Shown here: piece by piece, positions 1-64,000 of the stretch | How the letters are laid out: each line of letters opens with the position of its first letter | Position numbering within the stretch: position 1 is the first letter of the stretch | Source: an uncultured Alphaproteobacteria bacterium | Lineage (GTDB): Bacteria; Pseudomonadota; Alphaproteobacteria; RF32; CAG-239 | Length of the DNA stretch: 64,000 bases | Reading direction: 5' to 3' | Assembly: GCA_944390355.1 (NCBI GenBank) | Contig: CALXPT010000001.1 | Coordinates: 175,507-239,506 of the forward strand | Made by a program: the position numbers and the translations under genes | The notes under the pieces: generated by a model | What the model saw: only the letters and a program-made list of their open reading frames with translations | Database searches by the model: none | What the model was told of the DNA's origin: nothing

Positions 1-1672
1 ATTCTTGCTGTACTTTGGCTATGTGTTCATGTATATCCGACCAGTTTGAATATTTATCTATAAATTTTTTGGCTTCTTCCGGTGATTTGGACAATTGGAC
101 GGCTATCGTCTCTTCCAAAATTTTGTGCATTACTTCCGGCAGTTTGGCGAAATTTATGCTTAATTTGCCGTTGCCGTCAAATGCTATTGCTCCGTGTTCC
201 AACAAAAAGTTGAAATGAATTAAATCGCCTAAGCGGTGTGGTTGGCTGGGCTGGGGTTTGGATTTTAACAACAGCCTTACTATCCATGTGGTATAAACCT
301 CTTTTAGCGTGGTTTCATTTATTATACCTGCCTTTACATATTCCGGCATAAATGTTATGGAGACAACATCGGCTTTATTTTCTTCTATCGTGTGTTTGTA
401 CAAACCTAAGGCATTTTGATAACTGCTGTCGGGGCCGAGAGAATGGCCGTTTTCATGCCCTATTACAAATATATGCTCCGCTTCTTCATTGAAATACTGA
501 TGAAAGTCTTTTTGAACCAATGCATCTAAGAGCTTTTTCTGACGGATTTTATCACCGCTCATGCGGACTTGACGGTGATAAACATTGCGTCTTCCTCCGC
601 CAGTTTTAATTGATAATTTATCATTATTGGGCAAATTTTGCGCCGTTGTAATTGCTCCGCGGCATTGCGCATAATCCCCACATAATGCGGTCAAATCAAC
701 ATCTACCATCGTTTGCTTGAGCTCGCCGCCTTGTGCTACATTTTGGGCATAGCGTTCACTATAAGGCATTAAAGCGGCTAAGGTTTTCATATGGTCTTTA
801 AATTTCAGCAAAAGCTTGGTTCCTTCCGGATTGACTATTCCTACTCGTATCCCAAGCATATCTTTTGCGACAATTTCTATACCCCGCGCGGAAAGCATTG
901 CCGATAGTTTGGCGTTCTCGCAAATCGTGCCACTCATTTCATCATCATAATTTTCACGGCTTATTGTAAATTCAAGCGGTGTATTTTGCATTTGCGCCCA
1001 ATGTTTGTCGGCAAGCATATCCATATCTTCATTATTTTGCAAAAGAGCCTGTGCCTGCCAGCCTAAATATTCTTTAAACAATTCGTCGGTTGTGTAATGG
1101 GCGGCAAGCTCCAACAAATTTGCTATTTCGGAAAACTCTTTTGAAAAATATTCGGTATAGTCAATCGCTTTTAATTCATTTCCATTCCGCCTGACCATCG
1201 TTCTTGCGCTTAAAATCTTTTTGACCTCTGAATCTTTGCCTTCATTTAGCATTTGTTCAATTATCCGGTGAAATTCTTCAACGCTCATATCGTGCGGATA
1301 AAAATTGCGCCCTGCAAAACCATGAATCCCTTCAAATATCTCTATCGGCTTAGAATCTATGCCATTCAAGCCCTCTACGCCGCTCATCATTTGAAACAGC
1401 TTAAGTGCTTTGGCCGCATGCGTGCTGTTCGGAGCGGCTTTTTCCAGTTCTCTCCTCATAATACGATTCATGTGGTGATCTTGTTCTTGGGCTACATCCG
1501 TCATTATCTTTCCGGCATTTACCAAATACTGCAAGGCTTTCTTATCCCCTTCCGCTAAATTTTGATAGCCCGCAAAATCTTTGCCGATTAATTCTATCGG
1601 CAGCGTCTGTTCAGTTATGATTTCATCTAATTTGTTTTCACTTATCGCTATTTCGTATCCGTTAATTTGCAT
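1..1672 (-). CDS. Zinc metallopeptidase-like protein (HExxH motif IGHENGH), 5'-partial at window edge (C-terminal part lies beyond position 1)
   Basis: Long stop-free minus-strand frame from window start to ATG at 1670-1672 (manual translation; not in ORF track because open at edge). HENGH motif. Family assignment (M49/DPP-III-like) uncertain. Confidence 0.5.
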   Translation of the reverse strand, partial: MQINGYEIAISENKLDEIITEQTLPIELIGKDFAGYQNLAEGDKKALQYLVNAGKIMTDVAQEQDHHMNRIMRRELEKAAPNSTHAAKALKLFQMMSGVEGLNGIDSKPIEIFEGIHGFAGRNFYPHDMSVEEFHRIIEQMLNEGKDSEVKKILSARTMVRRNGNELKAIDYTEYFSKEFSEIANLLELAAHYTTDELFKEYLGWQAQALLQNNEDMDMLADKHWAQMQNTPLEFTISRENYDDEMSGTICENAKLSAMLSARGIEIVAKDMLGIRVGIVNPEGTKLLLKFKDHMKTLAALMPYSERYAQNVAQGGELKQTMVDVDLTALCGDYAQCRGAITTAQNLPNNDKLSIKTGGGRRNVYHRQVRMSGDKIRQKKLLDALVQKDFHQYFNEEAEHIFVIGHENGHSLGPDSSYQNALGLYKHTIEENKADVVSITFMPEYVKAGIINETTLKEVYTTWIVRLLLKSKPQPSQPHRLGDLIHFNFLLEHGAIAFDGNGKLSINFAKLPEVMHKILEETIAVQLSKSPEEAKKFIDKYSNWSDIHEHIAKVQQE

Positions 1673-3167
1673 CTTCTTCTATCTCCACGGTGTAAAATTT
1701 ATAAATATTGATTTGATTTGACCAATAGCTCGGATTTAAGCCTGCTTTGAACTTCAAATCATTTAAAAAGGCTTGTTTGCTTTCATAGTTTTTCCATTGT
1801 TGCGGCAAAAATATTGCCTGTCTGTTCCCTGAACGCAGAATTACGCCGTCTTGGTTTTCATCTAACTTATTTAACAGGTCTTGCTCGTCTTTATATTTAA
1901 TTCGCTCTATGTCCGTAATCAACAGAATTGTGATTTTTAAATCTTCAGAATTGAGGTTTTTATCTAAAATCGTTTTGGCTGCATTATAGGTATTTTCAGC
2001 AACATCCAAAGATACACCCTGAGAAGGCAGAACATGTCCGTTTTGGGCTATGAGTTCTTTATCTTGAAACAAAAGAACATATGTTGCCCCGCGGTTAAAC
2101 AAAACATTATTATAATTTTTTCGCGAAGGTTTGTATTGGTGATTGCTTTCTAAAAACTCCGTTAAAGTCCGTTCGGCTATTTGCATCAAGTATTTACCGT
2201 GCACCGAAGCAAAATCCTGAAGTGATTTTTGCTCTTTTTCTATGCTCGGCGAGCTTGTTTTATCCACTGTGCCAAAGTCCAGTTCATAAGCCGAGTATTT
2301 TTCAAACTGTTTCATCTCCTGTTCGGCATTTACCAAATCTATGGTTTTTGGGGTTAGATTTAGGGATTGGGCTATTTTTAAGGCCGCCTCTATCCCTCTT
2401 TTGCCACAATCTAAATGCTCATCTTCGCTTTCGGATAACGGATTTTGCGTGCCGGTATAATAATTAGCCAAATCTGCTGAAATTATCACAACCGTATCAT
2501 TTCTTTTGGTGTATGGAATGAGTGCTTGGGCTAAGTCTTCCGCCGTTATTTGGCTGTACAAAACAGGGATAATGTTAAACTGCGGCAAGGCTTTTTGCAA
2601 ATATGACAACTGCTCCAAAATTACCGTTTCTCCGACAAAGGCTTTTGAATAATAGCGAAAAGATTTGGCTTCACTTAAGGAGGCGGCTACCTCTTGATTA
2701 ATCGGTGTGCCGGCTAAATTATCACGTTTTAAGATACCGGCTCCGGGGAAAATTTGGTTATGTGCAGGCGCGACAAAAATAACATTCTTTATGTCTTTTG
2801 CATAAGGTGCAAGCGTTTGGAATGCCTCCGTCGCTACTGCTGCCGAATACTGATAGCCGGCATGCGGGATAACAAAAAGCTCGGGGCGATGCTCAAAATC
2901 TTCACTTCCTTTGCGTTTACCGATAAAGCGTTCATAACGAATTTGGGCTTCTTTGGCTGAAGTCGGATAAAATAATCCTGCAACTACCGAGGGTCTTGTC
3001 CGCTCTACATATTCTTCCGGTATTTCATAATTATTAATACTTTGCGAGTTTGAGGCAATATGTCTGACAAAACTTTTGTAATTTAAAACCAGAACAAATA
3101 ACAAAAATATCCCTAACATCCCATATTTTATTATTTTGGAATAATTGGCTTGATTGGATATCGACAT
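1662..3167 (-). CDS. MEMO1-family (AmmeMemoRadiSam protein B-like) protein with a C-terminal AMMECR1-like region; N-terminal TM segment
   Basis: 501-aa ORF. Motifs LFYPTSA...VIPHAGYQYS...FVAPAHN are typical of Memo-like proteins. C-terminal about 150 aa unrelated to Memo and AMMECR1-like. Overlaps upstream gene by 11 nt. Confidence 0.5.
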   Translation of the reverse strand: MSISNQANYSKIIKYGMLGIFLLFVLVLNYKSFVRHIASNSQSINNYEIPEEYVERTRPSVVAGLFYPTSAKEAQIRYERFIGKRKGSEDFEHRPELFVIPHAGYQYSAAVATEAFQTLAPYAKDIKNVIFVAPAHNQIFPGAGILKRDNLAGTPINQEVAASLSEAKSFRYYSKAFVGETVILEQLSYLQKALPQFNIIPVLYSQITAEDLAQALIPYTKRNDTVVIISADLANYYTGTQNPLSESEDEHLDCGKRGIEAALKIAQSLNLTPKTIDLVNAEQEMKQFEKYSAYELDFGTVDKTSSPSIEKEQKSLQDFASVHGKYLMQIAERTLTEFLESNHQYKPSRKNYNNVLFNRGATYVLLFQDKELIAQNGHVLPSQGVSLDVAENTYNAAKTILDKNLNSEDLKITILLITDIERIKYKDEQDLLNKLDENQDGVILRSGNRQAIFLPQQWKNYESKQAFLNDLKFKAGLNPSYWSNQINIYKFYTVEIEEDAN

Positions 3168-3172
3168 TTTGC

Positions 3173-3850
3173 TTATTCCTTCCCGCTGATGAGCGTTTCA
3201 TATAATTTTTGAAAGCCCGAAAAATGTATCATTTTATTTGAATTATCGCTTTCATCTCCCCATATTGACTGATTAATGCGAATCGGCAAGGCGTTTATTC
3301 TTTCTGCCATTAAGCTATCTTGCGGACTATCTCCTATCACCCAGACATTTTGCGGGGAGATTTCTTTCTCCGAAATATAATCTTTTAAAGCATAAAGTGC
3401 GTGCTCTTTATGAGGCTTGTCGGCTTTAGCCTCGTGCCCGCAAACGATGTTGCAAAACAAATTTTTATCATATAAAAGCGGAAGTTCATATTCTATCAAA
3501 CAACGTTCCTTGTTGGTTACTATCATCATTCGGACATTGTGGGCGGCGAAAAAATCAAGCACCTTTTGCGCGTAGGGAAATGATGCTATTCGCGTCGGCA
3601 CAAGTTCTTTATATATTTCTCGATATTGTTCATAGGCGGCTTCCGCATTTTGCTTTCCAAAAACATTGGCAAAATTATCCTTAAAAGATAGGTTGCAATC
3701 TCTTTTTTCTTTAGATATTTCCCAATCAGGCAAGTTATAAGCCGCCAAAACTTTATTAACTGCCGCGACCAATGCAGGACGACTTTCGGCTAATGTATTA
3801 TCCCAATCAAAAAGCACATATTTTAATTTTGAAATATCCAATGGTTCCAT
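3173..3850 (-). CDS. HAD-superfamily hydrolase (phosphatase)
   Basis: 225 aa. N-terminal FDWDNTL (DxDxT-type HAD motif I). Later GDSxxD motif. Confidence 0.7.
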   Translation of the reverse strand: MEPLDISKLKYVLFDWDNTLAESRPALVAAVNKVLAAYNLPDWEISKEKRDCNLSFKDNFANVFGKQNAEAAYEQYREIYKELVPTRIASFPYAQKVLDFFAAHNVRMMIVTNKERCLIEYELPLLYDKNLFCNIVCGHEAKADKPHKEHALYALKDYISEKEISPQNVWVIGDSPQDSLMAERINALPIRINQSIWGDESDNSNKMIHFSGFQKLYETLISGKE

Positions 3851-3982
3851 ATTCTAAACTCCGTTGTCATCATAAAAGATGCGAAGTTATTTCTCAAGTA
3901 AAATTTATAAACTTCACATATGGAAAACTTTTTTTTTGCAAAATACTTTGCCCAAACCCGCGGAAAACCTCGAAAATTTCTA

Positions 3983-4011
3983 TTGAAAGGATTTTTTTCT
4001 TGTGGTATAAT
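3983..4011 (+). promoter_or_regulatory. Sigma70-type promoter with extended -10 (TTGAAA-17nt-TGgTATAAT) for the Cys-rich secreted protein operon
   Basis: Near-consensus -35/-10 with 17-nt spacer and TGn. Identical architecture upstream of the paralog at 60782-60810 (minus). Confidence 0.55.
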
Positions 4012-4058
4012 ACGAGTCGTGGAGACAAATGTAATTAGAACTTTTTACGAGGTGTATT

Positions 4059-4940
4059 ATGATGAAAAAGGGTTGCCTTTTGCTGTGTGCTACAGCATTA
4101 AGCTTGGCTTGTTTGGATAATCAAGTTCAGGCATCAATTAATTTTAATCTAAAAGCACCTCCCGTTCCGAGCTATGCTAAATTACACACATCGCATACTT
4201 CACACCTCATAGCTCGACATTTGTCTCCCGAGAGTTTTAGGGAGAGACAAGAAATCAAGGTTGCGCAGGTTTGTTGGATTTTGGATACCGAAGACTGCGG
4301 CGGGGCGGACTTTGTCGGCACGGATTTGGAAGGCGGCACGCCGGAAGTTATTCCCCCAGGGGGAGGTGGCGGTGATAACAGTTGTATTGAAATGGGTTTT
4401 ACCAAAACCTCATGTCCGAGCGGTTATAAGCCTAATAAATATTGTCCTCTGAATAATACCTATTTTGCCGAATGTATTCTGGACTGCCCGAGTAATTACG
4501 TAACTTGTGAAGCACCGTTAAAAGGTGTCGGTACGGTCTGCGGCAATGGGTTATACAAAGACTGTTGTACGCCGACGTGTCCGGCGGAATACAAGTACAC
4601 ATTGGGTTCTATTCCCGATGGTTATGAAGCGGACGGCGAACCATGTGTAGAATGCGACGAAGGCGGATTGAAAATCAAGGAAAAATACAAAATCAAAGAG
4701 AAAGACTGTTCGGGATATTTGGATTGCGGCGACATGGGCTGTGCGGATGGCGCAACCGCTTGTCAAAGCGGCAATACAACCCTGTGTTCGGATTGCAAAA
4801 AATGCCCAAACCTCGGCACGGAGAGCGAATGTCCGCCGTGTTCGGTCTGCACGTTTGAAGAATGCTCGAATTTATATGTTGTAACCGGCTGTAAGTCTGG
4901 TTGCACCGACTGGTGCGACTATTGCGCTTTTGAACAATAA
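4059..4940 (+). CDS. Secreted cysteine-rich protein (signal peptide; about 40 Cys in C-terminal 200 aa), paralog of 59878-60741
   Basis: 293-aa ORF with signal peptide MMKKGCLLLCATALSLA. C-terminal about 200 aa nearly identical to the minus-strand paralog. RBS GAGG. Confidence 0.7.
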   Translation: MMKKGCLLLCATALSLACLDNQVQASINFNLKAPPVPSYAKLHTSHTSHLIARHLSPESFRERQEIKVAQVCWILDTEDCGGADFVGTDLEGGTPEVIPPGGGGGDNSCIEMGFTKTSCPSGYKPNKYCPLNNTYFAECILDCPSNYVTCEAPLKGVGTVCGNGLYKDCCTPTCPAEYKYTLGSIPDGYEADGEPCVECDEGGLKIKEKYKIKEKDCSGYLDCGDMGCADGATACQSGNTTLCSDCKKCPNLGTESECPPCSVCTFEECSNLYVVTGCKSGCTDWCDYCAFEQ

Positions 4941-4968
4941 TCTGAAATTATTATCAAGGAGATGTGTT

Positions 4969-5727
4969 ATGAGAAAGATTTTATTAATGAGTTCGGCTTT
5001 GGTGGTGAGTGGTTTGTTGAGCGGTGTGGCTGATGCGGCCTGTATTCAAACCCCGACCTGTTCATCTTTGGGATATACCTCGAGTTCATCTTGCACCGGT
5101 GGAACGAAATGCCCGTTCGGCAATGCTTGGAACTGCACTGGACCGAATAATACAACCGAAATTAAAAATATTAAAAATGAAATTACTAATATCAAAAATA
5201 GAATTACTAAATTGGAGAATAACTCGGGTTCCGGTTCAGGGACTGGCTCTGGGTCAGGAACTGGCGGGTATAGCCAAGCCTGCAGTGGATGTCAGGTGGG
5301 GGACCTTTACAATGGTTCAAATTGCTATAGTTTTTTATTAATAACTCCGGTTGGAGGATATTTCGTTTATGAAAAGGAAAACGGAAAATGCAAAGCTATG
5401 TCTCTCCAAGAGAGTGAAAGCATGACTGTGGATTATCTAAAAGGTGGTATAGTTGAAACCGATAAGGCAGGGGAAATGATTTGTAGACTCTTCAATATTG
5501 TTAATCCTAACCATATTAATTCAATTTTTAACGTTGAATATCATGACTCATGGAGTGTTCCAAACATTTATGAAGGAAATGACGGAAAGATGCATATATC
5601 AGGTTCTCTTACAGTATATCGGTCTTGTTCTAAGAGTAGTACTAGAATCTTTAGATATGATGGTGATGAAGTTGGAGTGGAGCAATATTTAAGTCAATTT
5701 AGAATGCCTAAAATGATTACTTTTTAA
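4969..5727 (+). CDS. Secreted protein with conserved N-terminal Cys module (AACIQTPxC...KCPFGNAWNCT), coiled-coil heptads and GS-rich linker
   Basis: ORF 4930-5727; likely start at ATG 4969 after AGGAG RBS. Signal peptide. N-terminal module shared with 59054-59836. Confidence 0.6.
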   Translation: MRKILLMSSALVVSGLLSGVADAACIQTPTCSSLGYTSSSSCTGGTKCPFGNAWNCTGPNNTTEIKNIKNEITNIKNRITKLENNSGSGSGTGSGSGTGGYSQACSGCQVGDLYNGSNCYSFLLITPVGGYFVYEKENGKCKAMSLQESESMTVDYLKGGIVETDKAGEMICRLFNIVNPNHINSIFNVEYHDSWSVPNIYEGNDGKMHISGSLTVYRSCSKSSTRIFRYDGDEVGVEQYLSQFRMPKMITF

Positions 5728-5742
5728 TCTTAAATATAACTT

Positions 5743-5778
5743 CAAGCCCGCTCTTTTAAGAGCGGGCTTGGAGGTTTT
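5743..5778. terminator. Bidirectional intrinsic terminator (13-bp stem, T-run) between convergent genes
   Basis: CAAGCCCGCTCTT-TT-AAGAGCGGGCTTG followed by GAGGTTTT. A-run upstream for the opposite strand. Confidence 0.6.
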
Positions 5779-5795
5779 AGTTCATAAAAGGACGT

Positions 5796-7475
5796 TTAAC
5801 GATGCAAGGGTTTGTAGCGAATCGCGTGCGGGTTGCAAGCGTCTTCACCCAAACGGCGCTTCTTGTCTTTTTCATATTCTTCAAAGTTGCCCTCAAACCA
5901 TACAACCTGAGAATCCCCCTCATACGCTATAATATGCGTTGCCAATCTATCCAGAAACCAGCGGTCGTGCGAGGTTACCAATACGCACCCAGGGTATGCC
6001 ATAATGCCTTCTTCCAAAGAACGCAAAGTATCTACATCCAAGTCATTGGTCGGCTCATCCAGCAAAATTACATTCGCCCCTTTGCGCAGCATTTTGGCCA
6101 AGTGGACACGATTGCGCTCACCGCCCGATAACTGCCCGACTTTCTTTTGTTGGTCTGCCCCTTTGAAATTGAACTGGCCGACGTAAGCGCGCGAGGGCAT
6201 TTCTTTTTTGCCAAGTTGAATGATATCCAGTCCGTCAGAAATTTCTTCCCACACCGTTTTGTCGGCGTCCAGCTCATCGCGGCTTTGGTCAACATAGCCC
6301 AGATCTACCGTATCGCCTAGTCTCAACTCTCCCGAATCGGGCTTTTCTTGTCCGGTTATCATCTTAAACAAGGTGGTTTTGCCCGCGCCGTTCGGCCCGA
6401 TGATACCGACAATCGCGCCCTTAGGAATCTTAAAGGACAAATTATCTATCAGCAATCTATCGCCAAAGCCTTTGGAAATGTTCTTGGCCTCAATCACCAA
6501 ATCGCCCAGACGCTCGGTCATCGGGATATTGATATGCGCCTGCGTGATTTTTTCTTTTGTAGCTTGAGACAGCAACTCATCATAAGCATTGATTCTCGCC
6601 TTAGACTTTGCCTGACGCGCTTTCGGATTTTTGCGAATCCATTCCAGCTCGTTGGCCAATGTGCGTTGTCTCGCACTCTCCTCCTTAGCCTCTTGAGCTA
6701 AGCGTTTTTCCTTTTGCTCCAGCCAAGAGCTGTAATTGCCTTCATACGGAATACCTTGTCCGCGGTCAATCTCTAATATCCAGCCGGTTACATTATCCAA
6801 GAAATAGCGGTCGTGGGTAACCATAACCACCGTACCTTTATAGTCTTGCAAATGTTTTTCAAGCCAAGCAACAGATTCCGCGTCCAAGTGGTTGGTCGGT
6901 TCATCTAAAAGCAACATATCGGGTTTTTGCAACAGCAAGCGGCACAAAGCAACACGGCGTTTTTCACCACCGGAGAGTTTAGTTACATCCGCATCTGAGG
7001 GCGGGCAACGCAAAGCGTCCATCGCGATTTCAATCGTGCGCTCCAAGTCCCAGCCGTCGCAAGCGTCGATTTTTTCCTGCAAGGCGGCCTGCTCTTCTAT
7101 CAAAGCGTTCATTTCATCGTCTGTCATCTCTTCGGCGAACTTCATCGAAACTTCTTCATATCTCTTCAGCAAGTCTCTGGTTTCACCAAGACCGTCCATG
7201 ATGTTTTCCATGACATTTTTATTGGGGTCTAACTGTGGCTCTTGCTCCAAGTATCCGACCTTGACGCCTTCTGCCGCCCAAGCCTCGCCGTTGAAGTCCT
7301 TATCAACACCGGCCATTATTTTTAGCAATGTTGATTTACCGGCACCGTTTACACCCAAAACGCCAATCTTTGCCCCAGGGAGAAACGACAAGGTTATGCC
7401 CTTGAACAACTCTTTGCCGTTTGGAAAAACTTTGGTTAAATTTTGCATGACAAAAACATATTGATATGCAGCCAT
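5796..7475 (-). CDS. ettA: Energy-dependent translational throttle protein EttA (ABC-F ATPase)
   Basis: 559 aa. Two ABC ATPase domains with Walker [10 protein letters not shown] / GPNGAGKTT and signature LSGGE. Collinear with E. coli EttA (YjjK) along whole length. Confidence 0.9.
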
Positions 7476-7586
7476 GTATTTTGCTCCTTATTCTTTTTTA
7501 TTCAAACTGTGTTGAAGTATAATGATTATTTCTCAACTTGCAATCTTTTTCCGTTATTACAAGGAAATCCTTATATCGGTATTCCA

Positions 7587-8285
7587 TTACCATTTGGATT
7601 TGATATGACCGATTGTATCATTTTTAACAACCGTGCTTTTAGAGGCCGGATGCTCCTCAACCGAGGGAGAAGGCTCTACACTCCTTGTACCGGAAACACT
7701 TTGCGAACCCGAAGGCAAACTTACGGAAACTTTTTTCGGCGGGGTTACGGTTTGAACCTCTGCGTTGCCCTCAGCTTTTATCTTCACCTCACCTACTTCA
7801 ACTTCACTTCCTTTATCATAAATTTTTTTGGCTTGTCGGCGCTGCTTGTCGCCGTCCTTTTTATAAATCACGCTTGCGTCATAGGCTTGTCTTGGCTTGA
7901 TAATCGTTCCATCGGGCATTTTTATTGTGCCGTCGGCGTACAAAACTGCCTGAAATATTTGCTGTGCATTAAATCGACGATTAATCTCCGCACAATCAAA
8001 CATCCCATCCATCTGTTTTGACATGTAGGCATTGGCTTTTTCTTCATTATAAGCATACATTGCTTGTGCCTGCATCGAATCATTCGGGGCTTTTGATATT
8101 AAAATCGCTCGCGCCAACCACTCAAATGTATCATATTTTGATGCATTGCACGCAAGCCCTTGCCCCGCTACCGAACCTAAAGCTCGTATCTCGTCTATAT
8201 AACTCACATCTTGGGCGGAGACTCTGCTTGCACAGATTCCCATAATCAGACTAAACAATAGCTTTTTTTGCATGTTTTTCTCCAC
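7587..8285 (-). CDS. Secreted hypothetical protein (signal peptide)
   Basis: 232-aa ORF. N-terminal signal peptide LLFSLIMGICASRVSAQD. No recognisable domain. Confidence 0.5.
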   Translation of the reverse strand: MEKNMQKKLLFSLIMGICASRVSAQDVSYIDEIRALGSVAGQGLACNASKYDTFEWLARAILISKAPNDSMQAQAMYAYNEEKANAYMSKQMDGMFDCAEINRRFNAQQIFQAVLYADGTIKMPDGTIIKPRQAYDASVIYKKDGDKQRRQAKKIYDKGSEVEVGEVKIKAEGNAEVQTVTPPKKVSVSLPSGSQSVSGTRSVEPSPSVEEHPASKSTVVKNDTIGHIKSKW

Positions 8286-8354
8286 TTAAGCTTCTTGATT
8301 ATACTTGTTTCGCCCTTAAGCGCAAGTTTTTTTAATCTTTTTTGAAAATTATAG

Positions 8355-8383
8355 TTGACAAATTATGCAAATTAACTTATGGT
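8355..8383 (+). promoter_or_regulatory. Candidate sigma70 promoter (TTGACA-17-TATGGT) for rpmJ
   Basis: Consensus -35 and 17-nt spacer. Weak -10. Confidence 0.4.
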
Positions 8384-8414
8384 GCAGGCAAATATTTGTG
8401 AAGGAATTATAACA

Positions 8415-8540
8415 ATGAAAATTTACAGTTCTTTGAAATCTAAAAAAGTGCGCGATAAAGACTGCAAAGTTGTTCGTCGTAAAGGTCGCGTTTATATCAT
8501 TAACAAAAAGAACCCTAAGATGAAAGCTCGTCAAGGTTAA
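8415..8540 (+). CDS. rpmJ: 50S ribosomal protein L36, Cys-less (zinc-independent) type
   Basis: 41-aa ORF missed by ORF track (too short): [41 protein letters not shown]. Matches the alphaproteobacterial-type L36 ending KxRQG. RBS GAAGGA. Terminator downstream. Confidence 0.75.
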
Positions 8541-8571
8541 TTGTTAAAGATACCTTTTGTTATGTTGATTT

Positions 8572-8601
8572 GAGCCTACTGTCTTTAAGTAGGCTTTTTT
8601 G
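8572..8601 (+). terminator. Intrinsic terminator after rpmJ
   Basis: AGCCTAC-loop-GTAGGCT followed by TTTTTT. Confidence 0.55.
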
Positions 8602-8663
8602 AGTGTTTGTTTTCATATTTGTACTCTGACAGATATTTTATTTTGGTTTTTTATCTCCCATAT

Positions 8664-8696
8664 AAAAAGGCATCTCTCCCAAGATGCCTTTTTTTT
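8664..8696. terminator. Bidirectional hairpin terminator downstream of pyk
   Basis: A-run, GGCATCTCTCCCAAGATGCC, T-run. Confidence 0.5.
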
Positions 8697-8711
8697 CATA
8701 TCTGCTGACAC

Positions 8712-10139
8712 TTACGGAATATAAACCGTGTGCAGCATATTCGTTCGACCCTTTTTGCCCAACGGGAAACCTGCCGTAATAATTATATGTTCCCCTGATT
8801 TGGCGTAGCCACTCTTTACCGCTAATTTGACAGCCTCTTCTTCAAACTTGTCAAAGCTGGCGAATATCTTTTTATTCACAAAGCTGTCAACGCCCCAAGC
8901 CAAACCTAAGCGACAGGCAATTTTTTCTTCCGGCGTTATCGCTAATATCGGCAGACGCGGACGCTCCCTTGAGGTTAAAAATGTCGTTAAGCCCGATGAA
9001 GAAAATGTTACGATGGCCGAAACATTTTTTAGTACCGAAGATATTTCACTTGCCGCAAAGGTTATCGAATCTGATTCGCCCTCGCAACAATGATGCTCCT
9101 GGCGCGCACCATCCATCAGTTTGTAAAAAAGAGGGTCGGCCTCTACTTCCGTGATAATATTATTCATCATTTGAACGGCCTCTACCGGATAACGTCCTGC
9201 CGCACTCTCGGCTGACAACATCACTGTATCTGCTCCGTCATAGACTGCCGTGGCAACGTCTGAAGCCTCCGCTCGCGTCGGGGTCGGATTGCTAATCATC
9301 GACTCTAACATTTGAGTGGCTATTATTACCGGACGCGCGTATTTGCGGCAACAAGAAACTATTCTTTTTTGCAATACCGGTACTTGTTGAATCGGGCATT
9401 CTACCCCTAAGTCGCCTCTCGCAACCATTATTCCGTCCGATAACTTGACTATTTCATCTAACTCGGCTATGGCACTCGGTTTTTCAAGCTTAGAGATAAT
9501 CAAAGCCTTATCGCCGATTATGCTTCTTGCCTCACGGACATCGTCCGCCTTTTGGATGAATGACAATGAAATCCAATCAAAACCAAGCTTTAGTGCAAAA
9601 TCTATGTCTTTTTTATCTTTTGCTGTGATTGCTGAAATCGGCAAAGTAATATTGGGGAGATTTACGCCCTTATGACTCGATAAAGCCCCTCCGACTTCAA
9701 CCTTGGTCCAGATATGTGTTTTATCATGTTTTTCAACCAGCAATCTTATGTTGCCGTCGTTTAAGAGCAAATGGTCGCCGGTCTTGACTGCTTGAAAAAT
9801 TTCGGGATGCGGCAAAGTTACACGCTTGACATCTCCCAATTCTTTATCCATATCGAGTAAAAATTTTTGCCCCTCTATCAACATTACCTTGTCTTCTTTG
9901 AACTCGCCTACTCTTAGCTTGGGGCCTTGCATATCGGCTATCAGCGTTATGTGGCGGCCTTTCTCCTTAGCAAGCTTGCGCACAATGTTGTATCTCTCCT
10001 TATGTTCATCATGCGTGCCATGGCTGAAGTTAAAGCGAAACGCATCCGCGCCCGCGTCTATCAACTTTTCTATCACCTCTTTGGAGGCTGATGACGGGCC
10101 TAGAGTTGCTAATATATTCGTCTTGGTTTTTATGGGCAT
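8712..10139 (-). CDS. pyk: Pyruvate kinase
   Basis: 475 aa. Typical PK N-terminus (TKIVATLGP-like), MQGPKLRVG, MVARGDLG motifs. Confidence 0.9.
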   Translation of the reverse strand: MPIKTKTNILATLGPSSASKEVIEKLIDAGADAFRFNFSHGTHDEHKERYNIVRKLAKEKGRHITLIADMQGPKLRVGEFKEDKVMLIEGQKFLLDMDKELGDVKRVTLPHPEIFQAVKTGDHLLLNDGNIRLLVEKHDKTHIWTKVEVGGALSSHKGVNLPNITLPISAITAKDKKDIDFALKLGFDWISLSFIQKADDVREARSIIGDKALIISKLEKPSAIAELDEIVKLSDGIMVARGDLGVECPIQQVPVLQKRIVSCCRKYARPVIIATQMLESMISNPTPTRAEASDVATAVYDGADTVMLSAESAAGRYPVEAVQMMNNIITEVEADPLFYKLMDGARQEHHCCEGESDSITFAASEISSVLKNVSAIVTFSSSGLTTFLTSRERPRLPILAITPEEKIACRLGLAWGVDSFVNKKIFASFDKFEEEAVKLAVKSGYAKSGEHIIITAGFPLGKKGRTNMLHTVYIP

Positions 10140-10302
10140 ATTGTTCCTCCCTTTTTTATTTTCTGCATTATTCTTACCAAATATTCTTTAACAATGTATT
10201 ACATTTTTTTGGGGCTGTGCGTAAATTTATTGCTTGTAAATTAATTCTCTTTTTGTTACAGTCTATGGCAATGTTAACTTATTTTTTTTAAGGAGCTTTA
10301 TT

Positions 10303-10545
10303 ATGAGTGAAGTTGGGGGAATTGACAGCACTAGACTGGCATCTTTGATTGAGAGAATCGAACATCTCGAAGAAGAAAAAGCCGCGATTGCGTCGGATAT
10401 TCGCGATATTTTTGCCGAGGCAAAATCTGCCGGTTTTGATGTTAAAATTATGCGCGCGGTCTTGAAACTGCGCAAGATGAATGCCGCTGACCGCGACGAG
10501 CAAGAAATTTTGCTTGAAACCTATCGTAAGGCATTGGACATCTAG
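10303..10545 (+). CDS. DUF2312 (UPF0335) family small protein, alphaproteobacteria-specific
   Basis: 80-aa ORF with conserved LxxxIERIExLEEEK...IY(A/F)EAK(A/S)xGFD pattern. Terminator follows. Confidence 0.65.
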   Translation: MSEVGGIDSTRLASLIERIEHLEEEKAAIASDIRDIFAEAKSAGFDVKIMRAVLKLRKMNAADRDEQEILLETYRKALDI

Positions 10546-10570
10546 TCTTAGCTTATACAATTTGCTTTAC

Positions 10571-10597
10571 AGCCTCCCTTGCGGGAGGCTTTTTTTG
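10571..10597 (+). terminator. Intrinsic terminator
   Basis: AGCCTCCC-TTGC-GGGAGGCT then TTTTTTT. Confidence 0.6.
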
Positions 10598-10730
10598 TTG
10601 GGTTGGACATATTATTCTTGACAAAATTACACAAATATTATATTCTTTTCTTGTTTATTTTATTATTGTTTAACCCCATAATTTTTTTGTTTATGAATGA
10701 TTATTTTAAAAGACAGTTGGAAAAAAGAGA

Positions 10731-11783
10731 ATGGAACAACTTGCGACTTTTGCAAAAAATAACTCGTTTCCTGAAGATGTGCAGCTTGCTTTAGTTGAGG
10801 CTTTTGCCAATGCTAAATCCGATAAAGAAAAACAAGGTTTGCGCTCTCTGTTTATAGTATTGTTTGCAAATAGTTCATGCAAAATTAGTCCTCAGCTGGT
10901 TCAGCTCTTTGCTGAACAATATCCTTGTGATGCTCTTTTCCAATACGAGCTCGGTATTTCGGACTATAATACAGATGTTAATAACAAGCATTTCTCGGAG
11001 CTTTTAGAAATTGCTGTCAAAAAGCATTTCTTTTCTAATTCTGAATTTCGTCAACGGCTATTTGGTGTTCATTTGCCGTCAAGTGTCGCCGATTATTTGG
11101 TGGATGAGTACCCCAAACATTCCAAGAACGAAAAGGGATGGATTTTGGAATTGTTCAAGTCCTCTTTGTTAAGCAAGAAAGTTCCTAATTTTTCGTTGAA
11201 AACCTATGTTTTTTTATTTCAGCAACATTTAGACATTTCCGATTTTTCAGATCTTTCTCTCGAAGCCGAACGGGAATTACACAACCATTATTCTCTGACT
11301 GAACTATATGGTTATTACCTCAGAAATTTTAATAAGAATAAAGATTATTCCTCTGTGGTTCAGATTTTCCATAAAGTTTTGGCTCATCGTTATGATTCTG
11401 TTTTATCTGAAGTAGTTAATTCTTTATGTCGTGATGAAGAAAAAGTCGTTTGGTTGGCACGCAATTATCCGGAATTTTTTATATTCTATCTGTCTGTCGG
11501 CTCGTTTGATAGCAATATCGTACGGATTTTTCTGTTAGAATCTTCCACTAATGTCAGAAAAATGTTTGTAAATAAGCTGCGTACATCCATAACCTTTGAT
11601 GATAACATACTTGTTCAAACATTTTCCTTGCTTAACGATGACGAGTTGGTCGGATATTTGGATTTTCTTATCAGCCTAGACACTATCAAAGAAATTTTTC
11701 AAAATTCTGCTCTCCGCCAAGCCCTTTTACAAAGAACTGATTGCCCGCTGGCCTTGGAAGTCTTCCGGCAATATGCTCAGTAA
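10731..11783 (+). CDS. Hypothetical protein
   Basis: 350-aa ORF, no recognised domain. Terminator hairpin at about 11806-11836. Confidence 0.45.
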   Translation: MEQLATFAKNNSFPEDVQLALVEAFANAKSDKEKQGLRSLFIVLFANSSCKISPQLVQLFAEQYPCDALFQYELGISDYNTDVNNKHFSELLEIAVKKHFFSNSEFRQRLFGVHLPSSVADYLVDEYPKHSKNEKGWILELFKSSLLSKKVPNFSLKTYVFLFQQHLDISDFSDLSLEAERELHNHYSLTELYGYYLRNFNKNKDYSSVVQIFHKVLAHRYDSVLSEVVNSLCRDEEKVVWLARNYPEFFIFYLSVGSFDSNIVRIFLLESSTNVRKMFVNKLRTSITFDDNILVQTFSLLNDDELVGYLDFLISLDTIKEIFQNSALRQALLQRTDCPLALEVFRQYAQ

Positions 11784-11846
11784 ACTCTCTCTTTTTCTTT
11801 TGTGCAAAAGCTCCCTCTCGGAGGCTTTTTTGTGTTGGTTTCCTGA

Positions 11847-12332
11847 CTAGAAGCCCCAGCGGTTGTAGGGTGGGAGTTTGATTAAGTTACAGCCTTTATC
11901 CCCCATTTTTTCACAATCTGCCGACACCTCGCTCATCTCTATATTCAAGACATTATATATCACATAATTTTTGGCTTTAATCGTTACATGATACGGCGTC
12001 ATAAAAGTTTGTACCGATATATCTTGGTAGGTGCTGTGTTTGTCCATTTCATTCGGGCTTTTCAAAAACGGCAGGCAGGTGTATGTGTCCTCATCTTCTT
12101 CCGGCGTGCAGGACAATGCGTGATTTTCCTTATCATAAACTATCAGCAAATAAGGATTTTGCGCGCCCTCTTTATTTTTGATTTTGGTTACAATGATGTC
12201 GCCCGAAAAAATGTTGCCTTCCTGCGGGTTAGGATTTTTCCACCAGCCGTATTTGGACTCTCTTAAGAGCAAAAAGCTTAATGCTATCACAACAACCAAA
12301 ACCGCTGATACAATAACGTAAATCTTTTTCAT
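11847..12332 (-). CDS. Hypothetical membrane-anchored/secreted protein
   Basis: 161 aa. N-terminal hydrophobic segment. Confidence 0.45.
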   Translation of the reverse strand: MKKIYVIVSAVLVVVIALSFLLLRESKYGWWKNPNPQEGNIFSGDIIVTKIKNKEGAQNPYLLIVYDKENHALSCTPEEDEDTYTCLPFLKSPNEMDKHSTYQDISVQTFMTPYHVTIKAKNYVIYNVLNIEMSEVSADCEKMGDKGCNLIKLPPYNRWGF

Positions 12333-12349
12333 CTTGTCCCCCTTTTTTA

Positions 12350-12868
12350 TTACAGTTTCAAAATTATACCAACAACCGCACCCAAAACAATATAGAGAAT
12401 CGGGCTTTTTTTGAACTTATGAAACGCGGCAAAAAACACAACAAATATCACCCCATCCACCCAGCTTTGCATGGAAATTTTAACAATTTCCCAGCCGGCC
12501 ATACAGATTAAGGCGATTACGGCCGGACGGATGCCTGACAAAACGCTATGAACTATCGGATTATCCTTAAAGCGCGTCAGTAAGCGCGCGATGATGACTA
12601 TAATTATAACCGAGGGCAATACCAAACCCAAAGTCGAAACCGCTGCCCCGCTCACTCCTGCCGCCTTAAATCCCGCAAAAGTTGCCATATTCACACCCAA
12701 GGGGCCAGGGGTGGACTCCGAAACAGCTATCATATCCGCCAATTCCGAGGCCGTGAACCAGCTATAATGCTCAGTTAAATCAAACAAAAACGGAACCGTT
12801 ACCAGTCCGCCGCCAATCGCAAATAGGCCGATTTTGAAAAACTCAAAAAACAAGGTTAGGTACAGCAT
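12350..12868 (-). CDS. chrA: Chromate transporter ChrA, C-terminal half (split short-chain CHR)
   Basis: 172 aa, repeated CHR domain pattern (FKIGLFxxGGG...). Start overlaps stop of upstream half. Confidence 0.7.
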   Translation of the reverse strand: MLYLTLFFEFFKIGLFAIGGGLVTVPFLFDLTEHYSWFTASELADMIAVSESTPGPLGVNMATFAGFKAAGVSGAAVSTLGLVLPSVIIIVIIARLLTRFKDNPIVHSVLSGIRPAVIALICMAGWEIVKISMQSWVDGVIFVVFFAAFHKFKKSPILYIVLGAVVGIILKL

Positions 12869-13413
12869 TATTTGCCCCCTTTCTTGTTTAATCCACTTAT
12901 CTTATACTTGGCGAATCCAAGTAAACCGGCCGATACTACCACAATCACCGCCGATACATTCAAAAACAGCACCGACACGAATGATAATGCAAAAATAACA
13001 TATCCCAATTTGCAATTCACGCTCTTTTGCCACAAATCCCACACCGTGGCGGCAATCAAGGCGACGACGACAATCCTTATCCCTGCAAAGGCATGATTTA
13101 AGTACGGGTTTTGCATATAAACATCGAGAATCGCCGCAATCGTACTAATTATGATAAATGACGGCAATATAATCGCCAATGTTGCAAGACACGCGCCCAA
13201 TACACCATACAACTTATAGCCAATAAAAGTCGCAACATTAACAGAAATTATCCCAGGGGTGCTTTGCCCAACCGCGTAATAATCCAATAGTTCTTCTTCT
13301 GAGGCCCAATGATGTCTGCGCACTACTTCATCTTGCAATAACGGCAGCATTGCATAGCCACCGCCAAACGTAAACAGTCCGATTTTGAAAAAGGTTATGA
13401 ACAACTGCAGCAT
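12868..13413 (-). CDS. chrA: Chromate transporter ChrA, N-terminal half
   Basis: 181 aa, CHR motif FKIGLFTFGGGYAMLP. Confidence 0.7.
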   Translation of the reverse strand: MLQLFITFFKIGLFTFGGGYAMLPLLQDEVVRRHHWASEEELLDYYAVGQSTPGIISVNVATFIGYKLYGVLGACLATLAIILPSFIIISTIAAILDVYMQNPYLNHAFAGIRIVVVALIAATVWDLWQKSVNCKLGYVIFALSFVSVLFLNVSAVIVVVSAGLLGFAKYKISGLNKKGGK

Positions 13414-13499
13414 TTTTTGAAATATCCGTTTTTTTATTTTTTTCGTTATTATATTATTTATGTTAGTTCAAAGAGTCAAAGAAATTTAAGAGGTTAACA

Positions 13500-14606
13500 A
13501 TGATTATTTCTATTCCTAAAGAAATAACTAAAGATGAAAAAAGAGTGGCGGCTACGCCCGAAACCGTCAGAAAACTTAAGGCTCTCGGCGCGGAGGTTTA
13601 TGTCGAATCCATGGCGGGGGGGCTTTCCGGTTTTGATGATGCGGCGTTTGCCAATGCCGGTGCAAAAATTTGTGTTAATCCTCGCGATGTTTACGAAAAT
13701 GCCGATTTAGTCTTAAAAGTTAATGCTCCTCTTAACGAAGAACTTGAGCTCATTAAAAAAGGAGCTATCATCATTGCTCACTTTAATACTCTTCAGAATA
13801 AAGAATCTCTCGCGTATTTGGCGCAGAAAGATTTGACCTGTTTGGCTATGGATTTAATCCCGAGAATCTCTCGCGCGCAGAGTATGGATGTGTTATCCTC
13901 TCAGAGCAATTTGGCCGGATATCGAGCCGTTATCGAAGGTGTTTATCAACTCCGGCGCGCCGTGCCGTTCATGATTACCGCTGCGGGGACAATTTCTCCG
14001 GCAAAGGTTTTGGTGTTGGGGGCGGGCGTGGCCGGTTTGCAGGCCATTGCAACTGCCAAAAGGCTCGGAGCGCAAGTGTTTGCTTCCGATGTGCGCGCGG
14101 CGGCCAAAGAACAGGTCGAATCGCTCGGGGCTAAGTTTTTGGCGGTTGATATGAAAGAAAACCTCGAATCCGCCGGAGGCTATGCCAAAGAAGCTTCCCA
14201 AGAGTATCAGCAACGGCAAAAAGAACTCGTTACGCAACAACTTTCCCAAACCGACATCGCCATTACAACCGCCCTTATCCCAGGGAAAAAAGCACCGATT
14301 TTAATTACGCGTGAAATGCTTAAAAATATGCCGGACGGTGCCGTGGTCGTTGACCTTGCTTCTGCTAACGGCGGAAACGTCGAAGGGGTTAAAGACGGAG
14401 AAATCTCTTATATTCACGGGGTGAAAGTTATCGGCTACTCTCATGCCGTTAATGATGTGGCGCAAACAGCCTCCGAGCTCTTTGCACGCAATCTTTTTAA
14501 TTTGGTCGCGGCTTTTTGGGACAAAGACTCTCTTGCTTTTGTTCCTAAAACGGATGATGAAATTTGTAATGCTATTTGTATCGTTGAACACGGAGTGTTA
14601 AGATGA
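13500..14606 (+). CDS. pntA: NAD(P) transhydrogenase alpha subunit part 1 (dI)
   Basis: 368 aa. AlaDH/PNT N- and C-domains. GAGVAGL Rossmann motif. Confidence 0.85.
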
Positions 14607-14914
14607 TTGATTTTTGGATGCTTATGACAATTTTGGTTTTGGCTTGTTTTGTCGGCTATTTTGTTGTGTGGGGCGTTACTCCCGCTTTGCACTCCCCGTT
14701 GATGAGTGTTTCTAACGCTATCTCGGGCGTGGTTATTGTCGGGGCTTTAATAACCGCCGGAATTGATGATATGAATGAGGTTAAAATCTTGGGTTTGGCG
14801 GCCGTTGTTCTTGCTTCTATCAACATTTTCGGAGGGTTTGCCGTTACGCAACGTATGCTCCTCATGTTCAAGAAAAAGAAAGCTTCAACCCCTGCCCTTA
14901 AGGAGAAGAAATAA
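14603..14914 (+). CDS. pntA: NAD(P) transhydrogenase alpha subunit part 2 (membrane dII-alpha)
   Basis: 103-aa hydrophobic ORF overlapping pntAA stop. Three-gene pnt arrangement. Confidence 0.8.
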
Positions 14915-16275
14915 TGTCCGCTTCTATGTTAAGTTTTTGCTATTTGCTCTCTTGTGTTTTGTTTATCCTTTCCATTCGCGGATTGGCCAGCCCCGAAACC
15001 GCTCGAAAGGGAAATGTTTTGGGCTTAGTCGGCATGGTACTCGCTATTGCCGCTACCATCGCTTCCCCTTCCGTTGCCGAATATGTCTGGGTTATTATTG
15101 CTATTTTGCTCGGCGGGGGAATCGGTACCTATTTCGCTCTTAAGGTCAAAATGACTTCTCTCCCGCAGATGATTGCCGCTTTTAACGGAATGGGCGGTTT
15201 GTCCGCCGTGTTTATCTCCCTAGCGGAGATACTCTCCGGTTCCGATATGCGAATTGAAAATACGCTCGGACTTATTATCGGAGCCGTGGCTTTTTCCGGC
15301 TCAATGATTGCTTTTGCTAAACTCCATGGACTCATTAAGGCTAAAGCTATTGTTTTTGTCGGACAGCAATTTTTAAACCTTATTTTGGCTCTGTGTTCCC
15401 TCGGGGTTTGTGCTTATTTTGTTATCAGCGGCGATATTGTCGGCTTTTATGCCCTTGCCGGTCTGTGTCTTGTTTTGGGAATTTTGATTGTTTTGCCTAT
15501 CGGCGGGGCTGATATGCCCGTGGTTATCTCTATCCTTAATGCTTATTCCGGTTGGGCCGGCGTGGCTATCGGTTTTTCCCTCAACAATGTTCTTTTGATT
15601 ATTGTCGGGGCTATTGTCGGTGCCAGCGGTGCTATTCTCTCCTATATTATGGTTAAAGCCATGAACCGCTCTCTATCCTCGGTTATGCTTGGTGGTTTCG
15701 GGGGCAGACATACTGCGGCCGCTTCCTATCAAGATGATGCTAAAGTTGCTAAAGTCGGAAGTCCCGAAGACGCTGCTTTTGCAATGGAAAATGCAAATAA
15801 AGTCATTATTGTTCCGGGGTATGGGATGGCGGCGGCTCAAGCTCAGCATATTTTGAAAACCATGGGCGATGATTTGCACAAAAAATATGGGGTCAAAGTT
15901 ATGTATGCTATTCATCCGGTGGCGGGGCGTATGCCGGGGCATATGAATGTTCTTCTTGCCGAAGCTAATGTCCCTTATGAAGATGTGTTTGAACTCGAGG
16001 CAATTAACCGTGAGTTTGCCACCGCCGACGTTGCCTATGTTATCGGCGCAAACGATGTAACCAACCCTTTGGCTAAAACAGCTCCGGACTCCCCTATCTA
16101 TGGTATGCCGGTTCTTGACGTTGAAAAAGCAAAAACCGTGTTCTTTGTCAAACGTTCGCTCAACAGTGGCTATTCCGGCGTGGAAAACCCTTTGTTTTTT
16201 GCCGATAACACTTTTATGCTTTACGGCGATGCCAAAAAAGTTACCGAAGAAATTGTCAGCGTTTTGGAAAAGTAA
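14914..16275 (+). CDS. pntB: NAD(P) transhydrogenase beta subunit
   Basis: 453 aa. Membrane N-terminus plus dIII NADP(H)-binding C-terminus (GYGMAAAQA motif). Confidence 0.85.
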   Translation: MSASMLSFCYLLSCVLFILSIRGLASPETARKGNVLGLVGMVLAIAATIASPSVAEYVWVIIAILLGGGIGTYFALKVKMTSLPQMIAAFNGMGGLSAVFISLAEILSGSDMRIENTLGLIIGAVAFSGSMIAFAKLHGLIKAKAIVFVGQQFLNLILALCSLGVCAYFVISGDIVGFYALAGLCLVLGILIVLPIGGADMPVVISILNAYSGWAGVAIGFSLNNVLLIIVGAIVGASGAILSYIMVKAMNRSLSSVMLGGFGGRHTAAASYQDDAKVAKVGSPEDAAFAMENANKVIIVPGYGMAAAQAQHILKTMGDDLHKKYGVKVMYAIHPVAGRMPGHMNVLLAEANVPYEDVFELEAINREFATADVAYVIGANDVTNPLAKTAPDSPIYGMPVLDVEKAKTVFFVKRSLNSGYSGVENPLFFADNTFMLYGDAKKVTEEIVSVLEK

Positions 16276-16330
16276 CTGCTTATAGTGTTATGATAAAATA
16301 TGATGCGGTTGAAACTCTATTAAAACCGAA

Positions 16331-16365
16331 GGTCTTGAGTCAATATCAAGGCCTTTGTTTTTTTC
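16331..16365 (+). terminator. Intrinsic terminator after pntB
   Basis: GGTCTTGA-loop-TCAAGGCC then TTTGTTTTTTT. Confidence 0.5.
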
Positions 16366-17570
16366 TAACTCACTTTGATTTCACATTTGCGGATGTTATC
16401 CTGCGACAGGCTTATAATGTAATTCTCCAGTTCGCTTATTATCGGTTCTTCCAATTGTTCTATTTGTGATTTCGGGGTTATTGCCAAATGGTAGTATATC
16501 GCCCCGTTTTCGTATTCTCCCCAATAACGGACATCGCCGCCGTTATATAAATTCGCTTGCCAATTGGCATCTAATTTATCCAGTGCCCAAGCAAACTCTG
16601 CTTCCCTACTCTCCTTATTTTCATATGCATCAAATGCATTATACACTTCGTTGTTAAACGGAGCTGGCGTGGTTGCTCGGATATAGCGTATCGCCTCCTG
16701 CTCCCGTTGAATCTTTTCTAACTTCATCGCCGCATTGTTATATTGCACCGATAACGGAATATCTCCCGTTCTCGCCTCTACTATATCATGAGCCAAAATA
16801 ATTCGGTACAATGCATTTTCATCCATTGTGTGCTGACACAACGGTGTTAAAAACAGTGCCCAATACAAAACTTTTATGATATGCAAATCATCCGTTTCTT
16901 TGCCTCCGCTTGATTTCAGATTATCTCGCTCTACCTTGCACAATTTTTCGACTACTTGCAAAAATTCAAGCAGATTTTCCGTTATCGGAGACACTTCTTG
17001 CTGCTGCGGCGTTACTATTCCCAACAGCGAAGCATAAATTTCGTGGATTATCGGTTCTTTGATTTTTTCTAATAAAACCTCATTTAATAATCCATCACTT
17101 GCCTTGGACTTTTTGAATGTCGGCGACATTATTTCACTATATCGCGTTTGCCAATGCGCTAATGCTCTTACAAGCTTGCTGATATTACTTTTTTGCGATA
17201 AGGCCTCGGTTAAGAGTTCATCTACATTCGGGGCGACTGCCGAAGGGAGTTTGTATATCTCCAATTTTGAAAGCAGCGTTCCCATGTCTTTTTGCTGCAT
17301 TCCTTTAACCACATTATAGTCAAAAAATGTTTCCGGTGCCAACCATGAGCCCAGCAATGCTAATTTTAGCATCTTGGGCAGGTTGAACTTGCCATGCAAA
17401 TACGGATGTATCATAAAACACAAAAAGCACAATTTCAGACAGCGGGCGGCATTGCTCTCTTCCCTTTTCGTGCGGCCTTTTTGCGGAATTGTCTGAGAAT
17501 AAAAAATTTCTATATTTTTCATTACGTCAACAATAGCGGAAATTGTGCTTTTCATGAACGGATACTCCAT
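16365..17570 (-). CDS. HD-domain protein (YfbR/HDDC2-like phosphohydrolase C-terminal domain), translationally coupled to serS
   Basis: 401 aa. H...HDxxExxxGD...D pattern (QHT...AHDIVEARTGDI...LDKLD). Start overlaps serS stop (TAATG). Confidence 0.5.
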   Translation of the reverse strand: MEYPFMKSTISAIVDVMKNIEIFYSQTIPQKGRTKREESNAARCLKLCFLCFMIHPYLHGKFNLPKMLKLALLGSWLAPETFFDYNVVKGMQQKDMGTLLSKLEIYKLPSAVAPNVDELLTEALSQKSNISKLVRALAHWQTRYSEIMSPTFKKSKASDGLLNEVLLEKIKEPIIHEIYASLLGIVTPQQQEVSPITENLLEFLQVVEKLCKVERDNLKSSGGKETDDLHIIKVLYWALFLTPLCQHTMDENALYRIILAHDIVEARTGDIPLSVQYNNAAMKLEKIQREQEAIRYIRATTPAPFNNEVYNAFDAYENKESREAEFAWALDKLDANWQANLYNGGDVRYWGEYENGAIYYHLAITPKSQIEQLEEPIISELENYIISLSQDNIRKCEIKVS

Positions 17571-18859
17571 TATTTTACATTTTTGCCAATCTTGGTTTTG
17601 CCTCCCAGATAGGGGCGCAACTTACTTGGGATATTTACACTGCCGTCTTCGTTTTGGTGGCACTCTATAAACGGTACCAATGCGCGCGGCGTGGCTATGC
17701 CGGTGTTGTTTAAGGTATGAACAAACTTCACCTTGCCGTCGGCATTATCGCGATAACGCAAATTCGTACGGCGAGCTTGCCACTCCGTGATATTTGAGCA
17801 TGAATGCGTTTCCCGATAGCAATTTTGCGACGGAACCCATGCCTCTAGGTCATACTGACGGTATTTCGGCGCACCCATGTCTCCGGTACAAATATCTAAG
17901 ACCTGATACGGCAATTCCAAGTCCTGCAAAACTTCTTCCGAAATTTTTAGCAATGTTTGATGCCACTTCTCGCTCTCTCTTATATCATTTTTGCAGATGA
18001 CAAACTGTTCGGTTTTCATAAACTGGTGGACACGAACCAATCCTCTCGTATCTTTGCCCGCGGCTCCCGCTTCTCGTCTGAAACACGGCGAGAATCCGGC
18101 ATAAAGTATCGGAAGCTCGTTTTCGGGAATGATTTCATCGGCGCGCAGAGAGTTCAAGATAAGCTCCGCCGTACCCGATAGGTATATATCGTCTGCAGGC
18201 ATATAATAAATTTCATCCCGCGAAAAAGGCAAATATCCCTGCCCATACAGCGGTTTTTCTTTCGATAATGCCGGAACGGTTATCACCGTAAAACCATGCG
18301 CACGCAATTTATCCAAAACCATCATGTGCAGGGCTAATTCCAACTGCGCTAAATCATTCTTTATGGCATAGGTACGCGAGCCAGAAACCTTTGTTATCCG
18401 CTCTAATTCCGACCAATCGTTGATTTCCATTAATTCAACATGGTCTCTCGGCTTAAAGTTAAAGTGCGGAATTTCACCAACCTTGCGTATAACCTTATTG
18501 CCGCTTTCATCCGGACCAACGGGGCAATCTGCACTCGGCATATTGGGCATGCGCCACATAATTTCGTCATATTTCTTTTGTTCGGCATCCAGTTTTTCAA
18601 GTTCTACTTTTAATTTTTCACCTATCGATTTACTCTTGGCGATAATATTCGGGCGTTCTTCCGCGCTTGCTGATTTGATTGAATTACTGAGTTTATTTTT
18701 TTCTTCGGACAGGGCTTGGGAGGAGGTTTTTAACTTGGCTATATCTTTATACAATGCTATTAAGGCGTCTATATCTATATCTTGTTGCGTGTATCCTTTT
18801 TTGGCAAGTCCTTCCTTAATCTCGGCTGGATTTTCCATTATGTATTTTATATCAAACAT
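17570..18859 (-). CDS. serS: Seryl-tRNA synthetase
   Basis: 429 aa. N-terminal coiled-coil arm plus class II core motifs (FRRE, GxGxG-like). Confidence 0.9.
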   Translation of the reverse strand: MFDIKYIMENPAEIKEGLAKKGYTQQDIDIDALIALYKDIAKLKTSSQALSEEKNKLSNSIKSASAEERPNIIAKSKSIGEKLKVELEKLDAEQKKYDEIMWRMPNMPSADCPVGPDESGNKVIRKVGEIPHFNFKPRDHVELMEINDWSELERITKVSGSRTYAIKNDLAQLELALHMMVLDKLRAHGFTVITVPALSKEKPLYGQGYLPFSRDEIYYMPADDIYLSGTAELILNSLRADEIIPENELPILYAGFSPCFRREAGAAGKDTRGLVRVHQFMKTEQFVICKNDIRESEKWHQTLLKISEEVLQDLELPYQVLDICTGDMGAPKYRQYDLEAWVPSQNCYRETHSCSNITEWQARRTNLRYRDNADGKVKFVHTLNNTGIATPRALVPFIECHQNEDGSVNIPSKLRPYLGGKTKIGKNVK

Positions 18860-19042
18860 TTTTCTGTCCTAAATTTCAAAAATAAAAAAAATTACTCTCT
18901 AACGCCTTAAATCATATCTGTTTTGAAAATAAAAACAACAGAAAATTATTATTTCTTATACAAAATATATTCGTGTTGATTTTTATTCGGCCTTGTCTTA
19001 TATTGGCGGAAACGTTTATTGTTTATTTAAGGAATATAAGTC

Positions 19043-20059
19043 ATGTTTGAAGGAAAGACCATTCTAACCGGTGTTAAACCAACCGGAACACCGCATTTGG
19101 GCAATTATCTCGGAGCCATAAAACCAGCCGTTAAGCTCGGAAAAGAGACATTGGAAAAAGGCGGAAAGCACTATATGTTTATTGCCGATTATCATGCCAT
19201 CAATGCCGAAAAGAACCCTGAAGTGTTAGCCGAAAAGCTCAAGGAAATTGCCTGCATTTATTTGGCAAGCGGTCTAGATCCGAAGAAGTCATATTTTTAT
19301 CGTCAGTCCGATATTCCCGAAATTCCTGAAATCACCACCATTCTTTATGCCTATACCCCTAAAGGATTTATGAACAAGGCTCACGCCTACAAAGCCGCGG
19401 TTGATAAAAACCGTGCCGCCGGCAAACCCGATGATGACGGTATTAACATGGGCTTATTTACATACCCGACCTTAATGGCAGCCGATATTTTGGCTTATGA
19501 TTCCGATATCGTGCCGGTCGGCAAAGACCAAGTTCAACATGTTGAAATTGCCAGAGATATAGCCGGCGCGATTAATGCGCATTATAATCAGCCCTTGCTG
19601 CATCTGCCAGAATATTATATTGACGAACATGTTGCCGTTGTCCCTGGGATAGACGGACGCAAAATGAGCAAGTCTTACGGCAATGTTATTCCGTTGTTTG
19701 AAGATGACAAGGCTATCAAAAAAGCTATTTTCTCGATTAAAACAGACTCTCGGCCGATGGAAGAGCCTAAAAATCCCGATGAAATTTTGGTGTATGATAT
19801 TTACAAGTCCATCGCGACACCGGAGCAACTTCAAGAAATGGGAGATGGTTTGCGCCAAGGCAAATTGGGGTACGGACATATCAAAAATATGTTGCTCGAT
19901 GCCGTGATTGATGAAATTAAAGACGCGCGCGAAAAATATAATTACTATATGGCGCACTATGCTGAGGTTGAAGGAATGCTTGAAGACGGCGCAGTCAAGG
20001 CTCGTCCCGTGGCGCAAGCGACTCTTAAACGCCTTAAAGACGCCGTGTTCGGTCGCTAA
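19043..20059 (+). CDS. trpS: Tryptophanyl-tRNA synthetase
   Basis: 338 aa. HLGN (HIGH-like) and KMSKS motifs. Class Ic length. Confidence 0.85.
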   Translation: MFEGKTILTGVKPTGTPHLGNYLGAIKPAVKLGKETLEKGGKHYMFIADYHAINAEKNPEVLAEKLKEIACIYLASGLDPKKSYFYRQSDIPEIPEITTILYAYTPKGFMNKAHAYKAAVDKNRAAGKPDDDGINMGLFTYPTLMAADILAYDSDIVPVGKDQVQHVEIARDIAGAINAHYNQPLLHLPEYYIDEHVAVVPGIDGRKMSKSYGNVIPLFEDDKAIKKAIFSIKTDSRPMEEPKNPDEILVYDIYKSIATPEQLQEMGDGLRQGKLGYGHIKNMLLDAVIDEIKDAREKYNYYMAHYAEVEGMLEDGAVKARPVAQATLKRLKDAVFGR

Positions 20060-20075
20060 ATTTTATAACCAGCAA

Positions 20076-20108
20076 AAAGCCCTGTTTTTTTATGAAACAG
20101 GGCTTTAA
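20076..20108. terminator. Bidirectional terminator between trpS and downstream convergent genes
   Basis: AAAGCCCTGTTT-loop-AAACAGGGCTTT flanked by A- and T-runs. Confidence 0.6.
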
Positions 20109-20110
20109 TT

Positions 20111-20473
20111 TTATTTGATTACCGAAATAAATTTTGAATACCTGTTTTGAAAGTCATTATCTTGCTTAAGTGCTACCTCATGCATGATTTTATTTTTATA
20201 TAACTCCAGCGCAAACTCATCGGGTGTGGCGGTCAGCGTTTCACTCGAATCGTCATATTCAAAATTTATTCCTAAAAACGGAGACTGAATCTCGTAATTT
20301 TTGACTTGTTCGAAATAGTCTTTTGATATTTTGAACTTGGTCGGAAGTGTCGGATAATTGCCGTTTTCATCCGCATTCTTTAAACAGGTTACTATTGATT
20401 CAAGCCGGATGTAATTTTCAATCAAAAGCGGGAAAAATCCCTCTATCGGCTCTAAAGGTACTGAATCGGACAT
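20111..20473 (-). CDS. Hypothetical protein
   Basis: 120-aa ORF directly downstream of META lipoprotein gene. Confidence 0.45.
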   Translation of the reverse strand: MSDSVPLEPIEGFFPLLIENYIRLESIVTCLKNADENGNYPTLPTKFKISKDYFEQVKNYEIQSPFLGINFEYDDSSETLTATPDEFALELYKNKIMHEVALKQDNDFQNRYSKFISVIK

Positions 20474-20475
20474 GG

Positions 20476-20877
20476 CTATTTTTCTTCGGCTGACGGCGTA
20501 TATTCGTCAAAGGCTATCTTCTTGCCGTCTTTTCCGGAAAGAATAAGTTGTTTTCCTTTGATTTCAAAGCTCTCTACCGTTGCTAAAAAGGCAAAATACT
20601 CACTTTCGGCTTTCATTAACGGAACCGGTGCGGCCATCATTGTGGCTCCGGCCGGTGAAAATGTCAGCTTATTGTCTTTTTGTTCATAGTTGCCAAAGTA
20701 GTTATTCACCGCTTTTCCAAAGTAGCGCGGGGCTTCTTTATCAAAACCGAGTGTAATTTCCATTTTGGTTTCGGAATCCTGAGTTTTGAAGTTTTTGCCT
20801 TTTAAGTCAACAGGCGCATCCTTAAAACAACCGGCAACCGTTAGTACGCAAATTAATACAGACAAAAGCTTTTTCAT
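20476..20877 (-). CDS. META-domain (HslJ-like) lipoprotein
   Basis: 133 aa. Lipobox LTVAGC. META motif NNYFGNY...LxFSPxxATxMA. Confidence 0.6.
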   Translation of the reverse strand: MKKLLSVLICVLTVAGCFKDAPVDLKGKNFKTQDSETKMEITLGFDKEAPRYFGKAVNNYFGNYEQKDNKLTFSPAGATMMAAPVPLMKAESEYFAFLATVESFEIKGKQLILSGKDGKKIAFDEYTPSAEEK

Positions 20878-21015
20878 CTTGTTTCTCCTTTTATTAAAAT
20901 TGCTTCCGTGATAGGTTATACGATAAAAAAAAATTTGTCAGTTAAAAAAAATGCAAAATATAAAAAATTATACTTGATTTTTGTTTCGGAGTTTTGTATG
21001 TTTCATCTGCAATGT

Positions 21016-21090
21016 GCCGCCGTAGCTCAGTGGTAGAGCACGTCATTGGTAATGACGGGGTCGTAAGTCCGATTCTTATCGGCGGCACCA
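21016..21090 (+). tRNA. tRNA-Thr (anticodon GGU)
   Basis: Manual fold. Acceptor GCCGCCG/CGGCGGC. D-arm GCTCAGTGGTAGAGC. Anticodon loop TTGGTAA. T-arm. Encoded CCA. Confidence 0.85.
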
Positions 21091-22623
21091 TTTATCAGTT
21101 TCTGGCGTTTTTAGTAGTTCATTGAATGGCTTAACTATTGAAAACGCTATATTTTTTCCTTCAGTTTTGCAGTCCGATAATATTAATTTCAAAATGTCTC
21201 TTTTTTCAGAAATAATCGGACTTTTTAAGAATTTTCCTACATTTGCTGCTATTTCCGCGATATTTGCTAGTATTTCATCAGTTTCAGCATCAATCTCAAG
21301 GTATTTATCCATATCTTTTTGTAGTTTTTCTTTTTCCATTTCAATTTCAGTTTTCAGTTCATTATACATTTTTTCATCACATTTGCCTTGAATATAGCCA
21401 CGGAACAAGGTTTTGAGCTGTTCATCTAATTGATTTACCTTGATAGTAATATCACGTTTGAGAGTCGCTGTATTTACTCTTTCTTCTTTAAGCTGCTTTT
21501 TGACTTCGGCTTTAATATTTTTTAGCATATCGTCACTAACGGCAAGAGGTAACGACAATTCTTTTTCAAGCTGGGCGAGGATTTTGGCTTCATTGATTGG
21601 TTTTTGTGAACATTTGGAACGTAATTTGTTACATTTTAAATAATTGTAAGAATGTTTATCGTCTTTTACTTTAGTTTCACAAGTCATTAAACTACCACAA
21701 CAACCACATCTGACTAAACCTGTAAAAATATATTGTTTATCTCCATAATATAATTTACTTGGTGCTCGTTTTCTTCCTTCCATAGTATCTTGGACAATTT
21801 GAAACAATTCTTTATCTATAAATAAAGGATAAGGATGTTTGTAAACTTTGCCTTTTTGCGTAAAATATCCAATGTAAAAAGTGTTTTTCAGTATATTTTG
21901 AACTTGAGCTCGACTAATTGTTTTATTTACACGACACATTTTTGAAGATAATCCTAAGGTTCTGGCTAGATTGGTAATGTCTTGCAAGGTTCGACCGCCT
22001 TTGGCATATTCTTCAAAAAGTCTTTTAACCTTTGGTGCTCGTTCTTCATCTATAATTATATTTGCTGGAGTCGATTTGGTTTTTGATATATTTAAATATC
22101 CTACCGGTGCACAAGATTGCCATTGTCCTGCTTCTCTTTTATATTCCTGACTGCGTAAAACATTGTCTCTTAAAGCACCCACATACATCTTAGCGGATAA
22201 AATTCCCATATCCCAACGTAAAATATCAGAAGAGGTACTGTCTTTATGCAAATAGAAACCTTCTTTATAAAAATGTATCTCTATTCTTCCTTGTTTACGC
22301 AAATCGTCTAATTCAACACATTCCTTATATCCTCTTTGCAATCTATCGACACAATTTACAACAATAGCGGTTTTGTGTTTTTGAGATTTTACAAACTCAA
22401 GCATTTCATAAAATTTTAAACGCCCACCTCGCGTTGAACTTTCAACAATAGAGAATTTATCAAGAATCTTAAATTTGTGATTGTTACAATAATCAACAAC
22501 CGTTTTAAGTTGTGCATCAATGGACGCTCCTTTCTTTTGTTCTTCCGATGAAACTCGAGCAAATATAACGGCTTGTTTACATTCTTCATCTGCAATATTT
22601 TGATATTTATTTCTTTTAGACAT
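21076..22623 (-). CDS. Large serine recombinase (island integrase)
   Basis: 515 aa. N-terminal resolvase catalytic domain (VIFARVSSEEQ with catalytic Ser). Recombinase domain, Cys-rich zinc ribbon (CGCCGSLMTC), C-terminal coiled coil. 3' end overlaps tRNA-Thr 3' end by 15 nt. Confidence 0.85.
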   Translation of the reverse strand: MSKRNKYQNIADEECKQAVIFARVSSEEQKKGASIDAQLKTVVDYCNNHKFKILDKFSIVESSTRGGRLKFYEMLEFVKSQKHKTAIVVNCVDRLQRGYKECVELDDLRKQGRIEIHFYKEGFYLHKDSTSSDILRWDMGILSAKMYVGALRDNVLRSQEYKREAGQWQSCAPVGYLNISKTKSTPANIIIDEERAPKVKRLFEEYAKGGRTLQDITNLARTLGLSSKMCRVNKTISRAQVQNILKNTFYIGYFTQKGKVYKHPYPLFIDKELFQIVQDTMEGRKRAPSKLYYGDKQYIFTGLVRCGCCGSLMTCETKVKDDKHSYNYLKCNKLRSKCSQKPINEAKILAQLEKELSLPLAVSDDMLKNIKAEVKKQLKEERVNTATLKRDITIKVNQLDEQLKTLFRGYIQGKCDEKMYNELKTEIEMEKEKLQKDMDKYLEIDAETDEILANIAEIAANVGKFLKSPIISEKRDILKLILSDCKTEGKNIAFSIVKPFNELLKTPETDKWCRR

Positions 22624-22742
22624 GATGTTACTCCTTTGTTTTTACATTACATTTATTATGTCGTGTTATTTTGGGAAAGTACGCAGTTATTTTCAGTTTC
22701 TTGCAATTTTTTTACTAACAAATTACTGATATTTCAAAATGT

Positions 22743-22799
22743 TAACCTAATTCCCAATTGGAACGAGGTTATAAAAAGTTATTGTCGTTAACGTCACGA
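22743..22799. repeat. Composite site: 27-bp imperfect palindrome (AACCTAATTCCCAATTGGAACGAGGTT) plus TTATTGTCGTTAACGTCACGAA motif; left direct repeat of the module
   Basis: Near-identical arrangement at 27960-28030. Related 27-bp site at 26461-26487. Confidence 0.6.
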
Positions 22800-22844
22800 A
22801 GTTAAAAAATAACCTCTGCTAAAATTTACAGAGGTTTGAGGTAT

Positions 22845-23030
22845 TCAAGGTGATTTAGTGTCATTAATGTCCGTTAGTTGTTTTTCAGATTGCTTTGCAT
22901 GATAAACAGCCTTTGCTCCTAAATAGAAAAAACGGATTAATTTGTTAGTCATTTCAGTTAATTCATCATCCGTAAAATCGGGATAATAAATCTTTAATTC
23001 TTCTTTTATTTCATTAAACGTATCAATCAT
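22845..23030 (-). CDS. Small hypothetical protein
   Basis: 61-aa ORF, no clear RBS. Weak. Confidence 0.2.
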   Translation of the reverse strand: MIDTFNEIKEELKIYYPDFTDDELTEMTNKLIRFFYLGAKAVYHAKQSEKQLTDINDTKSP

Positions 23031-23229
23031 AATAATTATATGTCGGGATTGAATAAATATGTAAAACAGGAAACGAAAAATTTTAATTTCTAGCAGATTT
23101 TAGTTTATAGTATGTGTACGTTTAAGGTTTCTTTATTGCTTAATTATATTTTAATTGTTAGAATTACATTAAGATATGCATAAAAGAAATATATATAAAA
23201 AATTTACTATTCCATATTAAAATATAAAG

Positions 23230-24228
23230 TTGAGGAATATTGTGTGGAACAATTTTAGATTTATAGATTTATTTGCAGGTATTGGTGGAATAAGGCTTGG
23301 CTTCGAAGCTGTTGGCGGTCGTTGTGTTTTTTCTTCAGAATTTGATGAGGATGCTTGTAAGACATACGAAGCTAATTTTGGAGAACATCCATCTGGTGAT
23401 ATTACAAAAATAAATGCCGCAGATATACCAGACTTTGATATTCTTTTAGGCGGATTTCCTTGTCAAGCCTTTTCTATAATTGGAAAAAAAGAAGGATTTG
23501 CAAATGAAACTTGTGGGACTTTGTTTTTTGATATTGAACGAATATTAAAAGAAAAACGACCAGCTGCATTTATGCTAGAAAATGTAAAAAATCTTACGGC
23601 ACATGATGGCGGAAAGACATTTAAAATTATAAAAGAACATTTAGAACATTTGGGGTATCATATATACGCAAAGGTTTTAAATGCTATAGACTTTGGTGTG
23701 CCACAAAATAGAGAGCGTATAATAATCGTGGGTTTTTTAGAAAATGTAAATTTTCATTTTCCAGTACCTGTCTCAATTGAAAATCGCAAAGTATTAAAAG
23801 ATATATTAGAGCAAAATGTTGATAAAAAATACTATGTGAATGACAAAATTAAAAAGTCTAGATTGGAGAGACTAAAAGACAAAAATTATCCTAAACCTTA
23901 TATTTCTCATGAAAATATGGCAGGTTCTGTTACTCCACATCCTTATTCTTCTGCTTTAAGAGCTGGAGCATCAGCAAATTATATATTAATTAATGATGAA
24001 AGACGTCCTACTGAAAGAGAAATGCTAAGAATACAAGGCTTTCCTGATAGTTTTAAGATTGTACTTCCATATAGTAAAATAAAAAAGCAATGTGGAAACT
24101 CCGTTGCTGTCCCCGTTATTCAAGCTGTTGCTCGAGAAATGATTAAAGCTTTAACTTCACCAACAAGGATAAAAAACAATTCTAGCAAGAGTTCTTGTGA
24201 TTATTTAAAACAAGGAGTTTTATTATGA
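23230..24228 (+). CDS. DNA cytosine-5 methyltransferase
   Basis: 332 aa. Motif I FAGIGG, motif IV GFPCQAFS, ENV motif. Start TTG 23230 or GTG 23242 after GAGGAA. Confidence 0.85.
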   Translation: MRNIVWNNFRFIDLFAGIGGIRLGFEAVGGRCVFSSEFDEDACKTYEANFGEHPSGDITKINAADIPDFDILLGGFPCQAFSIIGKKEGFANETCGTLFFDIERILKEKRPAAFMLENVKNLTAHDGGKTFKIIKEHLEHLGYHIYAKVLNAIDFGVPQNRERIIIVGFLENVNFHFPVPVSIENRKVLKDILEQNVDKKYYVNDKIKKSRLERLKDKNYPKPYISHENMAGSVTPHPYSSALRAGASANYILINDERRPTEREMLRIQGFPDSFKIVLPYSKIKKQCGNSVAVPVIQAVAREMIKALTSPTRIKNNSSKSSCDYLKQGVLL

Positions 24229-25277
24229 GTATATACGATGATGCCAAAAAGGCATTAGACACAGTATTAAACAAATCAAGAGTACATTTATACAAACCGA
24301 TTCAAATTGCTGAAATTTTATATCATGATCGTATATACAAAGATATAAATCTTCTGAATTTAGAAGATTACAGAAATAAAAGTAAAAAATGGCGAGATGA
24401 TATATGTATTCAATTATTAGGTAGGGTATGTACTAGTAGTGCAAAATTCCAAGACAATTTGTTTGAAACTAACGCTCTTCCTCCAAAATTTATCAATGCA
24501 CTAGGCATAAAAAACAGAGAAACACATGGAGCTATTGAAGCATATATATACAACAAATTTATAGCAAAACACAGTCAATTGTCCTCGGCATTATCGTACT
24601 GTATAGATTCGACTATTAGCACTTTTGATGTTAAGCATTTAATAGATTCATTTTGGTGTGAACCTGGACTTAAGCGTAGCTTAGATAAAATTTATGAAAT
24701 TATCGTGTATGCATTATTTGCAACATTAGTGGAAATTTTGGAATTTAAAGTTCAAGTACATGTAGAAAAAAAGCATTTAGACTTACTAGATGATTTTTCT
24801 GAATTTGCACAAAAAGTGATGTGTATAGACTTTCAAAATCCCCAATATATTCAAGATGCAAGAGTGTATCGTGTCGGAGTGACAAATGCAGCCGATAGAG
24901 GTTTGGATATGTATTCTAACTGGGGACCTGCTATACAAATAAAGCACTTAAGTTTAGATGTCGAGCTTGCTGAAAATATAGTAAATAGTGTATCATCTGA
25001 TAGAATAGTAATTGTTTGTAAAAATGCAGAAAAAGATGTTATTTTATCTCTTCTAACTCAGATAGGTTGGAAAAGTAAAATACAAAGTATTATTACAGAG
25101 AACAACTTAATTAATTGGTACGAAAAGGCATTGCGAGGAAAATTTGCTAAAATTATCGGCCAAAAATTATTAGACCGTTTAAGAGATGAAATTATCAATG
25201 AATTTCCTCCCATTAATAATATTCCTGATGTTATAAAAAATCGTCATTATGATAAGATATCAATAGAAATGTTATAA
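24225..25277 (+). CDS. Putative Type II restriction endonuclease partner of the C5-MTase
   Basis: 350-aa ORF overlapping MTase stop (ATGA). No fold-level motif confidently seen. Confidence 0.45.
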   Translation: MSIYDDAKKALDTVLNKSRVHLYKPIQIAEILYHDRIYKDINLLNLEDYRNKSKKWRDDICIQLLGRVCTSSAKFQDNLFETNALPPKFINALGIKNRETHGAIEAYIYNKFIAKHSQLSSALSYCIDSTISTFDVKHLIDSFWCEPGLKRSLDKIYEIIVYALFATLVEILEFKVQVHVEKKHLDLLDDFSEFAQKVMCIDFQNPQYIQDARVYRVGVTNAADRGLDMYSNWGPAIQIKHLSLDVELAENIVNSVSSDRIVIVCKNAEKDVILSLLTQIGWKSKIQSIITENNLINWYEKALRGKFAKIIGQKLLDRLRDEIINEFPPINNIPDVIKNRHYDKISIEML

Positions 25278-25639
25278 ATTTAACTATTCTTTGTTTCTAT
25301 TAATAAGATAACTTCTAGTTCAAATCTGGAAGTTATTTTTTACTATTCGACTTAAAGATTTATCATCCTAGAATCGTAGCAAAATGTTACCAAGAACGTG
25401 AGTTTTAGGGGCTCGCGGATGGGAAAATATACTGCATAATATAAATAGTTAATGAGTGAAACAACTATTTATGAAAGGAAAAACAATGTGGCATGTAAAA
25501 TTAAATAATACAATTCTTCCAACGCCTTATCAATATTTTAGCGATTGTCTTAAGGAATGCAAAAGACTGCAATGGGTTATGGTTGCGGTATGTACTGAAC
25601 CTGTATTTGTTGACTAATTTGGTATCAAGGAGATTTGCT

Positions 25640-25909
25640 ATGTTAAAAGATTTTGAAAACTGGTTGCTAAATAATAATTACAGACCTACCACCGCTTTTG
25701 ATTATCAAGGAAGAATTGAAAGATTATGTCGTGCTGAAGGTTATACTTTGTCTCATTTGGTTGAAAACATTGCTTTGATTTTACCTGAATATGAAATTAA
25801 CGGTAAAAAATCAAGTTATGGTAAAAGAAGCCATACTTCAGTTAGACAAGCCTTAAGACGTTTTAAAATGTTTTTGATATCAAATAAATTAATTGAAAGT
25901 GCAAACTAA
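25640..25909 (+). CDS. Small hypothetical protein
   Basis: Strong RBS AAGGAG before ATG 25640 (ORF-track start 25583 less likely). Stop overlaps next start (ATGA). Confidence 0.4.
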   Translation: MLKDFENWLLNNNYRPTTAFDYQGRIERLCRAEGYTLSHLVENIALILPEYEINGKKSSYGKRSHTSVRQALRRFKMFLISNKLIESAN

Positions 25910-26226
25910 TGACTGATATCAAAACATTAAATGATAACTTTAGAAGAACCTTTAGCGGTGGAGGAGTTATGTTAACTTGTGGAATTAATGCCAAAAATCA
26001 AAGTGAACAGGCTGAAATTCTTAATCAAGTTAGATGTTTTAATAATTTTACCACCGCCAATGAGCCGTATAATGAACATGATTTTGGAAGTTTTAACTAC
26101 AAAGGAGAACAAATTTATTGGAAAATTGATTATTATGATAAAAATTATCAATTTTGTTCAGAAGATCCAAGTAATCCAAATATAACTAACCGAATTATGA
26201 CGATTATGTTATCTCACGAATATTAA
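25909..26226 (+). CDS. DUF3768-like small protein
   Basis: 105 aa. N-terminal pattern LNDNFRRTFSGGGVMLTCGI resembles the DUF3768 family common on plasmids/ICEs of alphaproteobacteria. Confidence 0.4.
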   Translation: MTDIKTLNDNFRRTFSGGGVMLTCGINAKNQSEQAEILNQVRCFNNFTTANEPYNEHDFGSFNYKGEQIYWKIDYYDKNYQFCSEDPSNPNITNRIMTIMLSHEY

Positions 26227-26330
26227 AACAATTTAGTCCGATTTGAGTAATATCAAGTCGGATTTTTTATTATTGATAATTTAACTTCTTAACATCAACG
26301 ACAACAAGTTATTTTAAACATCTCATTTTT

Positions 26331-26401
26331 TAACCCGTGGATACAATCGTTTTATTTGATATAGGTTTTATTACTTTTATTAAATTCGGATATCCACGGG
26401 T
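26331..26401. repeat. Inverted repeat AACCCGTGGATA ... TATCCACGGGTT (12-13 bp arms, about 46-bp spacer)
   Basis: Seen directly. Lies downstream of the HUH Rep gene. Candidate hairpin origin/nick region. Confidence 0.5.
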
Positions 26402-26460
26402 TGTTTATGGAGATATGGGATATAATTTTATAAGATATTTATGAAATTTCAAATAATTAA

Positions 26461-26487
26461 CCTAATTCTCAATCGGAATGAGGTTGT
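26461..26487. repeat. 27-bp imperfect palindromic site (AACCTAATTCTCAATCGGAATGAGGTT)
   Basis: Related to sites at 22743 and (inverted) 27960. Confidence 0.55.
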
Positions 26488-26662
26488 TTTTTATATCATA
26501 CTAACTTCACAATACAACTTTTGCAAAATTCAGCAGAAGTTAAACATAATAATACCTATTTACAATGTGTTATAACTTTTCAAAAGAATCTGATATAATT
26601 GTATTGTCGTGAATTTTGGGATTTGTAAACGGTTAAACTTCCATTATGATGTTTTTTATAAT

Positions 26663-27658
26663 TTAGTTTCTTTGAGGATTAAGATTAAATAAGTCTTCAG
26701 AAAAAATCATATGGTCATTATCAAATTTACCATTCCAATATATTTTTATTTCTTTCATACAATAATAAGTAACATTTAACAATTTTGGTTCAATTGGTTT
26801 TAAATTCATGCAATATGACGGTAAGTTTTCTCTCATCATTGCTTGAAAAATAGCATCTTGGAGTTCTTGTTCACTAAATCTTCCTCGATTAAATAATATA
26901 TGAAAATGCCAGTCCGAACTTATTCCATTTTCAGCAAATGCAATAAACCGAAGATGGTGATGCTCCCAATTGTTCATCAAACTCTTTTCAAATGCTTTCA
27001 TAATGTTTCTTAAATGACTAATTGAGTTATATAAATCTTTAGTCTTCTTGTTTTCTGGTAGTTGTACAGTTAAAAAATGAGTCGGTTTATATTCTTTAGC
27101 AATCCATTTATTTAATCTTTTTTTTATCGTGGAAGAATTTGTTGCCTTTTTTCCTTGAGACACAGATTTTATGATATTACCCATTTTTTGACTGTAGGAA
27201 TCAGTGTTTTTATTTGGTATAGGTTCGATTGCTTTTATATCATTTTGTAGTTCATGGGTTGTTTTAGGCTTGTTTATGCTCGTGTTTTGGTTAAGATTTT
27301 CATTATTAGCACATCTGGAGATATAAGAGAGTGTATTAACTATTTTCTGTATATAGTTTATTTTATTTTGCTTGAGTTTTTCATTATAAATACTCTTAAA
27401 TTTATTATAAAAACCATTTAATAAAGAAGAATTAACTAAATAATCCTTAAAAGAAATACCATATTCAATAAGAAAAGGACTCAATTTTACTTTATCAATA
27501 ACAGAAATTAATCCATATCTTCTTATAATACCTAAGACATATACATAATCATCAATACATCTTGTTGCATGACTTATTGACAATTTTAACATCTTGTTTT
27601 CTGTCATTATCTCTTGCAACCATATTCTTTCATATTTGTATTTATTCATTTTTATCAT
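26663..27658 (-). CDS. HUH-endonuclease (rolling-circle Rep/relaxase-like) protein
   Basis: 331 aa. HUH motif WHFHILF preceded by HLRFIAFAENG. Tyr candidates in YYCMKE. Flanked by inverted 27-bp sites and TTGTCGT repeats. Confidence 0.5.
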   Translation of the reverse strand: MIKMNKYKYERIWLQEIMTENKMLKLSISHATRCIDDYVYVLGIIRRYGLISVIDKVKLSPFLIEYGISFKDYLVNSSLLNGFYNKFKSIYNEKLKQNKINYIQKIVNTLSYISRCANNENLNQNTSINKPKTTHELQNDIKAIEPIPNKNTDSYSQKMGNIIKSVSQGKKATNSSTIKKRLNKWIAKEYKPTHFLTVQLPENKKTKDLYNSISHLRNIMKAFEKSLMNNWEHHHLRFIAFAENGISSDWHFHILFNRGRFSEQELQDAIFQAMMRENLPSYCMNLKPIEPKLLNVTYYCMKEIKIYWNGKFDNDHMIFSEDLFNLNPQRN

Positions 27659-27959
27659 CCAATTAGTATTTATTTAAGTTATTAATTTTATTTATTTTTT
27701 TAATAATAATTAAGTTATTTTTTGATATAAAAATAACAAAGGCCGCATGAATAAAAGCTTCCTCGTATCCCGAACTGATGAAACAGTTATACCAAGATTA
27801 TGGTGGATTTTGGTAATCGGTTTATAATGATACATTTAAATAGAATTGTTTTTTTCACAAAATCTAATGATAAAATTTCTTAAAGATAAAAATTTTTTGG
27901 TTTTACATTTTTGTTTTCCATGACATTATACATATAAAATCACATAAAAATAATGAGTT

Positions 27960-28030
27960 AACTTCATTCCAAATAAGAATTAGGTTGTTGGGTTATTTTA
28001 TAAAAAAGTTATTGTCGTTAACGTCACGAA
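27960..28030. repeat. Composite site (27-bp palindrome inverted relative to 22743 copy, plus TTATTGTCGTTAACGTCACGAA); right direct repeat of the module
   Basis: 24-nt motif identical to 22776-22799. Confidence 0.6.
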
Positions 28031-28447
28031 CTTTTAACATCTGAATATCAAAGGTTGAAATCATTAAATGACATTGATGTCGGTTAATCAACTTTTGTAA
28101 AAATTTGCAGAAGTCTATTTGAAAAATAAAAATCAAAGAAGCTCTCTCGCACGCAAAGGCCTTGACTAAAATTCGCTTAACAAAAAAACTAATCTTATCC
28201 AGTATGGTACGGCATAGTATGGCAGTATGGTATCCATGGAGGGTGTAGATGTCGGGCATCCTTTATGGCGGTGGAGCTATCCCGTTATGCTTATGCCAGT
28301 CCGATATTAAAATAAAGAGACAAAGACGGTTAAATCCTTGCCTCTCTATATATCTGTGCTATACAGTTTTTGAACTCCGAAGTTATATTGTCGTGTTATT
28401 TGCCAAATCGGAGCGGTAAAAACTCAACCTGTGCGTAAGTTGATAAA

Positions 28448-28930
28448 TTAAAATAAATCAAGTTGCTGATCTTTTTCTATATGCTTAATATTTAAAATAG
28501 AATCTATTTGTTTATTATTTACAACCATACCATCAATAACTACAAAAAACTGTTTATTTAAATTTTTCATAAGCATTATATTATTTAATGTTCCTTTGCT
28601 TTCTCCATCCCATATCATTAATCCATAATCCGTGTCATTAGCCATCTGTTCATCTTTTAAAGTGTATAAATTACGACCTTTCTCATTATGCAAAGCATAG
28701 ACATTCTTAGTTTGCCACTGTCCTACATTGTTCCTTATAGTTTTACCTGCATAATATACAAAGACATTTTGATAATTTTTCTTAAACAAATATTTTTGAA
28801 TACTTAAATCAACCCCTTTAGCATCACCAACTAAAATGGTAATATTCTTAGATATAATATTATCAATTTTTTTTACCGCAGATAATGGTAATTTCTTTAT
28901 GCTAATAGATCCAGAAATAAAAACTTTCAT
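28448..28930 (-). CDS. SLOG/DprA-LOG-like Rossmann domain protein
   Basis: 160 aa. ILVGDAKGVDLSIQKY resembles the GxAxGxD motif of DprA/Smf/YpsA-type SLOG domains. Start overlaps PRTase stop (ATGA). Confidence 0.45.
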   Translation of the reverse strand: MKVFISGSISIKKLPLSAVKKIDNIISKNITILVGDAKGVDLSIQKYLFKKNYQNVFVYYAGKTIRNNVGQWQTKNVYALHNEKGRNLYTLKDEQMANDTDYGLMIWDGESKGTLNNIMLMKNLNKQFFVVIDGMVVNNKQIDSILNIKHIEKDQQLDLF

Positions 28931-29574
28931 TAATCAGAAATCCTTGTTTTGGTTAAGGTAAAAACAGATATGTTATTATACCCGTTTTCCTTTAAAGCAT
29001 CCACATAAGCTCTCAACGTATTTCCACTATCAAAAACATCGTCAAAAATAAGATAATTATTATCCTTATTCAACAAAGAATAACGGATTGAAAGAGAATT
29101 TTTAACTTGTGCATATTTATCTTGTTCATCAATATTTTTAATCTGTTCTATATTTGTGGTATCCAAAGCATTAAATAAAAATTGTTTATTAAAAGTTTCT
29201 GATATTCCTTTGGCTACTTCAAATACAGGTTGAAAAGGACGAGCCTTATTAGATGGTGGAACTATTAAAATTGTATCTATGTTTGCTATAAATTTCTTAA
29301 AATCTTCCGAATTTGATAACAATTCAAGAATCCTTGTTACAGCAGAAAGATTATAACGATATTTTAATTGGTAAACCAAATTCCCCATTTCAGTTCTTTC
29401 TGTATCAAATTTACCAACTCCATTTGAGTATTCTTCAACGAGCACACTTCTTAATGTATGTTTATCGTATGCAAAACCTAAATTCCAAGGACCATATAAT
29501 GCAATCATATTTGAATTCTCCGAGTAATTTCTTTCAGTATACATATAAAAAAAATAAAAGCAATATTTACACAA
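28930..29574 (-). CDS. Phosphoribosyltransferase (type I PRTase) domain protein
   Basis: 214 aa. PRPP-binding motif YLIFDDVFDSGNTL (compare VLLVDDVLTTGSTL in the housekeeping comF-like gene at 48170). Confidence 0.65.
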   Translation of the reverse strand: MCKYCFYFFYMYTERNYSENSNMIALYGPWNLGFAYDKHTLRSVLVEEYSNGVGKFDTERTEMGNLVYQLKYRYNLSAVTRILELLSNSEDFKKFIANIDTILIVPPSNKARPFQPVFEVAKGISETFNKQFLFNALDTTNIEQIKNIDEQDKYAQVKNSLSIRYSLLNKDNNYLIFDDVFDSGNTLRAYVDALKENGYNNISVFTLTKTRISD

Positions 29575-29627
29575 GTATTATACAGTATGATTAGTTTAAT
29601 GAAATAATTCTAATTTTCGACTTAATT

Positions 29628-29791
29628 TCTTAAAATCGTCATAGAAATTAGTCCGATAATTGCATAGTATCTCGCACCATTTTTAAGATAGCACCTTTTA
29701 AGGTGCTTTTTTGCTATATAAACCAAGCCTTTCATTCAGTCCGATTTTATATATTTTGAAATTAGCGATTTTTGTAAACTTATCGGACTTT
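29628..29791. repeat. Inter-cassette repeat element copy A (140-bp core with TIRs AGTCCGATAA/TTATCGGACT, GCACCATTT core, internal hairpin+T-run, third AGTCCGAT half-site)
   Basis: Core 29650-29789. Conserved upstream CTTAAAATCGTCATA. Copies at 31729-31868, 34206-34565 (with 221-bp insert), 36345-36598 (truncated). Confidence 0.65.
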
Positions 29792-29910
29792 GAATGAAAA
29801 AAAACAATTTCTAAGATTTTTTTATTGCATAAAGGTGTGCGAAAATTAAAAATATAAATAGATAAATGCATTTTTTTTAATATAATAAATAATATTTAAT
29901 AGTCTGTTGG

Positions 29911-30807
29911 ATGATGATAGAAGAAAACGTTAAAAATATTTTTAAGAAAAATTTCTTACCATTTTATGAAGAAAGCAATGGTGAGTTGTTTTTGGGTGAC
30001 TGCATACAAAATATGAAAAAAATCAAAGACAATACTATTGATTTAATTTTTGCAGATCCTCCATATTCTATAAAAAAAGCCAAATGGGATACATTCAAAA
30101 GCAGAGAAGAGTATATCAAATGGTCCATAAAGTGGATTAAAGAAGCTCATAGGATATTAAAAGATACAGGAAGCCTTTATATTTGTGGATTTTCTGAAAT
30201 TTTAGCAGACCTTCATTTTCCTGCAATGAAGTATTTTAAAAATTCTCGTTGGTTAATTTGGTATTATAAAAACAAAGCTAATCTAGGAAAGGATTGGGGG
30301 CGAAGTCATGAAAGTATCATGTGCTTAAGAAAGTCAAATAATTATACTATTAATATTGAGAATATTCGTATACCTTATAATGCTCATACATTAAAGTATC
30401 CGGAACGTTCTCAAGCTACAAGTAGTCAATATGGAAACGGAAAAAAATATGATGGCTGGTCACCCAATCCTGCAGGTGCAAAGCCTAAAGATGTCATTGA
30501 AATTCCAACAACATGCAATGGAATGGGCGAAAAAACGCCTCATCCGACACAAAAACCTGAAGAATTGTTAAGAAAAGTCATTCTTGCTTCTTCTAATGAG
30601 AATGATATCATTTTGGATCCATTCTCAGGCAGTGGAACAACTGCTGTTTGTGCAAAACAGCTAAAGCGCCGCTGGATTGGTATTGAACAATGTCCGGAAT
30701 ATCTCGAATGGTCAATAGCTCGCTTAAAAAAGGTTCCTGATAAAAATATTGAAGACTGGATTAAATATGATAAAGATGTTTCAAAAAGAAGGGAAGCTAT
30801 TAGATGA
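29911..30807 (+). CDS. N6-adenine/N4-cytosine DNA methyltransferase (beta class)
   Basis: 298 aa. DPPY catalytic motif (FADPPYS) followed later by AdoMet motif DPFSGSGTT. Confidence 0.85.
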   Translation: MMIEENVKNIFKKNFLPFYEESNGELFLGDCIQNMKKIKDNTIDLIFADPPYSIKKAKWDTFKSREEYIKWSIKWIKEAHRILKDTGSLYICGFSEILADLHFPAMKYFKNSRWLIWYYKNKANLGKDWGRSHESIMCLRKSNNYTINIENIRIPYNAHTLKYPERSQATSSQYGNGKKYDGWSPNPAGAKPKDVIEIPTTCNGMGEKTPHPTQKPEELLRKVILASSNENDIILDPFSGSGTTAVCAKQLKRRWIGIEQCPEYLEWSIARLKKVPDKNIEDWIKYDKDVSKRREAIR

Positions 30808-31691
30808 AAACACTATGGGAAATTATGTCTTGGGTATCCCAAAAAGAAAAATTTACAAATATCAAAGACTATATTAATTTTGCAAAAGTTTATTTAGAAT
30901 TCATTTCCTCAGAACTACAGGCTGAGATTGTTGCTAAAAACGAAAATAATTATAAATTTTTGCAATATAGAAGAGATGGTGAATATAATATCACCAGACC
31001 AATTAATGGAAACTTATTTATGAGTTCTGATAAATATGATGAGTTTTCAAAGAGATTTATTGAAATATTAAATAATATAAAAAATATTAAACATGACTTT
31101 GCATTAAGAAACGATATTAATAGCTTTATTTATACAACGCAACAATCTATTGGTTGCGCCTTAGATGCTCTTCCTTCGTCTAAAACAAATACATCAAGAA
31201 AAGTTAATGGAGATTTATTTGAAAGATTAATGCAGCTTATCATTGCTCAATTAGGTTTTGATATAACATCTGAAACTTTGGGAGTAAAAATTCCTCAATC
31301 AAATGAAATAATGAATTACCAAAATGATATAGAAATCAAAATTAAAGGAGAAATTGTTGCCATTGGCTCTGTCAAAACTTCAAGTAAAGATCGAATAGAT
31401 AAAATTTTTCTTGATAAACTAATGTATAATAGACTAACGGCTACAGAAACGCCTCATTTTGCGATTTTTTTACATGATGTTCAACGAGCTGGAAAAGAGC
31501 CCGAATATAAAATAGGTCAAACATTTTTAACAGGACACTTTAAGGCCTATACAATAGGTTTAAATCCCCTTGATGGAGTATATTACTGTGATTTACGACC
31601 GATTATGAAAACAGATAACTTATTGAAAAGACATATTCAATCTTTAGATTGTCTTCTTTGTCAAGATATATGGAATTTTGTTTCTAAATAA
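30804..31691 (+). CDS. Putative Type II restriction endonuclease (PD-(D/E)xK-like)
   Basis: 295 aa. Overlaps MTase stop. Candidate D...DIEIK motif. Confidence 0.45.
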   Translation: MKTLWEIMSWVSQKEKFTNIKDYINFAKVYLEFISSELQAEIVAKNENNYKFLQYRRDGEYNITRPINGNLFMSSDKYDEFSKRFIEILNNIKNIKHDFALRNDINSFIYTTQQSIGCALDALPSSKTNTSRKVNGDLFERLMQLIIAQLGFDITSETLGVKIPQSNEIMNYQNDIEIKIKGEIVAIGSVKTSSKDRIDKIFLDKLMYNRLTATETPHFAIFLHDVQRAGKEPEYKIGQTFLTGHFKAYTIGLNPLDGVYYCDLRPIMKTDNLLKRHIQSLDCLLCQDIWNFVSK

Positions 31692-31728
31692 TTTTCTTAC
31701 TCAAAAGCTTAAAATCGTCATAGTTTTT

Positions 31729-31868
31729 AGTCCGATAATTGCACGGTATCTCGCACCATTTTTGATAATGCACCGATTTAGGTGCTTTTTTTGTATATAT
31801 TCCAAGCCTTTCAGAGAGTCCGATTTTTGAGTTTTTAAAATTAGAGATTTTTGATGAATTATCGGACT
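31729..31868. repeat. Inter-cassette repeat element copy B
   Basis: Same TIRs, GCACCATTTTT core, hairpin GCACCGATTTAGGTGC+T-run. Extra AGTCCGATAAAA half-site at about 31915. Confidence 0.65.
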
Positions 31869-32055
31869 TTTTGTGCAAACGCTAAGAAAATCAAGCTTTT
31901 TAGCATTTCAAATTCTAGTCCGATAAAATTTAATATAAACAATCTCTCAAACGAACATTTTTAGAACATTATTGTTGATTTTTAACTTTTTTACTTTATG
32001 ACTTGTAATAAGTATGGTAATTTTCTTAATAGAATCACTGTTAATGAGTTGAAAT

Positions 32056-32895
32056 ATGAAAAAAAATAACTTGGTCGTTCCTTTTGTTAAATGGGCTGGT
32101 GGTAAAAGGCAATTACTTCCAGAACTGATAAAACGTGTTCCGAAGTTTACTACATATTGTGAACCTTTTGTCGGAGGTGGTGCGCTGTTCTTTTATTTAC
32201 AACCGAAAAAAGCCATTATTAATGATTTTAACAAGGATTTAATTAATACTTATATCACAATACAAAATGATGTTGAATCGCTGATACAGCATTTATCCAC
32301 TTACAAAAATGATTCTGAAAGTTACTACAAAATAAGAGAGTTAGATAGAACACCTTTATTTCATAGAATGTCTGCTACAGAAAAAGCTTCCCGACTTATT
32401 TATCTTAATAAGACATGTTATAATGGACTATTTAGAGTCAATAGTATGGGTGAATTTAATTCTCCCTTTGGAAGTTATAAGTCTCCGAATATTGTCAATG
32501 AACCAACTCTTCGTGCTATTCATAATTATTTTCAAAATGCAGATGTTACATTTCTTAGTGGGGATTTTGAAGCAGCTGTTAAAGGATTAAAGAAAGGAAC
32601 ATTTGTTTATTTTGATCCTCCTTACGATCCTGTTTCCGCATCTTCAAATTTTACAGGTTATACTAATCTTGGATTTGGAAAACAAGAACAGAGAAGATTA
32701 AAAGAAGTATGTGACGAATTAAATGCAAAAGGTATTAAATTTTTGCTGTCTAATTCTGCTACTGATTTTATTTTAGACCTATATAAAGAATATAATATTG
32801 AGAAGATATCCGCTAAAAGAGTTATAAATTCCAATGCTAACAATCGCGGTAATGTTGATGAGGTTTTAATAAGAAACTATGACGAAAATAAATAG
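32056..32895 (+). CDS. Dam-like N6-adenine DNA methyltransferase (alpha class)
   Basis: 279 aa. N-terminal FVKWAGGKRQLL and DPPY motif. Confidence 0.85.
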   Translation: MKKNNLVVPFVKWAGGKRQLLPELIKRVPKFTTYCEPFVGGGALFFYLQPKKAIINDFNKDLINTYITIQNDVESLIQHLSTYKNDSESYYKIRELDRTPLFHRMSATEKASRLIYLNKTCYNGLFRVNSMGEFNSPFGSYKSPNIVNEPTLRAIHNYFQNADVTFLSGDFEAAVKGLKKGTFVYFDPPYDPVSASSNFTGYTNLGFGKQEQRRLKEVCDELNAKGIKFLLSNSATDFILDLYKEYNIEKISAKRVINSNANNRGNVDEVLIRNYDENK

Positions 32896-34159
32896 TTATT
32901 GGAACAATATTTTTGAAAAATATAAAATATTAGATCAAATTGATAAAGACGGAAAATTTGAAATTTCAGCAAGTCAGATAAATGAGTTTAAAGAAGCTCG
33001 TCTTATGACGAAATTTGATAATGCATCTCAATTGCCGCGAATTTTTACGGAAAATGAATTATCAATTTTACCGATAACACGCGGTAACTATGTAATTGCT
33101 CCGATGGATATTTTTCACAAATTTCCAATGATTGAATCTTCGAATGAAATTTCGTATTTTAATTTTCCTGATAATATACAAACATTATTGCCGGATAATA
33201 TCAATAGTGAATCTTTAGCTTTAAATGCTGTTTATATTTCAGAAATTTTAGAAGATTTTATACAAGATGAAAAATTATTGCCTACCATTAATGGTAGAAT
33301 GTCATCATCATTATTTAATTTTAACATTAAAAACACAAAAACGGAAAAAATCTTAAATATAAATGTAAACAATGCACAGATAGAAATAGATGCAGGTTAT
33401 GAAGGTGTAGAATCTTTTTCTATTATTGAAGCTAAATCGCATTTTGCTGATGACTTTGTTATTAGGCAACTATATTATCCTATGCGTCTATGGTCTAGTA
33501 GGGTAAGAAAAAATATTAAAACCATATTCATGGTTCATACTAATGGGATTTACTATTTGTATGATTTTAAATTTAATGACTTAAATAATTATAATTCATT
33601 GACTTTAAATAAATTCAAGAGATATAGCTTTGATAAATTGGAAATTAATATTGAAGACATCGAAAAGATAGTCTCAAATACGCATTTAGTAAATGAACCG
33701 CAAATTCCTTTTCCTCAGGCTGATAGTTTTGAACGTATTATAAATTTATGCGAACTATTAAATCAAAGAGAGTTAACAAAAGATGACGTAACAATGGAAT
33801 ATGGTTTTGATAAAAGGCAAACAGATTATTATTTAAATGCGTGCAAATATTTAGATTTGGTTGAAGAAAGAGATAGTAAATTTTTATTATCATCAACGGC
33901 AAGAAGAATAATGCAACAGTCGCCAACAACAAAACAGTTAGCTTTTGCAAAGCAAATACTGAGTCATCCTGTTTTTAGTGAGGTGTTGAAAAAACAATTG
34001 GAAACAGGTAAAGTTTTATCAAAACAACAAATAATTGATATAATGAAGAAATATCCTTTATTTAATGTAAAAACATATAACACTTTTTATAGAAGATCAT
34101 CAACCGTAAGCTCTTGGATTGATTGGATAACTTCATTGACATCAAATACTACTGTTTAA
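32879..34159 (+). CDS. Putative Type II restriction endonuclease partner of the Dam-like MTase
   Basis: 426 aa. Overlaps MTase 3' end. Candidate IEIDAG...IIEAKS PD-(D/E)xK motif. Confidence 0.45.
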   Translation: MTKINSYWNNIFEKYKILDQIDKDGKFEISASQINEFKEARLMTKFDNASQLPRIFTENELSILPITRGNYVIAPMDIFHKFPMIESSNEISYFNFPDNIQTLLPDNINSESLALNAVYISEILEDFIQDEKLLPTINGRMSSSLFNFNIKNTKTEKILNINVNNAQIEIDAGYEGVESFSIIEAKSHFADDFVIRQLYYPMRLWSSRVRKNIKTIFMVHTNGIYYLYDFKFNDLNNYNSLTLNKFKRYSFDKLEINIEDIEKIVSNTHLVNEPQIPFPQADSFERIINLCELLNQRELTKDDVTMEYGFDKRQTDYYLNACKYLDLVEERDSKFLLSSTARRIMQQSPTTKQLAFAKQILSHPVFSEVLKKQLETGKVLSKQQIIDIMKKYPLFNVKTYNTFYRRSSTVSSWIDWITSLTSNTTV

Positions 34160-34205
34160 TTAACTCCAGATTATATGCCAACTGCTTAAATTCATCATAG
34201 TTTTC

Positions 34206-34565
34206 AGTCCGATAACTGCATAGTATCGCGCACCATTTAACACAAAAGCCTCCGTTTGGGGGCTTTTGTGTTAAATGCATGAACGCTATTGAAGCGGACT
34301 TACGGGGGCAGAGTAAGTCCGGAGCGGGTAGTTGGTGAAAACAAGTGTAGAGCTTTAGCGAATAGCTTAGCGAAACACGAAGTTTGAACCTTACGGCGCG
34401 AAAGGGACCCGTTGGCTCAAAGCCAATGGGAATATACATTCTTATCGGCGGCACCATTTTTAGAATGCACCGATTGAGGTGCTTCTTTTATATATATTCC
34501 AAGCCTTTCCAAAAGTCCGATGTTGAGAATTTTTAATTTGATAATTTTTGTAAACTTATCGGACT
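34206..34565. repeat. Inter-cassette repeat element copy C, interrupted by a 221-bp segment that ends with a copy of the tRNA-Thr 3' end (attR-like)
   Basis: TIRs at 34206-34215 and 34556-34565. Insert flanked by GCACCATTT direct repeats (34230-34238 and 34451-34459). ATTCTTATCGGCGGCACCATTT at 34438-34459 equals tRNA 21072-21093. Confidence 0.65.
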
Positions 34566-36232
34566 TTTGTATGATTATCTAAGAACTCAACAAAATCTTT
34601 CGCTTGTTCCGGCGTTACATTTTTATTTTCATATTTTTGCGGAGGATAAAAGTTTTCTACTAGAGATGTTGGCGCTCTCTTGATATTTCCCCAATATGGA
34701 GCTTTACCGCTTAAATAATCATAAACACTCATTCCTTTTGAATCTTTCAGATTTATGTTCGCCCCTTTTTCTACCAGATATTTTGCTATATCCAGATGTC
34801 CTTCTTGCACGGCATACATCAAGGCCGTACGTTCTCCATTTGCAATGCAAATATGTTCCCAACAATTATTATCTTCTAAATTTCCCTTCTTTGTTTGAGC
34901 ATTGATATCCGCTCCGGCTTCAAGCAAAATTTTTACGCTTTCCATAAATCCATATTGAGCTGCATACATTAAAGCTGTTTTGCCAAATTCATTTTGAGCA
35001 TTGACATCCGTATTTAAGCCTATGCAATTCAATTTTTTTTCATTATTAGGGCAAGCTTCAATCAATACCTTTAATGCATCCGGTCGGTGTATGCTTACCA
35101 TTAAAATTTCATCTTTTTGATCCGGCGTTTCAGGTTCTGTAAAGACTTCCCCTTTTATTTTCTTATTTTCAATCCACGTTTTAATTTCCTGAACAGGAAC
35201 TCCTGAAAAAATCTTATAACGCAACGTGTCTTCATCAACAATAGAACTCTGTGCTGCCATTGGAATCATCGTGTAACGAGCATAAGAGTAAGCTTTTTCT
35301 TCAGAAACCTGAAATGTTTTTACATAATGTTTTGTTAGTTTCTCAACAGCTTGATTAAAGCCTATTCCATGTTTTATAACTTCATCAAAATATTTATAAT
35401 TCGGATATGATTCCATTGCCCATGCTTCAAGAGGCAAAGCTTGCAAATATTTTTGATCCGGATAATAACGACGCTCAAAGTTCCAATCCGGATCATAATG
35501 GCTTAAAATATTTTCATAAATATTTTTTGCCATATAAACATAACGTATTGAGCCTGGGTTATAAAATTCGAGTTCTCGTTGAATATAGTTATAATATTCT
35601 TCAACATCTGCTGGAAATTCATATTGAGGATACTGACTGCAATCTGAAATATCTAAAGTTTCTGCACCGTGACCACCACCAGCACTATCTAAAATAGCTG
35701 TTAAATGCAGTTTTTGTGCTGTTTTGCATGGGACAACAATTTTCCATGGAACATAACGCATATTTGTACTTTGCTGGTTCCATATATTGAAAAATTTTGA
35801 AAAATTAAACACTCCTACTTCTATTAAACAACTTAAATCTTTGTAACATTTCATATAATCATTCTTGATTAACTCTTCATTTTTATGCTGATACATTCTA
35901 TAAAACGGAGAATCAGGAACAACTTTTTCATATTGTGCAATGACATCTGTATGTAAGCGATGAGCTATTTTCTCAAATTCTGGCGTATTTACTTTTTGAG
36001 GTTCATATATACTAAGCAATATTAAATATTCGATAGCCGCAGAGTTATTTTTATCTGCTAATTTTTTTAAGTCTTTTATGGCTTGTTGGGGATTATCTTT
36101 TATATGTTTTACAATATTTTCATACTGTTTATCAATATCTTGTTCTATTTGTTCAGCTGTAACAAGAGAGGAGAAAAAAAGAAATGCAAAACAAATCATA
36201 AAAATTATTTTTTTAGCTCGAAACAAAATCAT
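34556..36232 (-). CDS. Secreted ankyrin-repeat protein
   Basis: 558 aa. Signal peptide. At least three ankyrin repeats (GKTALMYAAQYGFMESVKILLEAGADINAQ; GERTALMYAVQEGHLDIAKYLVEKGANINLKD). Confidence 0.8.
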   Translation of the reverse strand: MILFRAKKIIFMICFAFLFFSSLVTAEQIEQDIDKQYENIVKHIKDNPQQAIKDLKKLADKNNSAAIEYLILLSIYEPQKVNTPEFEKIAHRLHTDVIAQYEKVVPDSPFYRMYQHKNEELIKNDYMKCYKDLSCLIEVGVFNFSKFFNIWNQQSTNMRYVPWKIVVPCKTAQKLHLTAILDSAGGGHGAETLDISDCSQYPQYEFPADVEEYYNYIQRELEFYNPGSIRYVYMAKNIYENILSHYDPDWNFERRYYPDQKYLQALPLEAWAMESYPNYKYFDEVIKHGIGFNQAVEKLTKHYVKTFQVSEEKAYSYARYTMIPMAAQSSIVDEDTLRYKIFSGVPVQEIKTWIENKKIKGEVFTEPETPDQKDEILMVSIHRPDALKVLIEACPNNEKKLNCIGLNTDVNAQNEFGKTALMYAAQYGFMESVKILLEAGADINAQTKKGNLEDNNCWEHICIANGERTALMYAVQEGHLDIAKYLVEKGANINLKDSKGMSVYDYLSGKAPYWGNIKRAPTSLVENFYPPQKYENKNVTPEQAKDFVEFLDNHTKVR

Positions 36233-36344
36233 GTTATGTCCCTCTAATTATATCATTAATTTTAGCTTAGATTGAAAACATTAAAATTTTATTATGATAA
36301 GTTTTAACTTTCCTTATTATTTTCTTAAAATCGTCATAAAAATT

Positions 36345-36598
36345 AGTCCGATAACTGCATAGTATCGCGCACCATTTAACACAAAAGCCTCCGTTTGGGG
36401 GCTTTTGTGTTAAATGCATGAACGCTATTGAAGCGGACTTACGGGGGCAGAGTAAGTCCGGAGCGGGTAGTTGGTGAAAACAAGTGTAGAGCTTTAGCGA
36501 ATAGCTTAGCGAAACACGAAGTTTGAACCTTACGGCGCGAAAGGGACCCGTTGGCTCAAAGCCAATGGGAATATACATTCTTATCGGCGGCACCATTT
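36345..36598. repeat. Repeat element copy D (left TIR + 221-bp segment + second tRNA-Thr 3' end copy); island right boundary
   Basis: 36320-36600 is identical to 34180-34460 (about 280 bp). ATTCTTATCGGCGGCACCATTT at 36577-36598. Degenerate half-site AAGTCCGAT at 36652. Confidence 0.65.
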
Positions 36599-36726
36599 TT
36601 GATATTTCCGCCTAAATGGTGGATTTTTTTATTTTTAAATAAATGCTTGTCAAGTCCGATTAATTTATTATTTGACTTTAACAAATACTATATGTAGGGT
36701 ACTAAATATAGAGCACGGAGAGGACT

Positions 36727-37131
36727 ATGAAAAAATTAGTTATTATAATATGTTTATATTGGTTATCTGGTTGTGCAACTGTTATGAGAGATAGTAGTCA
36801 GATTGTTCCCATTCAAGCAAATGTAGATGATGTTGATATAGAAATAACAAATTCAGATGGTGCTACTGTTTATAGAGGTAAGACACCTACAACTATTTGG
36901 CTGAAAACAGCAAAAAAAGGTTATTTTAGTCCTGAAACATATTATGTAAAAGCATCAAAAAATGGTTATGTTACGCAATACACGACAATTAATTGGCATA
37001 TTAGCAACTGGTATTGGTTTGGGAATTTAGTTTTTGGTTTTATCGCAGGATGGTTCTTTGTCGACCCATTAACAGGCAAGATGTATTATTTGGATGATAT
37101 AGCAACTATTAATATGCCCCCAAGCTCTTAA
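36727..37131 (+). CDS. Hypothetical lipoprotein
   Basis: 134 aa. Lipobox LSGCAT. Confidence 0.5.
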   Translation: MKKLVIIICLYWLSGCATVMRDSSQIVPIQANVDDVDIEITNSDGATVYRGKTPTTIWLKTAKKGYFSPETYYVKASKNGYVTQYTTINWHISNWYWFGNLVFGFIAGWFFVDPLTGKMYYLDDIATINMPPSS

Positions 37132-37292
37132 TACATATCATTTGAATAATTTTTTATCTTATTTTGAAAAATGTTTCGATATTTGTTCATATATATATTT
37201 TTTATTTTTTCAAAACAAACAACCTCTTGATAACTTGTCCGGCGTTAAGCTTGGGGGCAAATTATGCAAGAGGCTGTTTAGTATTTACACCA

Positions 37293-37673
37293 TCACACCA
37301 GAAGTATTTTTTCTTTCAGCACCAAGCGGAGGAAAGAATACATCAGGAATGGATAGAAAACGGCAGAATATTCTTTGTAGATGGAAATAACCAAGAGTGC
37401 CGTATCGGCAACGGTATTTTCATCTATTGGAAAATGGTCTATTTTTTGGATTGAATCCATAATACTTTTGACTAACTTCCAATAATAAATATGCAAAAAA
37501 GGCTGACGGTCAATATTGTTGAGTTGCGCATCTTGTCTTTCTAACAACTCTGAAATTACTTCATATTCTTTAAAATAACTATTTTGCTTTACCTTTTGTG
37601 CGATTTCATCTTTGCTTAGCAGCACAGAATGAAAATTTGTGTTGATGATTTGTAATAAATATTCTCTGTCCAT
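37293..37673 (-). CDS. Hypothetical protein
   Basis: 126-aa ORF. Weak support. Confidence 0.3.
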   Translation of the reverse strand: MDREYLLQIINTNFHSVLLSKDEIAQKVKQNSYFKEYEVISELLERQDAQLNNIDRQPFLHIYYWKLVKSIMDSIQKIDHFPIDENTVADTALLVISIYKEYSAVFYPFLMYSFLRLVLKEKILLV

Positions 37674-37769
37674 AATTCATAATTTTTAGGGTGAAACATA
37701 ATAATTTATTTTACGGTCTCCTATATCCCAAGATTAAAAATTTGTCAATATTTTTTAATTCTTGTTCTT

Positions 37770-38736
37770 TTGTCAAAATTATGCTATACTTTGCTTTATA
37801 CGGAGGTTGAAATGTTTTCTCAACAAGATTTTAATAAAGAAGTTTTTGCCGCTATTGTCAGAAAAACCGGTGCCATTCCTTCAAATGAAGAATGCAAAGC
37901 CGTCGCTCATCATATGGAATATAATATCCGTGCTGACAGGCATTTGGCTAATAACGGACATTTGAAAATTTCTACTCAAGAACTCAGACAACGTATCATT
38001 CAACAAATAAATCAAAATTTGCACAAAAACGATTTGCCGAGATATACCGATCAATACAGAAAATACAAAAAAAATCAGCGTTTTGGTTTGTTCTCTCTAC
38101 AAGACAAACAAATTATTGCCGATATTGCTACCGGCAAAAAAAATGTGGCGGATTTTACGGACAAAGAACTTCTTAAAAATGCTTATTTAAAATATTTTAA
38201 CCAAATCCTTATGCCTAAAATTGAAAAAATTTCGTTGCAAAAAAAGAATAATCTCCAATATCACGGATTGTGGCACACCGAACAGGTCGCTATGCTCTCG
38301 ATTGATATTGCCATTAAAGAAAACCGAAACCCTTTGCCTATCTTATTAACATGATTGCGCCAGAACCACTGATGATAAAGACCCTAATCACGGTGTTAGC
38401 TGCATGCCGATTGCTGAAAATTTTTTGAATTCTTTTCCTGATAAAAACCTTGTTTCTTCTTATGATAAAAGGCAAATCGTTGAGGCTATTGTTTTTCACA
38501 ATGTTTCTTCTTCCAGACCTAAAAACAATCCTATTTTGGATTGTTTACAAGATGCCGACAGCATGCGTCTCTTGTGGTCAGGTCATCAACGCTTTACGCC
38601 TAACACAAATACCGGGCGATATTTGGCTCAATATTCATCTTATGAGCAGATTAAATATTTGGCATCTTTAATTGAAGGTATTCGGGCGGCCAGACCCAGC
38701 AATTACGGAAATAACGGAAACTATTTTGCCAGATAA
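37770..38736 (+). pseudogene. HD-domain protein gene split by a +1 frameshift near 38347-38354 (ORFs 37770-38354 and 38404-38736)
   Basis: Second frame is open from 38350 reading HDCART... directly after the first ORF's stop. Combined H...HD...H...D pattern spans both ORFs. Confidence 0.45.
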
Positions 38737-38892
38737 AACTGTTTGTTTAAACGCTAATATCTAAATTGCGTCTTTTCTTCGCTCAGATGATTTTGTTTTA
38801 CAAAAAATTTCAATCTTAAAAGAATCTTTACTTGATTAGCTTAGAATATACTCAATTGTTTATTTTGTTTCCTTATCCGAGGAGATTGATTG

Positions 38893-39446
38893 TGTTCAGA
38901 AAAATTTTGTTTTTTGCCTTGTTTTTACTTGTTGGTTGCTCTACATCGTCCAAAGATGATGCTTACTGGTGTTCTTCCTGTTCGCAGCAAATTGATGGAC
39001 TGAACTGCTCTAAAGAGCAGGTTTGGGTGCCCAGAGATATTGTCGGCAATGCCGTTTATGCCGAAGATACATGGTTTTGGTTTGCGGATTTGCAAAAATG
39101 CTATGATTTTGTTCATGATAAAAAGAACAAAAAGCTTATTAATGCCAAAGGGAATATGCCTGCTCAAAACTGCGGTTTGATTAACAAGCAAGGAAGGGTT
39201 TCGGGGGCGGAAACGTTTTATATCTATTCTGACGGAAAGGGAGACAATGAACATTACTACCTTATTGAAGATGACTTCAAGGTCGCACTTCCGGAATATA
39301 AAGGGAAAGCCAGCGCGCAACCGATTGAACGATACAAAATTCTATTGACCTCTGAAAGCGCACTCGAAATTATGAAAAAAGACGCTGCGCAAAAAGGTTA
39401 TTATCCGACCAAAGTTAAACAAATCACCATTAAGCGGCAATATTAA
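38893..39446 (+). CDS. Hypothetical lipoprotein
   Basis: Likely GTG start 38893 after GAGGAG. Lipobox LLVGCS. ORF track lists 38832-39446. Confidence 0.45.
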
Positions 39447-39457
39447 CAGATAAAAAA

Positions 39458-39500
39458 TACAGCCCTTTTGCTTGTTTGGGCAAAGGGGCTGAGTTTTGCG
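39458..39500 (+). terminator. Intrinsic terminator (repeat family member)
   Basis: CAGCCCTTTTGC...GCAAAGGGGCTG then T-rich. Near-identical element at 42040-42090. Confidence 0.5.
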
Positions 39501-39512
39501 GAAGTTCTTAAT

Positions 39513-40028
39513 TTACGGGCGGCCTCTTCTATTGCCGTAGAGGTGATTTATGATTTCGGGGTTTACAATCATATTAGCCTTTGATTGTGAAACCGCGGCA
39601 TTGGCAAAATCTTCCAGATACGCTTTAAGTTTATCTTTTAAGCCAAATTTGCGCCCTTCTTTTTGCGCTTTTTCGTAAGCTTTTCTATATTGCGGAAAGT
39701 ATTTCATTTTTAAGTCATGTTTGTACTTCTTATCTTTTATTTGTGCCGTTGCAAATCCATAAGACAGAGCATTGCGAAAACGGAGCAATTTTGCTCTCAT
39801 GGTCAGGCTTTGACCTTTTTCCTGACGCCAATGTTGCAATCCGAATTTGAACGCATTTAACAATTTTGTATCATTTTTCAAATATAAATATCCGGCGCCG
39901 AGACCAATAAGCGGATTGCCGGTGGCAACCATTGTCCCCAGTGCAACCGTCATCCCTATTGTACCTCGGGAAACACCGCGGGCGGCTTGCGTTAAGTCTT
40001 GTTTTAATTTATTTTTGGTATCGACCAT
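39513..40028 (-). CDS. Hypothetical protein
   Basis: 171-aa ORF. Confidence 0.45.
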   Translation of the reverse strand: MVDTKNKLKQDLTQAARGVSRGTIGMTVALGTMVATGNPLIGLGAGYLYLKNDTKLLNAFKFGLQHWRQEKGQSLTMRAKLLRFRNALSYGFATAQIKDKKYKHDLKMKYFPQYRKAYEKAQKEGRKFGLKDKLKAYLEDFANAAVSQSKANMIVNPEIINHLYGNRRGRP

Positions 40029-40099
40029 GGGGTTACCCTTTTCGTATCTTGTTATTTGAAAGTATCATAGCCTATTTTACTCTATTTGTCAAATAAAGG

Positions 40100-40441
40100 T
40101 TAGTCCCATTTTTTAAACACGAAAAAGACCGCCAGCATTATCAAAACAAAGCCGACTATTTCATTCCACTTTAAATCTTCCTTCAAATACAGAACCGAAA
40201 AAATGCAAAAAATGATGATGGTAATGGCCTCTTGCATGATTTTGAGTTGTGCCGCGCTGAAGAATTCGTGTCCGATACTGTTGGCAGGAACCTGAAATAT
40301 GTATTCAAAAAAGGCTATGCCCCAGCTCACCAATATGACTACCCAAAGCGCGGTTGACTTAAATTTTAGATGGCCGTACCATGCAAAAGTCATAAATATG
40401 TTTGATATGGTTAAGAGGATTAGCGGATAATATTGTCTCAT
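40100..40441 (-). CDS. Small DMT-like (DUF486-like) membrane protein
   Basis: 113 aa, four predicted TM segments. Confidence 0.45.
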   Translation of the reverse strand: MRQYYPLILLTISNIFMTFAWYGHLKFKSTALWVVILVSWGIAFFEYIFQVPANSIGHEFFSAAQLKIMQEAITIIIFCIFSVLYLKEDLKWNEIVGFVLIMLAVFFVFKKWD

Positions 40442-40662
40442 GTTTTATTCTCGTTGTTGTTTTATCTTTAACCTGACTGTAATACATTTTTTGGTAATTT
40501 AAAATGTTTTTTGACTTTTTTGAATGGTGATTTATTGTTAACTTTCACTCATATGCATGTTGTTTTGTCATAGTTAGCGTTCTTTAGACAAAAAAATGCT
40601 TGCATAGGGCGGGGATTTATGATATATTTGTTTTCAATGAAATATAATTAAATCTATATATT

Positions 40663-41043
40663 ATGACAAAGAAATTTAAAATTTCCGCCGCGGAGATGTT
40701 ATGTCTCATTTCTGGTTTTTTGGTTGAGGGTGTGAGTTATGGTGCAACCACGCTGAAAGTTTCAAAATATTTGCGTTATGCCGAGTTTTTTAATTATGAC
40801 TTAAATAAGTCAGCGGCGCAAAACATTGCTGACTTGGCCGTGATTTGTGGCTTTGGCGAAAACCTCAAAAATGCGGCTGAAGCCTACCAAAAAGCAGTCA
40901 TCAAGCTGCCATGGCACGCCAGTACCGCCTCTATAGCAAGAAAAATTATTAAAAAATTTAATCTTCCGGACATCGTGATTGACTGCGCAGTACCTCAGGA
41001 AGATTACGCTCCACAGCGGCGACATCTTGTCTGCTGTACGTAA
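40663..41043 (+). CDS. Hypothetical protein
   Basis: 126-aa ORF. Terminator hairpin at about 41050-41095. Confidence 0.4.
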   Translation: MTKKFKISAAEMLCLISGFLVEGVSYGATTLKVSKYLRYAEFFNYDLNKSAAQNIADLAVICGFGENLKNAAEAYQKAVIKLPWHASTASIARKIIKKFNLPDIVIDCAVPQEDYAPQRRHLVCCT

Positions 41044-41177
41044 CAAAAAAAACACAAGCTTTTGCCTTAACGGGCAGAGGCTTGTTTTTTTTACAAAAAA
41101 GCTTGACATTTTGTCTAAACATGATAATATGGCGGCGATGTTAAAATTATTGTGTAACCTAAAAAAATAATAAAATT

Positions 41178-42035
41178 ATGGAAAAAAGAATTATTATTGA
41201 TGAACATCAGAATGTGTTTGCGCTTAACGGTACAAATCTTGAACCTCTGGGCGAGGCCAGTGAAATGAAGAATGTATGGCAGCAAAAGGTTTTTACAATT
41301 GGAAAAAATCTGTATTTCAAAAAGGGGAATGAAATTTTTCTCTTGGCTGAAAATATTGAATCCACTTATGAAATTAAAATAGATGATTTTGCTTGGAAAC
41401 AATTTGAGCTGGTGGGCGATGTTCTGGTCATGGTGGATACGGATATGGACGGCATCAAAAAGTTGAATAAAGCCTATGCACCCTATCTGAATTGGACAAT
41501 CCCCTGTAAAGAAAAGCCGATTTTGTTCTTGAAGCAAGAAAACGAAAAGAGCCTTTGGGTTGTGATAGAAGATGAAAACGGCAATATTCGGCTGTCTGAA
41601 CAAAAAGTTTTTTATCTTGATAAAGGTTCTTCGTTCTTATATTGGAACTATCGAATTTATAGTTATTCCGGCGGAGAATTTAATTTAGCTCCTTTTTATA
41701 TGCATCTCATTTTTATCAACGATCCTGATGACGATGATGATATTCGTACGGCAATTGCAATTGACAAAGACGGAAATATGACACCGTTAGGAGAAGATGC
41801 TGAAATTGTTGAAACTCCGAACGCTATCCTGCTTAAGTCTTCAAAAGGTGTTTATCATTTGAAGAAAGACGCGTTTAGGTGTGTCACGAGTTCTTGCTAT
41901 TCGGACAACTTCTTTGATGTTGAAGGCGACGGAACAATTGTTCATGAATATACGATTGAGCAATCTGATGCTCCGGATGTTTCCTATCAAGATGTTTATC
42001 GCTTGATTGACGGCGAATATCGCCTTGTTCGATAA
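41178..42035 (+). CDS. Hypothetical protein
   Basis: 285-aa ORF. Terminator 42040-42090. Confidence 0.5.
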   Translation: MEKRIIIDEHQNVFALNGTNLEPLGEASEMKNVWQQKVFTIGKNLYFKKGNEIFLLAENIESTYEIKIDDFAWKQFELVGDVLVMVDTDMDGIKKLNKAYAPYLNWTIPCKEKPILFLKQENEKSLWVVIEDENGNIRLSEQKVFYLDKGSSFLYWNYRIYSYSGGEFNLAPFYMHLIFINDPDDDDDIRTAIAIDKDGNMTPLGEDAEIVETPNAILLKSSKGVYHLKKDAFRCVTSSCYSDNFFDVEGDGTIVHEYTIEQSDAPDVSYQDVYRLIDGEYRLVR

Positions 42036-42159
42036 AGCATAAAAAACACAGTCCTTTTGCTGTTTGCAAAGGGGCTGTTTTTTTTGCAAAAAATATATTG
42101 ACTTAGCGATTTTATTTTTGTAAATTTTGTACAGTTATTAATTATTTAATTTATTTATT

Positions 42160-42678
42160 ATGGATACTAAAGAATTTTGCCCTCGGCAATATTTGGATTG
42201 GTTGCAAGAGGCGAAAAATCAGCGGAATTTGTCCGATGCCGAAGCCATAAAATTTGTGGATGGTTTTATTGATGTTTGCTGGTTGTTGGAAAATCTTCAA
42301 GATGAATGTTTTTCTCGTTTGGTCGACATTGTCTTACACACCTCTCCTGCTCATTATGCAAAGCTTGTGGTCTATTTGGAGCAGAAAAGCATAAACTTTC
42401 CCAAATTTTTGCTCTTAGCCAAGCGATTGCTTGAAGATGTTGCCCCCGAAGTTAAACAAACAATGAAAATCCCCGTTATCGGTTGGTCAAAAACAGATGA
42501 CTACACCTTTATTTCAGAAGCGGAATTTCTTTGGCGGAAAAAACACGATTTGCCCTGCTCTCAGCAAGAAAACGGTGCTTTTACTCGGCCGATGATGCCT
42601 TCCGACTTGGAATATTTTTATGTTTCAATGGAATTATCTTTTAAAACCGGTGGTGAGGCATTTTTTTACATTCACTAG
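42160..42678 (+). CDS. Hypothetical protein
   Basis: 172-aa ORF. Terminator 42680-42715. Confidence 0.45.
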   Translation: MDTKEFCPRQYLDWLQEAKNQRNLSDAEAIKFVDGFIDVCWLLENLQDECFSRLVDIVLHTSPAHYAKLVVYLEQKSINFPKFLLLAKRLLEDVAPEVKQTMKIPVIGWSKTDDYTFISEAEFLWRKKHDLPCSQQENGAFTRPMMPSDLEYFYVSMELSFKTGGEAFFYIH

Positions 42679-42794
42679 AACCAAGCTCCCCTTTGGGAGC
42701 TTTTGGCTTTTTAAAATGATGTTTTTTTGGTTTCTTTTTATTTTATTTACGCTATACTTGTTTATCTTTTCTTCATTAATGAAAGGTATAATCC

Positions 42795-42950
42795 ATGCCA
42801 GATACACAAAACACGCAGAAAAAGCGCAAACAAATCAGAATCGAAAAAGAGGCCGAGGCTTTGCAACGCAATCTTGCCAAACGCAAAAAACAACAGGCCG
42901 AACGCGAAAAACTTAAAGCGCAAAAAACTGCAAATAACACAAAACAATAA
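42795..42950 (+). CDS. Small Lys/Arg-rich hypothetical protein (51 aa)
   Basis: ATG after AAAGG RBS. MPDTQNTQKKRKQIRIEKEAEALQRNLAKRKKQQAEREKLKAQKTANNTKQ. Not in ORF track. Low-complexity, so uncertain. Confidence 0.3.
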   Translation: MPDTQNTQKKRKQIRIEKEAEALQRNLAKRKKQQAEREKLKAQKTANNTKQ

Positions 42951-42958
42951 GGAATTCT

Positions 42959-44257
42959 TTGACTATGGATAAAATCAAAATCAGAGGCGGCAAAAAGTTA
43001 GAAGGCAAAATTTATATCAGCGGGGCAAAAAACGCCGCCCTCCCTCTTATCTGCGCCTCTCTCCTTACCGATGAAACCGTTACGCTGACCAATATGCCCA
43101 TGCTCTCAGACATTACGGCGATGAACGCCCTTCTTAAGGAGCTCGGCACCGATATTGATGAGTTTGATGATTTTGTGGACGGGCATAATACCAAAACTTA
43201 TTCTTATCGCACTAAAGAGTTCAAAAGTCTTATTGCGCCTTATGATTTTGTGCGAAAAATGCGCGCCTCTTATTATGTTTTGGGGCCATTGCTGGCGCGC
43301 GAGGGGCATATTGAACTCTCTCTTCCGGGGGGATGCGCCATCGGTGCGCGGCCGATGGATATTCATCTGTCTGCATTGGAACAAATGGGCGTGAAAATCG
43401 AAATTAAGCAAGGTTATGTTTATGGCGACGTGCAAGGCAAACTTAAAGGCGCGCACATTATTTTGCGAATTGCTTCCGTCGGGGCTACCTGCAATATCCT
43501 TATGGCCGCAGTGCTTGCAGAGGGCAAAACCATTATCGAAAATGCCGCCAAAGAACCCGAAATCGGCGATCTTATCGATTTGCTCAACGCTATGGGCGCA
43601 AAAATCGAAGGAAAAGATTCTTCCGTGTTAACCATTTATGGCGTGGAAAAGCTCCATGGAGCTCAGCACAAAGTTATTCCCGACCGCATTGAAGCAGGCT
43701 CTTATGCCGTGGCGGCCGCCATTACCCGCGGGAGAATCGAACTCTTAAATGCGCAAGCCGAAACCCTGCAATCCCCGATTAAGGTTTTGCGCGATATGGG
43801 CGTTACGGTTGAAGAAAAAGAACATTCTCTCATCGTAGATGCGCAGGAGGCTACGCTTTGGGGGCAAGATATCATGACAGATTATTACCCAGGGTTTCCT
43901 ACAGATTTGCAAGCGCAGTTTATGGCTCTCATGCTTACGGCCAAAGGTGCCAGCATGATTACCGAAAATATTTGGGAAAATCGGTTTATGCATGTGCCCG
44001 AACTTATGCGCATGGGCGCAAACATCAATGTTCACGGGCACGCGTCCGCAATTGTCCGCGGTGTTAAACAGCTTTCGGGAGCTCCGGTTATGGCTACCGA
44101 TTTGCGCGCGTCTTTCGCTCTTATATTGGCCGGACTGGTGGCTGAAGGCGAAACAATCGTAAATCGTGTTTATCACCTTGACCGCGGTTATGAACATTTG
44201 GAAGAAAAGCTTAAAGGCGTCGGGGCTGACATTGAGCGTATTAAAGAACCTGACTAA
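42959..44257 (+). CDS. murA: UDP-N-acetylglucosamine 1-carboxyvinyltransferase
   Basis: 432 aa. Typical MurA N-terminus (KIRGGKKLEGKIYISGAKNAALP) and active-site Cys region. Confidence 0.9.
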   Translation: MTMDKIKIRGGKKLEGKIYISGAKNAALPLICASLLTDETVTLTNMPMLSDITAMNALLKELGTDIDEFDDFVDGHNTKTYSYRTKEFKSLIAPYDFVRKMRASYYVLGPLLAREGHIELSLPGGCAIGARPMDIHLSALEQMGVKIEIKQGYVYGDVQGKLKGAHIILRIASVGATCNILMAAVLAEGKTIIENAAKEPEIGDLIDLLNAMGAKIEGKDSSVLTIYGVEKLHGAQHKVIPDRIEAGSYAVAAAITRGRIELLNAQAETLQSPIKVLRDMGVTVEEKEHSLIVDAQEATLWGQDIMTDYYPGFPTDLQAQFMALMLTAKGASMITENIWENRFMHVPELMRMGANINVHGHASAIVRGVKQLSGAPVMATDLRASFALILAGLVAEGETIVNRVYHLDRGYEHLEEKLKGVGADIERIKEPD

Positions 44258-44272
44258 ATCTTTTTTCGGTGA

Positions 44273-44710
44273 ATGGTTATGAGTGATACGTCTGCGGATG
44301 ATACTGAACAACAATTATTGGCCGCTTTGGTCATGCAAGATAATTCCTTGGATTTAAACAAGGAATATGTTGCTTATGCCGGAAAAGACAAGCCCGATGA
44401 CGAACCAACCGCCACAAAAGATGATGTAATTACCGCCCTTAAAACCGTGTGCGACCCCGAGATTATGATTAATATCTATGACATGGGATTAATCTATAAC
44501 ATCAATATTCATGACAACGGCGATGTGTTTATCGACATGACGCTTACCGCTCCGGGGTGTCCCGCAGCCGGTGTCTTGCCGCAACAAGCCGCCGATGCCG
44601 TTTCCGCCCTTAAAGGTGTGGGGAATGTCGAGGTCAAAATCGTATGGGAACCTGCTTGGTCTTTGGATAAGCTCTCCGATGAGGCGCGCGCCATGATTGA
44701 TTTCTTTTAA
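44273..44710 (+). CDS. DUF59/MIP18-family Fe-S assembly protein (SufT-like)
   Basis: 145 aa. Conserved IYDMGLIY...TLTAPGCP motif. Confidence 0.65.
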   Translation: MVMSDTSADDTEQQLLAALVMQDNSLDLNKEYVAYAGKDKPDDEPTATKDDVITALKTVCDPEIMINIYDMGLIYNINIHDNGDVFIDMTLTAPGCPAAGVLPQQAADAVSALKGVGNVEVKIVWEPAWSLDKLSDEARAMIDFF

Positions 44711-44732
44711 TCTTTAATGCTAAGAGGAACAG

Positions 44733-45611
44733 ATGCCGCAGATTTTGTATATGAAACGCGAATTTTTAGAGAATGCGATTTGCGCGACTTATTTGTTGAG
44801 TGATGAACTCCTTCCTTCCGACATGAACGACGTTGATATTCAAATCAGTCCGAGAGACTTGGAGGCACTCGGCGGGGGCGATGAAATCACCCTTAATAAT
44901 CCTCCCCTCATCGGGGTGCTTTTGGCACGCGAAAAGCAGAATTATTCCATTGATGAACCTTATCTTCAAGCCTTGGTTATGAACGGGGCTCGGTTTCGCC
45001 TTATTCATTATGACAATATCGAAAAACAATGCTGCAATCTTGACGGGATTTTGTTAATCGGGGGTTTTTTTCCTACTCCTCCTGCTTGGTATATTAATCC
45101 CAAGTCCGATGATGCCCCCCCTAGCAAGCGCACCAATGCTTATCTCAAACTCTTGGAAATTGCCGACAAACAAAAAATTCCTGTTTTGGGGATATGCGGC
45201 GGTATGCAGATGATGGCCGGCTTTTACGGGGCTAAAATCAGCCGTTCTACCCCATCAAAAGGGGTTGAACACCGCCTTATTCGCGCCGATAAATATGCTC
45301 ACGACATTAAGATTGCCCCAAACAGCATTTTAGCTCAAATCGCTTTGGAAAATTTGCAAGCAAAGGTTAACTCCGTTCACTCCGAAATGGTTGCCGAAGT
45401 TCCTCAAAATACTCTAAAAATTTCTGCTTGGGCGAATGACGGCGTTATCGAGGCGATTGAAATCTGCAATCCCAAGCATTTCGCGCTCGGCGTTCAATGG
45501 CATCCCGAACGGCTGGCCTTAAACGGTGATGATTTTGCAAAAGCTATTTATGCGCGCTTTTGCGATGAGGCGCGAAATTTTCAATGTTGTAAAAAAAATT
45601 CTTCAAATTGA
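44733..45611 (+). CDS. Class I glutamine amidotransferase-like / peptidase C26 (gamma-glutamyl hydrolase-like)
   Basis: 292 aa. GICGGMQMM nucleophile motif and WHPE. Confidence 0.65.
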   Translation: MPQILYMKREFLENAICATYLLSDELLPSDMNDVDIQISPRDLEALGGGDEITLNNPPLIGVLLAREKQNYSIDEPYLQALVMNGARFRLIHYDNIEKQCCNLDGILLIGGFFPTPPAWYINPKSDDAPPSKRTNAYLKLLEIADKQKIPVLGICGGMQMMAGFYGAKISRSTPSKGVEHRLIRADKYAHDIKIAPNSILAQIALENLQAKVNSVHSEMVAEVPQNTLKISAWANDGVIEAIEICNPKHFALGVQWHPERLALNGDDFAKAIYARFCDEARNFQCCKKNSSN

Positions 45612-45670
45612 CTTTGCTATCGGTTAGGATATACTTAACTTTGTTTTTGTAATATTAAAGAAGATAAAAT

Positions 45671-46084
45671 ATGGATATTCAAGAGCTGCAAGATAATTTT
45701 GAATTGCTTGATGACTGGGAAGACAAGTACCGCTATCTTATTGAACTCGGCGAGAAAAATCTTAACCTGCCGGCAGAATTGCACTTGGATGTTTGGAAAG
45801 TTATCGGTTGTCAATCCCAAGTGTGGCTGGTGCCTGAGGTTAAAATGCAAAACGGGCAAAAAGTTCTTTATTTTATGGGCGACAGCGATGCGGCTATCGT
45901 GCGCGGGTTGATTGCCATTGTCATCTCGGTTTTTTCCGGCAAAACCGCGGCCGATATTTTGGACTTGGATGTCGATGCCGTGTTTGCTGAAATCGGCTTA
46001 CAAGAACATCTTAGCCCCAGTCGCCGCAACGGGCTGGAGGCCATGTTGGAGAAAATCAGATATTATGCAAAAAATTTGGGGTAG
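45671..46084 (+). CDS. sufE: Cysteine desulfuration protein SufE
   Basis: 137 aa. Conserved GCQSQVWL active-site Cys region. Confidence 0.8.
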   Translation: MDIQELQDNFELLDDWEDKYRYLIELGEKNLNLPAELHLDVWKVIGCQSQVWLVPEVKMQNGQKVLYFMGDSDAAIVRGLIAIVISVFSGKTAADILDLDVDAVFAEIGLQEHLSPSRRNGLEAMLEKIRYYAKNLG

Positions 46085-46090
46085 GCGTTA

Positions 46091-47296
46091 ATGAATATTC
46101 ACGAATATCAAGCAAAAAAAATTTTGGCCGATTACGGAATCTTAATCCCCGAAGGAAAAATTGCTTATACCCCTCATGAGGCTAAAGAGGCCGCATCTAA
46201 AGTTTCCAGACACGGGCCTTGGATGCTCAAAGCGCAAATTCAATCCGGCGCAAGAGAAAGCGGACATTTTTTGGGAAAACGCGGCAAAGGCGGCGTGCGC
46301 TTTATTCAACGAAAACGAGATATTCTCCCCGAGGCGGAAGAAATGCTCGGGGAAATTTTGGTTACCAATCAGACCGGTGCTAAAGGCCGCTTGGTCAGCC
46401 GTGTTTATGTGGAAGCTTTTAAAAACGTTTATTTTAAGTTTTATGCCGGTATGGTTATTCATAGAATCAGCGCAAAGCCGACATTTTTACTCGCGTCGTT
46501 TGTTTCCGGCTCTAAAAGTATTTTGCAACGTGCCGAAGAAAATCCAGATACCGTGCTGAAACTCCCCATTGACATTGACAAAGGAATCAGTCGTTCCCAA
46601 GTCAGAAGTGCCTGTATTTTTTTGGGCTTGGATGAAAAAAGCGAGCCTCATCTTAAAAAGTTTATTAATCGTCTCTACAAGGTTTTTATTGAAAAAGACG
46701 CTACCATGATTGAAATTAATCCGGCCGGCGTTAACCGCAGAGGTCAGATTTTTGCCTTGGATGCCAATATGTCTTTTGATGATAATGCCGCTTATAGGCA
46801 TCCCGAAATTCGTAAAATTCAAGATGACTATGAAGAAGAAGACCGTGCCTTGAAGGCTAAAAAATTCGGCTTTAAGTACAATGATTTTGACAGAGGAAAT
46901 GTCGGATGCATTGTGAACGGCGACGGAATCGCTCTTGCCGCTATGGATTTAATCAAGAAAAACGGCTTTGATACCAGTTGCGTTCTCAATGTTAAAGGCG
47001 GTGTCGACAAAGACAAAATTGCCGCCGGTATTAAAATTATTATGACAAACCCCAGAGTTGAGGGAATCCTTATTAATATTCTCGGCGGCTTTTTAAGATG
47101 CAATCTTATTGCTGAAGGAATTGTCGATGCCGCGTCCGAAGTCGGGGCTAATGTCCCCTTAGTCGTACGCTTTGAGGGAACAAACAAGGATGATGCTACC
47201 GATATTATTGAAAATTCTAAACTCCCGATTATTATTGCTCACACAATGGAAGAATCCGTTGATAGACTCACTTTAGCCATGCAGGAGGCCGAATAA
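46091..47296 (+). CDS. sucC: Succinyl-CoA synthetase beta subunit
   Basis: 401 aa. MNIHEYQAKKIL N-terminus, ATP-grasp plus CoA-ligase domains. Confidence 0.9.
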   Translation: MNIHEYQAKKILADYGILIPEGKIAYTPHEAKEAASKVSRHGPWMLKAQIQSGARESGHFLGKRGKGGVRFIQRKRDILPEAEEMLGEILVTNQTGAKGRLVSRVYVEAFKNVYFKFYAGMVIHRISAKPTFLLASFVSGSKSILQRAEENPDTVLKLPIDIDKGISRSQVRSACIFLGLDEKSEPHLKKFINRLYKVFIEKDATMIEINPAGVNRRGQIFALDANMSFDDNAAYRHPEIRKIQDDYEEEDRALKAKKFGFKYNDFDRGNVGCIVNGDGIALAAMDLIKKNGFDTSCVLNVKGGVDKDKIAAGIKIIMTNPRVEGILINILGGFLRCNLIAEGIVDAASEVGANVPLVVRFEGTNKDDATDIIENSKLPIIIAHTMEESVDRLTLAMQEAE

Positions 47297-48177
47297 TGTC
47301 TATTTTTGCCGATAAAAATACAAAGGTTCTTATTCAAGGCATTACCGGTACGCAGGCTTCTTTTCATGTGCGACGCTCTATTGATTACGGCACAAACGTC
47401 GTGGCCGGTGTTACCCCCGGAAAAGGCAGTAGTATCCATTTGGGCATCCCTGTTTTTAACACCGTTCGTGAGGCTGTTTTGGCTACGGGGGCTAATGCTT
47501 CCGTCGTGTTTGTTCCGGCTAAAGCTTTTAAAGGTGCCGTGATTGAGGCAATTGAGGCCGATTTGGATTTATGTGTTTGCATTACCGACGGGGTGCCGAT
47601 TTTGGATATGATGGAAATTCGCCACCTTGCCGAAAAGCATAAGACGAAAATTATCGGTCCGAATACCCCCGGGTTGATTACCCCCAATGAGGCCAGACTG
47701 GGAATTTTTCCTGAAAATATTCACCAGAAAGGAAGAATCGGGATTGTTTCGCGCTCCTCTACACTCACCTATGAAGCCGTTTTGGAAACTAACCGTGCTC
47801 AACTCGGGCAAAGTACCGTTATCGGTTTGGGTGATGACGTTATTATCGGTATTGATTTTATTCCGGCTATTGAAGCTTTTATCAAGGATGATGATACAGA
47901 TGCCATTGTCCTTATCGGGCAAATGGGCGGCGGGTTTGAAGAAGAAGCGGCTTATTATTACGAAACTTTAGACGCTAAAAAGCCGATTATTGCTTTCGTG
48001 GCAGGCAGCACAACGCCTTCCGCGCAAAAAATAGGTTATGCCGGTGATATTGTTGCCGGTGGGAAAAGAAGTATTCAATATAAAAAAGAAATTTTGAAAA
48101 ATTCCGGTATGATTGTTGTGGATGAAATTAACCAAATTCATGACGAACTCTTAAAACTATATCCTCCTCATGTTTAA
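47296..48177 (+). CDS. sucD: Succinyl-CoA synthetase alpha subunit
   Basis: 293 aa. Overlaps sucC stop. Conserved His-loop region. Confidence 0.9.
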   Translation: MSIFADKNTKVLIQGITGTQASFHVRRSIDYGTNVVAGVTPGKGSSIHLGIPVFNTVREAVLATGANASVVFVPAKAFKGAVIEAIEADLDLCVCITDGVPILDMMEIRHLAEKHKTKIIGPNTPGLITPNEARLGIFPENIHQKGRIGIVSRSSTLTYEAVLETNRAQLGQSTVIGLGDDVIIGIDFIPAIEAFIKDDDTDAIVLIGQMGGGFEEEAAYYYETLDAKKPIIAFVAGSTTPSAQKIGYAGDIVAGGKRSIQYKKEILKNSGMIVVDEINQIHDELLKLYPPHV

Positions 48178-48889
48178 GTTCTTTAGAGAAATTTTGGACA
48201 TCTTACTGCCTCCGAGGTGTAAGCTTTGCGGAAAGGTTGTGGCCGATGATGATACGCTCTGTCCTGATTGCTACAACAAATTTGATTTCATTTCAAAGCC
48301 TTATTGTGTTCACTGCGGACATCCGTTTGAAGAATCATCTTCTTCTCGCAAAATGCTCTGTGCAACTTGCGCCAAAGATAAGAAGCCTTGGTTTCGGCTT
48401 TGTCGTTCGGCATACCGTTATCAAGAAGAATCCAGAAACCTGATTTTGTCTTTTAAATTTCATGACTGTACCGATGATGCCAAAATATTGGCCAAATGGA
48501 TGAAACAAGCCGGTGAAGATATTTGGGATAAAGGCGTGGATGTTATCGTGCCCGTGCCTTTGCACTATACCAGACTGGTTAAGCGCAAATATAATCAAGC
48601 CGCCATGCTTGCCGTCGAACTCTCAAAAATGACCGGAATTCCGGTGGACTTGACGCATTTGGTGCGTCATAGAAAAACGCGCCCTCAAGTCGAATTTTCG
48701 GGACATGTGCGCGTGAAAAATGTTAAAGGGGCTTTTTCCGTTAAATCTATCAACGCTTTTCAAGGAAAACGCGTGCTTCTCGTGGATGATGTTTTGACTA
48801 CCGGTTCAACTCTCAGAGAATGCGCCAAAGCCATATCTAAAGCAAAACCCAAATCCATTGATTTGCTTACCGCCGCAAGAGTTTGTTAG
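48170..48889 (+). CDS. ComF-family protein (double zinc ribbon + phosphoribosyltransferase domain)
   Basis: 239 aa. CxxC pairs N-terminal. VLLVDDVLTTGSTL PRPP motif. Confidence 0.7.
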   Translation: MFKFFREILDILLPPRCKLCGKVVADDDTLCPDCYNKFDFISKPYCVHCGHPFEESSSSRKMLCATCAKDKKPWFRLCRSAYRYQEESRNLILSFKFHDCTDDAKILAKWMKQAGEDIWDKGVDVIVPVPLHYTRLVKRKYNQAAMLAVELSKMTGIPVDLTHLVRHRKTRPQVEFSGHVRVKNVKGAFSVKSINAFQGKRVLLVDDVLTTGSTLRECAKAISKAKPKSIDLLTAARVC

Positions 48890-48900
48890 TGGGCTTGTTT

Positions 48901-50115
48901 TCAGAAAAATGTTTTGGCCTTGTCTATGGCTTTAATCAAAATATCTATATCTTCTTTATTCGAATATACTCCTATGCTCGCACGCGCAACCGTTTCATAG
49001 CCCATTCGGTGAACCAGCGGTTCGGCGCAATGATGCCCCGTGCGAATCGATACGCCCTCTTGATTCAAAATAAAAGCCAAATCCTGCGGATGTATCTTGT
49101 CTACCACAAAGGAAAAAACACCGCCTTTATTTGCGGCCGTGCCGACTTGGGTCAGTCCTTTTACCGTTGACAGGGCGTTGGTTGCATATTCCACTAAATC
49201 TTGCTCATATTCCAAGATATTTTTCCAGCCCAGATTTTCTACATAACGCAAAGCCTCAGCCATACCGATTGCTTCCGCAATTGCCGGCGTACCGGCCTCA
49301 AAACGTGCAGGCGGCGGGGCAAAAGTTGTTTTCTCGTAGGTTACGGTATCTATCATCTCTCCGCCGGTTTGATACGGCGGCATATCTTCCAATAACTCTA
49401 ATTTTCCATACATGACGCCTATGCCCGTCGGTCCATAGATTTTGTGTCCCGAAAAAGCCATAAAGTCGCAATCCCAATTTTGAACATCAATCGGGGCATG
49501 AACCGCATACTGGCAGGCATCAACCACAACTTTTGCTCCTGCTTGATGCGCCGCTTTTGCTATTTCTTCAATCGGGAAAATCGTTCCTAAAACATTCGAC
49601 ATTGCGGTTACGGCCACAATCTTGGTTTTATCACTCAACGCTGATAAAAACGCTTCTTTGTTAAAGCTGCCGTTGTCATTTATCTTAAAGACTTTCAACT
49701 TAAGGGATTTTTCTTCCGCTAGCATTTGCCACGGAATTAAGTTGGCGTGATGTTCGGCCTCCGAAATTAATATCTCGTCTCCCGCATTTAACTTTGAACG
49801 GCCGTATGTGGCGGCAACCAAATTTATGCTCTCGGTCGCATTGCGCGTAAAGACTATTTCTTTGGGTGAACGAGCCTTTATAAATTCGGCCGTTTGCTTG
49901 CGCGCTTGTTCATACTCATAGGTCAGTTGTTCGGAGAGGCTATATGATCCACGGTGCACATTGGCGTACTTACGGGTCAGCGTTTCCAGCAGGCTATCAA
50001 TTACGACTTGAGGTTTTTGGGCTGAGGCCGCCGTGTCTAAAAATGTGTTGCGTTTGCCGTTTATCAATAATGAAAGTTCGGGAAAATCGGCTCTGACTTT
50101 TTCTATGTTTAACAT
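48901..50115 (-). CDS. sufS: Cysteine desulfurase SufS
   Basis: 404 aa. Class V aminotransferase. PLP-Lys motif SGHKIYGP. C-terminal active Cys region. Confidence 0.85.
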   Translation of the reverse strand: MLNIEKVRADFPELSLLINGKRNTFLDTAASAQKPQVVIDSLLETLTRKYANVHRGSYSLSEQLTYEYEQARKQTAEFIKARSPKEIVFTRNATESINLVAATYGRSKLNAGDEILISEAEHHANLIPWQMLAEEKSLKLKVFKINDNGSFNKEAFLSALSDKTKIVAVTAMSNVLGTIFPIEEIAKAAHQAGAKVVVDACQYAVHAPIDVQNWDCDFMAFSGHKIYGPTGIGVMYGKLELLEDMPPYQTGGEMIDTVTYEKTTFAPPPARFEAGTPAIAEAIGMAEALRYVENLGWKNILEYEQDLVEYATNALSTVKGLTQVGTAANKGGVFSFVVDKIHPQDLAFILNQEGVSIRTGHHCAEPLVHRMGYETVARASIGVYSNKEDIDILIKAIDKAKTFF

Positions 50116-51437
50116 TTTTCTTCACCCGTGTTGATGTTTGCCGAATCTGAAAACCAGTTTTTAACATCTTCATTGCTTATTGTGTTTATAACTTCCGTCA
50201 AATAGGCATCGATTAGGATTTGTTTGGCCTCTTCTTCTCCTATTCCCCGCGAGCGCATGTAAAACAACTGCTCTTTATCCAGCTCGCCGCTCGCCGCTCC
50301 GTGTGAGCACTTGACATCATCGGCATAGATTTCAAGCTCGGGTTTGCAATCTATCTCGGCCTCATCGCTTAGCAACAAAGCTTTGTGCAGTTGGCTGCCT
50401 TCCGTCTTAACTGCATTGGGCGCAATATGTATCTTGCCTTGAAAAACGCCCTTGGCATTGCCCCCGACAACACCTTTCACCAACTGATGCGATTTGCTGT
50501 GGGCTGATAAATGCTCAATATCGGTCGTGGTATCTACCGTGGCCCAGCCGTTTATCATGTAGGCGGCATTGACAAACGCTTCGGCTTGTTCTTCTTTTAA
50601 GCTGATTTTGCTTTCGTTGCGTGCTAAATTGGCTCCCTTTTGCAAGCAAAAACTCTCATAAAAACCATTTTCTCTGACTTTGACACGTGACAATGCTATA
50701 TGGACTGCCTTATAGGCCTCATCTTGCAATTTGTAATGTCTTAAGCATGCGCCGCGCCCGATATATATTTCATTTACTATATTATTAAAGTAACGCGATT
50801 TTTCATTGCCGCTATAATTAAAATTCTCGATAATCGTTGCTTGCGCGCCTCTCTCTAGTATTATTAAATTCCTCAAGTGCGCCATCAAATTTTGGCGGCA
50901 GGCGTGTGTATGATTAATTATTGCTATCGGTTTTGTTAAAGAAACGTCCCTTTCTACTGCTATATAAACTCCTTCTTCCATATAGGCGGTGTTTAATGCG
51001 GCAAAAGGATAATGCGCCATGTCTATCTCTTTGCCAAGATAGGATTTTACCGCATCCTCCTCATAAATCGCTTCAATCAACGGTTTTATTGTTACGCCCT
51101 TCGGCAGCTCAAAGTCTATCGCTTGCATGATACCGTTTTCAAAACGGATTTCATAGCTTGGAAAGCTCAGAGCTTTTTGACTCTCATGGTGGTGTCCGCA
51201 CCGGCACTCTCCTTGATGATAATTGCAATGCTCTTCCTCATGGCTCTCATCTTCATCCGTGCCGGTCAAAATAAAATCTTCGGTCATTAAATCACGCGGA
51301 CGTGTGTATTTCCACGCTTCGGTTTTGGCCGTGGGCAATCCCTGTGCCAAAAACAGCTCTCTACCCTTTTCTCTCTGCCCCTCGAGCCAAGGAATATCAT
51401 CTCCCGCCAAAGCTACTTCTTGCAACAATCCGCCCAT
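50109..51437 (-). CDS. sufD: Fe-S cluster assembly protein SufD
   Basis: 442 aa. SufB/D beta-helix family. Positioned between sufC and sufS. Confidence 0.8.
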   Translation of the reverse strand: MGGLLQEVALAGDDIPWLEGQREKGRELFLAQGLPTAKTEAWKYTRPRDLMTEDFILTGTDEDESHEEEHCNYHQGECRCGHHHESQKALSFPSYEIRFENGIMQAIDFELPKGVTIKPLIEAIYEEDAVKSYLGKEIDMAHYPFAALNTAYMEEGVYIAVERDVSLTKPIAIINHTHACRQNLMAHLRNLIILERGAQATIIENFNYSGNEKSRYFNNIVNEIYIGRGACLRHYKLQDEAYKAVHIALSRVKVRENGFYESFCLQKGANLARNESKISLKEEQAEAFVNAAYMINGWATVDTTTDIEHLSAHSKSHQLVKGVVGGNAKGVFQGKIHIAPNAVKTEGSQLHKALLLSDEAEIDCKPELEIYADDVKCSHGAASGELDKEQLFYMRSRGIGEEEAKQILIDAYLTEVINTISNEDVKNWFSDSANINTGEEKC

Positions 51438-51439
51438 GG

Positions 51440-52201
51440 TTATTTCTCTTTCGTAAATTCGGCATAGCCGTTCTTTTCTATTTCTGCGGCTAACTCTTTG
51501 CCACCCGATTTTACTATATGCCCATCGGCGTAAACATGGACAAAGTCCGGTACAATATCATTTAAAAGCCGTTGATAATGCGTGATAACCAACATTGCAT
51601 TATGCTCGTTCCTTTCGGCATTTATTCCTTCCGAAACGACTTTCAGCGCGTCTATATCCAACCCCGAATCCGCTTCATCCAAAATGGCAAACTGCGGTTT
51701 TAATATTGTTAACTGCAAGGTTTCAAGCCGTTTTTTTTCACCACCCGAAAATCCGACATTAATCGGACGCTTGAGCATATCGGCCGATATGCCGAGCTTT
51801 CGCCCCTCTTCCCGCAAAAGCTTCATAAAGTCCATCGTATCTAATTCCGGCTGATTGTGATATTTTCGCTGCGCATTGACGGCGTGTTTCAAAAAGGTTG
51901 TTACGGCAACTCCTGGGATTTCTACCGGATACTGCATTATTAAAAACAGGCCTTCTCTGGCGCGTTCCTCAACCGACATAGACAGCAAATCTTTGCCCTT
52001 AAAACGGACATGACCCGAGGTTACTTCATAACCGGATTTACCGCATAGGACATAAGACAAAGTTGATTTTCCTGCTCCGTTCGGCCCCATAATGGCGTGG
52101 ACCTCTCCTTCGTTAATCGTTAGGTTAAAACCTTTGATTATCTCTTTATCTTTAACGCGGGCACTTAAATCTTCAATCTCCAATAATGGTGTGTTACTCA
52201 T
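51440..52201 (-). CDS. sufC: Fe-S cluster assembly ATPase SufC
   Basis: ABC ATPase ([18 protein letters not shown]). Start set at MSNTPLLEI (ATG ending 52201); ORF-track N-terminal extension overlaps sufB. Confidence 0.85.
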   Translation of the reverse strand: MSNTPLLEIEDLSARVKDKEIIKGFNLTINEGEVHAIMGPNGAGKSTLSYVLCGKSGYEVTSGHVRFKGKDLLSMSVEERAREGLFLIMQYPVEIPGVAVTTFLKHAVNAQRKYHNQPELDTMDFMKLLREEGRKLGISADMLKRPINVGFSGGEKKRLETLQLTILKPQFAILDEADSGLDIDALKVVSEGINAERNEHNAMLVITHYQRLLNDIVPDFVHVYADGHIVKSGGKELAAEIEKNGYAEFTKEK

Positions 52202-52215
52202 TTTCTTTCCTTCTT

Positions 52216-53670
52216 TTATCCTACGCTGCCTTCTAAGCTTATGTTTATTAACTTGGCCGCCTCTATGGCAAATTCTAACGGCAAATGCTGCATAACCTCT
52301 TTGCAAAAACCGTTGACGATTAAACTGACTGCCGTTTCCTCGTCTATGCCTCTTTGCCGGCAATAAAACAATTGCTCATCACTAATCTTGGATGTCGTTG
52401 CTTCATGTTCCAAAACTGCGCTTTTATTACGGTTCTCAACATAAGGCACGGTATGCGAACCACAGTTTTGCCCTATCAACAAACTGTCGCATTGCGAATA
52501 ATTGCGCGCATTGTCGGCATTGGGACTAACCCTCACCAGACCGCGATAGGTTTGATTTGAGTGGCCGGCCGAAATTCCTTTGGATATGATTTTTGAGGTG
52601 GTGTTTTTACCAATATGTATCATCTTGGTGCCGGTATCTGCCTGCTGATAATTGTTGGTTAAGGCTACCGAATAAAACTCACCTACAGAATTATCTCCTT
52701 GCAAAACACATGACGGATATTTCCATGTTACCGCAGAACCCGTTTCTACTTGTGTCCATGAAATTTTAGCATTTTTTCCACGGCATGCCGCGCGTTTGGT
52801 TACAAAGTTATAGACACCACCCTTGCCATCCTTATCTCCGGGGTACCAATTTTGCACCGTGGAATATTTTACTTCCGCATTATCTAAAACAACTATCTCA
52901 ACTATGGCCGCATGAAGTTGGTTCTCATCCCTTTGCGGAGCCGTGCAACCTTCCAGATATGAAACGTAGCTTTCGTCATCGGCCACTATCAATGTTCTTT
53001 CAAACTGTCCCGTGTTTTGCGCATTGATCCTAAAATAGGTCGACAATTCCATCGGACATTTCACGCCTTTTGGAATATACACAAATGAACCATCCGTAAA
53101 TACCGCCGAATTTAAGCTGGCAAAAAAATTATCCGTATAGGGTACTACCGTTCCCAGATATTTTTGTACTAAGTCCGGATGTTCTCTTACCGCCTCCGAT
53201 ATTGAGCAAAAAATAATTCCCTTTTCGGCAAGCTTGGCTCGATAGGTCGTTGCTACCGATACCGAATCGAAAACCGCATCTACGGCCACAACGCCCGATA
53301 AAATTTCTTGTTCCTTTAAGGGGATTCCCAGTTTCTCATAAGTTGCTAGTAATTTTGGGTCAATTTCATCCAGACTTTTGGGGCTGACCTTTTGTTTGGG
53401 GGCCGCGTAATAATACAAATCTTGATAATCTATCTTATCATAGTTTAATTTCGCCCATGTCGGCTCTTTCATATTTTGCCAATAATTAAATGCACGCAGG
53501 CGAAAATCCAATAACCATGCGGGTTCTTGCTTCTTGCCCGAAATTAAGCGGATTATTTCTTCGTTTAATCCTTTCGGCGCGCTTTCCGTGGCTATGTCGG
53601 TTACAAAGCCGTATTTATATTTGTCGCCGCTTTCATCCGCTATTTCCGGTGTTTGTTTCTTCTCTGTCAT
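52216..53670 (-). CDS. sufB: Fe-S cluster assembly scaffold SufB
   Basis: 484 aa. SufB family signature regions. Confidence 0.85.
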
Positions 53671-53796
53671 TTGTCTTAATTCTATATTTCTTCCTTTACA
53701 CGGGTTAAAGTATGTTTTTTTAAGGCAAATTGCAACATCTTTTTGTTAGTGAAACTTTAAAACTTGGTGCTATAATGTTTCGGAATCGAGTTTTTT

Positions 53797-54849
53797 GTGC
53801 GGAGAAATTTTATGTGGGCAGTTTTTTGGGCGGTTTTGTTTGGGATTACAGGGGCTGTAACAGGGTTTGTCATCAGCATTTTGAAAGCTAAAAATACCGC
53901 ACTTAAAATTGAAATCAAATCCCTTTTGAACGACAGCCGTTCTTTGGTCGACAAAGAAAACCGAAACCGAGACGATATCTACTTTCATATTGACAATAAC
54001 ATGAATATTTCTTTCATGAACGAAACGGCCTGCTCCTTTTTCAAAATCGGAAAAAACGATTGGCTTCATTTGTCGGTGTTAGGGCATATCATCGAAGAAA
54101 ACAGAGCAAACCAAGTTTATTTGAATGCTGCTTTCAACCGTGTTAAACGAAATCCTTCCACCATCAATGAAAATATCGTGGTCAAAATGCCTACCGGCAA
54201 AGGCAGAGTTATGCGAATCCGCATTCGTCCCATCCTTGATGAGGTTCTGAACTGTGTCGGCATGAGTGTGGTACTTAAGGATATGCAAGAAGCGGAAATT
54301 TTGCAAGAACGCCTCAATAAGCTTAAAAACCGCGACACTCTCTCTAAAGATATTTTGAACGAAAAAGCTCTCTTTGTGAAAACAGATAAAGATTTTAGCC
54401 GTTGTCGGCGTTACAATTATCCATTTTCTTTGATTGTCATTGAAGTTCGCGATATCTATGAATTTATTTGCAAAGGTATTGATTTTGAGCGCGGTGATAA
54501 ATTATTTATAAACTGCGCCGAAATTTGTCTGAAGAACGGCTTTAAGAACAGTTATGTCGGACGTTTTAATAAAACCAAGTTTGCCATTGTTTTGCCAAAT
54601 GTTTCTCGCGAACAGGCCGCAGATGCCGCCGAAAATCTTTATTACCCCATGATTAAAATGATACAATCTCTCGGGGTTGATAAATATAATGCCGAAATGT
54701 TTGTCGTGTCTTATTCGAATCGAAAAAACTTTAATGATTCCGCCGATGCTTTGCTCGGACGAATCAATGCCCATATTGAACGCGCCCTTAAAAATAAAGA
54801 TTACGGCATTAAGGCTTCTGATAAAAATTATAAATTATTCAATGATTAA
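53797..54849 (+). CDS. Membrane-anchored PAS domain protein with degenerate GGDEF domain
   Basis: 350 aa. N-terminal TM. PAS-like block. C-terminal GGDEF fold with GRFNK in place of GG(D/E)EF. Confidence 0.5.
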   Translation: MRRNFMWAVFWAVLFGITGAVTGFVISILKAKNTALKIEIKSLLNDSRSLVDKENRNRDDIYFHIDNNMNISFMNETACSFFKIGKNDWLHLSVLGHIIEENRANQVYLNAAFNRVKRNPSTINENIVVKMPTGKGRVMRIRIRPILDEVLNCVGMSVVLKDMQEAEILQERLNKLKNRDTLSKDILNEKALFVKTDKDFSRCRRYNYPFSLIVIEVRDIYEFICKGIDFERGDKLFINCAEICLKNGFKNSYVGRFNKTKFAIVLPNVSREQAADAAENLYYPMIKMIQSLGVDKYNAEMFVVSYSNRKNFNDSADALLGRINAHIERALKNKDYGIKASDKNYKLFND

Positions 54850-54901
54850 ATAAATTGTTAAGCTTATTCTGCTAGTCTTTTAACTATATTAGGGCTCTAA
54901 T

Positions 54902-55978
54902 TTGGGTGAGGTTATGCTGAAAAAGGTTATTGTCTTTTTATGCTTGGTTATTGTGCTGTCTGCATGTTCCTTTAACTCAGGGCGCGTGCGGCTGCTTAAC
55001 TATGACCTCGGCACGACCTTGTTCGGAAATGTTCCCGAAAGTATTACCGTTACTAAGGGGGATACGCTTTACAGCATTTCTAAACGATATAACGTCCCGC
55101 TCCGCGACCTTATTACCACCAACAACCTTACGCCTCCTTATACCCTTAAAATCGGGCAAGTTATCCGAATCCCCAGCGCAAAATATCATACCGTTGTCAA
55201 AGGCGACACACTTTACAATATTTCAAAACGTTATGATGTCGATATGGCGGCTCTCAGTAATCTTAATGATTTGGAGGCTCCGTATACGCTTTCTCTCGGG
55301 CAAAAGCTTCTGCTTCCGGGGACACTTAATTCTCCAAATGAGTATATTGTTGAAAGCGATGATGTTTATAGTAACGACGTTACTTATAAAGAAAGCCAAG
55401 AAGATGAAACCGGTACAATTTGGATTATGCCCACGCAAACGGCTAAGAAAAGTGTCGGCACGTCTAAGACAAATGTGAAAAAAGCCTCTTCTTCGGCTAA
55501 AAAATCAACCACTACCGCCGCCAAGAAAAAAACAACCTATAAGAAAACCGCCGCTCAAACCAAGACTAAAAAAATTTCTGCCAAAGCAACCAAAGTCAGC
55601 GCGCGCAAGAGCAAGTTTTTGTGGCCGGTGCAGGGAAAAGTTATTTCTAAGTTCGGCTCACTCGGCAACGGGCGCAACAATGACGGTATCAATATTCAAG
55701 CCGCCCAAGGTGCTACCGTACGCGCGGCTGATGCCGGTACAATCGTTTATGCCGGAAACGAACTCAAAGGTTTCGGCAATCTGATTTTAGTGAAACATTC
55801 GGGGGGGTGGATTACCGCTTATGCCCATAATCAAAAGCTCCTTGTTAAAAAAGGCCAAAAGGTTAAACGCGGCGAAAAAATCGCTACCGTCGGCAATACC
55901 GGCGGCGTCTCTTCCCCTCAGCTCCATTTTGAAGTCCGCGCCGGCAAAAAAGCCGTTAACCCGCTTAATTACCTCTAA
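54902..55978 (+). CDS. LysM-domain M23 peptidase lipoprotein (NlpD-like)
   Basis: 358 aa. Lipobox. Two LysM repeats (GDTLYSISKRYNV; GDTLYNISKRYDV). Thr/Lys-rich linker. C-terminal M23 domain. Confidence 0.8.
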   Translation: MGEVMLKKVIVFLCLVIVLSACSFNSGRVRLLNYDLGTTLFGNVPESITVTKGDTLYSISKRYNVPLRDLITTNNLTPPYTLKIGQVIRIPSAKYHTVVKGDTLYNISKRYDVDMAALSNLNDLEAPYTLSLGQKLLLPGTLNSPNEYIVESDDVYSNDVTYKESQEDETGTIWIMPTQTAKKSVGTSKTNVKKASSSAKKSTTTAAKKKTTYKKTAAQTKTKKISAKATKVSARKSKFLWPVQGKVISKFGSLGNGRNNDGINIQAAQGATVRAADAGTIVYAGNELKGFGNLILVKHSGGWITAYAHNQKLLVKKGQKVKRGEKIATVGNTGGVSSPQLHFEVRAGKKAVNPLNYL

Positions 55979-56106
55979 TTTAATTCGTTTACATTCGAAA
56001 ACTTAAACTTTTTTGTGAAAATGTACGCTTTTTATGGTTGTTTATGCGAAATATTCGTGTATAGTGTCTCCAGACTTTTTGTATTTATAAAAGGAGATGT
56101 ATACGC

Positions 56107-56454
56107 ATGTTTATTAATAACGCTTGGGCACAAGCCGCCGATGCCGCCGGAAATGCTAATCCGGGGTTGGCTTTCTTGTTCCAAATTGTTCTTTTTATTC
56201 TTATTCTTTATTTTATTATTTTCAGACCGAATCAGAAAAGATATAAAGCTCATCAAGCCATGCTGATGGCTATTAAGGCCGGTGATGAAATTATTACCGG
56301 CGGCGGGTTGTATGCTAAGGTTATTAAATGCGAAGGCGAATATGACCTTTGGGTCGAAATTGCGCCAAATACTCAGGTTAAAATTAACCGTTTAACGGTT
56401 AGAGATGTTGTCGGGGATAAATCTCAGACCCCCGCAAATTCAAACAAAAAATAA
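56107..56454 (+). CDS. yajC: Preprotein translocase subunit YajC
   Basis: 115 aa. Single TM plus conserved MLMAIKAGDEIITGGGLYAKV. Confidence 0.85.
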   Translation: MFINNAWAQAADAAGNANPGLAFLFQIVLFILILYFIIFRPNQKRYKAHQAMLMAIKAGDEIITGGGLYAKVIKCEGEYDLWVEIAPNTQVKINRLTVRDVVGDKSQTPANSNKK

Positions 56455-56467
56455 GGATTATCAGGCA

Positions 56468-58015
56468 ATGTATAAACTTTCTAAGTCTAGAGTCATACTG
56501 ATTTTGACAATCTGTCTTATCGGTATATTTTTTGCTTTGCCAAATTTGTTCAAGGACTCATCTAAGCTTCCGTCTTGGTGGCAGCCGGTTAACCTCGGAC
56601 TCGATTTGCAAGGCGGTTCTTCTTTATTGATGCAGGTCGAAGTCGACGAGGCTATTAAAGAGCGTTTGGGAAATGTCGAAGATGCCGCTCGTCAGATTTT
56701 GCGCGAAAACAAAATTCGTTATACAAATTTGAAAAACGGTGCCGACGGCGTTCATGTTAAAATCGAAAACGCACTTTCTCGCGACAAAGCCGCTAATTTA
56801 TTCCGAAAGATTGATGACGGAATCGAAGTTAAAGATGCCGAAGACGGTCAGACTTTAATTATCAATTACAGCGAAGTGGCTCTCAATCAACTTAAACACA
56901 AAATCGTCGACCAGTCTATTGAAATCGTTCGCCGCAGAATCGATGGTATGGGCACAACCGAACCGGTTATTCAAAGTCAAGGCACGGACAGAATCGTACT
57001 CCAACTCCCGGGGTTGCAGAATCCTGAGGAAGTTAAGCAGATTTTGGGACGCACGGCCAAAATGGCTTTTCATATGGTTGATTCCCGTACTTCTGCCTTG
57101 GATGCACGCAGGGGTATGCTCAGCAACACCTCACGCCTTGTAAAAGGCTCAGAAGGCGAAACTTATGTGATTACGCGCAAGCCCGTTGTCAGCGGTGAAA
57201 ATTTGGTGGACGCCAATGTATCTTACCAAGAAGGGCAACCGGTGGTGAGTTTCAAGTTTGATTCTCTCGGGGCGAAAAAATTCGGCGAGGCAACCAAAAA
57301 CAATATCGGCGAGCGCTTAGCCATTGTTCTTGATAATGAAGTTATTTCCGCTCCAACCATTCAAAGCGCAATTATGGGCGGAAGCGGCGTGATTACCGGA
57401 AATTTCTCGGTTAAATCCGCTAATGATTTGGCTTTATTGCTACGTTCCGGTGCGTTGCCTGCTCAGCTCCAAGTGTTGGAAGAAAGAACCGTCGGTGCGG
57501 GGCTTGGTGCTGACTCTATTCGTGACGGCGTGTTTGCCTCTATCATCGGGTTTATCGCCATTGTGTTGTTTATGCTGACGGCTTATGGTTTGTTTGGTTT
57601 GTTTACAACCATTACCGTGTTTATGAACCTGTTCTTGATGCTCGGTGCTTTAAGCATGATTAACGCAACGCTTACCCTCCCAGGTATCGCAGGTATTATC
57701 TTAACCATCGGTATGGCCGTAGACGCCAATGTGTTGATTTTTGAACGTATGCGCGAAGAAGTTAAAGCCGGACGCTCCACAAAAGACGCCGCGGAAGCAG
57801 GATTTACCGAAGCTTGGTCAACGATTGTCGATTCAAACCTCACAACCCTCGTTGCTGCTTTTGTGTTGTTTTATTTCGGTACGGGACCGGTCAGAGGTTT
57901 TGCCGTTACACTCGCAATCGGTATTGCAACATCCATGTTCACCTCGGTTACGGTTACACGTTTGATTATCACATGGTGGCTGAACAAGTATAAACCGAAA
58001 AAACTGCCTATTTAA
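56468..58015 (+). CDS. secD: Protein translocase subunit SecD
   Basis: Start at MYKLSKSR (ATG 56468) after yajC stop. SecD periplasmic and membrane domains. Confidence 0.85.
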   Translation: MYKLSKSRVILILTICLIGIFFALPNLFKDSSKLPSWWQPVNLGLDLQGGSSLLMQVEVDEAIKERLGNVEDAARQILRENKIRYTNLKNGADGVHVKIENALSRDKAANLFRKIDDGIEVKDAEDGQTLIINYSEVALNQLKHKIVDQSIEIVRRRIDGMGTTEPVIQSQGTDRIVLQLPGLQNPEEVKQILGRTAKMAFHMVDSRTSALDARRGMLSNTSRLVKGSEGETYVITRKPVVSGENLVDANVSYQEGQPVVSFKFDSLGAKKFGEATKNNIGERLAIVLDNEVISAPTIQSAIMGGSGVITGNFSVKSANDLALLLRSGALPAQLQVLEERTVGAGLGADSIRDGVFASIIGFIAIVLFMLTAYGLFGLFTTITVFMNLFLMLGALSMINATLTLPGIAGIILTIGMAVDANVLIFERMREEVKAGRSTKDAAEAGFTEAWSTIVDSNLTTLVAAFVLFYFGTGPVRGFAVTLAIGIATSMFTSVTVTRLIITWWLNKYKPKKLPI

Positions 58016-58035
58016 TTGTTTAAGGATTTGTGAAA

Positions 58036-58971
58036 ATGAAACTTTTTAGTTGGGTTACAAAAGACACGTCGATTGACTTTATGAAAGCCAGAAAATTTAC
58101 TTATGCGCTTTCGATTGCGATGTGTGTCTTGTCTATTGTTTGTATTTGCGTTAAGGGCTTTAACTTCGGAATTGATTTTTCCGGCGGTATTTTGATGGAA
58201 CTCAAAGCCGGACAAGTTATCAATCTCGATGAAATGCGCCAGAAACTTGATGATGCGCATGTAAAAGATGTTAACTTGCAGACTATCGGTGAAACAGGCG
58301 ATGAGGTTATGATTCGTGCACAGGCCGAAACCATGGACGAAAAACAGCAGATGGCTGTTGTTAACACTATTAAACAGACTCTGGGCAGCGAATATGAATA
58401 TCGCCGCGTGGAGTTGGTCGGTCCGCAAGTTGGTGATGAACTCAAGATGGACGGTATTGTCGCCTCGGTGATTGCGATTTTGGCAATCAGTGCATATATT
58501 TGGTTTAGATTTGAGTGGCAATTTGCTTTGGGCGCGATGATTGGTTTAATCCATGACGTATTAACCACGCTCGGCGTTTTGTCTTTGCTCGGATTTGACT
58601 TTAGTTTGACAACCGTTGCCGCGATTTTGACCTTGGCCGGTTATTCTGTTAACGATACGGTGGTTACTTATGACCGTGTGCGTGAAAACTTGCGCAAGTT
58701 TAAGAAAATGCCGCAGATTGAACTTTTGAACAAGAGTATCAATGACATTTTCTCTCGCACGATTTTGACAGGTTTGACAACCTTGCTCGCGGCTTTGGCC
58801 TTGTTCTTATTCGGCGGCGACACGCTCAGGAGCTTTTCGTTCGTGATTGTTTGGGGTGTGATTGTCGGAACATATTCTTCCATTTATGTTTCGGCCGTGT
58901 TCCTCAACTTGTTTGACCTGCGCAAACGTCCGGATGAAAAAGCCATCAACCCGTTTGGGAATGTTGAGTAA
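58036..58971 (+). CDS. secF: Protein translocase subunit SecF
   Basis: ATG 58036 with AAGGA RBS (alternative GTG 58030). SecF membrane domain. Confidence 0.85.
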   Translation: MKLFSWVTKDTSIDFMKARKFTYALSIAMCVLSIVCICVKGFNFGIDFSGGILMELKAGQVINLDEMRQKLDDAHVKDVNLQTIGETGDEVMIRAQAETMDEKQQMAVVNTIKQTLGSEYEYRRVELVGPQVGDELKMDGIVASVIAILAISAYIWFRFEWQFALGAMIGLIHDVLTTLGVLSLLGFDFSLTTVAAILTLAGYSVNDTVVTYDRVRENLRKFKKMPQIELLNKSINDIFSRTILTGLTTLLAALALFLFGGDTLRSFSFVIVWGVIVGTYSSIYVSAVFLNLFDLRKRPDEKAINPFGNVE

Positions 58972-59003
58972 GTCAAACTGGCTTAAAATAAAGAAAAAAG
59001 AGA

Positions 59004-59036
59004 GTTCGGCAAAATGTAAATTTGCCGAACTTTTTT
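59004..59036. terminator. Bidirectional terminator between secF and convergent DUF1566 gene
   Basis: GTTCGGCAAA-loop-TTTGCCGAAC then TTTTTT. Confidence 0.55.
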
Positions 59037-59053
59037 GTGTTTTGATATATCCC

Positions 59054-59836
59054 CTAAAAAGCTAGGACTGGGCGAACGGAATAGCCTTTATCCTTATCGT
59101 TGTTGTCCATATCAGCATCATAGAAGTACAACATCCAAGCATAGGCATCAGAATACTCGGAAGAAGACCAATGGCTCATTGAATTCAATGCTTCTCCTCC
59201 GATTTTACTCAAGGCTGTGTCCAAACTATTTTGGCTATCATATATAGCCTTCAATTCCCCTGCTGCCGGCAAGTACCAATCTCCGGCTTTGGTTCCTTCC
59301 GTTTGATAGCTGTTTACATATTCAAACGCAGGGCAACTATATCCTTTTGCTTTACAATATTCTGACACAATCTGCGTGTTTTTCTTACCCTGCCAATCTG
59401 CCGTTACGGATGATGTTATATTACTTAATTCCGGAACGTCAAAATATTTGTCTGACCAATATTCTGCTGATGACTCCAACCCTATTGCCAGTCTGTTGGT
59501 TGTATCAAAAATTACACCTATCGGGGTTTTGCTTGCTACAACATTTGCATTGCAGCTCATATCCGAATATAAAATATCTCCGATTTGGCATTTTGAAAGA
59601 GCCTCATCCTGTACGGTTTGTTCCAATTTTTCAATTGTTATTTTGAGTTGGGAAATTTCGTCGGCCAGCGTGCAATTCCAAGCATTTCCGAATGGGCATT
59701 TAATTCCGCCCTCGCAGGCCGTGGTGGAGGTATAGCCCAGTGTGGTACAATTCGGGGTTTGAATGCAAGCAGCCTCAGCCACGCCGCTCATCGCAAAAGC
59801 CACCAAAGCCGATGAATATAATAAAAACTTTCTCAT
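59054..59836 (-). CDS. Secreted protein with N-terminal AACIQTP Cys module and C-terminal DUF1566 (Lcl C-terminal-like) domain
   Basis: 260 aa. Signal peptide. N-terminal module shared with 4969-5727 product. C-terminal GDWYLPAAGEL...SMSHWSSSE...YSVRPVLAF typical of DUF1566. Confidence 0.6.
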   Translation of the reverse strand: MRKFLLYSSALVAFAMSGVAEAACIQTPNCTTLGYTSTTACEGGIKCPFGNAWNCTLADEISQLKITIEKLEQTVQDEALSKCQIGDILYSDMSCNANVVASKTPIGVIFDTTNRLAIGLESSAEYWSDKYFDVPELSNITSSVTADWQGKKNTQIVSEYCKAKGYSCPAFEYVNSYQTEGTKAGDWYLPAAGELKAIYDSQNSLDTALSKIGGEALNSMSHWSSSEYSDAYAWMLYFYDADMDNNDKDKGYSVRPVLAF

Positions 59837-59877
59837 TTTCTTTCTCCCATATAATAGTTTTAGTTCTAAAAAATTGG

Positions 59878-60741
59878 TTATTGTTCAAAAGCGCAATAGT
59901 TGCAGTAATCGGTACATCCGGTTGCACAACCGGTTATGATGTATAAATTTGAGCATTCTTCATAAGTGCAGATCGAACACGGTGGACATTCGCTTTCCGT
60001 GCCTAAGTTCTGGCAGGGTTCGCATTCCGAACACAAGGTTGTATTACCTGTTCGACAAGTCGGTGTGCCTGCTTTGCACCCCATATCGCCGCAGTCCAAA
60101 AATCCCGAACAGTCTTTCTCTTTGATTTTGTATTTTTCCTTGATTTTAAGGCCGCCTTCATCACATTCTTCGCAAGGTTCGCCGTCCGCTTCATAACCGT
60201 CGGGAATGGAACCAAGTGTGTATTTGTATTCTGCCGGACAAGTCGGCGTGCAGCAGTCTTTGTATAAACCATTGCCGCAAACCGTACCGACACCTTTTAA
60301 CGGCGATTGGCAAGTTACATAATTACTCGGACAATCTTGCACACATTCGGCAAAATATTTGTTATCTAACGGGCAGAATTTGTTTGGTTTATACCCTGTC
60401 GGGCATGAGGTTTTGCCATAGCCCATTTCGGTACAGCTTTCTTTATAATCATCACCCCCCGGAGGAAGAATCTCAGGCGGTGTCCCTGTCGTCCCATCGG
60501 TGCCGACAAAGTCTGCCCCGCCGCAGTCATCCGTATCGGTTATCCAGCATACCTGCGCAACCTTAATCTCCGACTGCCCTCTAAAACTTGGAGGAGATAA
60601 ATAATCTTCAGAAAAGAGGTGTGTGTGAAGTGTGTGAACAAATGTAATTTTTTCTGAAGGAAGGGAAATACCGGCTCTCACATCCGGCGCAAAAATCGCC
60701 GCCGAAGATAACAGCCCAAACAACAAATAAACCTTGTTCAT
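59878..60741 (-). CDS. Secreted cysteine-rich protein, paralog of 4059-4940
   Basis: Start at MNKVYLL (ATG ending 60741, RBS AAAGGA). ORF-track extension to 60810 runs through the promoter. Confidence 0.7.
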   Translation of the reverse strand: MNKVYLLFGLLSSAAIFAPDVRAGISLPSEKITFVHTLHTHLFSEDYLSPPSFRGQSEIKVAQVCWITDTDDCGGADFVGTDGTTGTPPEILPPGGDDYKESCTEMGYGKTSCPTGYKPNKFCPLDNKYFAECVQDCPSNYVTCQSPLKGVGTVCGNGLYKDCCTPTCPAEYKYTLGSIPDGYEADGEPCEECDEGGLKIKEKYKIKEKDCSGFLDCGDMGCKAGTPTCRTGNTTLCSECEPCQNLGTESECPPCSICTYEECSNLYIITGCATGCTDYCNYCAFEQ

Positions 60742-60781
60742 GATAAAAGTCCTTTCGATATTACTTATCTCCACGACTCGT

Positions 60782-60810
60782 ATTATACCACAAAAGAAAA
60801 TTTCTTTCAA
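60782..60810 (-). promoter_or_regulatory. Sigma70-type promoter with extended -10 (TTGAAA-17-TGgTATAAT), paralogous copy
   Basis: Reverse complement identical in architecture to 3983-4011. Confidence 0.55.
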
Positions 60811-60986
60811 TAGAAATTTTCAAGGCTGGACAAGGGTTTGCACGAACTCTTTTGCATAAAAAAATCTTTTTTTGGAGCTGATGGTGCTTAACCTATTTCT
60901 GTGTGTGTTTTGATTTGCATGGTTGATTTTTGCGAATTTTGGTTTTATCCTTGTTCTATTATTTTTGATTATTGAAAGAATTGCTT

Positions 60987-61961
60987 ATGAAAAAAATTTC
61001 TCTTATCGGATGCGGGCGTTGGGGAACTTTCTTGGGATACTATGCCGCTAAATACTGCGGATATGATGTTGATATGTATGATATTCCTACCTCCCCTAAC
61101 TTTATTGAACTCAGAGATACCCGTAAAAATTCTTATCTCTCTCTTTTGGATAATATGAAACTCTATGACAATCTTTCCGATGTTCTTAAAAATGATACCG
61201 TGATTATTTCTATCGGCTGTCAATATTTCAGAGGTTTGTGCAAGGAACTTAATCAATATGACCTTAACGGAAAATTCTTCTTGCTTGCAATGAAAGGCTT
61301 GGAGGAAACTTCTGCCAAATATATGCACCAAATTATGAAAGAAGAAATTAAACAAGATATTCATGTCGCGGTTTTGGCCGGCCCTGGGCATGTGCAAGAC
61401 TATATGAAAGGCGTTCCCTCCTGTGTGGTGGTCGACTCCGATGAAGACGCTACAAAAAATTACTTTATCCAAAATCTTTCCAGCGAGCTTATTCGATTCT
61501 ATTACGGTGCAGACCTCATCGGCAACCAAATCGGTGCCGCTCTCAAAAATGTTATCGGTCTTGCCGCCGGAATACTCGACGGACTTGAATGGTATGGGCT
61601 TAAAGGGGCTCTCATGGCACGCGCTCCGATTGAGGTCGGTCGCTTTATCAAGGCTTTTGGCGGCAACCCACAAACGGCTTATGGTTTGGCTCATCTCGGC
61701 GACTACGAAGCTACCCTGTTTTCTCAATATAGTCATAACCGTACATTCGGCGAAAAATTTGCTAAAGGCGAAGATTTCGGAAAACTCGCAGAAGGTGTGC
61801 CTACGCTTAAAGCCGTTAAACTCATTGCCGATGAACGCCACATTGATATGCCGATTTGTCAGGCTCTCTATCAAGTCATTTACGAAAAACAAGACATTAA
61901 GTCTACCATTCGTAATTTGTTTACTCGTCATATTAAACAAGAATTTGAAGATTGGGATTAG
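60987..61961 (+). CDS. gpsA: NAD(P)H-dependent glycerol-3-phosphate dehydrogenase
   Basis: N-terminal Rossmann ISLIGCGRWGT. GpsA-length and C-terminal domain. Alternative TTG start 60972. Confidence 0.85.
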   Translation: MKKISLIGCGRWGTFLGYYAAKYCGYDVDMYDIPTSPNFIELRDTRKNSYLSLLDNMKLYDNLSDVLKNDTVIISIGCQYFRGLCKELNQYDLNGKFFLLAMKGLEETSAKYMHQIMKEEIKQDIHVAVLAGPGHVQDYMKGVPSCVVVDSDEDATKNYFIQNLSSELIRFYYGADLIGNQIGAALKNVIGLAAGILDGLEWYGLKGALMARAPIEVGRFIKAFGGNPQTAYGLAHLGDYEATLFSQYSHNRTFGEKFAKGEDFGKLAEGVPTLKAVKLIADERHIDMPICQALYQVIYEKQDIKSTIRNLFTRHIKQEFEDWD

Positions 61962-61964
61962 AAA

Positions 61965-62447
61965 ATGAAAAATAAAATCGCCGAAATTATTGCGACTTGG
62001 TTTGGTTGTGGAAAATCTCCTAAAGCTCCGGGGACAGTCGGCTCACTCGGCGCACTTCCCGTTATATGGCTCTTGTCCCACTATCACGCTGATGTTTTCG
62101 CTATGCTGATTTTGGCTTTGTTTCTGTTTTTTATCGGCGTTTGGGCTACCGATGTCATGATAAAAAAATCAGCAGTCAAAGACCCCTCTTTTGTCGTGAT
62201 TGATGAGGTAGTCGGGCAAATGATTTCTTTTGCATTAATTTGGCCTATGCTCGGTCATCAGCATGCTTGGGGTTTTTATGTGTTTGCATTTGTTCTCTTC
62301 AGGTTTTTTGACATCAAGAAAATGGGGCCGGTGCGCTTTTTTGATAAAAAAGTTCGCAATGCTTGGGGGGTTATGCTTGATGATGTTTTTGCCGGTATTC
62401 TTGCCGCCGCCGTTCTTTATATCGGGGCGTTTTTGTTTGTTCGTTAA
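61965..62447 (+). CDS. pgpA: Phosphatidylglycerophosphatase A
   Basis: 160 aa. PgpA motif WFGCGKSPKAPGTVGSL. Confidence 0.8.
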   Translation: MKNKIAEIIATWFGCGKSPKAPGTVGSLGALPVIWLLSHYHADVFAMLILALFLFFIGVWATDVMIKKSAVKDPSFVVIDEVVGQMISFALIWPMLGHQHAWGFYVFAFVLFRFFDIKKMGPVRFFDKKVRNAWGVMLDDVFAGILAAAVLYIGAFLFVR

Positions 62448-62459
62448 ACTGATAACCGC

Positions 62460-63248
62460 TTAGAATGCAATCTCTTCTATCTGAATATTTGCAAATAGTT
62501 GGGTGGCTATTTGTTCGGATTTAATGTTTTTTCGGGTTACACAAAATTTTCGGCTCTGCCTTTGCGTCAGGCAATGTTCTATTTCGGGGTGGCGGTTGAG
62601 GTAATCTTTTAGTTTTTTGCCTATCAATTCGTCTTGTGAAATTACTCTGACGCTTGGCATTTGGCGGCGGCAATATTCTTTTATCAACGGATAATGTGTA
62701 CAACCCAAAATCAGACTTTCTACCCCTCTTAATTGGCTTAGATATTGCTTTATTATATCTTCCATCTCTTTAAAATTGTTTTGTTCTATCAGAGGCACAA
62801 GACGAGGGGTGGCTTGCTCGATAACGTCTATGTTCGGATTGATTTTTTGCAACTCGGTTTGATAAATATGCGAATTAATCGTGGCTTGCGTAGCAATAAC
62901 CCCTACCTTCTTTTCTCCCGAAGACAGGGCTACTTCCACGGTGGGAATAATCACCCCCAAAACCTTTACATCCGGCGCATTTGAGGGGATGAATTTTTGC
63001 TGTATATATCTCAGGCATATTGAAGTCGCCGTATTGCAGGCTATAATTATCAATTTACAGTCCTGTTTTATCAGATAGGATATAGAATCGAGCGTGTATT
63101 TCAAAATACGTCCCGATGTCTTGTCTCCGTAAGGTAAATGCGCCGTATCACCCAGATATAAGTAGTCATACTGAGGCAGGGCTTTGATTAAGGCTGTCGT
63201 TATAACCAAACCGCCTAAGCCGGAATCAAACACTCCTATCTTTGACAA
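62460..63248 (-). CDS. murI: Glutamate racemase
   Basis: 262 aa. VFDSGLGGL and ACNTA / GCTHYP catalytic Cys motifs. Confidence 0.85.
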   Translation of the reverse strand: MSKIGVFDSGLGGLVITTALIKALPQYDYLYLGDTAHLPYGDKTSGRILKYTLDSISYLIKQDCKLIIIACNTATSICLRYIQQKFIPSNAPDVKVLGVIIPTVEVALSSGEKKVGVIATQATINSHIYQTELQKINPNIDVIEQATPRLVPLIEQNNFKEMEDIIKQYLSQLRGVESLILGCTHYPLIKEYCRRQMPSVRVISQDELIGKKLKDYLNRHPEIEHCLTQRQSRKFCVTRKNIKSEQIATQLFANIQIEEIAF

Positions 63249-63474
63249 GGCTAAAACTCCTTTTTTTATTTTAACGCGGTTAATTTAGCGGAAAATTCCG
63301 TAATTGAAAAGTTTATTTTTCGAGCTTTATAAATTTTTTTATTTTTGAATCAAAAACTTAGTAATATAAAGAACAAAATTAGAACTTTTATACTTGACTT
63401 TCATTTTGTTTTGTTCTAAATATGTTCTATCAAAACAAATTTACTTTTATCTCTAAAACTTAAGGAGAATCAAA

Positions 63475-63543
63475 ATGAACAAGCTCAATATCATCATCTA
63501 TTTTGTTTTATACTGCACAAGCTCTGCCGCCGTTATTCTCTAA
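63475..63543 (+). CDS. Small ORF (22 aa) with strong SD (AAGGAG), upstream of tRNA-Val
   Basis: MNKLNIIIYFVLYCTSSAAVIL. Coding status uncertain. Confidence 0.2.
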   Translation: MNKLNIIIYFVLYCTSSAAVIL

Positions 63544-63613
63544 TTTTTTTTGTAAATACGAAAAAACTACTTGCATTTATAAAAAAAATAGGCTAGAAGT
63601 TTCTTTGCACGTT

Positions 63614-63690
<77 letters not shown>

Positions 63691-63699
63691 ATCGCAGAG

Positions 63700-63731
63700 A
63701 GGCTTCAAGCTTTGGCTTGAGGTCTTTTTTT
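63700..63731 (+). terminator. Intrinsic terminator after tRNA-Val
   Basis: CTTCAAGC-TTTG-GCTTGAGG then TCTTTTTTTT. Confidence 0.55.
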
Positions 63732-64000
63732 TGGTTTTCTTATTGCAACTTTGTTTTTTTCTTTAGGTAAGTTTTTTTTGAAAATACAAAAATATTATTT
63801 ATGCATGAATTGTTTGTATCTGATGCTAAACATTTTGTTTCCATGTCAATTGTTTTTTATAAACCTTTACTTTCTTTGAGCGAATGCTTTTTCAAGATTA
63901 TTACAGATTTAATAACTGATATTGGATAGAAAAACTCGTTGACAAAGCTTCATACATTCGCTAAAAAATTCAAAAAAAATAAAACAGGAGCACAAAAGAA

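Follow-up and report, generated by a model that had tools for sequence, protein, structure and literature searches.

Two co-oriented gene pairs lie at opposite ends of the window, the whole 64,000-nucleotide stretch of alphaproteobacterial DNA analyzed here (Table 1). The earlier note had placed two-gene modules at both ends, and the pairs are found as it described, at 4059-5727 on the forward strand and 59054-60741 on the reverse strand. Each pair, termed a cassette below, consists of a cysteine-rich gene 1 followed by a gene 2. The two cassettes resemble each other far beyond chance, and tblastn finds no further copies in the window beyond these two. The terminator that closes the left cassette also serves a convergent ettA-like gene. 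Translation of the left gene 2 most likely begins at ATG 4969, which is favored by its Shine-Dalgarno sequence over the TTG 4930 of the open reading frame list.

Table 1. Features of the two cassettes, in window coordinates.
Feature	Position	Strand	Details
Left promoter and leader block	3969..4027	+	-35 TTGAAA 3983-3988; TG-extended -10 TATAAT 4006-4011; leader motif GAGTCGTGGAGA 4014-4025
Left gene 1 (L1), 293 aa	4059..4940	+	Open reading frame and translation
L1 Cys-rich, beta-rich core	4371..4937	+	Residues ~105-293
Left gene 2 (L2), 252 aa	4969..5727	+	ATG with AAGGAG Shine-Dalgarno 8 nt upstream
L2 signal peptide		+	Residues 1-23
L2 5-Cys module	5038..5139	+	Residues 24-57
L2 coiled coil, Ile at a/d	5152..5223	+	Residues 62-85; followed by GS linker
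L2 head	5281..5724	+	Residues 105-252
Bidirectional intrinsic terminator, end of left cassette	5740..5773	.	Terminator scan: 15-bp stem, 9 GC pairs
Bidirectional terminator, right cassette end / secF	58998..59036	.	Terminator scan
Right gene 2 (R2), 260 aa	59054..59836	-	GGGAG Shine-Dalgarno; signal peptide, 5-Cys module, coiled coil, head
R2 Lcl_C/DUF1566 head	59066..59395	-	Pfam residues 148-257
R2 5-Cys module	59669..59770	-	Residues 23-56
Right gene 1 (R1), 287 aa	59878..60741	-	29 Cys; L1 paralog
Right promoter and leader block	60766..60824	-	-35 TTGAAA 60810-60805; TG-extended -10 60787-60782; leader motif 60779-60768

Both operons carry the promoter TTGAAA-17-TGgTATAAT (3983-4011 on the forward strand and 60810-60782 on the reverse strand), as had been noticed before, and the surrounding promoter-leader blocks are identical at 53 of 59 positions. 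A promoter scan scores the left copy 11/12 plus the TG extension. The leader motif, also given as GAGTCGTGGAG, occurs in the window at the two cassettes only. Across 869 kb comprising the window and related loci, 64 of 64 occurrences lie upstream of a gene-1 homolog, and promoter and leader are conserved across all cassette copies compared. Two RNA-based readings of the leader were rejected: Rfam holds no match to a known RNA leader, and no fold is conserved among 22 leader variants. On the favored reading, each cassette is a self-contained operon whose strong sigma-70 promoter has a TG-extended -10 box.

The gene-1 proteins L1 and R1 are 71% identical (E = 9e-139), rising to 80.5% over the last 200 amino acids; the similarity claimed for this region in the earlier note stands, while its description as nearly identical was an overstatement. 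The roughly 40 cysteines attributed to the same 200 residues come to 27 when counted, with 29 in the mature protein. The L1 signal peptide, identified by eye, spans residues ~1-25 with cleavage after VQA. It is followed by an N-region that is His-rich and contains KVAQVCWIxDTxDC, a G/P linker, and a core of about 13% Cys, rich in CxxC and CC motifs. AF2 models L1 residues 105-248 at pLDDT 85-90, and its confidence is low in the gene-1 N-region and C-tail.

No match to gene 1 was found in Pfam, NCBIfam, PHROG, or PADLOC, and Foldseek finds nothing significant in the PDB (best E = 0.43). The same searches give no support to the supposed eukaryote-like EGF or TNFR repeats: EGF, TNFR, and furin-like Cys-rich repeats have no Pfam match at E <= 1, and the Foldseek result is no better. 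CysRRep repeats, described in a 2026 preprint, have a Cys spacing of Cx6-9Cx5-7Cx8-11Cx7-8CC that is incompatible with the cassette module. A defense system was likewise rejected, as PADLOC returned no match.

The cassette genes are under purifying selection. The comparison of paralog divergence that had been proposed yields dN/dS of 0.13-0.18, with 0.125 for the gene-1 core. The pS of 0.53-0.72 at synonymous sites marks L1 and R1 as old paralogs; with these sites near saturation, the two window copies cannot have undergone recent gene conversion, a reading that was rejected.

Cysteine counts bear out the earlier suggestion of disulfide richness. In 76 of 80 distinct proteins, canonical gene 1 carries an odd number of cysteines after the signal peptide (25, 27, or 29), and the remaining four have one additional Cys ahead of the conserved motif. 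Two gene-1 pairs, C228 with C243 and C261 with C282, are each lost jointly. The gene-2 module always contains five cysteines, and the number outside the module is even in 136 of 148 proteins; parity is mixed in fused gene1-gene2 forms. Exported DsbA-like proteins are encoded next to cassettes in two related genomes. These counts suggest one unpaired cysteine per partner, and the odd cysteines of gene 1 and gene 2 would then form an intermolecular disulfide that joins the two products as a heteromer. The many CxxC and CC motifs of the gene-1 core might instead mark the products as metal binders or redox buffers of the periplasm, akin to metallothioneins or zinc ribbons. This reading is very improbable, as Cys counts shift by twos only and specific pairs disappear together, as disulfides predict. 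The proteins also bear signal peptides, DsbA is present in related genomes, and gene 1 is linked to lectin-like heads, to which it is fused in some genomes.

Similarity between the gene-2 proteins is limited to the first ~110-135 amino acids (45% identity). This region includes the invariant 5-Cys module AACIQTPxCxxLGYTSxxxCxGGxKCPFGNAWNCT, previously recognized as conserved. Its likeness to gene-1 residues 107-136 is marginal (hhalign probability 53%, E = 1.4e-4), and AF2 confidence in the module is low. A coiled coil follows the module in both L2 and R2, not in one protein alone as had been thought. AF2 places a helix at L2 residues 62-85, within which residues 65, 68, 72, 75, 79, and 82 are Ile or Leu by sequence. 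A trimer is reportedly preferred when Ile fills both a and d positions (Harbury et al. 1993), and the three-heptad coiled coil of gene 2, with Ile at a and d, is probably a trimer neck.

Beyond the neck, the two proteins carry different heads. The R2 head meets the Pfam Lcl_C/DUF1566 model (PF07603) over residues 148-257 at E = 1.5e-10 and 41.8 bits, above the 34.9-bit gathering cut-off, which confirms the DUF1566/Lcl-like assignment made from the letters alone; NCBIfam adds weak matches to its Lcl and FimD tip-adhesin models. L2 has no Pfam match at E <= 1, and its head, here called ITF-type and modeled by AF2 at pLDDT ~90, has no match in the PDB or BFVD. A profile search recovers the ITF-type head in 21 proteins, always behind the same N-module, and its presence in other protein contexts is rejected. 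The L2 head is a lineage-restricted family without detectable relatives. It was also considered as a diverged Lcl_C domain and rejected, as hhalign aligns ITF-type with Lcl-type heads at a probability of 14% over the first ~40 residues only. Both heads begin with a Cys-hairpin, CxVGDxxY..C, and then diverge, a common start that corrects the earlier description of the C-termini as unrelated. At least seven head types occur in the family, of which the Lcl_C lectin-like type is commonest, and many Lcl-type heads of related genomes score under the Pfam threshold. By analogy, the L2 head is assumed to bind a ligand.

A conserved N-terminus with a swappable C-terminus, together with several head families of no known fold, is also what a polymorphic secreted effector or toxin system would present, with gene 2 bearing a variable toxic C-terminus and gene 1 acting as chaperone, carrier, or receptor-binding partner. 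The commonest head, however, is the non-enzymatic Lcl_C lectin-like domain, and toxin, Rhs, T6SS, and CDI domains were not found. Each cassette is followed by a terminator and then a convergent housekeeping gene, not by an immunity gene. Nor does a third gene recur beside the cassettes: flanking-ORF clustering over 65 loci returned only the cassette and antisense shadow ORFs, with no third component or dedicated transporter. An effector or toxin system is accordingly improbable. Of the earlier label "surface or effector family," the surface or adhesive part fits the Lcl_C head, and the effector part falls with the lack of an enzymatic or toxin domain and of an immunity gene.

R2 matches the C-terminus of PHROG 4245 (E = 1e-13), and phage proteins diversified by diversity-generating retroelements (DGRs) bear DUF1566 tips, which raises the question of whether the cassettes are prophage or tailocin remnants, or moron genes, encoding receptor-binding proteins with exchangeable DUF1566 tips. 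Against such an origin, gene 1 has no relatives among 2.9 million IMG/VR viral contigs, and neither gene 1 nor L2 has a PHROG match. The cassettes sit at conserved chromosomal sites between housekeeping flanks, with phage genes absent nearby. Compared with the window by blastn, neither gene-2 3' end has a second copy there; with no DGR template repeat in the window, gene 2 is also rejected as a DGR target. A phage origin is most improbable.

The polymorphic character proposed for the family is supported. A gene-1 profile recovers 376 representative clusters at 50% identity from a library of 1.84 billion proteins, and three related uncultured alphaproteobacterial MAGs hold 26, 24, and 15 cassette loci. 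Under a strict pattern, 36 of 77 related loci show gene 1 followed 20-70 nt on by a signal-peptide gene 2 with the same Cys module; module variants of gene 2 occur in other related loci outside this pattern. In the natural fusions L052 and L056-L059 (577-672 aa), a complete gene-1 homolog runs on into a gene-2-type head (blastp against R2, E = 1e-11 to 1e-23), and P0025, annotated with PF07603, is also a gene1-gene2 fusion. At syntenic sites, ettA and secF DNA is 90-92% identical, gene-1 protein just 49-61%, and the head type differs; in one related genome the site is empty. Gene-1 sequences are mosaic among relatives. Compared pairwise inside a single MAG, the copies are most alike in the module (median identity 81%), less so in the gene-1 core (62%), and least in the head (47%). 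No target-site duplications were seen by eye at cassette borders. On the favored reading, the family has expanded to dozens of loci in each genome under one promoter and leader, and has diversified through paralog recombination and head swapping at fixed chromosomal sites.

Dozens of paralogs with the same promoter and leader, in a disulfide-dense architecture that diverges and becomes mosaic much faster than its flanks, would also suit a protease-resistant, antigenically variable surface coat comparable to the Cys-rich VSPs of Giardia or the Mycoplasma Vlp family; the main role of such a coat would be protection and immune or phage evasion over adhesion, with only one or a few copies expressed at once. 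The left promoter spacer contains a T7 run, a further point in favor of a coat. T6-T7 runs are found in some spacers only, however; the copies of the SN and RF genomes lack them, and almost every copy keeps a 17-nt spacer. Inverted repeats flanking the cassette promoters are absent, and no invertible promoter was found. The near-consensus promoter kept by every copy argues for parallel expression, and the low dN/dS also speaks against a coat. A variable coat is thus unlikely, though it retains some weight.

The best explanation, with a probability of roughly 0.5, is a disulfide-rich stalk plus a collectin/Lcl-like adhesin head, diversified by recombination among copies. Most likely, the two Sec-exported proteins of each cassette work as one extracellular unit. 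Gene 1 would supply a stalk or base that is rich in beta structure and cross-linked by disulfides. Gene 2 would form a "lollipop" whose N-terminal 5-Cys module serves for docking or cross-linking and whose C-terminal head binds ligand, the head being usually C-type-lectin-like (Lcl_C/DUF1566) and sometimes from other lineage-specific families. The outcome would be a broad set of adhesins or ligand-binding proteins that changes quickly. The stalk-and-head reading would entail export beyond the periplasm, a trimeric state, adhesin function, and simultaneous expression of the copies. Against it, neither a route of export across the outer membrane nor an anchor was identified. A more ambitious version, tentative and on balance doubtful, holds that the cassettes encode an undescribed bacterial "collectin-like" heteromeric adhesin, in which a 14-disulfide stalk is covalently joined through single odd cysteines to a trimeric coiled-coil protein whose head is exchangeable. 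In this version, dozens of co-regulated cassettes at fixed sites of the chromosome would provide combinatorial variation by paralogue recombination, a novel way for uncultured, possibly gut-associated, Alphaproteobacteria to diversify their surface.

Gene 1 represents a sizeable family that nobody has named, with 376 clusters but no Pfam, NCBIfam, or PHROG model and no structural neighbor in the PDB. The 15-26 loci per genome behind one dedicated promoter and leader amount to a heavy genomic investment, and cassettes that evolve far faster than their neighbors bear the signature of an interface with a host, phage, or other microbes. The system is also a natural library of small disulfide-stabilized scaffolds and new head folds.

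Among known systems, Lcl of Legionella pneumophila is a T2SS-secreted, surface-bound trimeric lollipop whose C-type-lectin-like DUF1566 head binds glycosaminoglycans (PMC11162425). Like Lcl, gene 2 is predicted from its sequence to be secreted and to combine an N-terminal attachment piece, an oligomerizing stalk, and a C-terminal Lcl_C head. Unlike Lcl, gene 2 lacks collagen GXY repeats, their place being taken by a coiled coil of three heptads or by Cys-rich modules, and begins with the 5-Cys module, whereas Lcl begins with an amphipathic helix. The cassette gene also always comes with a Cys-rich partner, in a family that has expanded to 15-26 loci per genome. With the NCBIfam Lcl equivalog NF046116, the score is 23.9 bits, over the C-terminal region only, against a 500-bit cut-off.

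The vertebrate collectins MBL, SP-A, and SP-D have an N-terminal Cys-rich segment for cross-linking, then a coiled-coil neck, and lastly a C-type-lectin-like head, and an odd set of N-terminal cysteines forms the interchain disulfides that build their oligomers. Gene 2 has the same order of parts, an architectural analogy that serves as a lead; the cassette proteins are bacterial and have no collagen region, Pfam Lectin_C match, or sequence homology to collectins. In the tip adhesins of Bacteroidales type V pili and in fimbrial proteins that contain DUF1566, the head likewise acts as tip adhesin, and the gene-2 C-terminal head shows weak similarity to such proteins (NCBIfam FimD_tip_adhes NF052322, E = 7e-4; PDB 4eps_A, E = 1e-3). 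These scores are far under the cut-offs, however, and the cassettes belong to another phylum and lack pilin domains or a lipoprotein signal.

Vlp of Mycoplasma hyorhinis and VSP of Giardia are multigene variable surface families whose promoters and 5' ends are conserved. The cassettes have in common with them many paralogs, a near-identical promoter and leader, and variable or mosaic coding regions, and with Giardia VSP a very high Cys content. The many paralogs and shared promoter and 5' region of phase-variable surface families are present in all three MAGs, but the cassettes are two-gene units of unrelated sequence, and no ON/OFF switch was found at their promoters. DUF1566 heads on surface proteins are also targets of DGR hypervariation, as in DUF1566/"CLec2" target proteins such as Legionella LdtA (PMC5758913). 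The same head fold family serves there as a hypervariable, surface-exposed ligand-binding scaffold; the cassettes, in contrast, vary by many paralogous loci, recombination, and head swapping, and not by a reverse transcriptase and template repeat. If the adhesin reading is true, this uncultured lineage would gain through paralog amplification the binding diversity that DGRs, acting on the same DUF1566 fold, give to other bacteria.

The two cassettes in the window, whose sequence is identical to part of the 224.7-kb ENA metagenome contig BRZ_D NODE_28, each place a secreted Cys-rich protein (gene 1) ahead of a second secreted protein (gene 2). No terminator lies between the genes in either cassette, a bidirectional terminator closes each, and gene 2, which starts 28-41 nt past the gene-1 stop, is preceded by a Shine-Dalgarno sequence of its own. 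The ORF list places the L2 start at TTG 4930, overlapping the gene-1 end (4930-4968); ATG 4969 is the likely start because an AAGGAG Shine-Dalgarno lies 8 nt upstream and the position agrees with all homologues. An antisense ORF beside the right cassette is almost certainly no gene but a shadow ORF.

Positions of features in the window and, where a locus handle (L plus number) precedes the coordinates, in related genomes
Feature	Position	Strand	Remark
L1, left gene 1	4059-4940	+	293 aa
L2, left gene 2	4969-5727	+	co-oriented with L1
R1, right gene 1	59878-60741	-	287 aa
R2, right gene 2	59054-59836	-	co-oriented with R1
Leader motif GAGTCGTGGAGA	4014-4025	+	immediately 3' of -10 box
Leader motif GAGTCGTGGAGA	60768-60779	-	immediately 3' of -10 box
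Left promoter spacer	3989-4005		T7 run; right copy T4CT4
Promoter-like site of HAD gene	3897-3869	-	
323-aa shadow ORF (almost certainly)	60969-61940	-	antisense to gpsA-like gene (60972-61961, +)
Gene 2, repeats for coiled coil	L051:7066-7839		
Gene 2, repeats for coiled coil	L022:6732-7940		
Gene 2, repeats for coiled coil	L046:6806-7810		
Giant family member	L039:6007-7701		564 aa, 78 Cys
Giant family member	L064:5989-7512		507 aa, 71 Cys
Exported DsbA-like protein	L001:2109-2846		thioredoxin fold, CGYC active site; Pfam DSBA E = 8e-22
Exported DsbA-like protein	L027:5013-5735		thioredoxin fold, CGYC active site; Pfam DSBA E = 1e-19
Empty site, third genome	L030:1260-1400		EttA stop to HAD-hydrolase start, 12 nt

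The earlier note's picture of two Cys-rich gene pairs is largely right, but its figure of about 40 cysteines is wrong: the last 200 aa of L1 and R1 hold 27 each, and the mature protein 29. These segments, described there as nearly identical, are similar but share 80.5% identity (71% over the whole proteins). A dN/dS of 0.13-0.18 indicates purifying selection on L1 and R1, which are old paralogues. The shared start and differing C-termini of gene 2 hold up, with L2 and R2 aligning over the first ~110-135 aa only. The Lcl-like assignment holds for R2, which passes the Pfam Lcl_C/DUF1566 threshold (E = 1.5e-10) and adds a new protein to the Lcl_C domain family; L2 and gene 1 match nothing in domain and family searches.

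Gene 1 begins with a Sec signal peptide (cleavage after VQA or VRA), followed by an N-region that AF2 predicts poorly, bearing a His-rich TLHTHL-like motif and an invariant KVAQVCWIxDTxDCxGxDF, a G/P/D linker and a beta-rich Cys core (AF2 pLDDT 85-90 at residues 105-248). In gene 2, the signal peptide (cleavage after ADA or AEA) leads directly into a 34-aa module with five invariant cysteines. The AF2 model of L2 continues with a helix at residues 62-85, with Ile or Leu at its hydrophobic positions (65, 68, 72, 75, 79 and 82) in a/d register, and then a linker. In some gene-2 proteins the coiled coil gives way to one or several YxYxCTGxGYxGGxGxxCxGKYxxCxCxxGYxW repeats, of which the L051 protein is made up nearly wholly; what links module and head is thus interchangeable. 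Heads always open with a Cys hairpin, CxVGDxxY..C, and end in P-x-x-[ILV]-[ST]-F. They fall into seven or more types. Profile comparison joins the non-Lcl types to each other and finds no link between them and Lcl_C, and profile search restricts the ITF/ISF type of L2 to this cassette family. Foldseek finds no significant match in the PDB for the gene-1 or L2 model, nor in BFVD for L2; a sequence-profile search against the PDB is likewise negative, and R2 yields weak PDB matches alone (4eps and 8q4e).

The two-gene cassette family is real, non-trivial, new and unannotated. A search with the gene-1 protein returns 82 proteins, all without a name, and an exhaustive profile search returns 376 clusters at E <= 1e-3 (84 at E <= 1e-30), some of them reaching 1067 aa. 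None of seven clusters looked up is named in any source, and ten long members carry essentially no Pfam domains. Among representative genomes, only a few MAGs of uncultured Alphaproteobacteria/Pseudomonadota carry the family: three have 26, 24 and 15 cassette loci, and five others 1-4. The window itself holds no third copy, and IMG/VR viral contigs contain no gene-1 relatives. Many of the copies sit at the ends of contigs, where repeats are expected. At 36 or more loci, the gene directly after gene 1 is a gene 2 carrying the same 5-Cys module; no third gene recurs beside the cassettes. Two giant members extend the gene-1 core by tandem DPCxGVSCPxAKxCxYGCASxSSxTSCCSSVCTSC-type repeats, with no gene 2 downstream.

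Cysteine counts bear on how the two proteins might associate. Mature gene 1 has 25, 27 or 29 cysteines in 76/80 distinct sequences, the other four having one extra ahead of the conserved motif. Every gene-2 module has five, and the rest of gene 2 an even number (136/148). In the 27-Cys and 25-Cys variants of gene 1, C228+C243 and C261+C282 are absent together, as disulfide partners would behave. The odd and even counts and the paired loss seem to leave each partner with one unpaired cysteine, which suggests an intermolecular bond between gene 1 and gene 2. Fusions also point to the two proteins belonging together: in related genomes, Cys-rich repeats connect a whole gene-1 homologue to a head of the gene-2 type within one protein; P0025, from the gene-1 protein search, is another gene-1/head fusion and carries PF07603. 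There is a marginal alignment of the gene-2 module with residues 107-136 of gene 1, its first Cys module (probability 53%, E = 1.4e-4). DsbA-like genes lie directly upstream of a cassette in two different related genomes, which could be no more than synteny or could tie them functionally to the disulfide-rich products.

The common promoter reported earlier, TTGAAA-17-TGgTATAAT, is present upstream of both cassettes within a block 53/59 identical. A near-consensus -35 and TG-extended -10 occur in every copy in every genome, and GA(G/T)TCGTG(G/A)AG directly follows the -10 box in all copies. This leader motif is cassette-specific (all 64 of its occurrences in 869 kb lie ahead of a gene-1 homologue) and is kept across genomes whose proteins share only 35-50% identity. 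L1 and R1 differ at synonymous sites by pS = 0.53-0.72; the non-coding promoter/leader block is therefore under strong constraint of its own. The motif could be an operator, discriminator or initial transcribed sequence; the leader has no conserved RNA fold or Rfam match, and no inverted repeats point to an invertible promoter. The T run in the left spacer could be a slippage site; copies in other genomes do not have it, and the spacer of one related copy, L005, is 16 nt vs 17.

The cassettes turn over at fixed chromosomal sites. Both sites (HAD|cassette|EttA and GpsA|cassette|SecF-SecD) are also occupied by cassettes in a related MAG, where flanking DNA is 90-92% identical to the window and EttA protein 98.6%, yet gene 1 shares only 49% and 61% identity. 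The left site there has an Lcl-type head, versus the ITF-type in the window, and the right site a doubled head. In a third genome the EttA-HAD site is empty; in the window (compared over 3851-5795) a 1.9-kb cassette lies between these genes on the opposite strand, no target-site duplication is seen against the empty site, and there is a separate promoter-like site for the HAD gene. Close L1 relatives are mosaics, with segments of L-type and R-type sequence. The nearest one by protein search, P0001 at 92% identity, has different genomic surroundings, beside a class-I tRNA synthetase and TrkH on ENA ONAT22-1 scaffold_1266 (L078), so similarity between copies does not track chromosomal position. 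Compared in pairs, the copies of one MAG share a median 81% identity over the module, 62% over the gene-1 core and 47% over the head (minimum 16%).

The data support the earlier reading of a polymorphic, disulfide-rich, surface-related family; they do not support calling the Cys repeats eukaryote-like or the proteins effectors. The cassettes are best filed among known variable multigene adhesin families, with the Cys-rich partner domain and the head families novel. By analogy with Lcl, gene 2 might form a lollipop-shaped trimer whose binding head can be exchanged, with gene 1 as its putative disulfide-rich stalk or base. Lcl is a T2SS-secreted, surface-attached trimer with a stalk, whose C-type-lectin-like DUF1566 head binds glycosaminoglycans (PMC11162425). 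DUF1566 heads are also a scaffold hypervariated by DGRs on surface proteins (PMC5758913). Here diversity is proposed to arise from many co-regulated paralogues and recombination rather than from DGRs.

Follow-up and report, generated by a model that had tools for sequence, protein, structure and literature searches.

How did the defence genes that follow a tRNA-Thr gene in this uncultured gut alphaproteobacterium come to stand there, and which enzyme put them in place? tRNA targeting is treated by textbooks and by the main island databases as a trait of tyrosine integrases, for which insertion at the 3' end with restoration of the tRNA is classic behaviour (PMC4383910). In the window, i.e., the whole 64,000-nucleotide stretch of DNA analysed here, the gene adjoining the tRNA codes for a large serine recombinase (LSR), and the initial annotation explained the region as one 15.5-kb island integrated by this enzyme, with a duplicated attR. 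We propose instead, with a probability of about 0.75, that the LSR built up the locus as a tRNA-anchored accretion array.

Five units and seven cores

The tRNA-Thr(GGT) gene at the left edge of the region (21016-21090, plus strand) is called by both ARAGORN and Rfam, as annotated before. The LSR gene (21076-22623, minus strand) has its stop codon in the acceptor stem, 15 nt inside the tRNA gene, exactly the overlap reported earlier. Its 515-aa product has the length (around 450-700 aa) and architecture of an LSR, with Resolvase (PF00239, residues 18-168, E = 9.5e-15), Recombinase (PF07508, 193-284) and Zn_ribbon_recom (PF13408, 299-356) domains and the motif FARVSSEEQ; it matches the phrog_95 integrase (E = 7e-64) and is at most 25-35% identical to phage integrases.

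The 22-mer ATTCTTATCGGCGGCACCATTT of the tRNA end occurs at 21072, 34438 and 36577 (0.02 expected), both downstream copies being exact, as claimed. A direct repeat of 277 nt, of which about 255 nt are identical, ends in copies 2 and 3. A 9-nt core, GCACCATTT, is found seven times against 0.82 expected, on the plus strand only and always within 21085-36598; the first copy (21085-21093) is the junction of the tRNA with the LSR arm, and the other six are at 29674, 31753, 34230, 34451, 36369 and 36590. Both the 277-nt repeat and the shorter core had been overlooked in the initial annotation. Five units make up the region, arrayed with these seven same-strand cores as their junctions: an 8.6-kb LSR element, two restriction-modification (R-M) cassettes, an ankyrin cassette and a gene-less 221-bp unit, H-Pl2.

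The LSR element carries the LSR, an R-M system, a DUF3768/Rep module and a PRTase pair. Upstream of the LSR, a 61-aa ORF (22845-23030, minus strand) that gave no match in family searches is kept beside the LSR in other species and is a candidate accessory or directionality factor. R-M system 1 (C5 methylase and HaeII-type endonuclease, 23230-25277, plus strand) is variable cargo. The conserved element module (25583-28259) consists of a 108-aa ORF, DUF3768, a candidate HUH-type Rep with a weak HUH match (26663-27658, minus strand) and an 88-aa ORF, and it is followed by a ShosT/PsyrT-like PRTase with a 160-aa partner (28448-29574, minus strand). Cassette RM1 (29675-31753, plus strand; 2,079 bp core to core) encodes an N6/N4 methylase (29911-30807) and a REase_II endonuclease (30804-31691), and cassette RM2 (31754-34230, plus strand; 2,477 bp) a Dam-like methylase (32056-32895) and another REase_II endonuclease (32879-34159). 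The ankyrin cassette (34452-36369, 1,918 bp) is made of a U arm, a gene for a secreted ankyrin protein (34556-36232, minus strand) and a Pl1 arm. None of these three cassettes encodes a recombinase, and all of them have both a U arm and a Pl1 arm. H-Pl2 is present as an extra copy (34231-34451, plus strand, 221 bp) and a resident copy (36370-36590, plus strand). It starts with a hairpin, H, continues as a GC-rich, hairpin-rich block that opens with the T-arm-like GTAAGTCCG, and its 3' end is the last 22 nt of tRNA-Thr. The cargo given in the initial annotation (three R-M pairs, PRTase and partner, HUH Rep, ankyrin protein) was thus recovered in full; the three R-M systems, all of type II, and the Shosta/PsyrTA-like pair are its defence genes.

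The AT-richness that had been used to set the region apart from its flanks holds on the left, where GC content is 0.37-0.48 compared to 0.24-0.33 over 21-34 kb, but not on the right, since the chromosomal flank at 36.6-43 kb is likewise AT-rich (0.32-0.41). A contig from an independent sample (L051) matches window positions 27953-42155 at 99.9%; therefore, the repeats are not an assembly artefact, which had been a concern for the copies of the tRNA end.

Allelic variation at the tRNA-Thr site

The window was compared with same-species contigs whose flanks are 97-99.9% identical to it. One of them, L053, is an empty allele with the structure tRNA/H-Pl2/B', flanks that are 99.2-99.6% identical and nothing that corresponds to 21095-36362; measured against it, the insertion extends from the core at 21086 to the core at 36370 and comprises 15,284 bp. 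The empty tRNA-Thr site confirms the insertion. Of the earlier view, three points are supported: the recombinase gene is physically linked to the 3' end of tRNA-Thr, the region was acquired horizontally, and its left boundary is at the tRNA. The 22-mer at 36577 predates the island because its H-Pl2 copy exists in the empty allele, and what was taken for a duplicated attR is a part of this 221-bp unit.

In other same-species contigs, units change position and are present or absent one by one. L056 lacks precisely RM2, and the two sides of this deletion overlap by 55 nt where they meet. In L040, which has no LSR, RM1 follows tRNA/H-Pl2 at the Pl2 core; in L050, this core is taken by the LSR element; a 601-aa cassette occupies the tRNA core in L041 and the Pl2 core in L042. 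The ankyrin cassette takes other array positions in L038, L040, L049 and L050, and the arrays of L038, L040, L041 and L042 are devoid of the LSR. No circular contig was found that would represent an excised circle, and the Pl1/LSR junctions recovered from metagenomes are inside long contigs, which weighs against our proposal.

These contigs bear directly on the possibility that a single island of 15.5 kb arrived through one LSR integration and had its attR duplicated afterwards. Such an event would fit the three copies of the 22-mer, and the absence of the entire 21086-36370 interval from L053 indicates that the array could move or arrive as one block. However, there are four further cores inside the supposed island, its RM1, RM2, ankyrin and LSR units are separate and reordered among the contigs, and the third 22-mer is found in the empty allele, hence it is no integration product. 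With seven cores and five units that come and go individually, the single-island model is already largely refuted and we consider it improbable.

Arms, crossover interval and half-site geometry

Each core separates a left arm from a right arm. The tRNA is the B-type left arm, and Pl1, TTAAAATCgTCATAGaaaTTAGTCCGATAATTGCATAGTATCTCG (29630-29674, plus strand; further copies at 31709-31753, 34186-34230 and 36325-36369), is the P-type left arm. The U arm, a right arm with a terminator hairpin and a 52-bp inverted repeat, is at 29683-29789 (plus strand), 31762-31868 and 34460-34565. The B' arm (36599-36660, plus strand) is the chromosomal right flank, with a terminator at 36607-36623 and one AGTCCGAT at 36653, and a lipoprotein gene (36727-37131) lies 3' of it. 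The LSR arm has an inverted repeat of 52 bp as well, AGTCCGAT-N36-ATCGGACT (21171-21222), which is located within the 3' coding region of the LSR, 80 nt beyond the end of tRNA-Thr, and is conserved in distant homologues. Across 50+ loci, the left arms tRNA, Pl1 and Pl2 are combined with the right arms LSR arm, U, H and B' in nearly all ways, and the arm type always switches at the core. Core position -2 segregates with the left arm, and positions 7-8 go with the right arm, as seen in L013 and L028; therefore, the crossover can be placed within G-CACCAT, the narrowest interval that the segregation of the arms defines. The identity used in recombination is about 7-9 nt (G-CACCAT) and not 22 nt, for the arms reassort exactly at this point.

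An array with such ends might also be shuffled by homologous recombination between the 45-nt Pl1 or the ~115-nt U modules, the LSR having inserted the first element only or being irrelevant by now. Copies of Pl1 and U form direct repeats with 78-90% identity, the deletion of RM2 left the 55-nt overlap described above, and H-Pl2 is repeated with 100% identity over 255 nt. Yet the tRNA/U, tRNA/H, tRNA/B', Pl2/LSR and Pl1/LSR pairs share nothing beyond the 7-9-nt core, and the arm types are conserved across species around unrelated cargo, which argues for selection on the ends; as an explanation of the whole array, homologous recombination is thus unlikely. A single cassette flanked by two Pl1 arms (45-55 nt, about 90% identical) could nevertheless have been lost or gained by this route, and this counts against the LSR proposal.

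The proposed role of the LSR draws on the geometry of the left half-sites. The T-loop of the tRNA contains AGTCCGAT (21066-21073) 12 nt 5' of CACCA, and in Pl1 the same motif is 17 nt 5' of CACCA; at such distances it is found in left half-sites only. In LSRs, attB and attP differ by 5 bp in the position of the zinc-ribbon motif (PMC3783163), and the 12- and 17-nt spacings match this shift. Phage integrases such as the Listeria A118-type LI integrase, phiC31 and Bxb1 likewise combine Resolvase and Recombinase domains with a zinc ribbon and have a recognition motif whose distance to the crossover is 5 bp shorter in host-type sites than in element-type sites (PMC3783163). They differ in using quasi-palindromic sites of 40-50 bp, most of which are located in protein genes; in our array, a tRNA end is targeted, the motif is confined to the left half-site, and the conserved element arm, with its 52-bp inverted repeat, spans 115-137 bp. 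An inverted copy of the motif is absent at the expected distance right of the core in every arm type, so the sites are no quasi-palindromes like the classical LSR att sites, which is a point against the LSR model. The Pl2 end has no 8-mer at the expected distance from the core; therefore, its use by the LSR is only putative.

In the accretion that we propose, the 8.6-kb LSR element would integrate at the extreme 3' end of tRNA-Thr by recombination inside G-CACCAT, which covers the last acceptor-stem bases, the discriminator and CCA, and since every partner arm has the same core, the tRNA would always be rebuilt. The LSR, as the presumed catalyst, would read the T-loop-like 8-mer as its half-site motif, at 12 nt in the tRNA (attB-type) and at 17 nt in Pl1 (attP-type). 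The LSR-less cassettes have the same ends, Pl1 on one side and U on the other, and by analogy to cis-mobilizable elements or pseudo-SCC units they were most likely moved by the LSR in trans. The resident 221-bp H-Pl2 would supply a second copy of the tRNA end, i.e., a second core; excision via one core and re-integration at the other would then duplicate H-Pl2, and we propose that the threefold 22-mer arose because of this. Two further points against the proposal are that LSRs normally integrate by recombining attP with attB and no other pair of sites, and that no directionality factor was found for this LSR.

Known parallels and relatives at other tRNA genes

Published parallels to such an array exist. 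In the ssrA islands of Dehalococcoides, the gene of a ~540-aa CcrB-like LSR, DsiB, is on the reverse strand and adjoins attL at the 3' end of a tRNA-like gene, a direct repeat of the gene end of ~20 bp has its boundary in the T-loop, and islands are stacked in tandem, some of them having no integration module, which was read as accretion of cis-mobilizable elements (PMC3146451). Those islands target tmRNA, their integration module comprises six genes, and besides DsiB they encode a small serine recombinase, DsiA (PMC3146451). Our array, in contrast, has a single LSR, the conserved 8-N36-8 repeat, an effective core of 7-9 nt and much smaller cassettes (1.9-2.5 kb) with well-conserved ends. SCCmec and pseudo-SCC elements at rlmH, driven by CcrAB or CcrC, are another case of LSR-mediated insertion at the 3' end of a conserved gene that is left undisrupted. 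SCCmec differs in its protein-coding target, its Firmicutes hosts and the usually joint action of CcrA and CcrB; we know of no T-loop-like motif or accessory inverted repeat in it. As in our array, its stacked units are separated by short direct repeats and some are devoid of a recombinase (also summarised in PMC3146451). Prochlorococcus tycheposons are similar in organisation: small cargo elements with replication genes are stacked beside tRNAs and leave partial tRNAs and degraded elements behind, mostly through tyrosine recombinases and ~40-nt tRNA-derived att sites, an LSR being present in a minority (27 of 937 elements; 10.1101/2020.12.28.424599). The initial annotation called an LSR at a tRNA unusual; it is indeed rare, but the Dehalococcoides and Prochlorococcus elements are precedents and, as described below, the habit is apparently clade-wide.

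As in a tDNA island, the region encloses an integrase between an intact tRNA and a copy of the 3' end of this tRNA, although the long 22-nt copy is pre-existing and the true junction fragment is 9 nt. As in an accretion array, recombinase-less units with functional-looking att ends lie beside a recombinase-bearing unit. The array also resembles integrons, with a recombinase by a fixed anchor site and a row of small, mostly single-function cassettes that have their own ends and are present or absent between strains; however, neither the tyrosine recombinase IntI nor the folded single-stranded attC sites nor the common promoter of integrons is found here, and the cassette ends are Pl1 and U.

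Of 35 species-representative loci, 28 have the LSR directly beside tRNA-Thr, and four others (L017, L025, L027, L029) have it after Pl1 or Pl2 and a core. LSR DNA is 93-94% identical between species with 72-82% identical trpS and murA, and the Rep-module DNA is 95-97.5% identical to that of L003, L006 and L007, compared to 76-82% for host genes; therefore, the element moves horizontally. Homologues with 28-51% identity are present at ten other tRNA genes, including those of Legionella and Neochlamydia, and overlap the 3' ends of tRNA-Met, Arg, Gly, Pro, Leu, Glu, Asn and Tyr; a degraded homologue is near tRNA-Ser, and that of L069 overlaps a tRNA 3' fragment that is not called by ARAGORN. The 8-N36-8 repeat with a T-loop-like motif is found ~80 nt beyond the tRNA end in the homologues, and in the tRNA-less L061, L058 being the only sampled homologue in which it was undetected, and its two motif arms co-vary through 8 variants. 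tRNA-end targeting turns out, as far as these gene positions indicate, to be a property of the whole LSR clade.

That a tyrosine integrase or a hijacked Xer-type enzyme encoded elsewhere than in the array is at work, with the LSR as cargo or as a domesticated gene, is very improbable: tRNA 3'-end targeting is classic for tyrosine integrases (PMC4383910), the homologue of Legionella has a tyrosine recombinase gene as its neighbour and four same-species arrays lack the LSR, but the LSR 3' end is a junction arm in every sampled tRNA-abutting system, the motif spacing obeys the attB/attP rule for LSRs, and no tyrosine recombinase is present in the array of the window or in the 28 tRNA-Thr loci examined. 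Since that tyrosine recombinase gene adjoins the Legionella LSR, the LSR is not the sole candidate enzyme in every relative.

A broader interpretation, which we offer tentatively and with somewhat less than even odds, is that these enzymes form an undescribed LSR clade of Alphaproteobacteria, Legionella and Chlamydiae that uses the tRNA end from T-arm to CCA as an attB half-site, can be retargeted between tRNAs, has an extended asymmetric attP with the 52-bp inverted repeat and provides an integron-like platform for defence cassettes in gut Alphaproteobacteria. Retargeting would be possible because the recognition motif mimics the T-loop, the accessory inverted repeat would sit within the coding end of the enzyme itself, and the platform would capture and reshuffle recombinase-less defence cassettes. 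One LSR lineage is located systematically at eleven or more different tRNA genes, which are left undamaged. It provides a natural series of serine integrases with conserved, ubiquitous landing pads, of interest for genome engineering, and a concrete model for the swapping of defence genes as 2-kb cassettes among uncultured gut Alphaproteobacteria. The mechanism is testable in a cultured relative, Legionella adelaidensis NCTC12735. The site geometry can be read directly from sequence also in Legionella, where the tRNA has GGTTCAAG 12 nt and the internal junction AGTTCGTA 17 nt from AGCCA.

Layout and cargo of the tRNA-Thr array

The tRNA-Thr(GGT) gene occupies positions 21016-21090 and is overlapped by the 515-aa ORF of the large serine recombinase (LSR; 21076-22623, minus strand; Resolvase, Recombinase and Zn_ribbon_recom domains), the stop codon of which lies 15 nt within the tRNA gene. 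GC content falls to 0.24-0.33 across 21-34 kb of the window. The initial annotation described a single island at this tRNA; the feature is real and the core idea survives, but the object is a multi-unit accretion array, units of which are missing or moved in same-species contigs. The 9-nt core GCACCATTT occurs seven times, always on the plus strand and always inside 21085-36598 (0.82 copies expected), and each copy is the junction of one of three left arms with one of four right arms. The left arms are the tRNA, Pl1 (45 nt, TTAAAATCnTCATAnnnnTTAGTCCGATAAyTGCAyrGTATCkCG) and Pl2, the end of a GC-rich block; the right arms are the LSR 3' coding end, U (a terminator hairpin, then a 52-bp repeat), H (a hairpin, then Pl2) and the chromosomal flank B'. 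The heptamer AGTCCGA is present in 25 copies (3.6 expected), 18 of them in the array and one being the T-loop of tRNA-Thr itself, and in four places it makes up the 52-bp inverted repeat, AGTCCGAT-N36-ATCGGACT, with none expected. The U arms were considered as mere decayed LSR 3' ends, with which they have the repeat and its position in common, but they carry a terminator and not coding sequence.

The LSR element (21086-29674) directly follows the tRNA core and is succeeded by the LSR-less cassettes RM1 (29675-31753) and RM2 (31754-34230). The ankyrin cassette (34452-36369), likewise without an LSR, sits between two copies of the 221-bp gene-less unit H-Pl2 (34231-34451 and 36370-36590), the second of which leads into B'. 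The ORFs of 102 and 109 aa that are annotated antisense to the H-Pl2 repeat (34149-34457 and 36267-36596, minus strand) are almost certainly spurious gene calls.

The cargo proposed earlier is confirmed for three type II R-M pairs, for a ShosT/PsyrT-like PRTase with its partner gene and for the ankyrin protein, which is secreted; the HUH Rep also stands, with a weak match and the motifs HFHIL and YCMK, which can be read in the sequence. DUF3768 is found among the cargo as well, and ORFs of 61, 88 and 108 aa, the first of them a candidate directionality factor, have no PADLOC or PHROGs match. A phmmer search of PDB with the LSR returned spurious RecA matches only. With the LSR as query, the viral contigs of IMG/VR gave no match and thus no sign of a phage. 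An integron was rejected, the array having neither a tyrosine recombinase nor attC.

The empty site and the resident H-Pl2 unit

Same-species contigs were found through exact copies of two flanking host proteins in other assemblies and were then mapped to the window. An empty tRNA-Thr site, which the initial annotation had proposed looking for in related genomes, is found in contig L053: here 12112-21094 is joined straight to 36363-39893 (99.2-99.6% identity) in the order tRNA, H-Pl2, B', and relative to it the window carries an insertion of 15,284 bp, from the core at 21086 to the core at 36370. Since L053 is empty and yet contains the 221-bp H-Pl2, second copy of the 22-mer included, H-Pl2 must be older than any insertion. 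The 22-mer ATTCTTATCGGCGGCACCATTT does occur in three exact copies, as first noticed (21072, 34438 and 36577; 0.02 expected in the window), but the presence of H-Pl2 in the empty allele makes this pattern largely a property of the resident locus.

The other contigs differ by whole units. L056 corresponds to the window with precisely RM2 missing; in L040, which has no LSR, RM1 comes straight after tRNA and H-Pl2; in L050 the ankyrin cassette comes first and the LSR element follows at the Pl2 core; and one and the same 601-aa cassette occupies the tRNA core in L041 but the Pl2 core in L042. The tRNA is joined to U in L047, and in L043 the LSR arm is followed by an APH-family (PF01636) gene without an LSR. 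An assembly artefact, which had been named as a possible refutation, does not account for the repeats, because L051, from a different sample, matches 27953-42155 at 99.9%; the tRNA-H junction recurs in at least four independent assemblies, and the joins share only 9-18 nt, too little for an assembly to collapse there. Metagenomes were also scanned for the junction expected after excision (Pl1-core-LSR arm); the six contigs recovered all had it inside an array, and none was circular. ERZ24773291 is among the samples in which this species is present.

H-Pl2 consists of a terminator-like hairpin, the sequence ACGGGG..GTAAGTCCG, which resembles a tRNA variable loop, T-stem and half T-loop, a block of about 126 nt rich in GNRA-type hairpins, and the last 15-22 nt of the tRNA. 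In seven of seven genomes both tRNA-like parts track the host's own tRNA sequence (T-stem GTAAG or GCAAG; acceptor end CGGCGG, CAGCGG or TAGCGG), which indicates that the unit, unlike the LSR element, evolves with its host. RNAalifold gave 31 pairs, 11 with compensatory changes. Rfam offered no credible match for the repeat, whether by gathering threshold or by E-value, and ARAGORN found neither a tmRNA nor a second tRNA in it. We regard H-Pl2 as a resident pseudo-tRNA end that provides a second core and may also be an RNA gene. A cassette excised via one core and re-integrated at the other would carry H-Pl2 along, and such a step would leave the duplicated block that is seen as a 277-nt direct repeat (34185-34461 and 36324-36600, about 255 nt identical), the ends of which are the second and third 22-mer copies.

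Each of the two copies of H-Pl2 in L038 (at 10805 and 12905 of the reverse complement) has lost the Pl2 end, core and start of the U arm, a deletion that may be real or an assembly slip. A second variable spot is found at 10602-11810, with a 350-aa ORF (10731-11783) lacking a family match: 10601 is joined to 11811 in L038 and L040-L043, and L047 has a 393-aa ORF instead, beside gapR. The stretch 36600-42950 is also AT-rich (GC 0.32-0.41), with many ORFs without family matches; it is present in the empty allele, its gene content varies by strain (Fic, HTH and others in L038, L041 and L049), and it may represent a part of the same variable region that is older and has become fixed.

Crossover and half-site geometry

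Core positions 7-8 vary with the right arm (CACCATTA before H in L013 and CACCATGA before H in L028, versus CACCATTT before the LSR arm in the same genomes) and base -2 with the left arm (GG for tRNA and Pl2, CG for Pl1), which places the exchange inside G-CACCAT. This interval takes in the final bases of the acceptor stem, the discriminator and CCA, plus one further base, and so the tRNA is regenerated every time. The distance from AGTCCGAT to CACCA is 12 nt in the tRNA and 17 nt in Pl1; for LI integrase, the zinc-ribbon motif is 5 bp nearer the crossover in attB than in attP (PMC3783163). The offset is equal in the 33%-identical homologue of Legionella adelaidensis, where GGTTCAAG in tRNA-Asn is followed after 12 nt by AGCCA, and AGTTCGTA, at an internal junction 12.4 kb into the island, after 17 nt. 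An inverted motif was sought in the right half-sites and found in none, so the site is asymmetric.

The 52-bp repeat was tested as the crossover site itself, but there is no reassortment at its centre and the central dinucleotide is not conserved. Reassortment of arm and cargo is seen at the outer boundary on its right side (L030, L043), and the repeat is treated here as a candidate end of the functional arm or accessory binding site.

The T-loop of tRNA-Thr (T-arm 21064-21075) reads TCCGATT, with C at the near-universal U55 position, in all 28 species (loci L003-L036), and with this C the T-arm matches the LSR motif AGTCCGAT exactly; tRNA-Val in the window has the canonical TTCGAGT.

Spread of the recombinase and its tRNA-targeting relatives

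Among uncultured gut Alphaproteobacteria, 35 species-representative genomes (labelled, for example, 'Azospirillum sp. 51_20' or 'Ca. Scatocola') carry the LSR, which adjoins tRNA-Thr(GGT) with the same overlap in 28; in another four (L017, L025, L027 and L029) it follows Pl1 or Pl2 and a core, i.e., it is inside an array. Between genomes, DNA identity is 93-94% for the LSR and 95-97.5% for the DUF3768-Rep module (L003, L006, L007) but 72-82% for the host genes trpS and murA, indicating that the element moves between species. In L026, L027 and L028 (reverse complement, ~10640) the LSR gene breaks off near residue 292 and runs on into an inverted copy of 25372-25743, a recurrent inversion in three species that is predicted to inactivate the recombinase. 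In many database ORFs the C-terminal half of the LSR is fused to cargo domains (P0045, P0049, P0056, P0067, P0075, P0079). The murA gene, about 6 kb downstream of the array in the window (42959-44257), is directly upstream of tRNA-Thr in opposite orientation in nine other species (L004, L005, L008, L010, L019, L022, L024, L028, L036); thus, chromosome rearrangement breakpoints coincide with this locus.

Elements with serine recombinases have as a rule been reported from within protein genes (PMC5704250), and Islander describes them as 'not known' to target tDNAs (PMC4383910). There are nevertheless precedents. In Prochlorococcus an LSR is present in 27 of 937 integrase-carrying elements (10.1101/2020.12.28.424599), and the Dehalococcoides ssrA islands agree with the present array in gene orientation, in a 20-bp repeat that starts in the T-loop, in their tandem arrangement and in having units that lack a recombinase (PMC3146451); among protein-gene targets, SCCmec composites are the mechanistic analogue. 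The tRNA targeting remarked on initially is present here and, judged from the homologues compared, belongs to an entire clade of LSRs, the site architecture of which is distinctive and partly unexplained. The LSR gene 3' end lies at tRNA-Arg (L065, 51% identity to the window LSR), tRNA-Gly (L066/67, 46%), tRNA-Met (L064, 43%), tRNA-Pro (L068, 42%), tRNA-Leu (L070, 35%), tRNA-Asn (L072, L. adelaidensis, 33.5%), tRNA-Glu (L071, 32%) and tRNA-Tyr (L073, Neochlamydia, 28.5%). A degraded copy (L034, 36%) is near tRNA-Ser, L069 (40%) has a tRNA 3' fragment in which ARAGORN finds no tRNA, and two homologue groups (L058 and L061/63) have no tRNA. All tRNA-abutting homologues keep an 8-N36-8 inverted repeat, located some 80 nt beyond the end of the tRNA (103 nt in L071), and so does the tRNA-less L061; none was found in L058. 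Its arms co-vary (variants AGTCCGAT, AGTTCGAT, AGTTCAAA, AGTTCGAA, CGTTCGAT, AGTTCGCA, AGTTCGGA and TGTTCTGA), and such symmetric change argues for selection on the DNA site and not on the protein. The LSR motif is T-loop-like, identical to the partner tRNA T-arm for Thr and Glu and matching it at 7 of 8 positions for Met, Pro and Arg.

L070 (MT837677.1) and L071 (MT836653.1), both from human faeces, are labelled 'Bacteriophage sp.' in GenBank and are actually bacterial chromosome fragments. The L. adelaidensis NCTC12735 sequence (NZ_LR134433.1) is labelled a plasmid, yet carries rho, uvrB, fumC and cyd genes. Its tRNA-Asn island (L072/L074, 241-254 kb; LSR at 252461-253960) bears AbiE pairs, a helicase and a methylase of the Eco57I type; a tyrosine recombinase lies immediately upstream of the LSR, and a further copy of the LSR arm is found 12.4 kb into the island.

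Follow-up and report, generated by a model that had tools for sequence, protein, structure and literature searches.

The window, i.e., the whole 64-kb stretch of DNA analysed here, contains an integrative element whose core of ~8.6 kb (21.07-29.68 kb) lies inside a ~21.8-kb array of defence cassettes. The features of the core are as follows.

21016-21090, plus strand: tRNA-Thr(GGT), the integration target, its 3' end overlapping the last recombinase codons
21076-22623, minus: large serine recombinase with Resolvase, Recombinase and Zn_ribbon_recom domains
22656-22676, plus: half-site box E1 (TTATGTCGTGTTATTTTGGGA) in the recombinase leader
22744-22770: quasi-palindrome A1, 6 bp upstream of TTGAAA-17-TAAAAA, facing the recombinase gene
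22773-22800, plus: block B1, 28 nt, with the core palindrome TGTCGTTAACGTCA at 22783-22796
22811-22836, minus: hairpin C1, followed by a T-run; p61 terminator, paralogous to C2 and C3
22845-23030, minus: p61, a small backbone protein that always adjoins the recombinase
23088-25371, plus: R-M cargo cassette, with a C5 cytosine methyltransferase (23230-24228, plus), a HaeII-family endonuclease (24225-25277, plus) and a terminator (25305-25339)
25489-26264, plus: backbone operon of p42 (25489-25617, plus), p89 (25640-25909, plus) and DUF3768 (25909-26226, plus) with its terminator (26235-26264)
26286-26307, minus: B2, a degenerate inverted B copy (TTGTTGTCGTTGATGTTAAGAA), also carried by L017 and L019
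26296-26452, minus: non-coding locus with a candidate A2-proximal promoter (TTGAAA, 26452-26447; TAAAAT, 26430-26425)
26459-26485: A2, second quasi-palindrome copy
26517-26540: hairpin C2 (ACTTTTGC...GCAGAAGT), downstream of the Rep stop codon
26598-26621, plus: half-site box E2 (ATTGTCGTGAATTTTGGGA), just past the Rep stop codon
26663-27658, minus: HUH Rep of the PF23343 type, single catalytic Tyr299
27659-27959, minus: AT-rich, conserved 300-nt leader upstream of Rep
27960-27986: A3, third copy, inverted relative to the 95%-identical elements L041 and L043
28003-28030, plus: B3, identical to B1
28091-28114: hairpin C3
28115-28441: non-coding conserved end of the backbone, with (AGTATGG)x3, a minus-strand terminator (28312-28349) and the half-site E3 (28386-28401)
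28448-29574, minus: ShosTA/PsyrTA-like cargo pair of a PRTase with a 160-aa partner, apparently SLOG-like on visual inspection
29612-29800, plus: R1, an attR-like repeat made up of a P arm, the core GCACCATTT and a B' terminator

The anatomy of the island, its conservation, the boundaries of the element and the status of its cargo can be read directly from the window and its relatives. The gene order of the backbone (large serine recombinase, p61, p42-p89-DUF3768 and HUH Rep) recurs at more than 25 related loci of uncultured gut Alphaproteobacteria (designated by L numbers); with other cargo, it is seen at 29 genome and 8 metagenome loci. These related sequences are not independent of each other, so that the counts across relatives are inflated. 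Between hosts, the backbone retains 91-97% identity, versus only 74-81% for the flanking host genes, and the recombinase is 94-95% identical in L001, L007, L008 and L010, where it lies beside the same tRNA. Insertion of the core into the 3' end of the tRNA-Thr by this recombinase is the best explanation of the arrangement. The true attachment repeats of the island are copies of this tRNA end, distinct in sequence from A and B, and its last 21 nt (TTCTTATCGGCGGCACCATTT) recur exactly at 34439 and 36578. The 8.6-kb core ends at R1, beyond which further defence cassettes, bounded by att-like repeats, extend up to ~42.8 kb. No helper conjugative element was seen.

The element has four hot spots of cargo insertion, one of which is occupied by the R-M system as a clean 2,284-bp insertion with a precise junction (23087/25372). 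L001, L010 and L019 have nothing in this slot, and L007 and L040 have other cargo there, while L001 and L005 present the backbone as in the window with different cargo; judging from these comparisons, the HaeII R-M system is an independent, separately acquired cargo. The initial annotation had proposed a 5.3-kb module bounded by the repeats and comprising the R-M genes, DUF3768 and Rep. This segment is not a unit, given that the same backbone recurs with the R-M genes missing, or exchanged for other cargo, at one junction; A, B and C keep their backbone positions whatever the cargo between them, and no excision, movement or circular form of the segment occurs in any relative. The mobile entity is, on the sequence evidence, the whole tRNA-Thr island of this uncultured gut alphaproteobacterium and not the 5.3-kb segment. 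What survives of the earlier interpretation is the presence of real repeats and of a genuine HUH Rep within an integrated mobile element.

The assignment of the Rep ORF to the HUH proteins is confirmed by its motifs FLTVQL, HFHILF and YYCMKE, invariant in 58 homologues, and by an HUH-like predicted fold; the only family matched is PF23343. In relatives with a ~60%-identical Rep, conservation is higher in the leader than in the Rep coding sequence. The non-coding locus at 26296-26452 is a degenerate copy of a segment of the Rep gene (~27165-27324, roughly codons 112-164) and contains a hairpin with a 12-bp stem (26332-26400). Of the small backbone proteins, p61 matches no known family, and the model of p89 (pLDDT 86) matches the core-binding domains of the recombinases XerA, IntI, lambda Int and Brujita Int.

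Quasi-palindrome A (AACCTAATTC-N7-GAANGAGGTT) occurs three times in the 64 kb and nowhere else (0.02 expected), with 3/3 copies inside the island and none in ~42 kb of host DNA. The triplication and the inversion of the last copy had been described correctly, with coordinates 1-2 nt off; the inversion of A3 includes the spacer and carries a templated 13-nt extension. The copies, with an 11-5-11 geometry and thus an odd 5-nt spacer, hold three constant backbone positions, even where the Rep of the relatives is only ~50% identical. Symmetric covariation links the two arms (C-G becomes T-A at pair 10/18, and A-T becomes C-G at pair 11/17), which pair at 84.5% in the true register, versus 23-60% with the register slid, while a mismatch at arm position 6/22 is conserved in 23 of 24 versions. 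The orientation of A with respect to the gene varies between elements, which fits a symmetric protein on double-stranded DNA; the mismatch and the A3 inversion point to the formation of hairpins or cruciforms, which would also suit a role of single-stranded DNA. Given that A is missing from L005 and from the Rep region of L013, though both retain p89 and Rep, and that A2 is missing from L008, L009 and L013, none of the A sites is indispensable by itself, and p89 is only weakly linked to A. All the repeated motifs recur across many independent assemblies, and they are therefore not sequencing artefacts.

The block adjacent to A was first noticed as 24 nt shared by 22776 and 28007; the duplicate is real, but the true identity covers 28 nt (22773-22800 and 28003-28030), including the 22-mer TTATTGTCGTTAACGTCACGAA at 22779 and 28009 (0 expected). 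Its palindrome of 14-16 bp (TTGTCGTT/AACGACAA, or a symmetric variant, TGTCCTTAAGGACA, in L024) lies directly upstream of A in two of the three putative control regions, and the third has only the degenerate inverted B, ~150 bp away. Hairpin C is a third repeated piece, overlooked in the initial annotation. The half-site motif of the E boxes is TTGTCGT, and E1 is retained even where recombinase identity falls to 38%. Exact copies of ATTGTCGT number seven in the window against 1.9 expected, a count reached by one of 100 shuffles, and include those at 22781, 26603, 28011 and 28387, those at 22656 and 26293 being one-off variants. The AGTATGG triplication is present as described (28201-28230), is not conserved in 11 relatives, and lies in a stretch with indels whose lengths are not multiples of three.

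Each A is followed, after 6 bp, by a -35/-10-like pair, and these pairs face the recombinase gene, the Rep gene and the non-coding copy of the Rep fragment. In every one of the three position classes, distant family members included, the -35-like hexamer begins at +7 from A, and both hexamers accompany 22 of 53 distinct A instances, versus 1.4% of random positions. The A2-proximal promoter prediction is among the top three of its region, in AT-rich DNA where promoter-like hexamers are common (32 found, 38.5 expected). We infer promoter activity, protein binding and co-regulation at the repeats, which may represent three paralogous promoter-operator control regions within the conserved backbone, acting jointly on excision and replication (probability roughly 0.5). 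Each region would consist of the terminator-like hairpin C, palindrome B (in two of the three copies), and A upstream of the -35/-10-like pair. In the most likely mechanism, A would be occupied by a dimeric DNA-binding protein encoded by the element, for which p89, with its stand-alone fold resembling a core-binding domain, and the N-terminal domain of Rep are candidates, and the TTGTCGT sites would be occupied by this protein itself or by a second factor. Such control would turn recombinase and Rep on or off jointly and so tie excision and integration to replication or transfer.

The main rival, considerably less likely, is that A and B form the processing site of the HUH Rep (double-strand origin or oriT), with A as the hairpin or Rep-binding palindrome, B as a conserved nick region 8-22 nt away, and the extra copies used in termination, in autoregulation or to generate sub-circles. 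In L006, L017 and L019, B is 100% conserved, though Rep is only ~60% identical there, the conserved stem mismatch and the A3 inversion suggest hairpins in vivo, and the copying of a Rep-internal segment downstream of Rep would be expected of an origin located inside rep. The Ff (M13) plus-strand origin, read from its sequence, likewise presents a hairpin and then the pII-binding palindrome (TTGTTCCAAACTGGAACAA) upstream of gene II; in both cases an AT-rich intergenic region, a few hundred bp before the rep gene, carries an inverted repeat and a conserved block, and the inner arms (TTCC...GGAA) are similar. However, pII belongs to a different Pfam family (PF05144, here PF23343), and, unlike in M13, the motif exists in three copies with a non-conserved spacer and is missing from some elements that have the same Rep. 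L003 and L009, with a 97%-identical Rep, have no B, L005 and L013 have neither A nor B near Rep, and A2 is missing from L008, L009 and L013. The loop of A is not conserved and cannot, therefore, carry the nick site, and one complete A+B copy is 4 kb away from Rep, beside the recombinase gene. Two functional origins arranged as direct repeats would also cause the loss of the DNA between them, whereas more than 10 assemblies stably retain the arrangement, and neither circular nor plasmid forms were found.

The repeats might instead be passive, i.e., duplicated terminator or insulator hairpins or a small selfish REP- or MITE-like palindrome that multiplied inside the element, without a dedicated binding protein. 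C1 does score as an intrinsic terminator, GTTTTTT follows A2 on the plus strand, and quasi-palindromes are prone to templated inversion, as in A3. This reading is nevertheless improbable in view of the restriction of A to the island, its three constant positions, the symmetric covariation and the fixed 6-bp offset to the -35-like hexamer, and A1 and A3 have no T-runs in either transcription direction.

Slightly more doubtful still is the view of A as the crossover site of the serine recombinase or of a trans-acting recombinase, with the intervening DNA excised, inverted or exchanged, and the internal recombination site suggested by the initial annotation fares poorly. L003 and L009 lose synteny with the window precisely at A3's outer edge, the contig of L004 ends at A, A3 is inverted between near-identical elements, and the 11-5-11 geometry resembles recombinase core sites, as the fold of p89 resembles a core-binding domain. 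Serine recombinase sites, on the other hand, are symmetric around a central dinucleotide, unlike the 27 bp of A with its odd spacer, and the backbone encodes no catalytic tyrosine recombinase. From the R-M junctions to the closest copy of A or B the distances are 290 bp and 1,090 bp, other breakpoints (26229, 26300, 26414, 26509-12) and the deletion in L044 (25986-27715) are not at A, and the att repeats of the island are the copies of the tRNA end. The reading of the 5.3 kb as an IS91/ISCR/helitron-like rolling-circle transposon ending in the repeats was suggested by an HUH protein between direct repeats and can be set aside as highly improbable, since Rep matches no IS91-type transposase family or domain, the ends stay while the contents vary between relatives and do not fall at synteny breaks, the segment never moves whole, and a second copy with different flanks is absent from the window and elsewhere.

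Among known systems, integrative and mobilizable elements (IMEs) such as the streptococcal ones, as described in PMC5704250 and PMC7563843, combine a serine recombinase with a Rep-family initiator or relaxase, and they resemble the present case in the small integrated element with its own recombinase, the rolling-circle-type HUH-like protein, the variable cargo, and a greater similarity between hosts than that of the surrounding chromosome. Relative to those IMEs, the present element differs in its hosts, uncultured gut Alphaproteobacteria, in a Rep of PF23343 rather than Rep_trans, in its target (the 3' end of tRNA-Thr), and in the accessory p42, p89, DUF3768 and p61, without described function, while its mobilisation and oriT are putative.

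Phage-inducible chromosomal islands (SaPI/PICI) also unite an integrase with a replication initiator that has origin repeats of its own, place both under one compact regulatory region, and carry accessory or defence cargo. This plan is shared, the regulatory region being putative here, but the present island has no tyrosine integrase, primase-helicase Rep, packaging genes or identifiable master repressor, and phage dependence is not indicated. Finally, integrative elements and their remnants accrete in tandem in the ICE/CIME arrays found at tRNA or other att sites, and here, similarly, repeated P-core-B' att-like sites split successive cargo blocks downstream of the recombinase-bearing element. 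Unlike in those arrays, each block is a single defence system of 2-2.5 kb, and the repeats carry a foreign terminator from downstream of a tRNA.

The region under study is a low-GC island (27-33%, against about 43%) that begins at a tRNA-Thr gene, and it is an integrative element, IME-like or island-like, which combines a serine recombinase with a rolling-circle-type initiator and carries defence cargo. The recombinase, a CcrB/XisF-like protein with resolvase, recombinase and zinc-ribbon domains (PF00239, PF07508 and PF13408), lies at one end, the boundary repeats are derived from the target, and the backbone is 91-97% identical between genomes whose flanking TrpRS and neighbour genes are 74-81% identical. 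Given that the identity of the backbone exceeds that of the flanks, the island is the thing that moves.

Genes and attachment repeats of the island (window positions)
21016-21090: tRNA-Thr, start of the island
21076-22623, minus strand: large serine recombinase, whose last codons overlap the tRNA 3' end
After the recombinase, in order: p61; a C5-methyltransferase with a HaeII-family endonuclease; p42, p89 and DUF3768
25640-25909: p89, a four-helix protein of 89 aa
26663-27658, minus strand: HUH Rep
After Rep, in order: a ShosTA/PsyrTA-like PRTase pair; two more type II R-M systems; an ankyrin-repeat protein
29612-29800, 31690-31879, 34185-34568 and 36306-36680: R1-R4, att-like direct repeats

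Further copies of the core GCACCATTT and of the tRNA 3' end lie at 29650, 31729, 34206/34439 and 36345/36578 (R1-R4), and these attachment repeats, the first of which (R1) closes an 8.6-kb core element, differ in sequence from the repeats A, B and C treated below. The family of islands appears to be undescribed, because the source databases name almost none of its backbone proteins (the few names being "hypothetical protein") and a literature search on DUF3768 returned no papers; the accessory proteins have no assigned function. The anatomy thus defines a family of tRNA-Thr islands in uncultured Alphaproteobacteria of the human and animal gut, with a serine recombinase, a PF23343 HUH Rep, DUF3768 and a protein with only a fold like the core-binding domain of recombinases as its hallmarks, and defence genes, among them restriction-modification and ShosTA-like systems, are carried between species by these islands.

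The backbone common to the relatives consists of the recombinase, p61, a cargo slot, p42-p89-DUF3768, a second slot and Rep. Compared with the related locus L001, the window is 94% identical over 21016-23087, 81% over 25372-26228 and 96% over 26300-28441; the R-M pair (2,284 bp) is absent from L001 at a single-nucleotide junction, and between 26228 and 26300 L001 has 3.4 kb of different cargo, against about 70 bp in the window. The slot 23087|25372 is empty in three relatives (L001, L010 and L019) and holds unrelated cargo in two (L007 and L040), and cargo also varies at 26229-26512, on the distal side of A3 (L003 and L009) and at 28441-29612. What lies between the repeats therefore differs among relatives while the repeats keep their position, and the 5.3 kb between them (22743-28036), in which the initial annotation had seen a repeat-bounded module with an R-M system, a DUF3768-like protein and an HUH Rep, is not a module. 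The proposal that it is an integrated rolling-circle replicon falls with this variation, together with the absence of Rep relatives from 72,556 plasmids and 50,697 phages and of circular forms among the captured contigs. Comparison of the region with the plasmids of PLSDB gave R-M gene matches only. The tested anatomy replaces this tempting reading of a mini-replicon bounded by repeats.

The cargo junctions, searched for terminal inverted repeats and target duplications, gave only a 6-nt TTCTAG/CTAGAA pair, and the simplest account of the right end that they share, ...TAGAAT, is that it forms the -10 of the promoter of the p42 operon. In the pair at 28448-29574, in the slot that follows Rep, the 214-aa PRTase matches the PADLOC models PsyrT and ShosT, and its 160-aa partner looks SLOG/DprA-like on visual inspection; both genes recur at 99% identity in the same slot of L041 and L043, and other genes take its place in L001, L002 and L045.

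The repeats reported initially (the palindrome, the identical block, the short motif and the AGTATGG triplet) were all located in the window.

Repeats of the island (window positions)
22744-22770, 26459-26485 and 27960-27986: A (A1-A3), the 27-bp quasi-palindrome AACCTAATTC-N7-GAANGAGGTT; no other copy in the window
22773-22800 and 28003-28030: B, an identical pair of a 28-nt block
26286-26307: degenerate inverted copy of B
22811-22836, 26517-26540 and 28091-28114: hairpin C, an additional common piece
28201-28230: AGTATGG, in triplicate
A in relatives, position 1: between p61 and the recombinase gene, with B and E
A in relatives, position 2: upstream of Rep, with B and C
A in relatives, position 3: downstream of Rep, with C

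By chance, 0.02 copies of A are expected in the window, against three found, and the 22-mer core of the 28-nt block is expected 0 times, while the exact ATTGTCGT occurs 7 times, against 1.9 expected (4/7 within 22.7-28.4 kb). B is itself a palindrome (TGTCGTTAACGTCA), with a symmetric variant, TGTCCTTAAGGACA, in L024, and the short motif is a half-site of B that also occurs singly, as the TTGTCGT box E. Given the further common piece, hairpin C, the unit is A-(B)-C, present three times in direct order, with the third A internally inverted. Across relatives, in which A occupies three fixed backbone positions, its 24 distinct versions keep the arms (84.5% paired), with symmetric covariation at pairs 10/18 and 11/17, a conserved single mismatch at 6/22 and a 5-nt spacer that varies freely. 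The relatives do not conserve the AGTATGG triplet, and a search for A/B-like repeats in L005 found none.

With respect to A3, comparison with L041 (4340-4420) and L043 (1040-1090), in elements 95% identical, indicates that the whole 27-bp palindrome has been inverted, spacer included (window 27940-28010), and the window copy has 13 extra nucleotides, copied from the opposite flank, which lengthen the palindrome. To judge from the sequence, the inversion and the extension bear the mark of template switching at a hairpin.

In all position classes of A, a -35-like hexamer starts 7 nt after the palindrome and a -10-like hexamer follows 16-17 nt past it, the pair facing away from A.

Promoter-like hexamers beside A
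TTGAAA-17-TAAAAA: towards the recombinase gene; -10-like hexamer at 22709 (minus strand)
TTATTT-17-TATAAT: towards Rep; -10-like hexamer at 27925 (minus strand)
TTGAAA-16-TAAAAT: towards a non-coding locus; -10-like hexamer at 26425 (minus strand)

Both hexamers are found, at consensus level, in 22/53 distinct instances of A, against 1.4% of random positions, and the predicted A2 promoter is in the top three of the region. The third predicted promoter reads into a hairpin with a 12-bp stem (26332-26400), which, with its flanks, is a degenerate copy of an internal Rep-gene segment (roughly codons 112-164, about 27165-27324, within which 27182-27264 is the paralogue of the hairpin), a duplication that is conserved across the family. 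The register of palindrome and hexamers is thus fixed across both paralogues and orthologues, at consensus level, as in a promoter-operator module. We infer that the three A regions would be paralogous promoter-operator modules, which would bring the genes for the recombinase and Rep, as well as the Rep-fragment locus, under a common control, and this control would couple excision and integration to replication or transfer. Such a three-fold control module is a concrete handle on how islands of this kind couple excision to replication; if the operator reading is true, it amounts to mobile-element regulation of an ordinary sort in a host clade about which little is known, a result that helps annotation and would not surprise specialists.

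Some minor observations touch these loci. The Rep segment of codons 112-164 encodes a low-confidence linker, its non-coding copy lies at 26296-26455, and the arms of the 12-bp-stem hairpin resemble DnaA boxes (TATCCACGG); the Rep-fragment locus may represent an origin embedded in rep plus a second copy. In the recombinase leader (22625-22700, minus strand), TACTTTCC is able to base-pair with GGAGTA in the ribosome-binding site, which would leave the conserved E box in the loop, and this pairing could provide translational control of the recombinase.

A candidate binder of the 11-5-11 site formed by A is p89, the most conserved backbone protein (73-96% identity among the 120 best-scoring of 497 homologues). 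The best matches to its model (pLDDT 86) are N-terminal core-binding domains from tyrosine recombinases (XerA, IntI, lambda Int and Brujita Int); p89 itself lacks a catalytic domain, and there is a weak Pfam hint of Phage_int_SAM_5 (E 0.03); the candidacy derives from this likeness and this hint, and against it stands L005, which keeps p89 without A.

The Rep protein carries motif I, the metal-binding HUH motif and the catalytic YxxK motif (FLTVQL, HFHILF and YYCMKE), all three nearly invariant in 58 homologues, among which H251, H253, Y299 and K302 are at least 90% conserved. The model of its C-terminal domain (pLDDT 70-88) has the SIRV1 ORF119 Rep (2x3g; E 4.5e-3, prob 1.0) as its best PDB match, followed by the AAV Rep OBD, the RAYT 4er8 and a circovirus Rep, matches that are mutually consistent although their E-values are weak. 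The predicted structure is thus that of an HUH fold, and Rep is, on its motifs and model, a genuine HUH protein, so that the original assignment, which a lack of HUH homology would have overturned, stands. The window Rep scores 25.4 bits against PF23343 (REP_ORF2-G2P), under the gathering cut-off of 27.8 which its homologues P0031 (33.3 bits) and P0002 (30.9 bits) pass. IMG/VR gave one match to Rep, and its homologues occur only on chromosomal contigs of uncultured, mostly gut, Alphaproteobacteria; PDB sequence searches with Rep, DUF3768 and p89 gave no match. Rep could also serve as a relaxase.

The main rival to common control by promoter-operator modules is that A and B together form the origin of Rep or an oriT, which we consider unlikely. 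B is perfectly conserved beside diverged Rep genes, but it is missing beside Rep genes that are 97% identical (L003 and L009), and one full copy lies at the recombinase gene. The layout recalls the M13 origin, but M13 pII belongs to another family, PF05144 (Ff), unlike the PF23343-type Rep found here, so the analogy with the Ff origin is architectural only. Hairpin formation is suggested by the mismatch kept in the stem and by the inverted A3 with its templated 13-nt extension, but the loop of A is unconserved, A is absent near Rep in L005 and L013, and some elements lack A2. An sso in the GC-richer 28120-28450 was also considered and rejected, as neither strand of this segment shows unusual structure (z +0.27 and -0.19).

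A joint reading, which we regard as improbable, makes the island a serine-recombinase-based capture platform with A/B signals in single-stranded DNA and exchangeable sub-circles. Single defence systems would gather as cassettes between the att-like repeats, downstream of the replicative core. The HUH Rep and p89, a domesticated recombinase core-binding-domain protein, would recognise the hairpin-prone A/B as signals in single-stranded DNA, and sub-circles, such as the 5.2-kb B1-B3 segment with its R-M system, could be produced and exchanged. If true, this platform would combine accretion of the integron kind with processing by rolling circle.

That the repeats are passive hairpins is quite improbable, and this account fares worse than that of an origin. 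The same is true, with still lower probability, of A as recombination crossover sites, given that its 11-5-11 structure has an odd centre, as opposed to a dyad about a central dinucleotide, and that most breakpoints lie elsewhere. The IS91/ISCR/Helitron-like identity proposed initially fares worst against the origin reading and can practically be dismissed, since Rep has no IS91-type Pfam domain (no IS91-family transposase domain) and the synteny breaks do not fall at the ends of B1 and B3. A REP/RAYT or IS200/IS605-type hairpin system was likewise rejected, since A is confined to the island and the relative orientation of the two Rep-flanking A copies differs between elements.

A natural variant of the window element is found in L044 (contig OHBX01006447.1), whose HaeII endonuclease fragment is 100% identical and in which a deletion of 1,730 bp (window 25986-27715) has removed most of DUF3768, A2 and the whole Rep gene. 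It was rejected as a product of A x A recombination, as both endpoints (25986 and 27715) lie away from the repeats.

With regard to the attachment repeats, R1-R4 consist of a P arm, the core GCACCATTT, a terminator hairpin and AGTCCGAT-N36-ATCGGACT, the AGTCCGAT occurring 20 times in the window against 1.25 expected, and they set apart single defence systems (ShosTA-like, R-M, R-M and the ankyrin protein). They are homologous to the 3' ends of the tRNA-Thr and the recombinase (21040-21230), so the island looks, in its sequence, like a tandem array bounded by att-like sites. R3 and R4 contain a GC-rich insert of roughly 220 nt (34230-34459 and 36369-36598, copies 97% identical), which is flanked by GCACCATTT, terminates in 12 nt of the tRNA-Thr 3' end and has a very stable RNA fold on either strand (z -7.5 and -7.3). 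This insert has no match in Rfam, where only the tRNAs passed the gathering thresholds and no credible hit appeared at E<=5, and its overlapping 102-aa ORF does not look protein-like.

Beyond R4, almost none of the ten ORFs in the low-GC stretch 36700-42800 matches a known family, a DMT_6 transporter being one of them. The related genomes examined do not share this stretch, so the right end of the island is placed by synteny only, probably at about 42.7-42.8 kb, before a 51-aa ORF and the EPSP synthase. In L010 (8284-8462), the recombinase 3' end is present as a 179-nt copy (96.6% identity) attached to a P arm, forming an attP-like P-core-P' junction within a chromosome, which suggests tandem or decayed second elements. 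Finally, the segment made up of tRNA-Thr and island has opposite orientations to the EPSP-synthase gene in L001 (11040-11500) and in the window (21016 and 42843): the window has the island between the tRNA-Thr and the EPSP synthase, whereas in L001 the 5' side of the tRNA abuts the EPSP synthase.

Follow-up and report, generated by a model that had tools for sequence, protein, structure and literature searches.

The window analyzed here, a stretch of 64,000 nucleotides from an uncultured alphaproteobacterium, contains a two-gene operon that encodes a phosphoribosyltransferase (PRTase) and a SLOG-fold protein and that represents a compact, distinct, and minimal variant of the ShosTA/PsyrTA class. 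The operon is probably a toxin–antitoxin or abortive-infection module of this class, in which the PRTase would be the toxin and the SLOG protein an antidote; docked to the sliding clamp, the antidote would act in trans, either on DNA or at the replication fork. A first reading made from the letters of the DNA (the sequence-only reading) had considered the pairing neither named nor experimentally characterized. At the level of the class this was wrong, as ShosTA and PsyrTA (RqlHI) both consist of a PRTase toxin and a DprA-like antitoxin and have been tested experimentally.

The operon is made up of two minus-strand ORFs within 28448-29574 (ORF list of the window), and its layout is as follows:

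28930..29508, minus strand: PRTase gene, 192 aa, ComF-like type I phosphoribosyltransferase, the putative toxin
29509..29574, minus strand: 5′ extension of the ORF starting at TTG 29574, probably an untranslated leader, absent from most homologs
28448..28930, minus strand: SLOG-fold gene, 160 aa, the putative antidote
28312..28349, minus strand: terminator-like hairpin ∼100 nt 3′ of the SLOG stop codon, a pattern match only

The PRTase gene had initially been extended to TTG 29574, which results in an ORF of 214 aa. This extent is too long; translation almost certainly starts at ATG 29508, giving a protein of 192 aa (28930-29508), because all 26 aligned homologs (191–205 aa, nearly all of them 191–192 aa) have their first residue at the position of this ATG and because a Shine–Dalgarno sequence, GGAGAA, lies 7 nt 5′ of it. 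The 90%-identity cluster of the PRTase comprises twelve forms of 192 aa, plus one of 214 aa and one of 204 aa. The junction between the two genes reads GAT-TAA-TG, where the TAA stop codon and the ATG start codon share a single base (TAATG), and not the four bases of the ATGA overlap described before. Translational coupling of the two genes is plausible.

In agreement with the sequence-only reading, the first protein is a PRTase of type I whose PRPP loop is intact. Two of its regions are conserved:

29014-29055, minus strand: PRPP-binding loop YLIFDDVFDSGNTL, PRTase residues 152–165
29224..29253, minus strand: PPi-loop region SNKARPFQPV, with R90, Q93, P94, and V95 invariant in 26 homologs

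The PRPP loop keeps D156, D157, S161, G162, and T164 in all 26 homologs; a conserved arginine after strand 2 has been described as common to ComFC-like PRTases. Pfam model PF00156 matched the protein with an E-value of 1e-5, slightly short of the model threshold. The best match among the PADLOC models was PsyrT (E 1.3e-10), covering profile positions 526–688 of 689, that is, its C-terminal PRTase domain, followed by ShosT (E 2.9e-9) and, weakly, the type III-A retron PRTase model (PRTase_III-A; E 6e-4); relatives of the PRTase reach an E-value of 9e-18 on PsyrT. The NCBIfam ComF family was matched with an E-value of 8e-7, and TIGR00201 with 29 bits, far short of the equivalog cut-off of 233. 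A housekeeping purine-salvage PRTase was rejected on the grounds that the scores on equivalog models were far under their cut-offs. The AlphaFold2 model of the protein (pLDDT 90.0) is a single domain, for which the top Foldseek matches were ComF/ComFC from H. pylori (7p0h; E 4e-6, the best), PurR, and ShosT (8zvc; E 8e-5). The window PRTase contains no cysteine and thus lacks the N-terminal four-cysteine zinc finger of ComFC.

For the second protein, the AlphaFold2 model (pLDDT 90.7) has a clear SLOG-type Rossmannoid fold with glycine-rich loops and superposes on ShosA, DprA, and YpsA, which bears out the fold proposed from the letters of the DNA. The GDAKGVD motif noticed at that stage is present, and a second conserved loop lies downstream of it:

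28808..28828, minus strand: GDAKGVD motif, residues 35–41, the glycine-rich loop of the SLOG fold, bearing a GxD signature
28589..28612, minus strand: WDGESKGT loop, residues 107–114, the second conserved SLOG loop

In 40 sequences, G35, D36, A37, G39, and D41 of the first loop are invariant; GxD/E is the substrate-binding signature of the YpsA clade. The second loop reads WDGESKGTLNN, with W107, D108, S111, G113, and T114 invariant. In LOG enzymes, the PGGxGTxxE motif carries a glutamate three residues past the conserved threonine. At this position the SLOG protein has an invariant asparagine, N117, and a LOG-type phosphoribohydrolase was rejected because the glutamate is absent.

In profile searches, the SLOG protein rose above no Pfam or PADLOC threshold. 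The DprA model PF02481 remained sub-threshold (E 0.14; 11.8 bits versus a cut-off of 29.6), as did TIGR00732, also DprA (11.4 bits versus 191), and the Pfam search, which included YpsA (PF06908), gave no match above threshold. Likewise, the PADLOC models, among them ShosA and PsyrA, did not match the SLOG protein or two longer relatives at E ≤ 1, and PDB sequences yielded nothing meaningful in single-sequence or profile searches. An hhalign comparison of the SLOG family with a YpsA domain (itself scoring E 2.9e-21 on PF06908) resulted in a probability of 2%. On sequence grounds, the protein represents a separate SLOG family, and it is no closer, by any measure applied, to ShosA or DprA than to YpsA. 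The models suggest a link to ShosA at the level of the fold only, no stronger than that to YpsA, LOG-like, and MoCo-carrier proteins, because a match to PADLOC models or PDB sequences is lacking and the hhalign probability with YpsA is so low. The family is basic, with a median pI of 9.4.

The SLOG protein ends in a short motif, which had not been among the observations of the sequence-only reading:

28451..28465, minus strand: C-terminal QLDLF, candidate β-sliding-clamp binding motif of the SLOG protein

The published consensus for binding to the β clamp is QL[S/D]LF, more broadly QxxLF, with positions 1, 4, and 5 being critical, and PolC has QLSLF at its own C-terminus. QLDLF is identical to one form of this consensus and is a candidate clamp-binding motif. 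In 93 of 117 full-length close SLOG homologs, the pattern Q-x-x-[LMIF]-[FLI] forms the very C-terminal end; the commonest tails of the SLOG proteins are QLELF, QLDLF, QLNLF, and QLSLF, and a variable linker of ∼20 residues with low model confidence precedes them. By cluster counts, the QxxLF tail is a feature of a clade and not universal, because the strict pattern is kept by 14 of the 150 best-scoring cluster representatives and most do without it. Alternatively, given that ShosA is unstable by virtue of its C-terminus, the tail may be read as a C-terminal degron.

The operon lies in an island with a GC content of 0.26–0.30, compared with 0.42–0.45 in the flanks, and starts with a tRNA-Thr, at its edge, and the large serine recombinase. 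Besides the operon, the island carries the following:

21076-22623: large serine recombinase, ∼6 kb from the PRTase/SLOG pair
23230-25277: Dcm methylase and HaeII endonuclease, a restriction–modification (R-M) module
29911-31691: N4/N6 methylase and an unassigned ORF, a methylase-led module
32056-34159: D12 (Dam-type) methylase and a DUF6996/6997/7226 protein, a methylase-led module

The island also contains a DUF3768 gene as well as a gene for a Rep-like protein, which lies next to the pair. With three methylase-led modules in a low-GC island, the placement of the pair in acquired, AT-rich DNA among three R-M systems, as first proposed, is upheld; the serine integrase is indeed in the same island, but at a distance of ∼6 kb it is “next to” the pair only in a loose sense. 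On other metagenome contigs, PRTase copies ∼99% identical to that of the window reside, each with the 160-aa gene after it, on a ∼9-kb recombinase/DUF3768 element that carries no R-M genes, and the PRTase/SLOG pair is therefore part of the backbone of the element, with the R-M modules being local additions. The best explanation is that the operon is carried by a small integrative element inserted at tRNA-Thr. Exactly the same two proteins as in the window, both annotated as hypothetical by NCBI, also occur in gut MAGs labelled “Azospirillum sp.”

A word-indexed search retrieved 552 unnamed SLOG homologs of ∼160 aa, 54–99% identical and from very different phyla, and a profile search (E ≤ 1e-3) extended the family to 2,349 clusters at 50% identity. 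When genomes were scanned for SLOG relatives, using one genome per species, 247 stretches were found to encode one. At 58 of the best 80 of these 247 loci, a near-full-length PRTase of the same family (defined as an HMM score of at least 100 bits) was located directly upstream in the same orientation and in most cases overlapped the start of the SLOG gene; because of this frequency, the pairing is not due to chance. In the remaining loci of the best 80, the SLOG gene was intact next to PRTase fragments only (9 loci) or without a PRTase (13 loci). The SLOG core was more conserved than its PRTase partner in every one of the 49 comparable loci, with a median identity to the window proteins of 43% (SLOG core) as opposed to 33.5% (PRTase). 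Treponema has an orphan SLOG gene amid housekeeping genes, in Bacteroidota an unrelated 115-aa gene precedes the SLOG gene instead of the PRTase, and Planktothrix plasmids encode a solo 121-aa SLOG protein among small unnamed genes. Many chromosomal copies of the pair are situated outside recognizable mobile elements.

Among the plasmid records of PLSDB, 101 contain the SLOG protein and 65 the PRTase; 55 of the 101 are conjugative plasmids. The pair adjoins a type II R-M system on an E. coli IncFII plasmid, where the homologs are WP_032635041.1 and WP_032635040.1, and rep on the Listeria plasmid pLI100, it is present on an Acinetobacter plasmid of 13.6 kb, and Klebsiella and Enterobacter plasmids carry the family as well. 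None of the phage records searched encodes the SLOG protein, and BFVD returned only generic small phage SLOG proteins with query-normalized TM-scores of 0.37–0.66. The neighbors of individual relatives include AbiJ-like and PIN proteins at one locus, an AAA ATPase and an S8 peptidase at another, and ParA, Arc, and an integrase at a third. A census of 119 neighboring ORFs from 22 genomes, which is qualitative because it is based on crude ORF calls and has no background control, yielded strong PADLOC matches to GajB, a CBASS TIR effector with TRIP13, type I methylases, DolB, IetA, SoFic, and several PDC candidates, as well as integrases, ParB, Fic, and ordinary metabolic genes. Competence genes were found neither in the inspected loci nor in this census. 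The expectation that homologous pairs lie beside defense and mobile-element genes, and not in a competence context, was thus supported.

Across the family, what stays constant is the SLOG core at the N-terminus and the PRTase encoded upstream; the variable part is the C-terminus of the SLOG protein. Longer relatives (∼275–315 aa), found in Alphaproteobacteria (including Bradyrhizobium), Dyella, and others, end in one common conserved sequence; in that of Bradyrhizobium, the only one scanned, it corresponds to the “addiction module antidote” HTH PF21716 (E 1e-20), and the PGAP name of a copy on a Xanthomonas plasmid is “addiction module antidote protein”. In other variants the domain is Abi_alpha (E 2e-14) or resembles HEPN_AbiU2 (E 4e-5), each variant being encoded after an overlapping PRTase gene of the same family. 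A PRTase–SLOG fusion, a YpsA–SLOG fusion, and a NADAR–SLOG fusion are each represented by a single cluster; a PRTase neighbor was looked for at the NADAR–SLOG fusion and is absent.

Both characterized members of the class share a toxin with a PRTase domain and an antitoxin homologous to DprA (Millman et al, 2022). For ShosTA (Kimelman, 2012; Millman et al, 2022; Pu, 2025; Yang, 2026), crystal structures and a proposed mechanism have been published. ShosT, a protein of 424 aa with a hydrolase domain at residues 1–164, binds PRPP and is not toxic when D331 and D332 are replaced (D331A/D332A); its effects are perturbed purine metabolism, filamentation, and DNA duplications. ShosA is an ssDNA-binding protein and failed to co-purify with ShosT, which led the authors to assign the system to type IV; the C-terminus of ShosA makes it unstable, and the system is triggered by T7 Gp0.7. 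According to a second study, ShosA is a dimer and binds RecA. The window pair shares with ShosTA the type I PRTase toxin domain with its acidic PRPP loop (D156/D157), but the PRTase lacks the N-terminal hydrolase/PPase (pyrophosphatase-like) domain of ShosT, the SLOG protein lacks the SAM domain of ShosA and any match to it at the sequence level, and the candidate partner is the β clamp instead of, or possibly besides, RecA.

The PsyrTA system (Sberro, 2013; Millman et al, 2022) was dissected genetically in its E. coli form, RqlHI (Russell & Mulvey, 2015). Toxicity of RqlH, a RecQ–PRTase protein of 698 aa, maps to the PRTase domain, which on its own is not toxic; the D663A exchange and a four-residue substitution in the PRPP pocket abolished growth inhibition, SOS induction, and filamentation. 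RqlI (400 aa) consists of a MoCo-carrier-like/DprA-like region and a C-terminal HTH, and rqlH is located upstream of rqlI. The window operon resembles this system in that the toxin gene precedes that of a SLOG (DprA/MoCo-carrier-like) antitoxin, and the HTH of RqlI has its counterpart in that of the longer relatives of the SLOG family. It differs in that the putative toxin, with 192 instead of 698 aa, has no RecQ-like helicase and in that the putative antidote, with 160 instead of 400 aa, has neither an HTH nor a match to PsyrA but ends in QLDLF.

YpsA-family SLOG proteins coupled to a PRTase are reported to have been described by Burroughs in 2015. A computational study noted a YpsA-family branch whose genes are paired with that of a PRTase (Brzozowski, 2019). 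The window protein has the GxD motif but differs from the YpsA family in the PF06908 and hhalign results. The pair of ComFC and DprA has in common with the window operon the ComF-like PRTase fold, the arginine after strand 2, the PRPP loop, and a partner of the SLOG/DprA fold. A competence ComF/DprA pair was nevertheless rejected because both the zinc finger and the competence context are absent; the window family is, furthermore, mobile, patchy in its distribution, and fused to Abi or antidote domains. The PRTase effectors of type III retrons are likewise defense-associated PRTases, as reflected by the weak PRTase_III-A match, but in the window reverse transcriptase and msr/msd RNA are both absent, and the PRTase is instead paired with a SLOG protein.

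From the domains, folds, motifs, pairing, contexts, and fusions described above, we infer a module that would operate as follows. The 192-aa ComF-like PRTase would bind PRPP and be the toxic component, perturbing nucleotide metabolism or DNA and thereby causing replication stress in analogy to ShosT and RqlH. The co-translated, basic 160-aa SLOG protein would be the antidote, probably not by simple sequestration of the toxin; more likely, with QLDLF attaching it to the β clamp, it would be active on DNA or where the fork is being replicated, or, alternatively, it might bind or process a nucleotide product of the toxin. A phage, or loss of the element, would disturb the antidote, either by shutting off its synthesis or by competing for ssDNA or the clamp, upon which the PRTase would arrest the cell, resulting in abortive infection or post-segregational killing. 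The module is best read as type IV-like.

That the PRTase may be a toxin is suggested by its matches to the PsyrT and ShosT toxin models and by the presence of ShosT structures among the top Foldseek matches, and also by the fact that the equivalent acidic residues of the PRPP loop are required for toxicity of both ShosT and RqlH. A toxin–antitoxin pair is further supported because the gene order (PRTase first, SLOG second, overlapping) equals that of rqlH and rqlI, because the PRTase decays or is replaced while the SLOG gene stays intact (22 of the best 80 loci), and because of the plasmid and island contexts. The antidote HTH of the long relatives, which parallels the C-terminal HTH of RqlI, argues for an antidote role of the SLOG protein. 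Its basic character and its higher conservation compared with the PRTase are what one would expect if the antidote had a conserved target in the host, and the conservation of QxxLF in close homologs supports docking to the clamp. Several points count against this reading. The PRTase domain of RqlH alone is non-toxic, and the window PRTase is essentially such a domain alone; with its Abi_alpha and HEPN-like fusions, the SLOG protein resembles a sensor–effector more than an antitoxin; in classical type II systems, the antidote is not typically the better conserved partner; and the SLOG protein is linked to ShosA by its fold only and matches neither the ShosA nor the PsyrA model, most of the 150 representatives lack QxxLF, and the census had no background control.

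The fusions to Abi_alpha and HEPN-like domains are also what keeps alive a model in which the PRTase, upon sensing of a phage, makes a PRPP-derived, nucleotide-like messenger, the SLOG protein senses this ligand in the way of Thoeris ThsA, and the variable C-terminus (clamp-blocking QxxLF, Abi_alpha, HEPN-like, or HTH) is the effector. The sequence-only reading had likewise considered that a nucleotide signal might be generated or sensed. Such signaling is unlikely, as the SLOG protein of the window has no effector domain beyond the five-residue tail, the closest characterized PRTases (ShosT and RqlH) are themselves toxins, decay of the PRTase alone next to an intact SLOG gene fits the loss of a toxin better than that of a signal generator, and the fused HTH is a domain of the antidote type. 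In a variant of the toxin–antitoxin reading, a base or nucleic acid would be phosphoribosylated by the PRTase, and the SLOG protein, acting as a glycohydrolase similar to LOG or NADAR, would reverse this at the fork, much as DarG does for DarT. This variant appears quite improbable: the glutamate of the LOG motif is replaced by the invariant N117, and the NADAR fusion is a single cluster with no PRTase neighbor. Moreover, we know of no catalytic activity of DprA, ShosA, or YpsA.

Features of both proteins could also point to a non-toxic accessory function, that is, a miniature ComFC–DprA-like duo that protects or processes the incoming or replicating ssDNA of a plasmid or element and recruits the clamp for synthesis of the complementary strand. 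ComFC is the best structural match of the PRTase, in line with its placement in the NCBIfam ComF family, and ComFC binds ssDNA and interacts with DprA in two species; the pair is common on plasmids, more than half of the records with the SLOG protein being conjugative, Rep-like genes adjoin it in the window and on pLI100, and no phage record contains it. It is set against this function that the four-cysteine zinc finger of ComFC is absent from the cysteine-free PRTase, that competence or transfer genes are not consistently adjacent, that many copies are chromosomal and outside recognizable mobile elements, and that the antidote-HTH, Abi_alpha, and HEPN-like fusions as well as the defense neighbors suggest a conflict system, all of which renders it very unlikely. 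Finally, the operon might be a replication-coupled immune module, in which a clamp-docked SLOG protein senses a nucleotide made by the PRTase or reverses a base or DNA adduct at the fork, with the interchangeable C-termini being alternative outputs; we regard this as rather unlikely. If true, the operon would not simply be a small ShosTA but a signaling or DNA-modification defense with the replisome as its platform.

PADLOC misses the family as a system because it has no model that fits the SLOG protein. The family is large and resides on common plasmids, which makes it easy to test. It presents the ShosTA/PsyrTA class in its most reduced form, with a PRTase of 192 aa that has no further domain and a SLOG domain of 160 aa. 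The clamp-type tail would link the putative antidote to the replisome and could clarify how the PRTase/DprA-like class works.

The low-GC island, the acquired AT-rich DNA that holds the PRTase–SLOG pair and three methylase-led R-M modules, extends from ~21 kb to ~38-40 kb of the window. One of its ends, at window 21016-22623, is marked by tRNA-Thr (21016-21090) together with a large serine recombinase gene, the two overlapping at the 3′ end of the latter. Features of the island are listed below.

21076-22623, minus strand: large serine recombinase gene, 515 aa
22711-22810, 26426-26485 and 27960-28040: short repeats, in direct and inverted orientation
25909-27658: DUF3768 gene and 331-aa protein, in the interval separating the Dcm/HaeII module from the pair
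29620-29800, 31699-31879 and 34457-34568: intergenic repeats of ~110-180 nt, 78-80% identical
30804-31691: 295-aa ORF, overlapping the end of an N4/N6 methylase gene
32879-34159: 426-aa protein with DUF6996, DUF6997 and DUF7226
34185-34461 and 36324-36600: 277-nt direct repeat, copies 97% identical
34556-36232, minus strand: ankyrin-repeat gene, 558 aa, between both copies of the 277-nt repeat

A backbone of ~9 kb recurs in near-identical metagenome contigs (L081-L086); it comprises a DUF3768 gene together with the pair and a serine recombinase. The match of the 331-aa protein of the window to REP_ORF2-G2P was weak. The short repeats share the core AACCTAATTC(C/T)CAAT(T/C)GGAA(C/T)GAGGTT. They border the Dcm/HaeII module and are grouped around the Rep-like gene, and they may serve the element as sites of recombination.

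Beside two of the methylases, candidate restriction enzymes are encoded. The 426-aa protein, composed solely of its three DUF domains, is probably an uncharacterised type II restriction endonuclease; its gene overlaps the end of that for a D12 (Dam-type) methylase. The 295-aa ORF, for which no Pfam match was obtained, is a candidate restriction enzyme of an orphan family. The intergenic repeats, each with a GC-rich hairpin and a T-run after it (e.g., 29690-29707), bracket both the PRTase operon and the R-M modules. These repeats may represent module boundaries or terminators, reused when cassettes are added. The ankyrin-repeat gene with its flanking 277-nt repeats looks like a unit that was recently duplicated or inserted; each repeat copy contains a 44-nt palindrome.

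Relatives of the SLOG protein also occur without a PRTase partner. In Bacteroidota MAGs (L008, 877-1679; L009, 526-1328), the QxxLF tail, the candidate β-clamp-binding motif, is missing from the SLOG gene, and an unrelated gene (115 aa) lies upstream where the PRTase would be expected; this gene may encode an alternative toxin partner. Plasmid p1 of Planktothrix agardhii (L098) carries a solo SLOG homologue (121 aa) within a same-strand row of small hypothetical genes, among them a DUF1273 (YpsA) gene. Such solo copies, present on five Planktothrix plasmids, might function as orphan antidotes or in anti-defence. In P0209 (L096, L097), the SLOG family domain carries an N-terminal NADAR fusion, with an IS21 helper gene adjoining and the PRTase absent; this fusion hints that the SLOG domain is linked to ribosyl-adduct removal.
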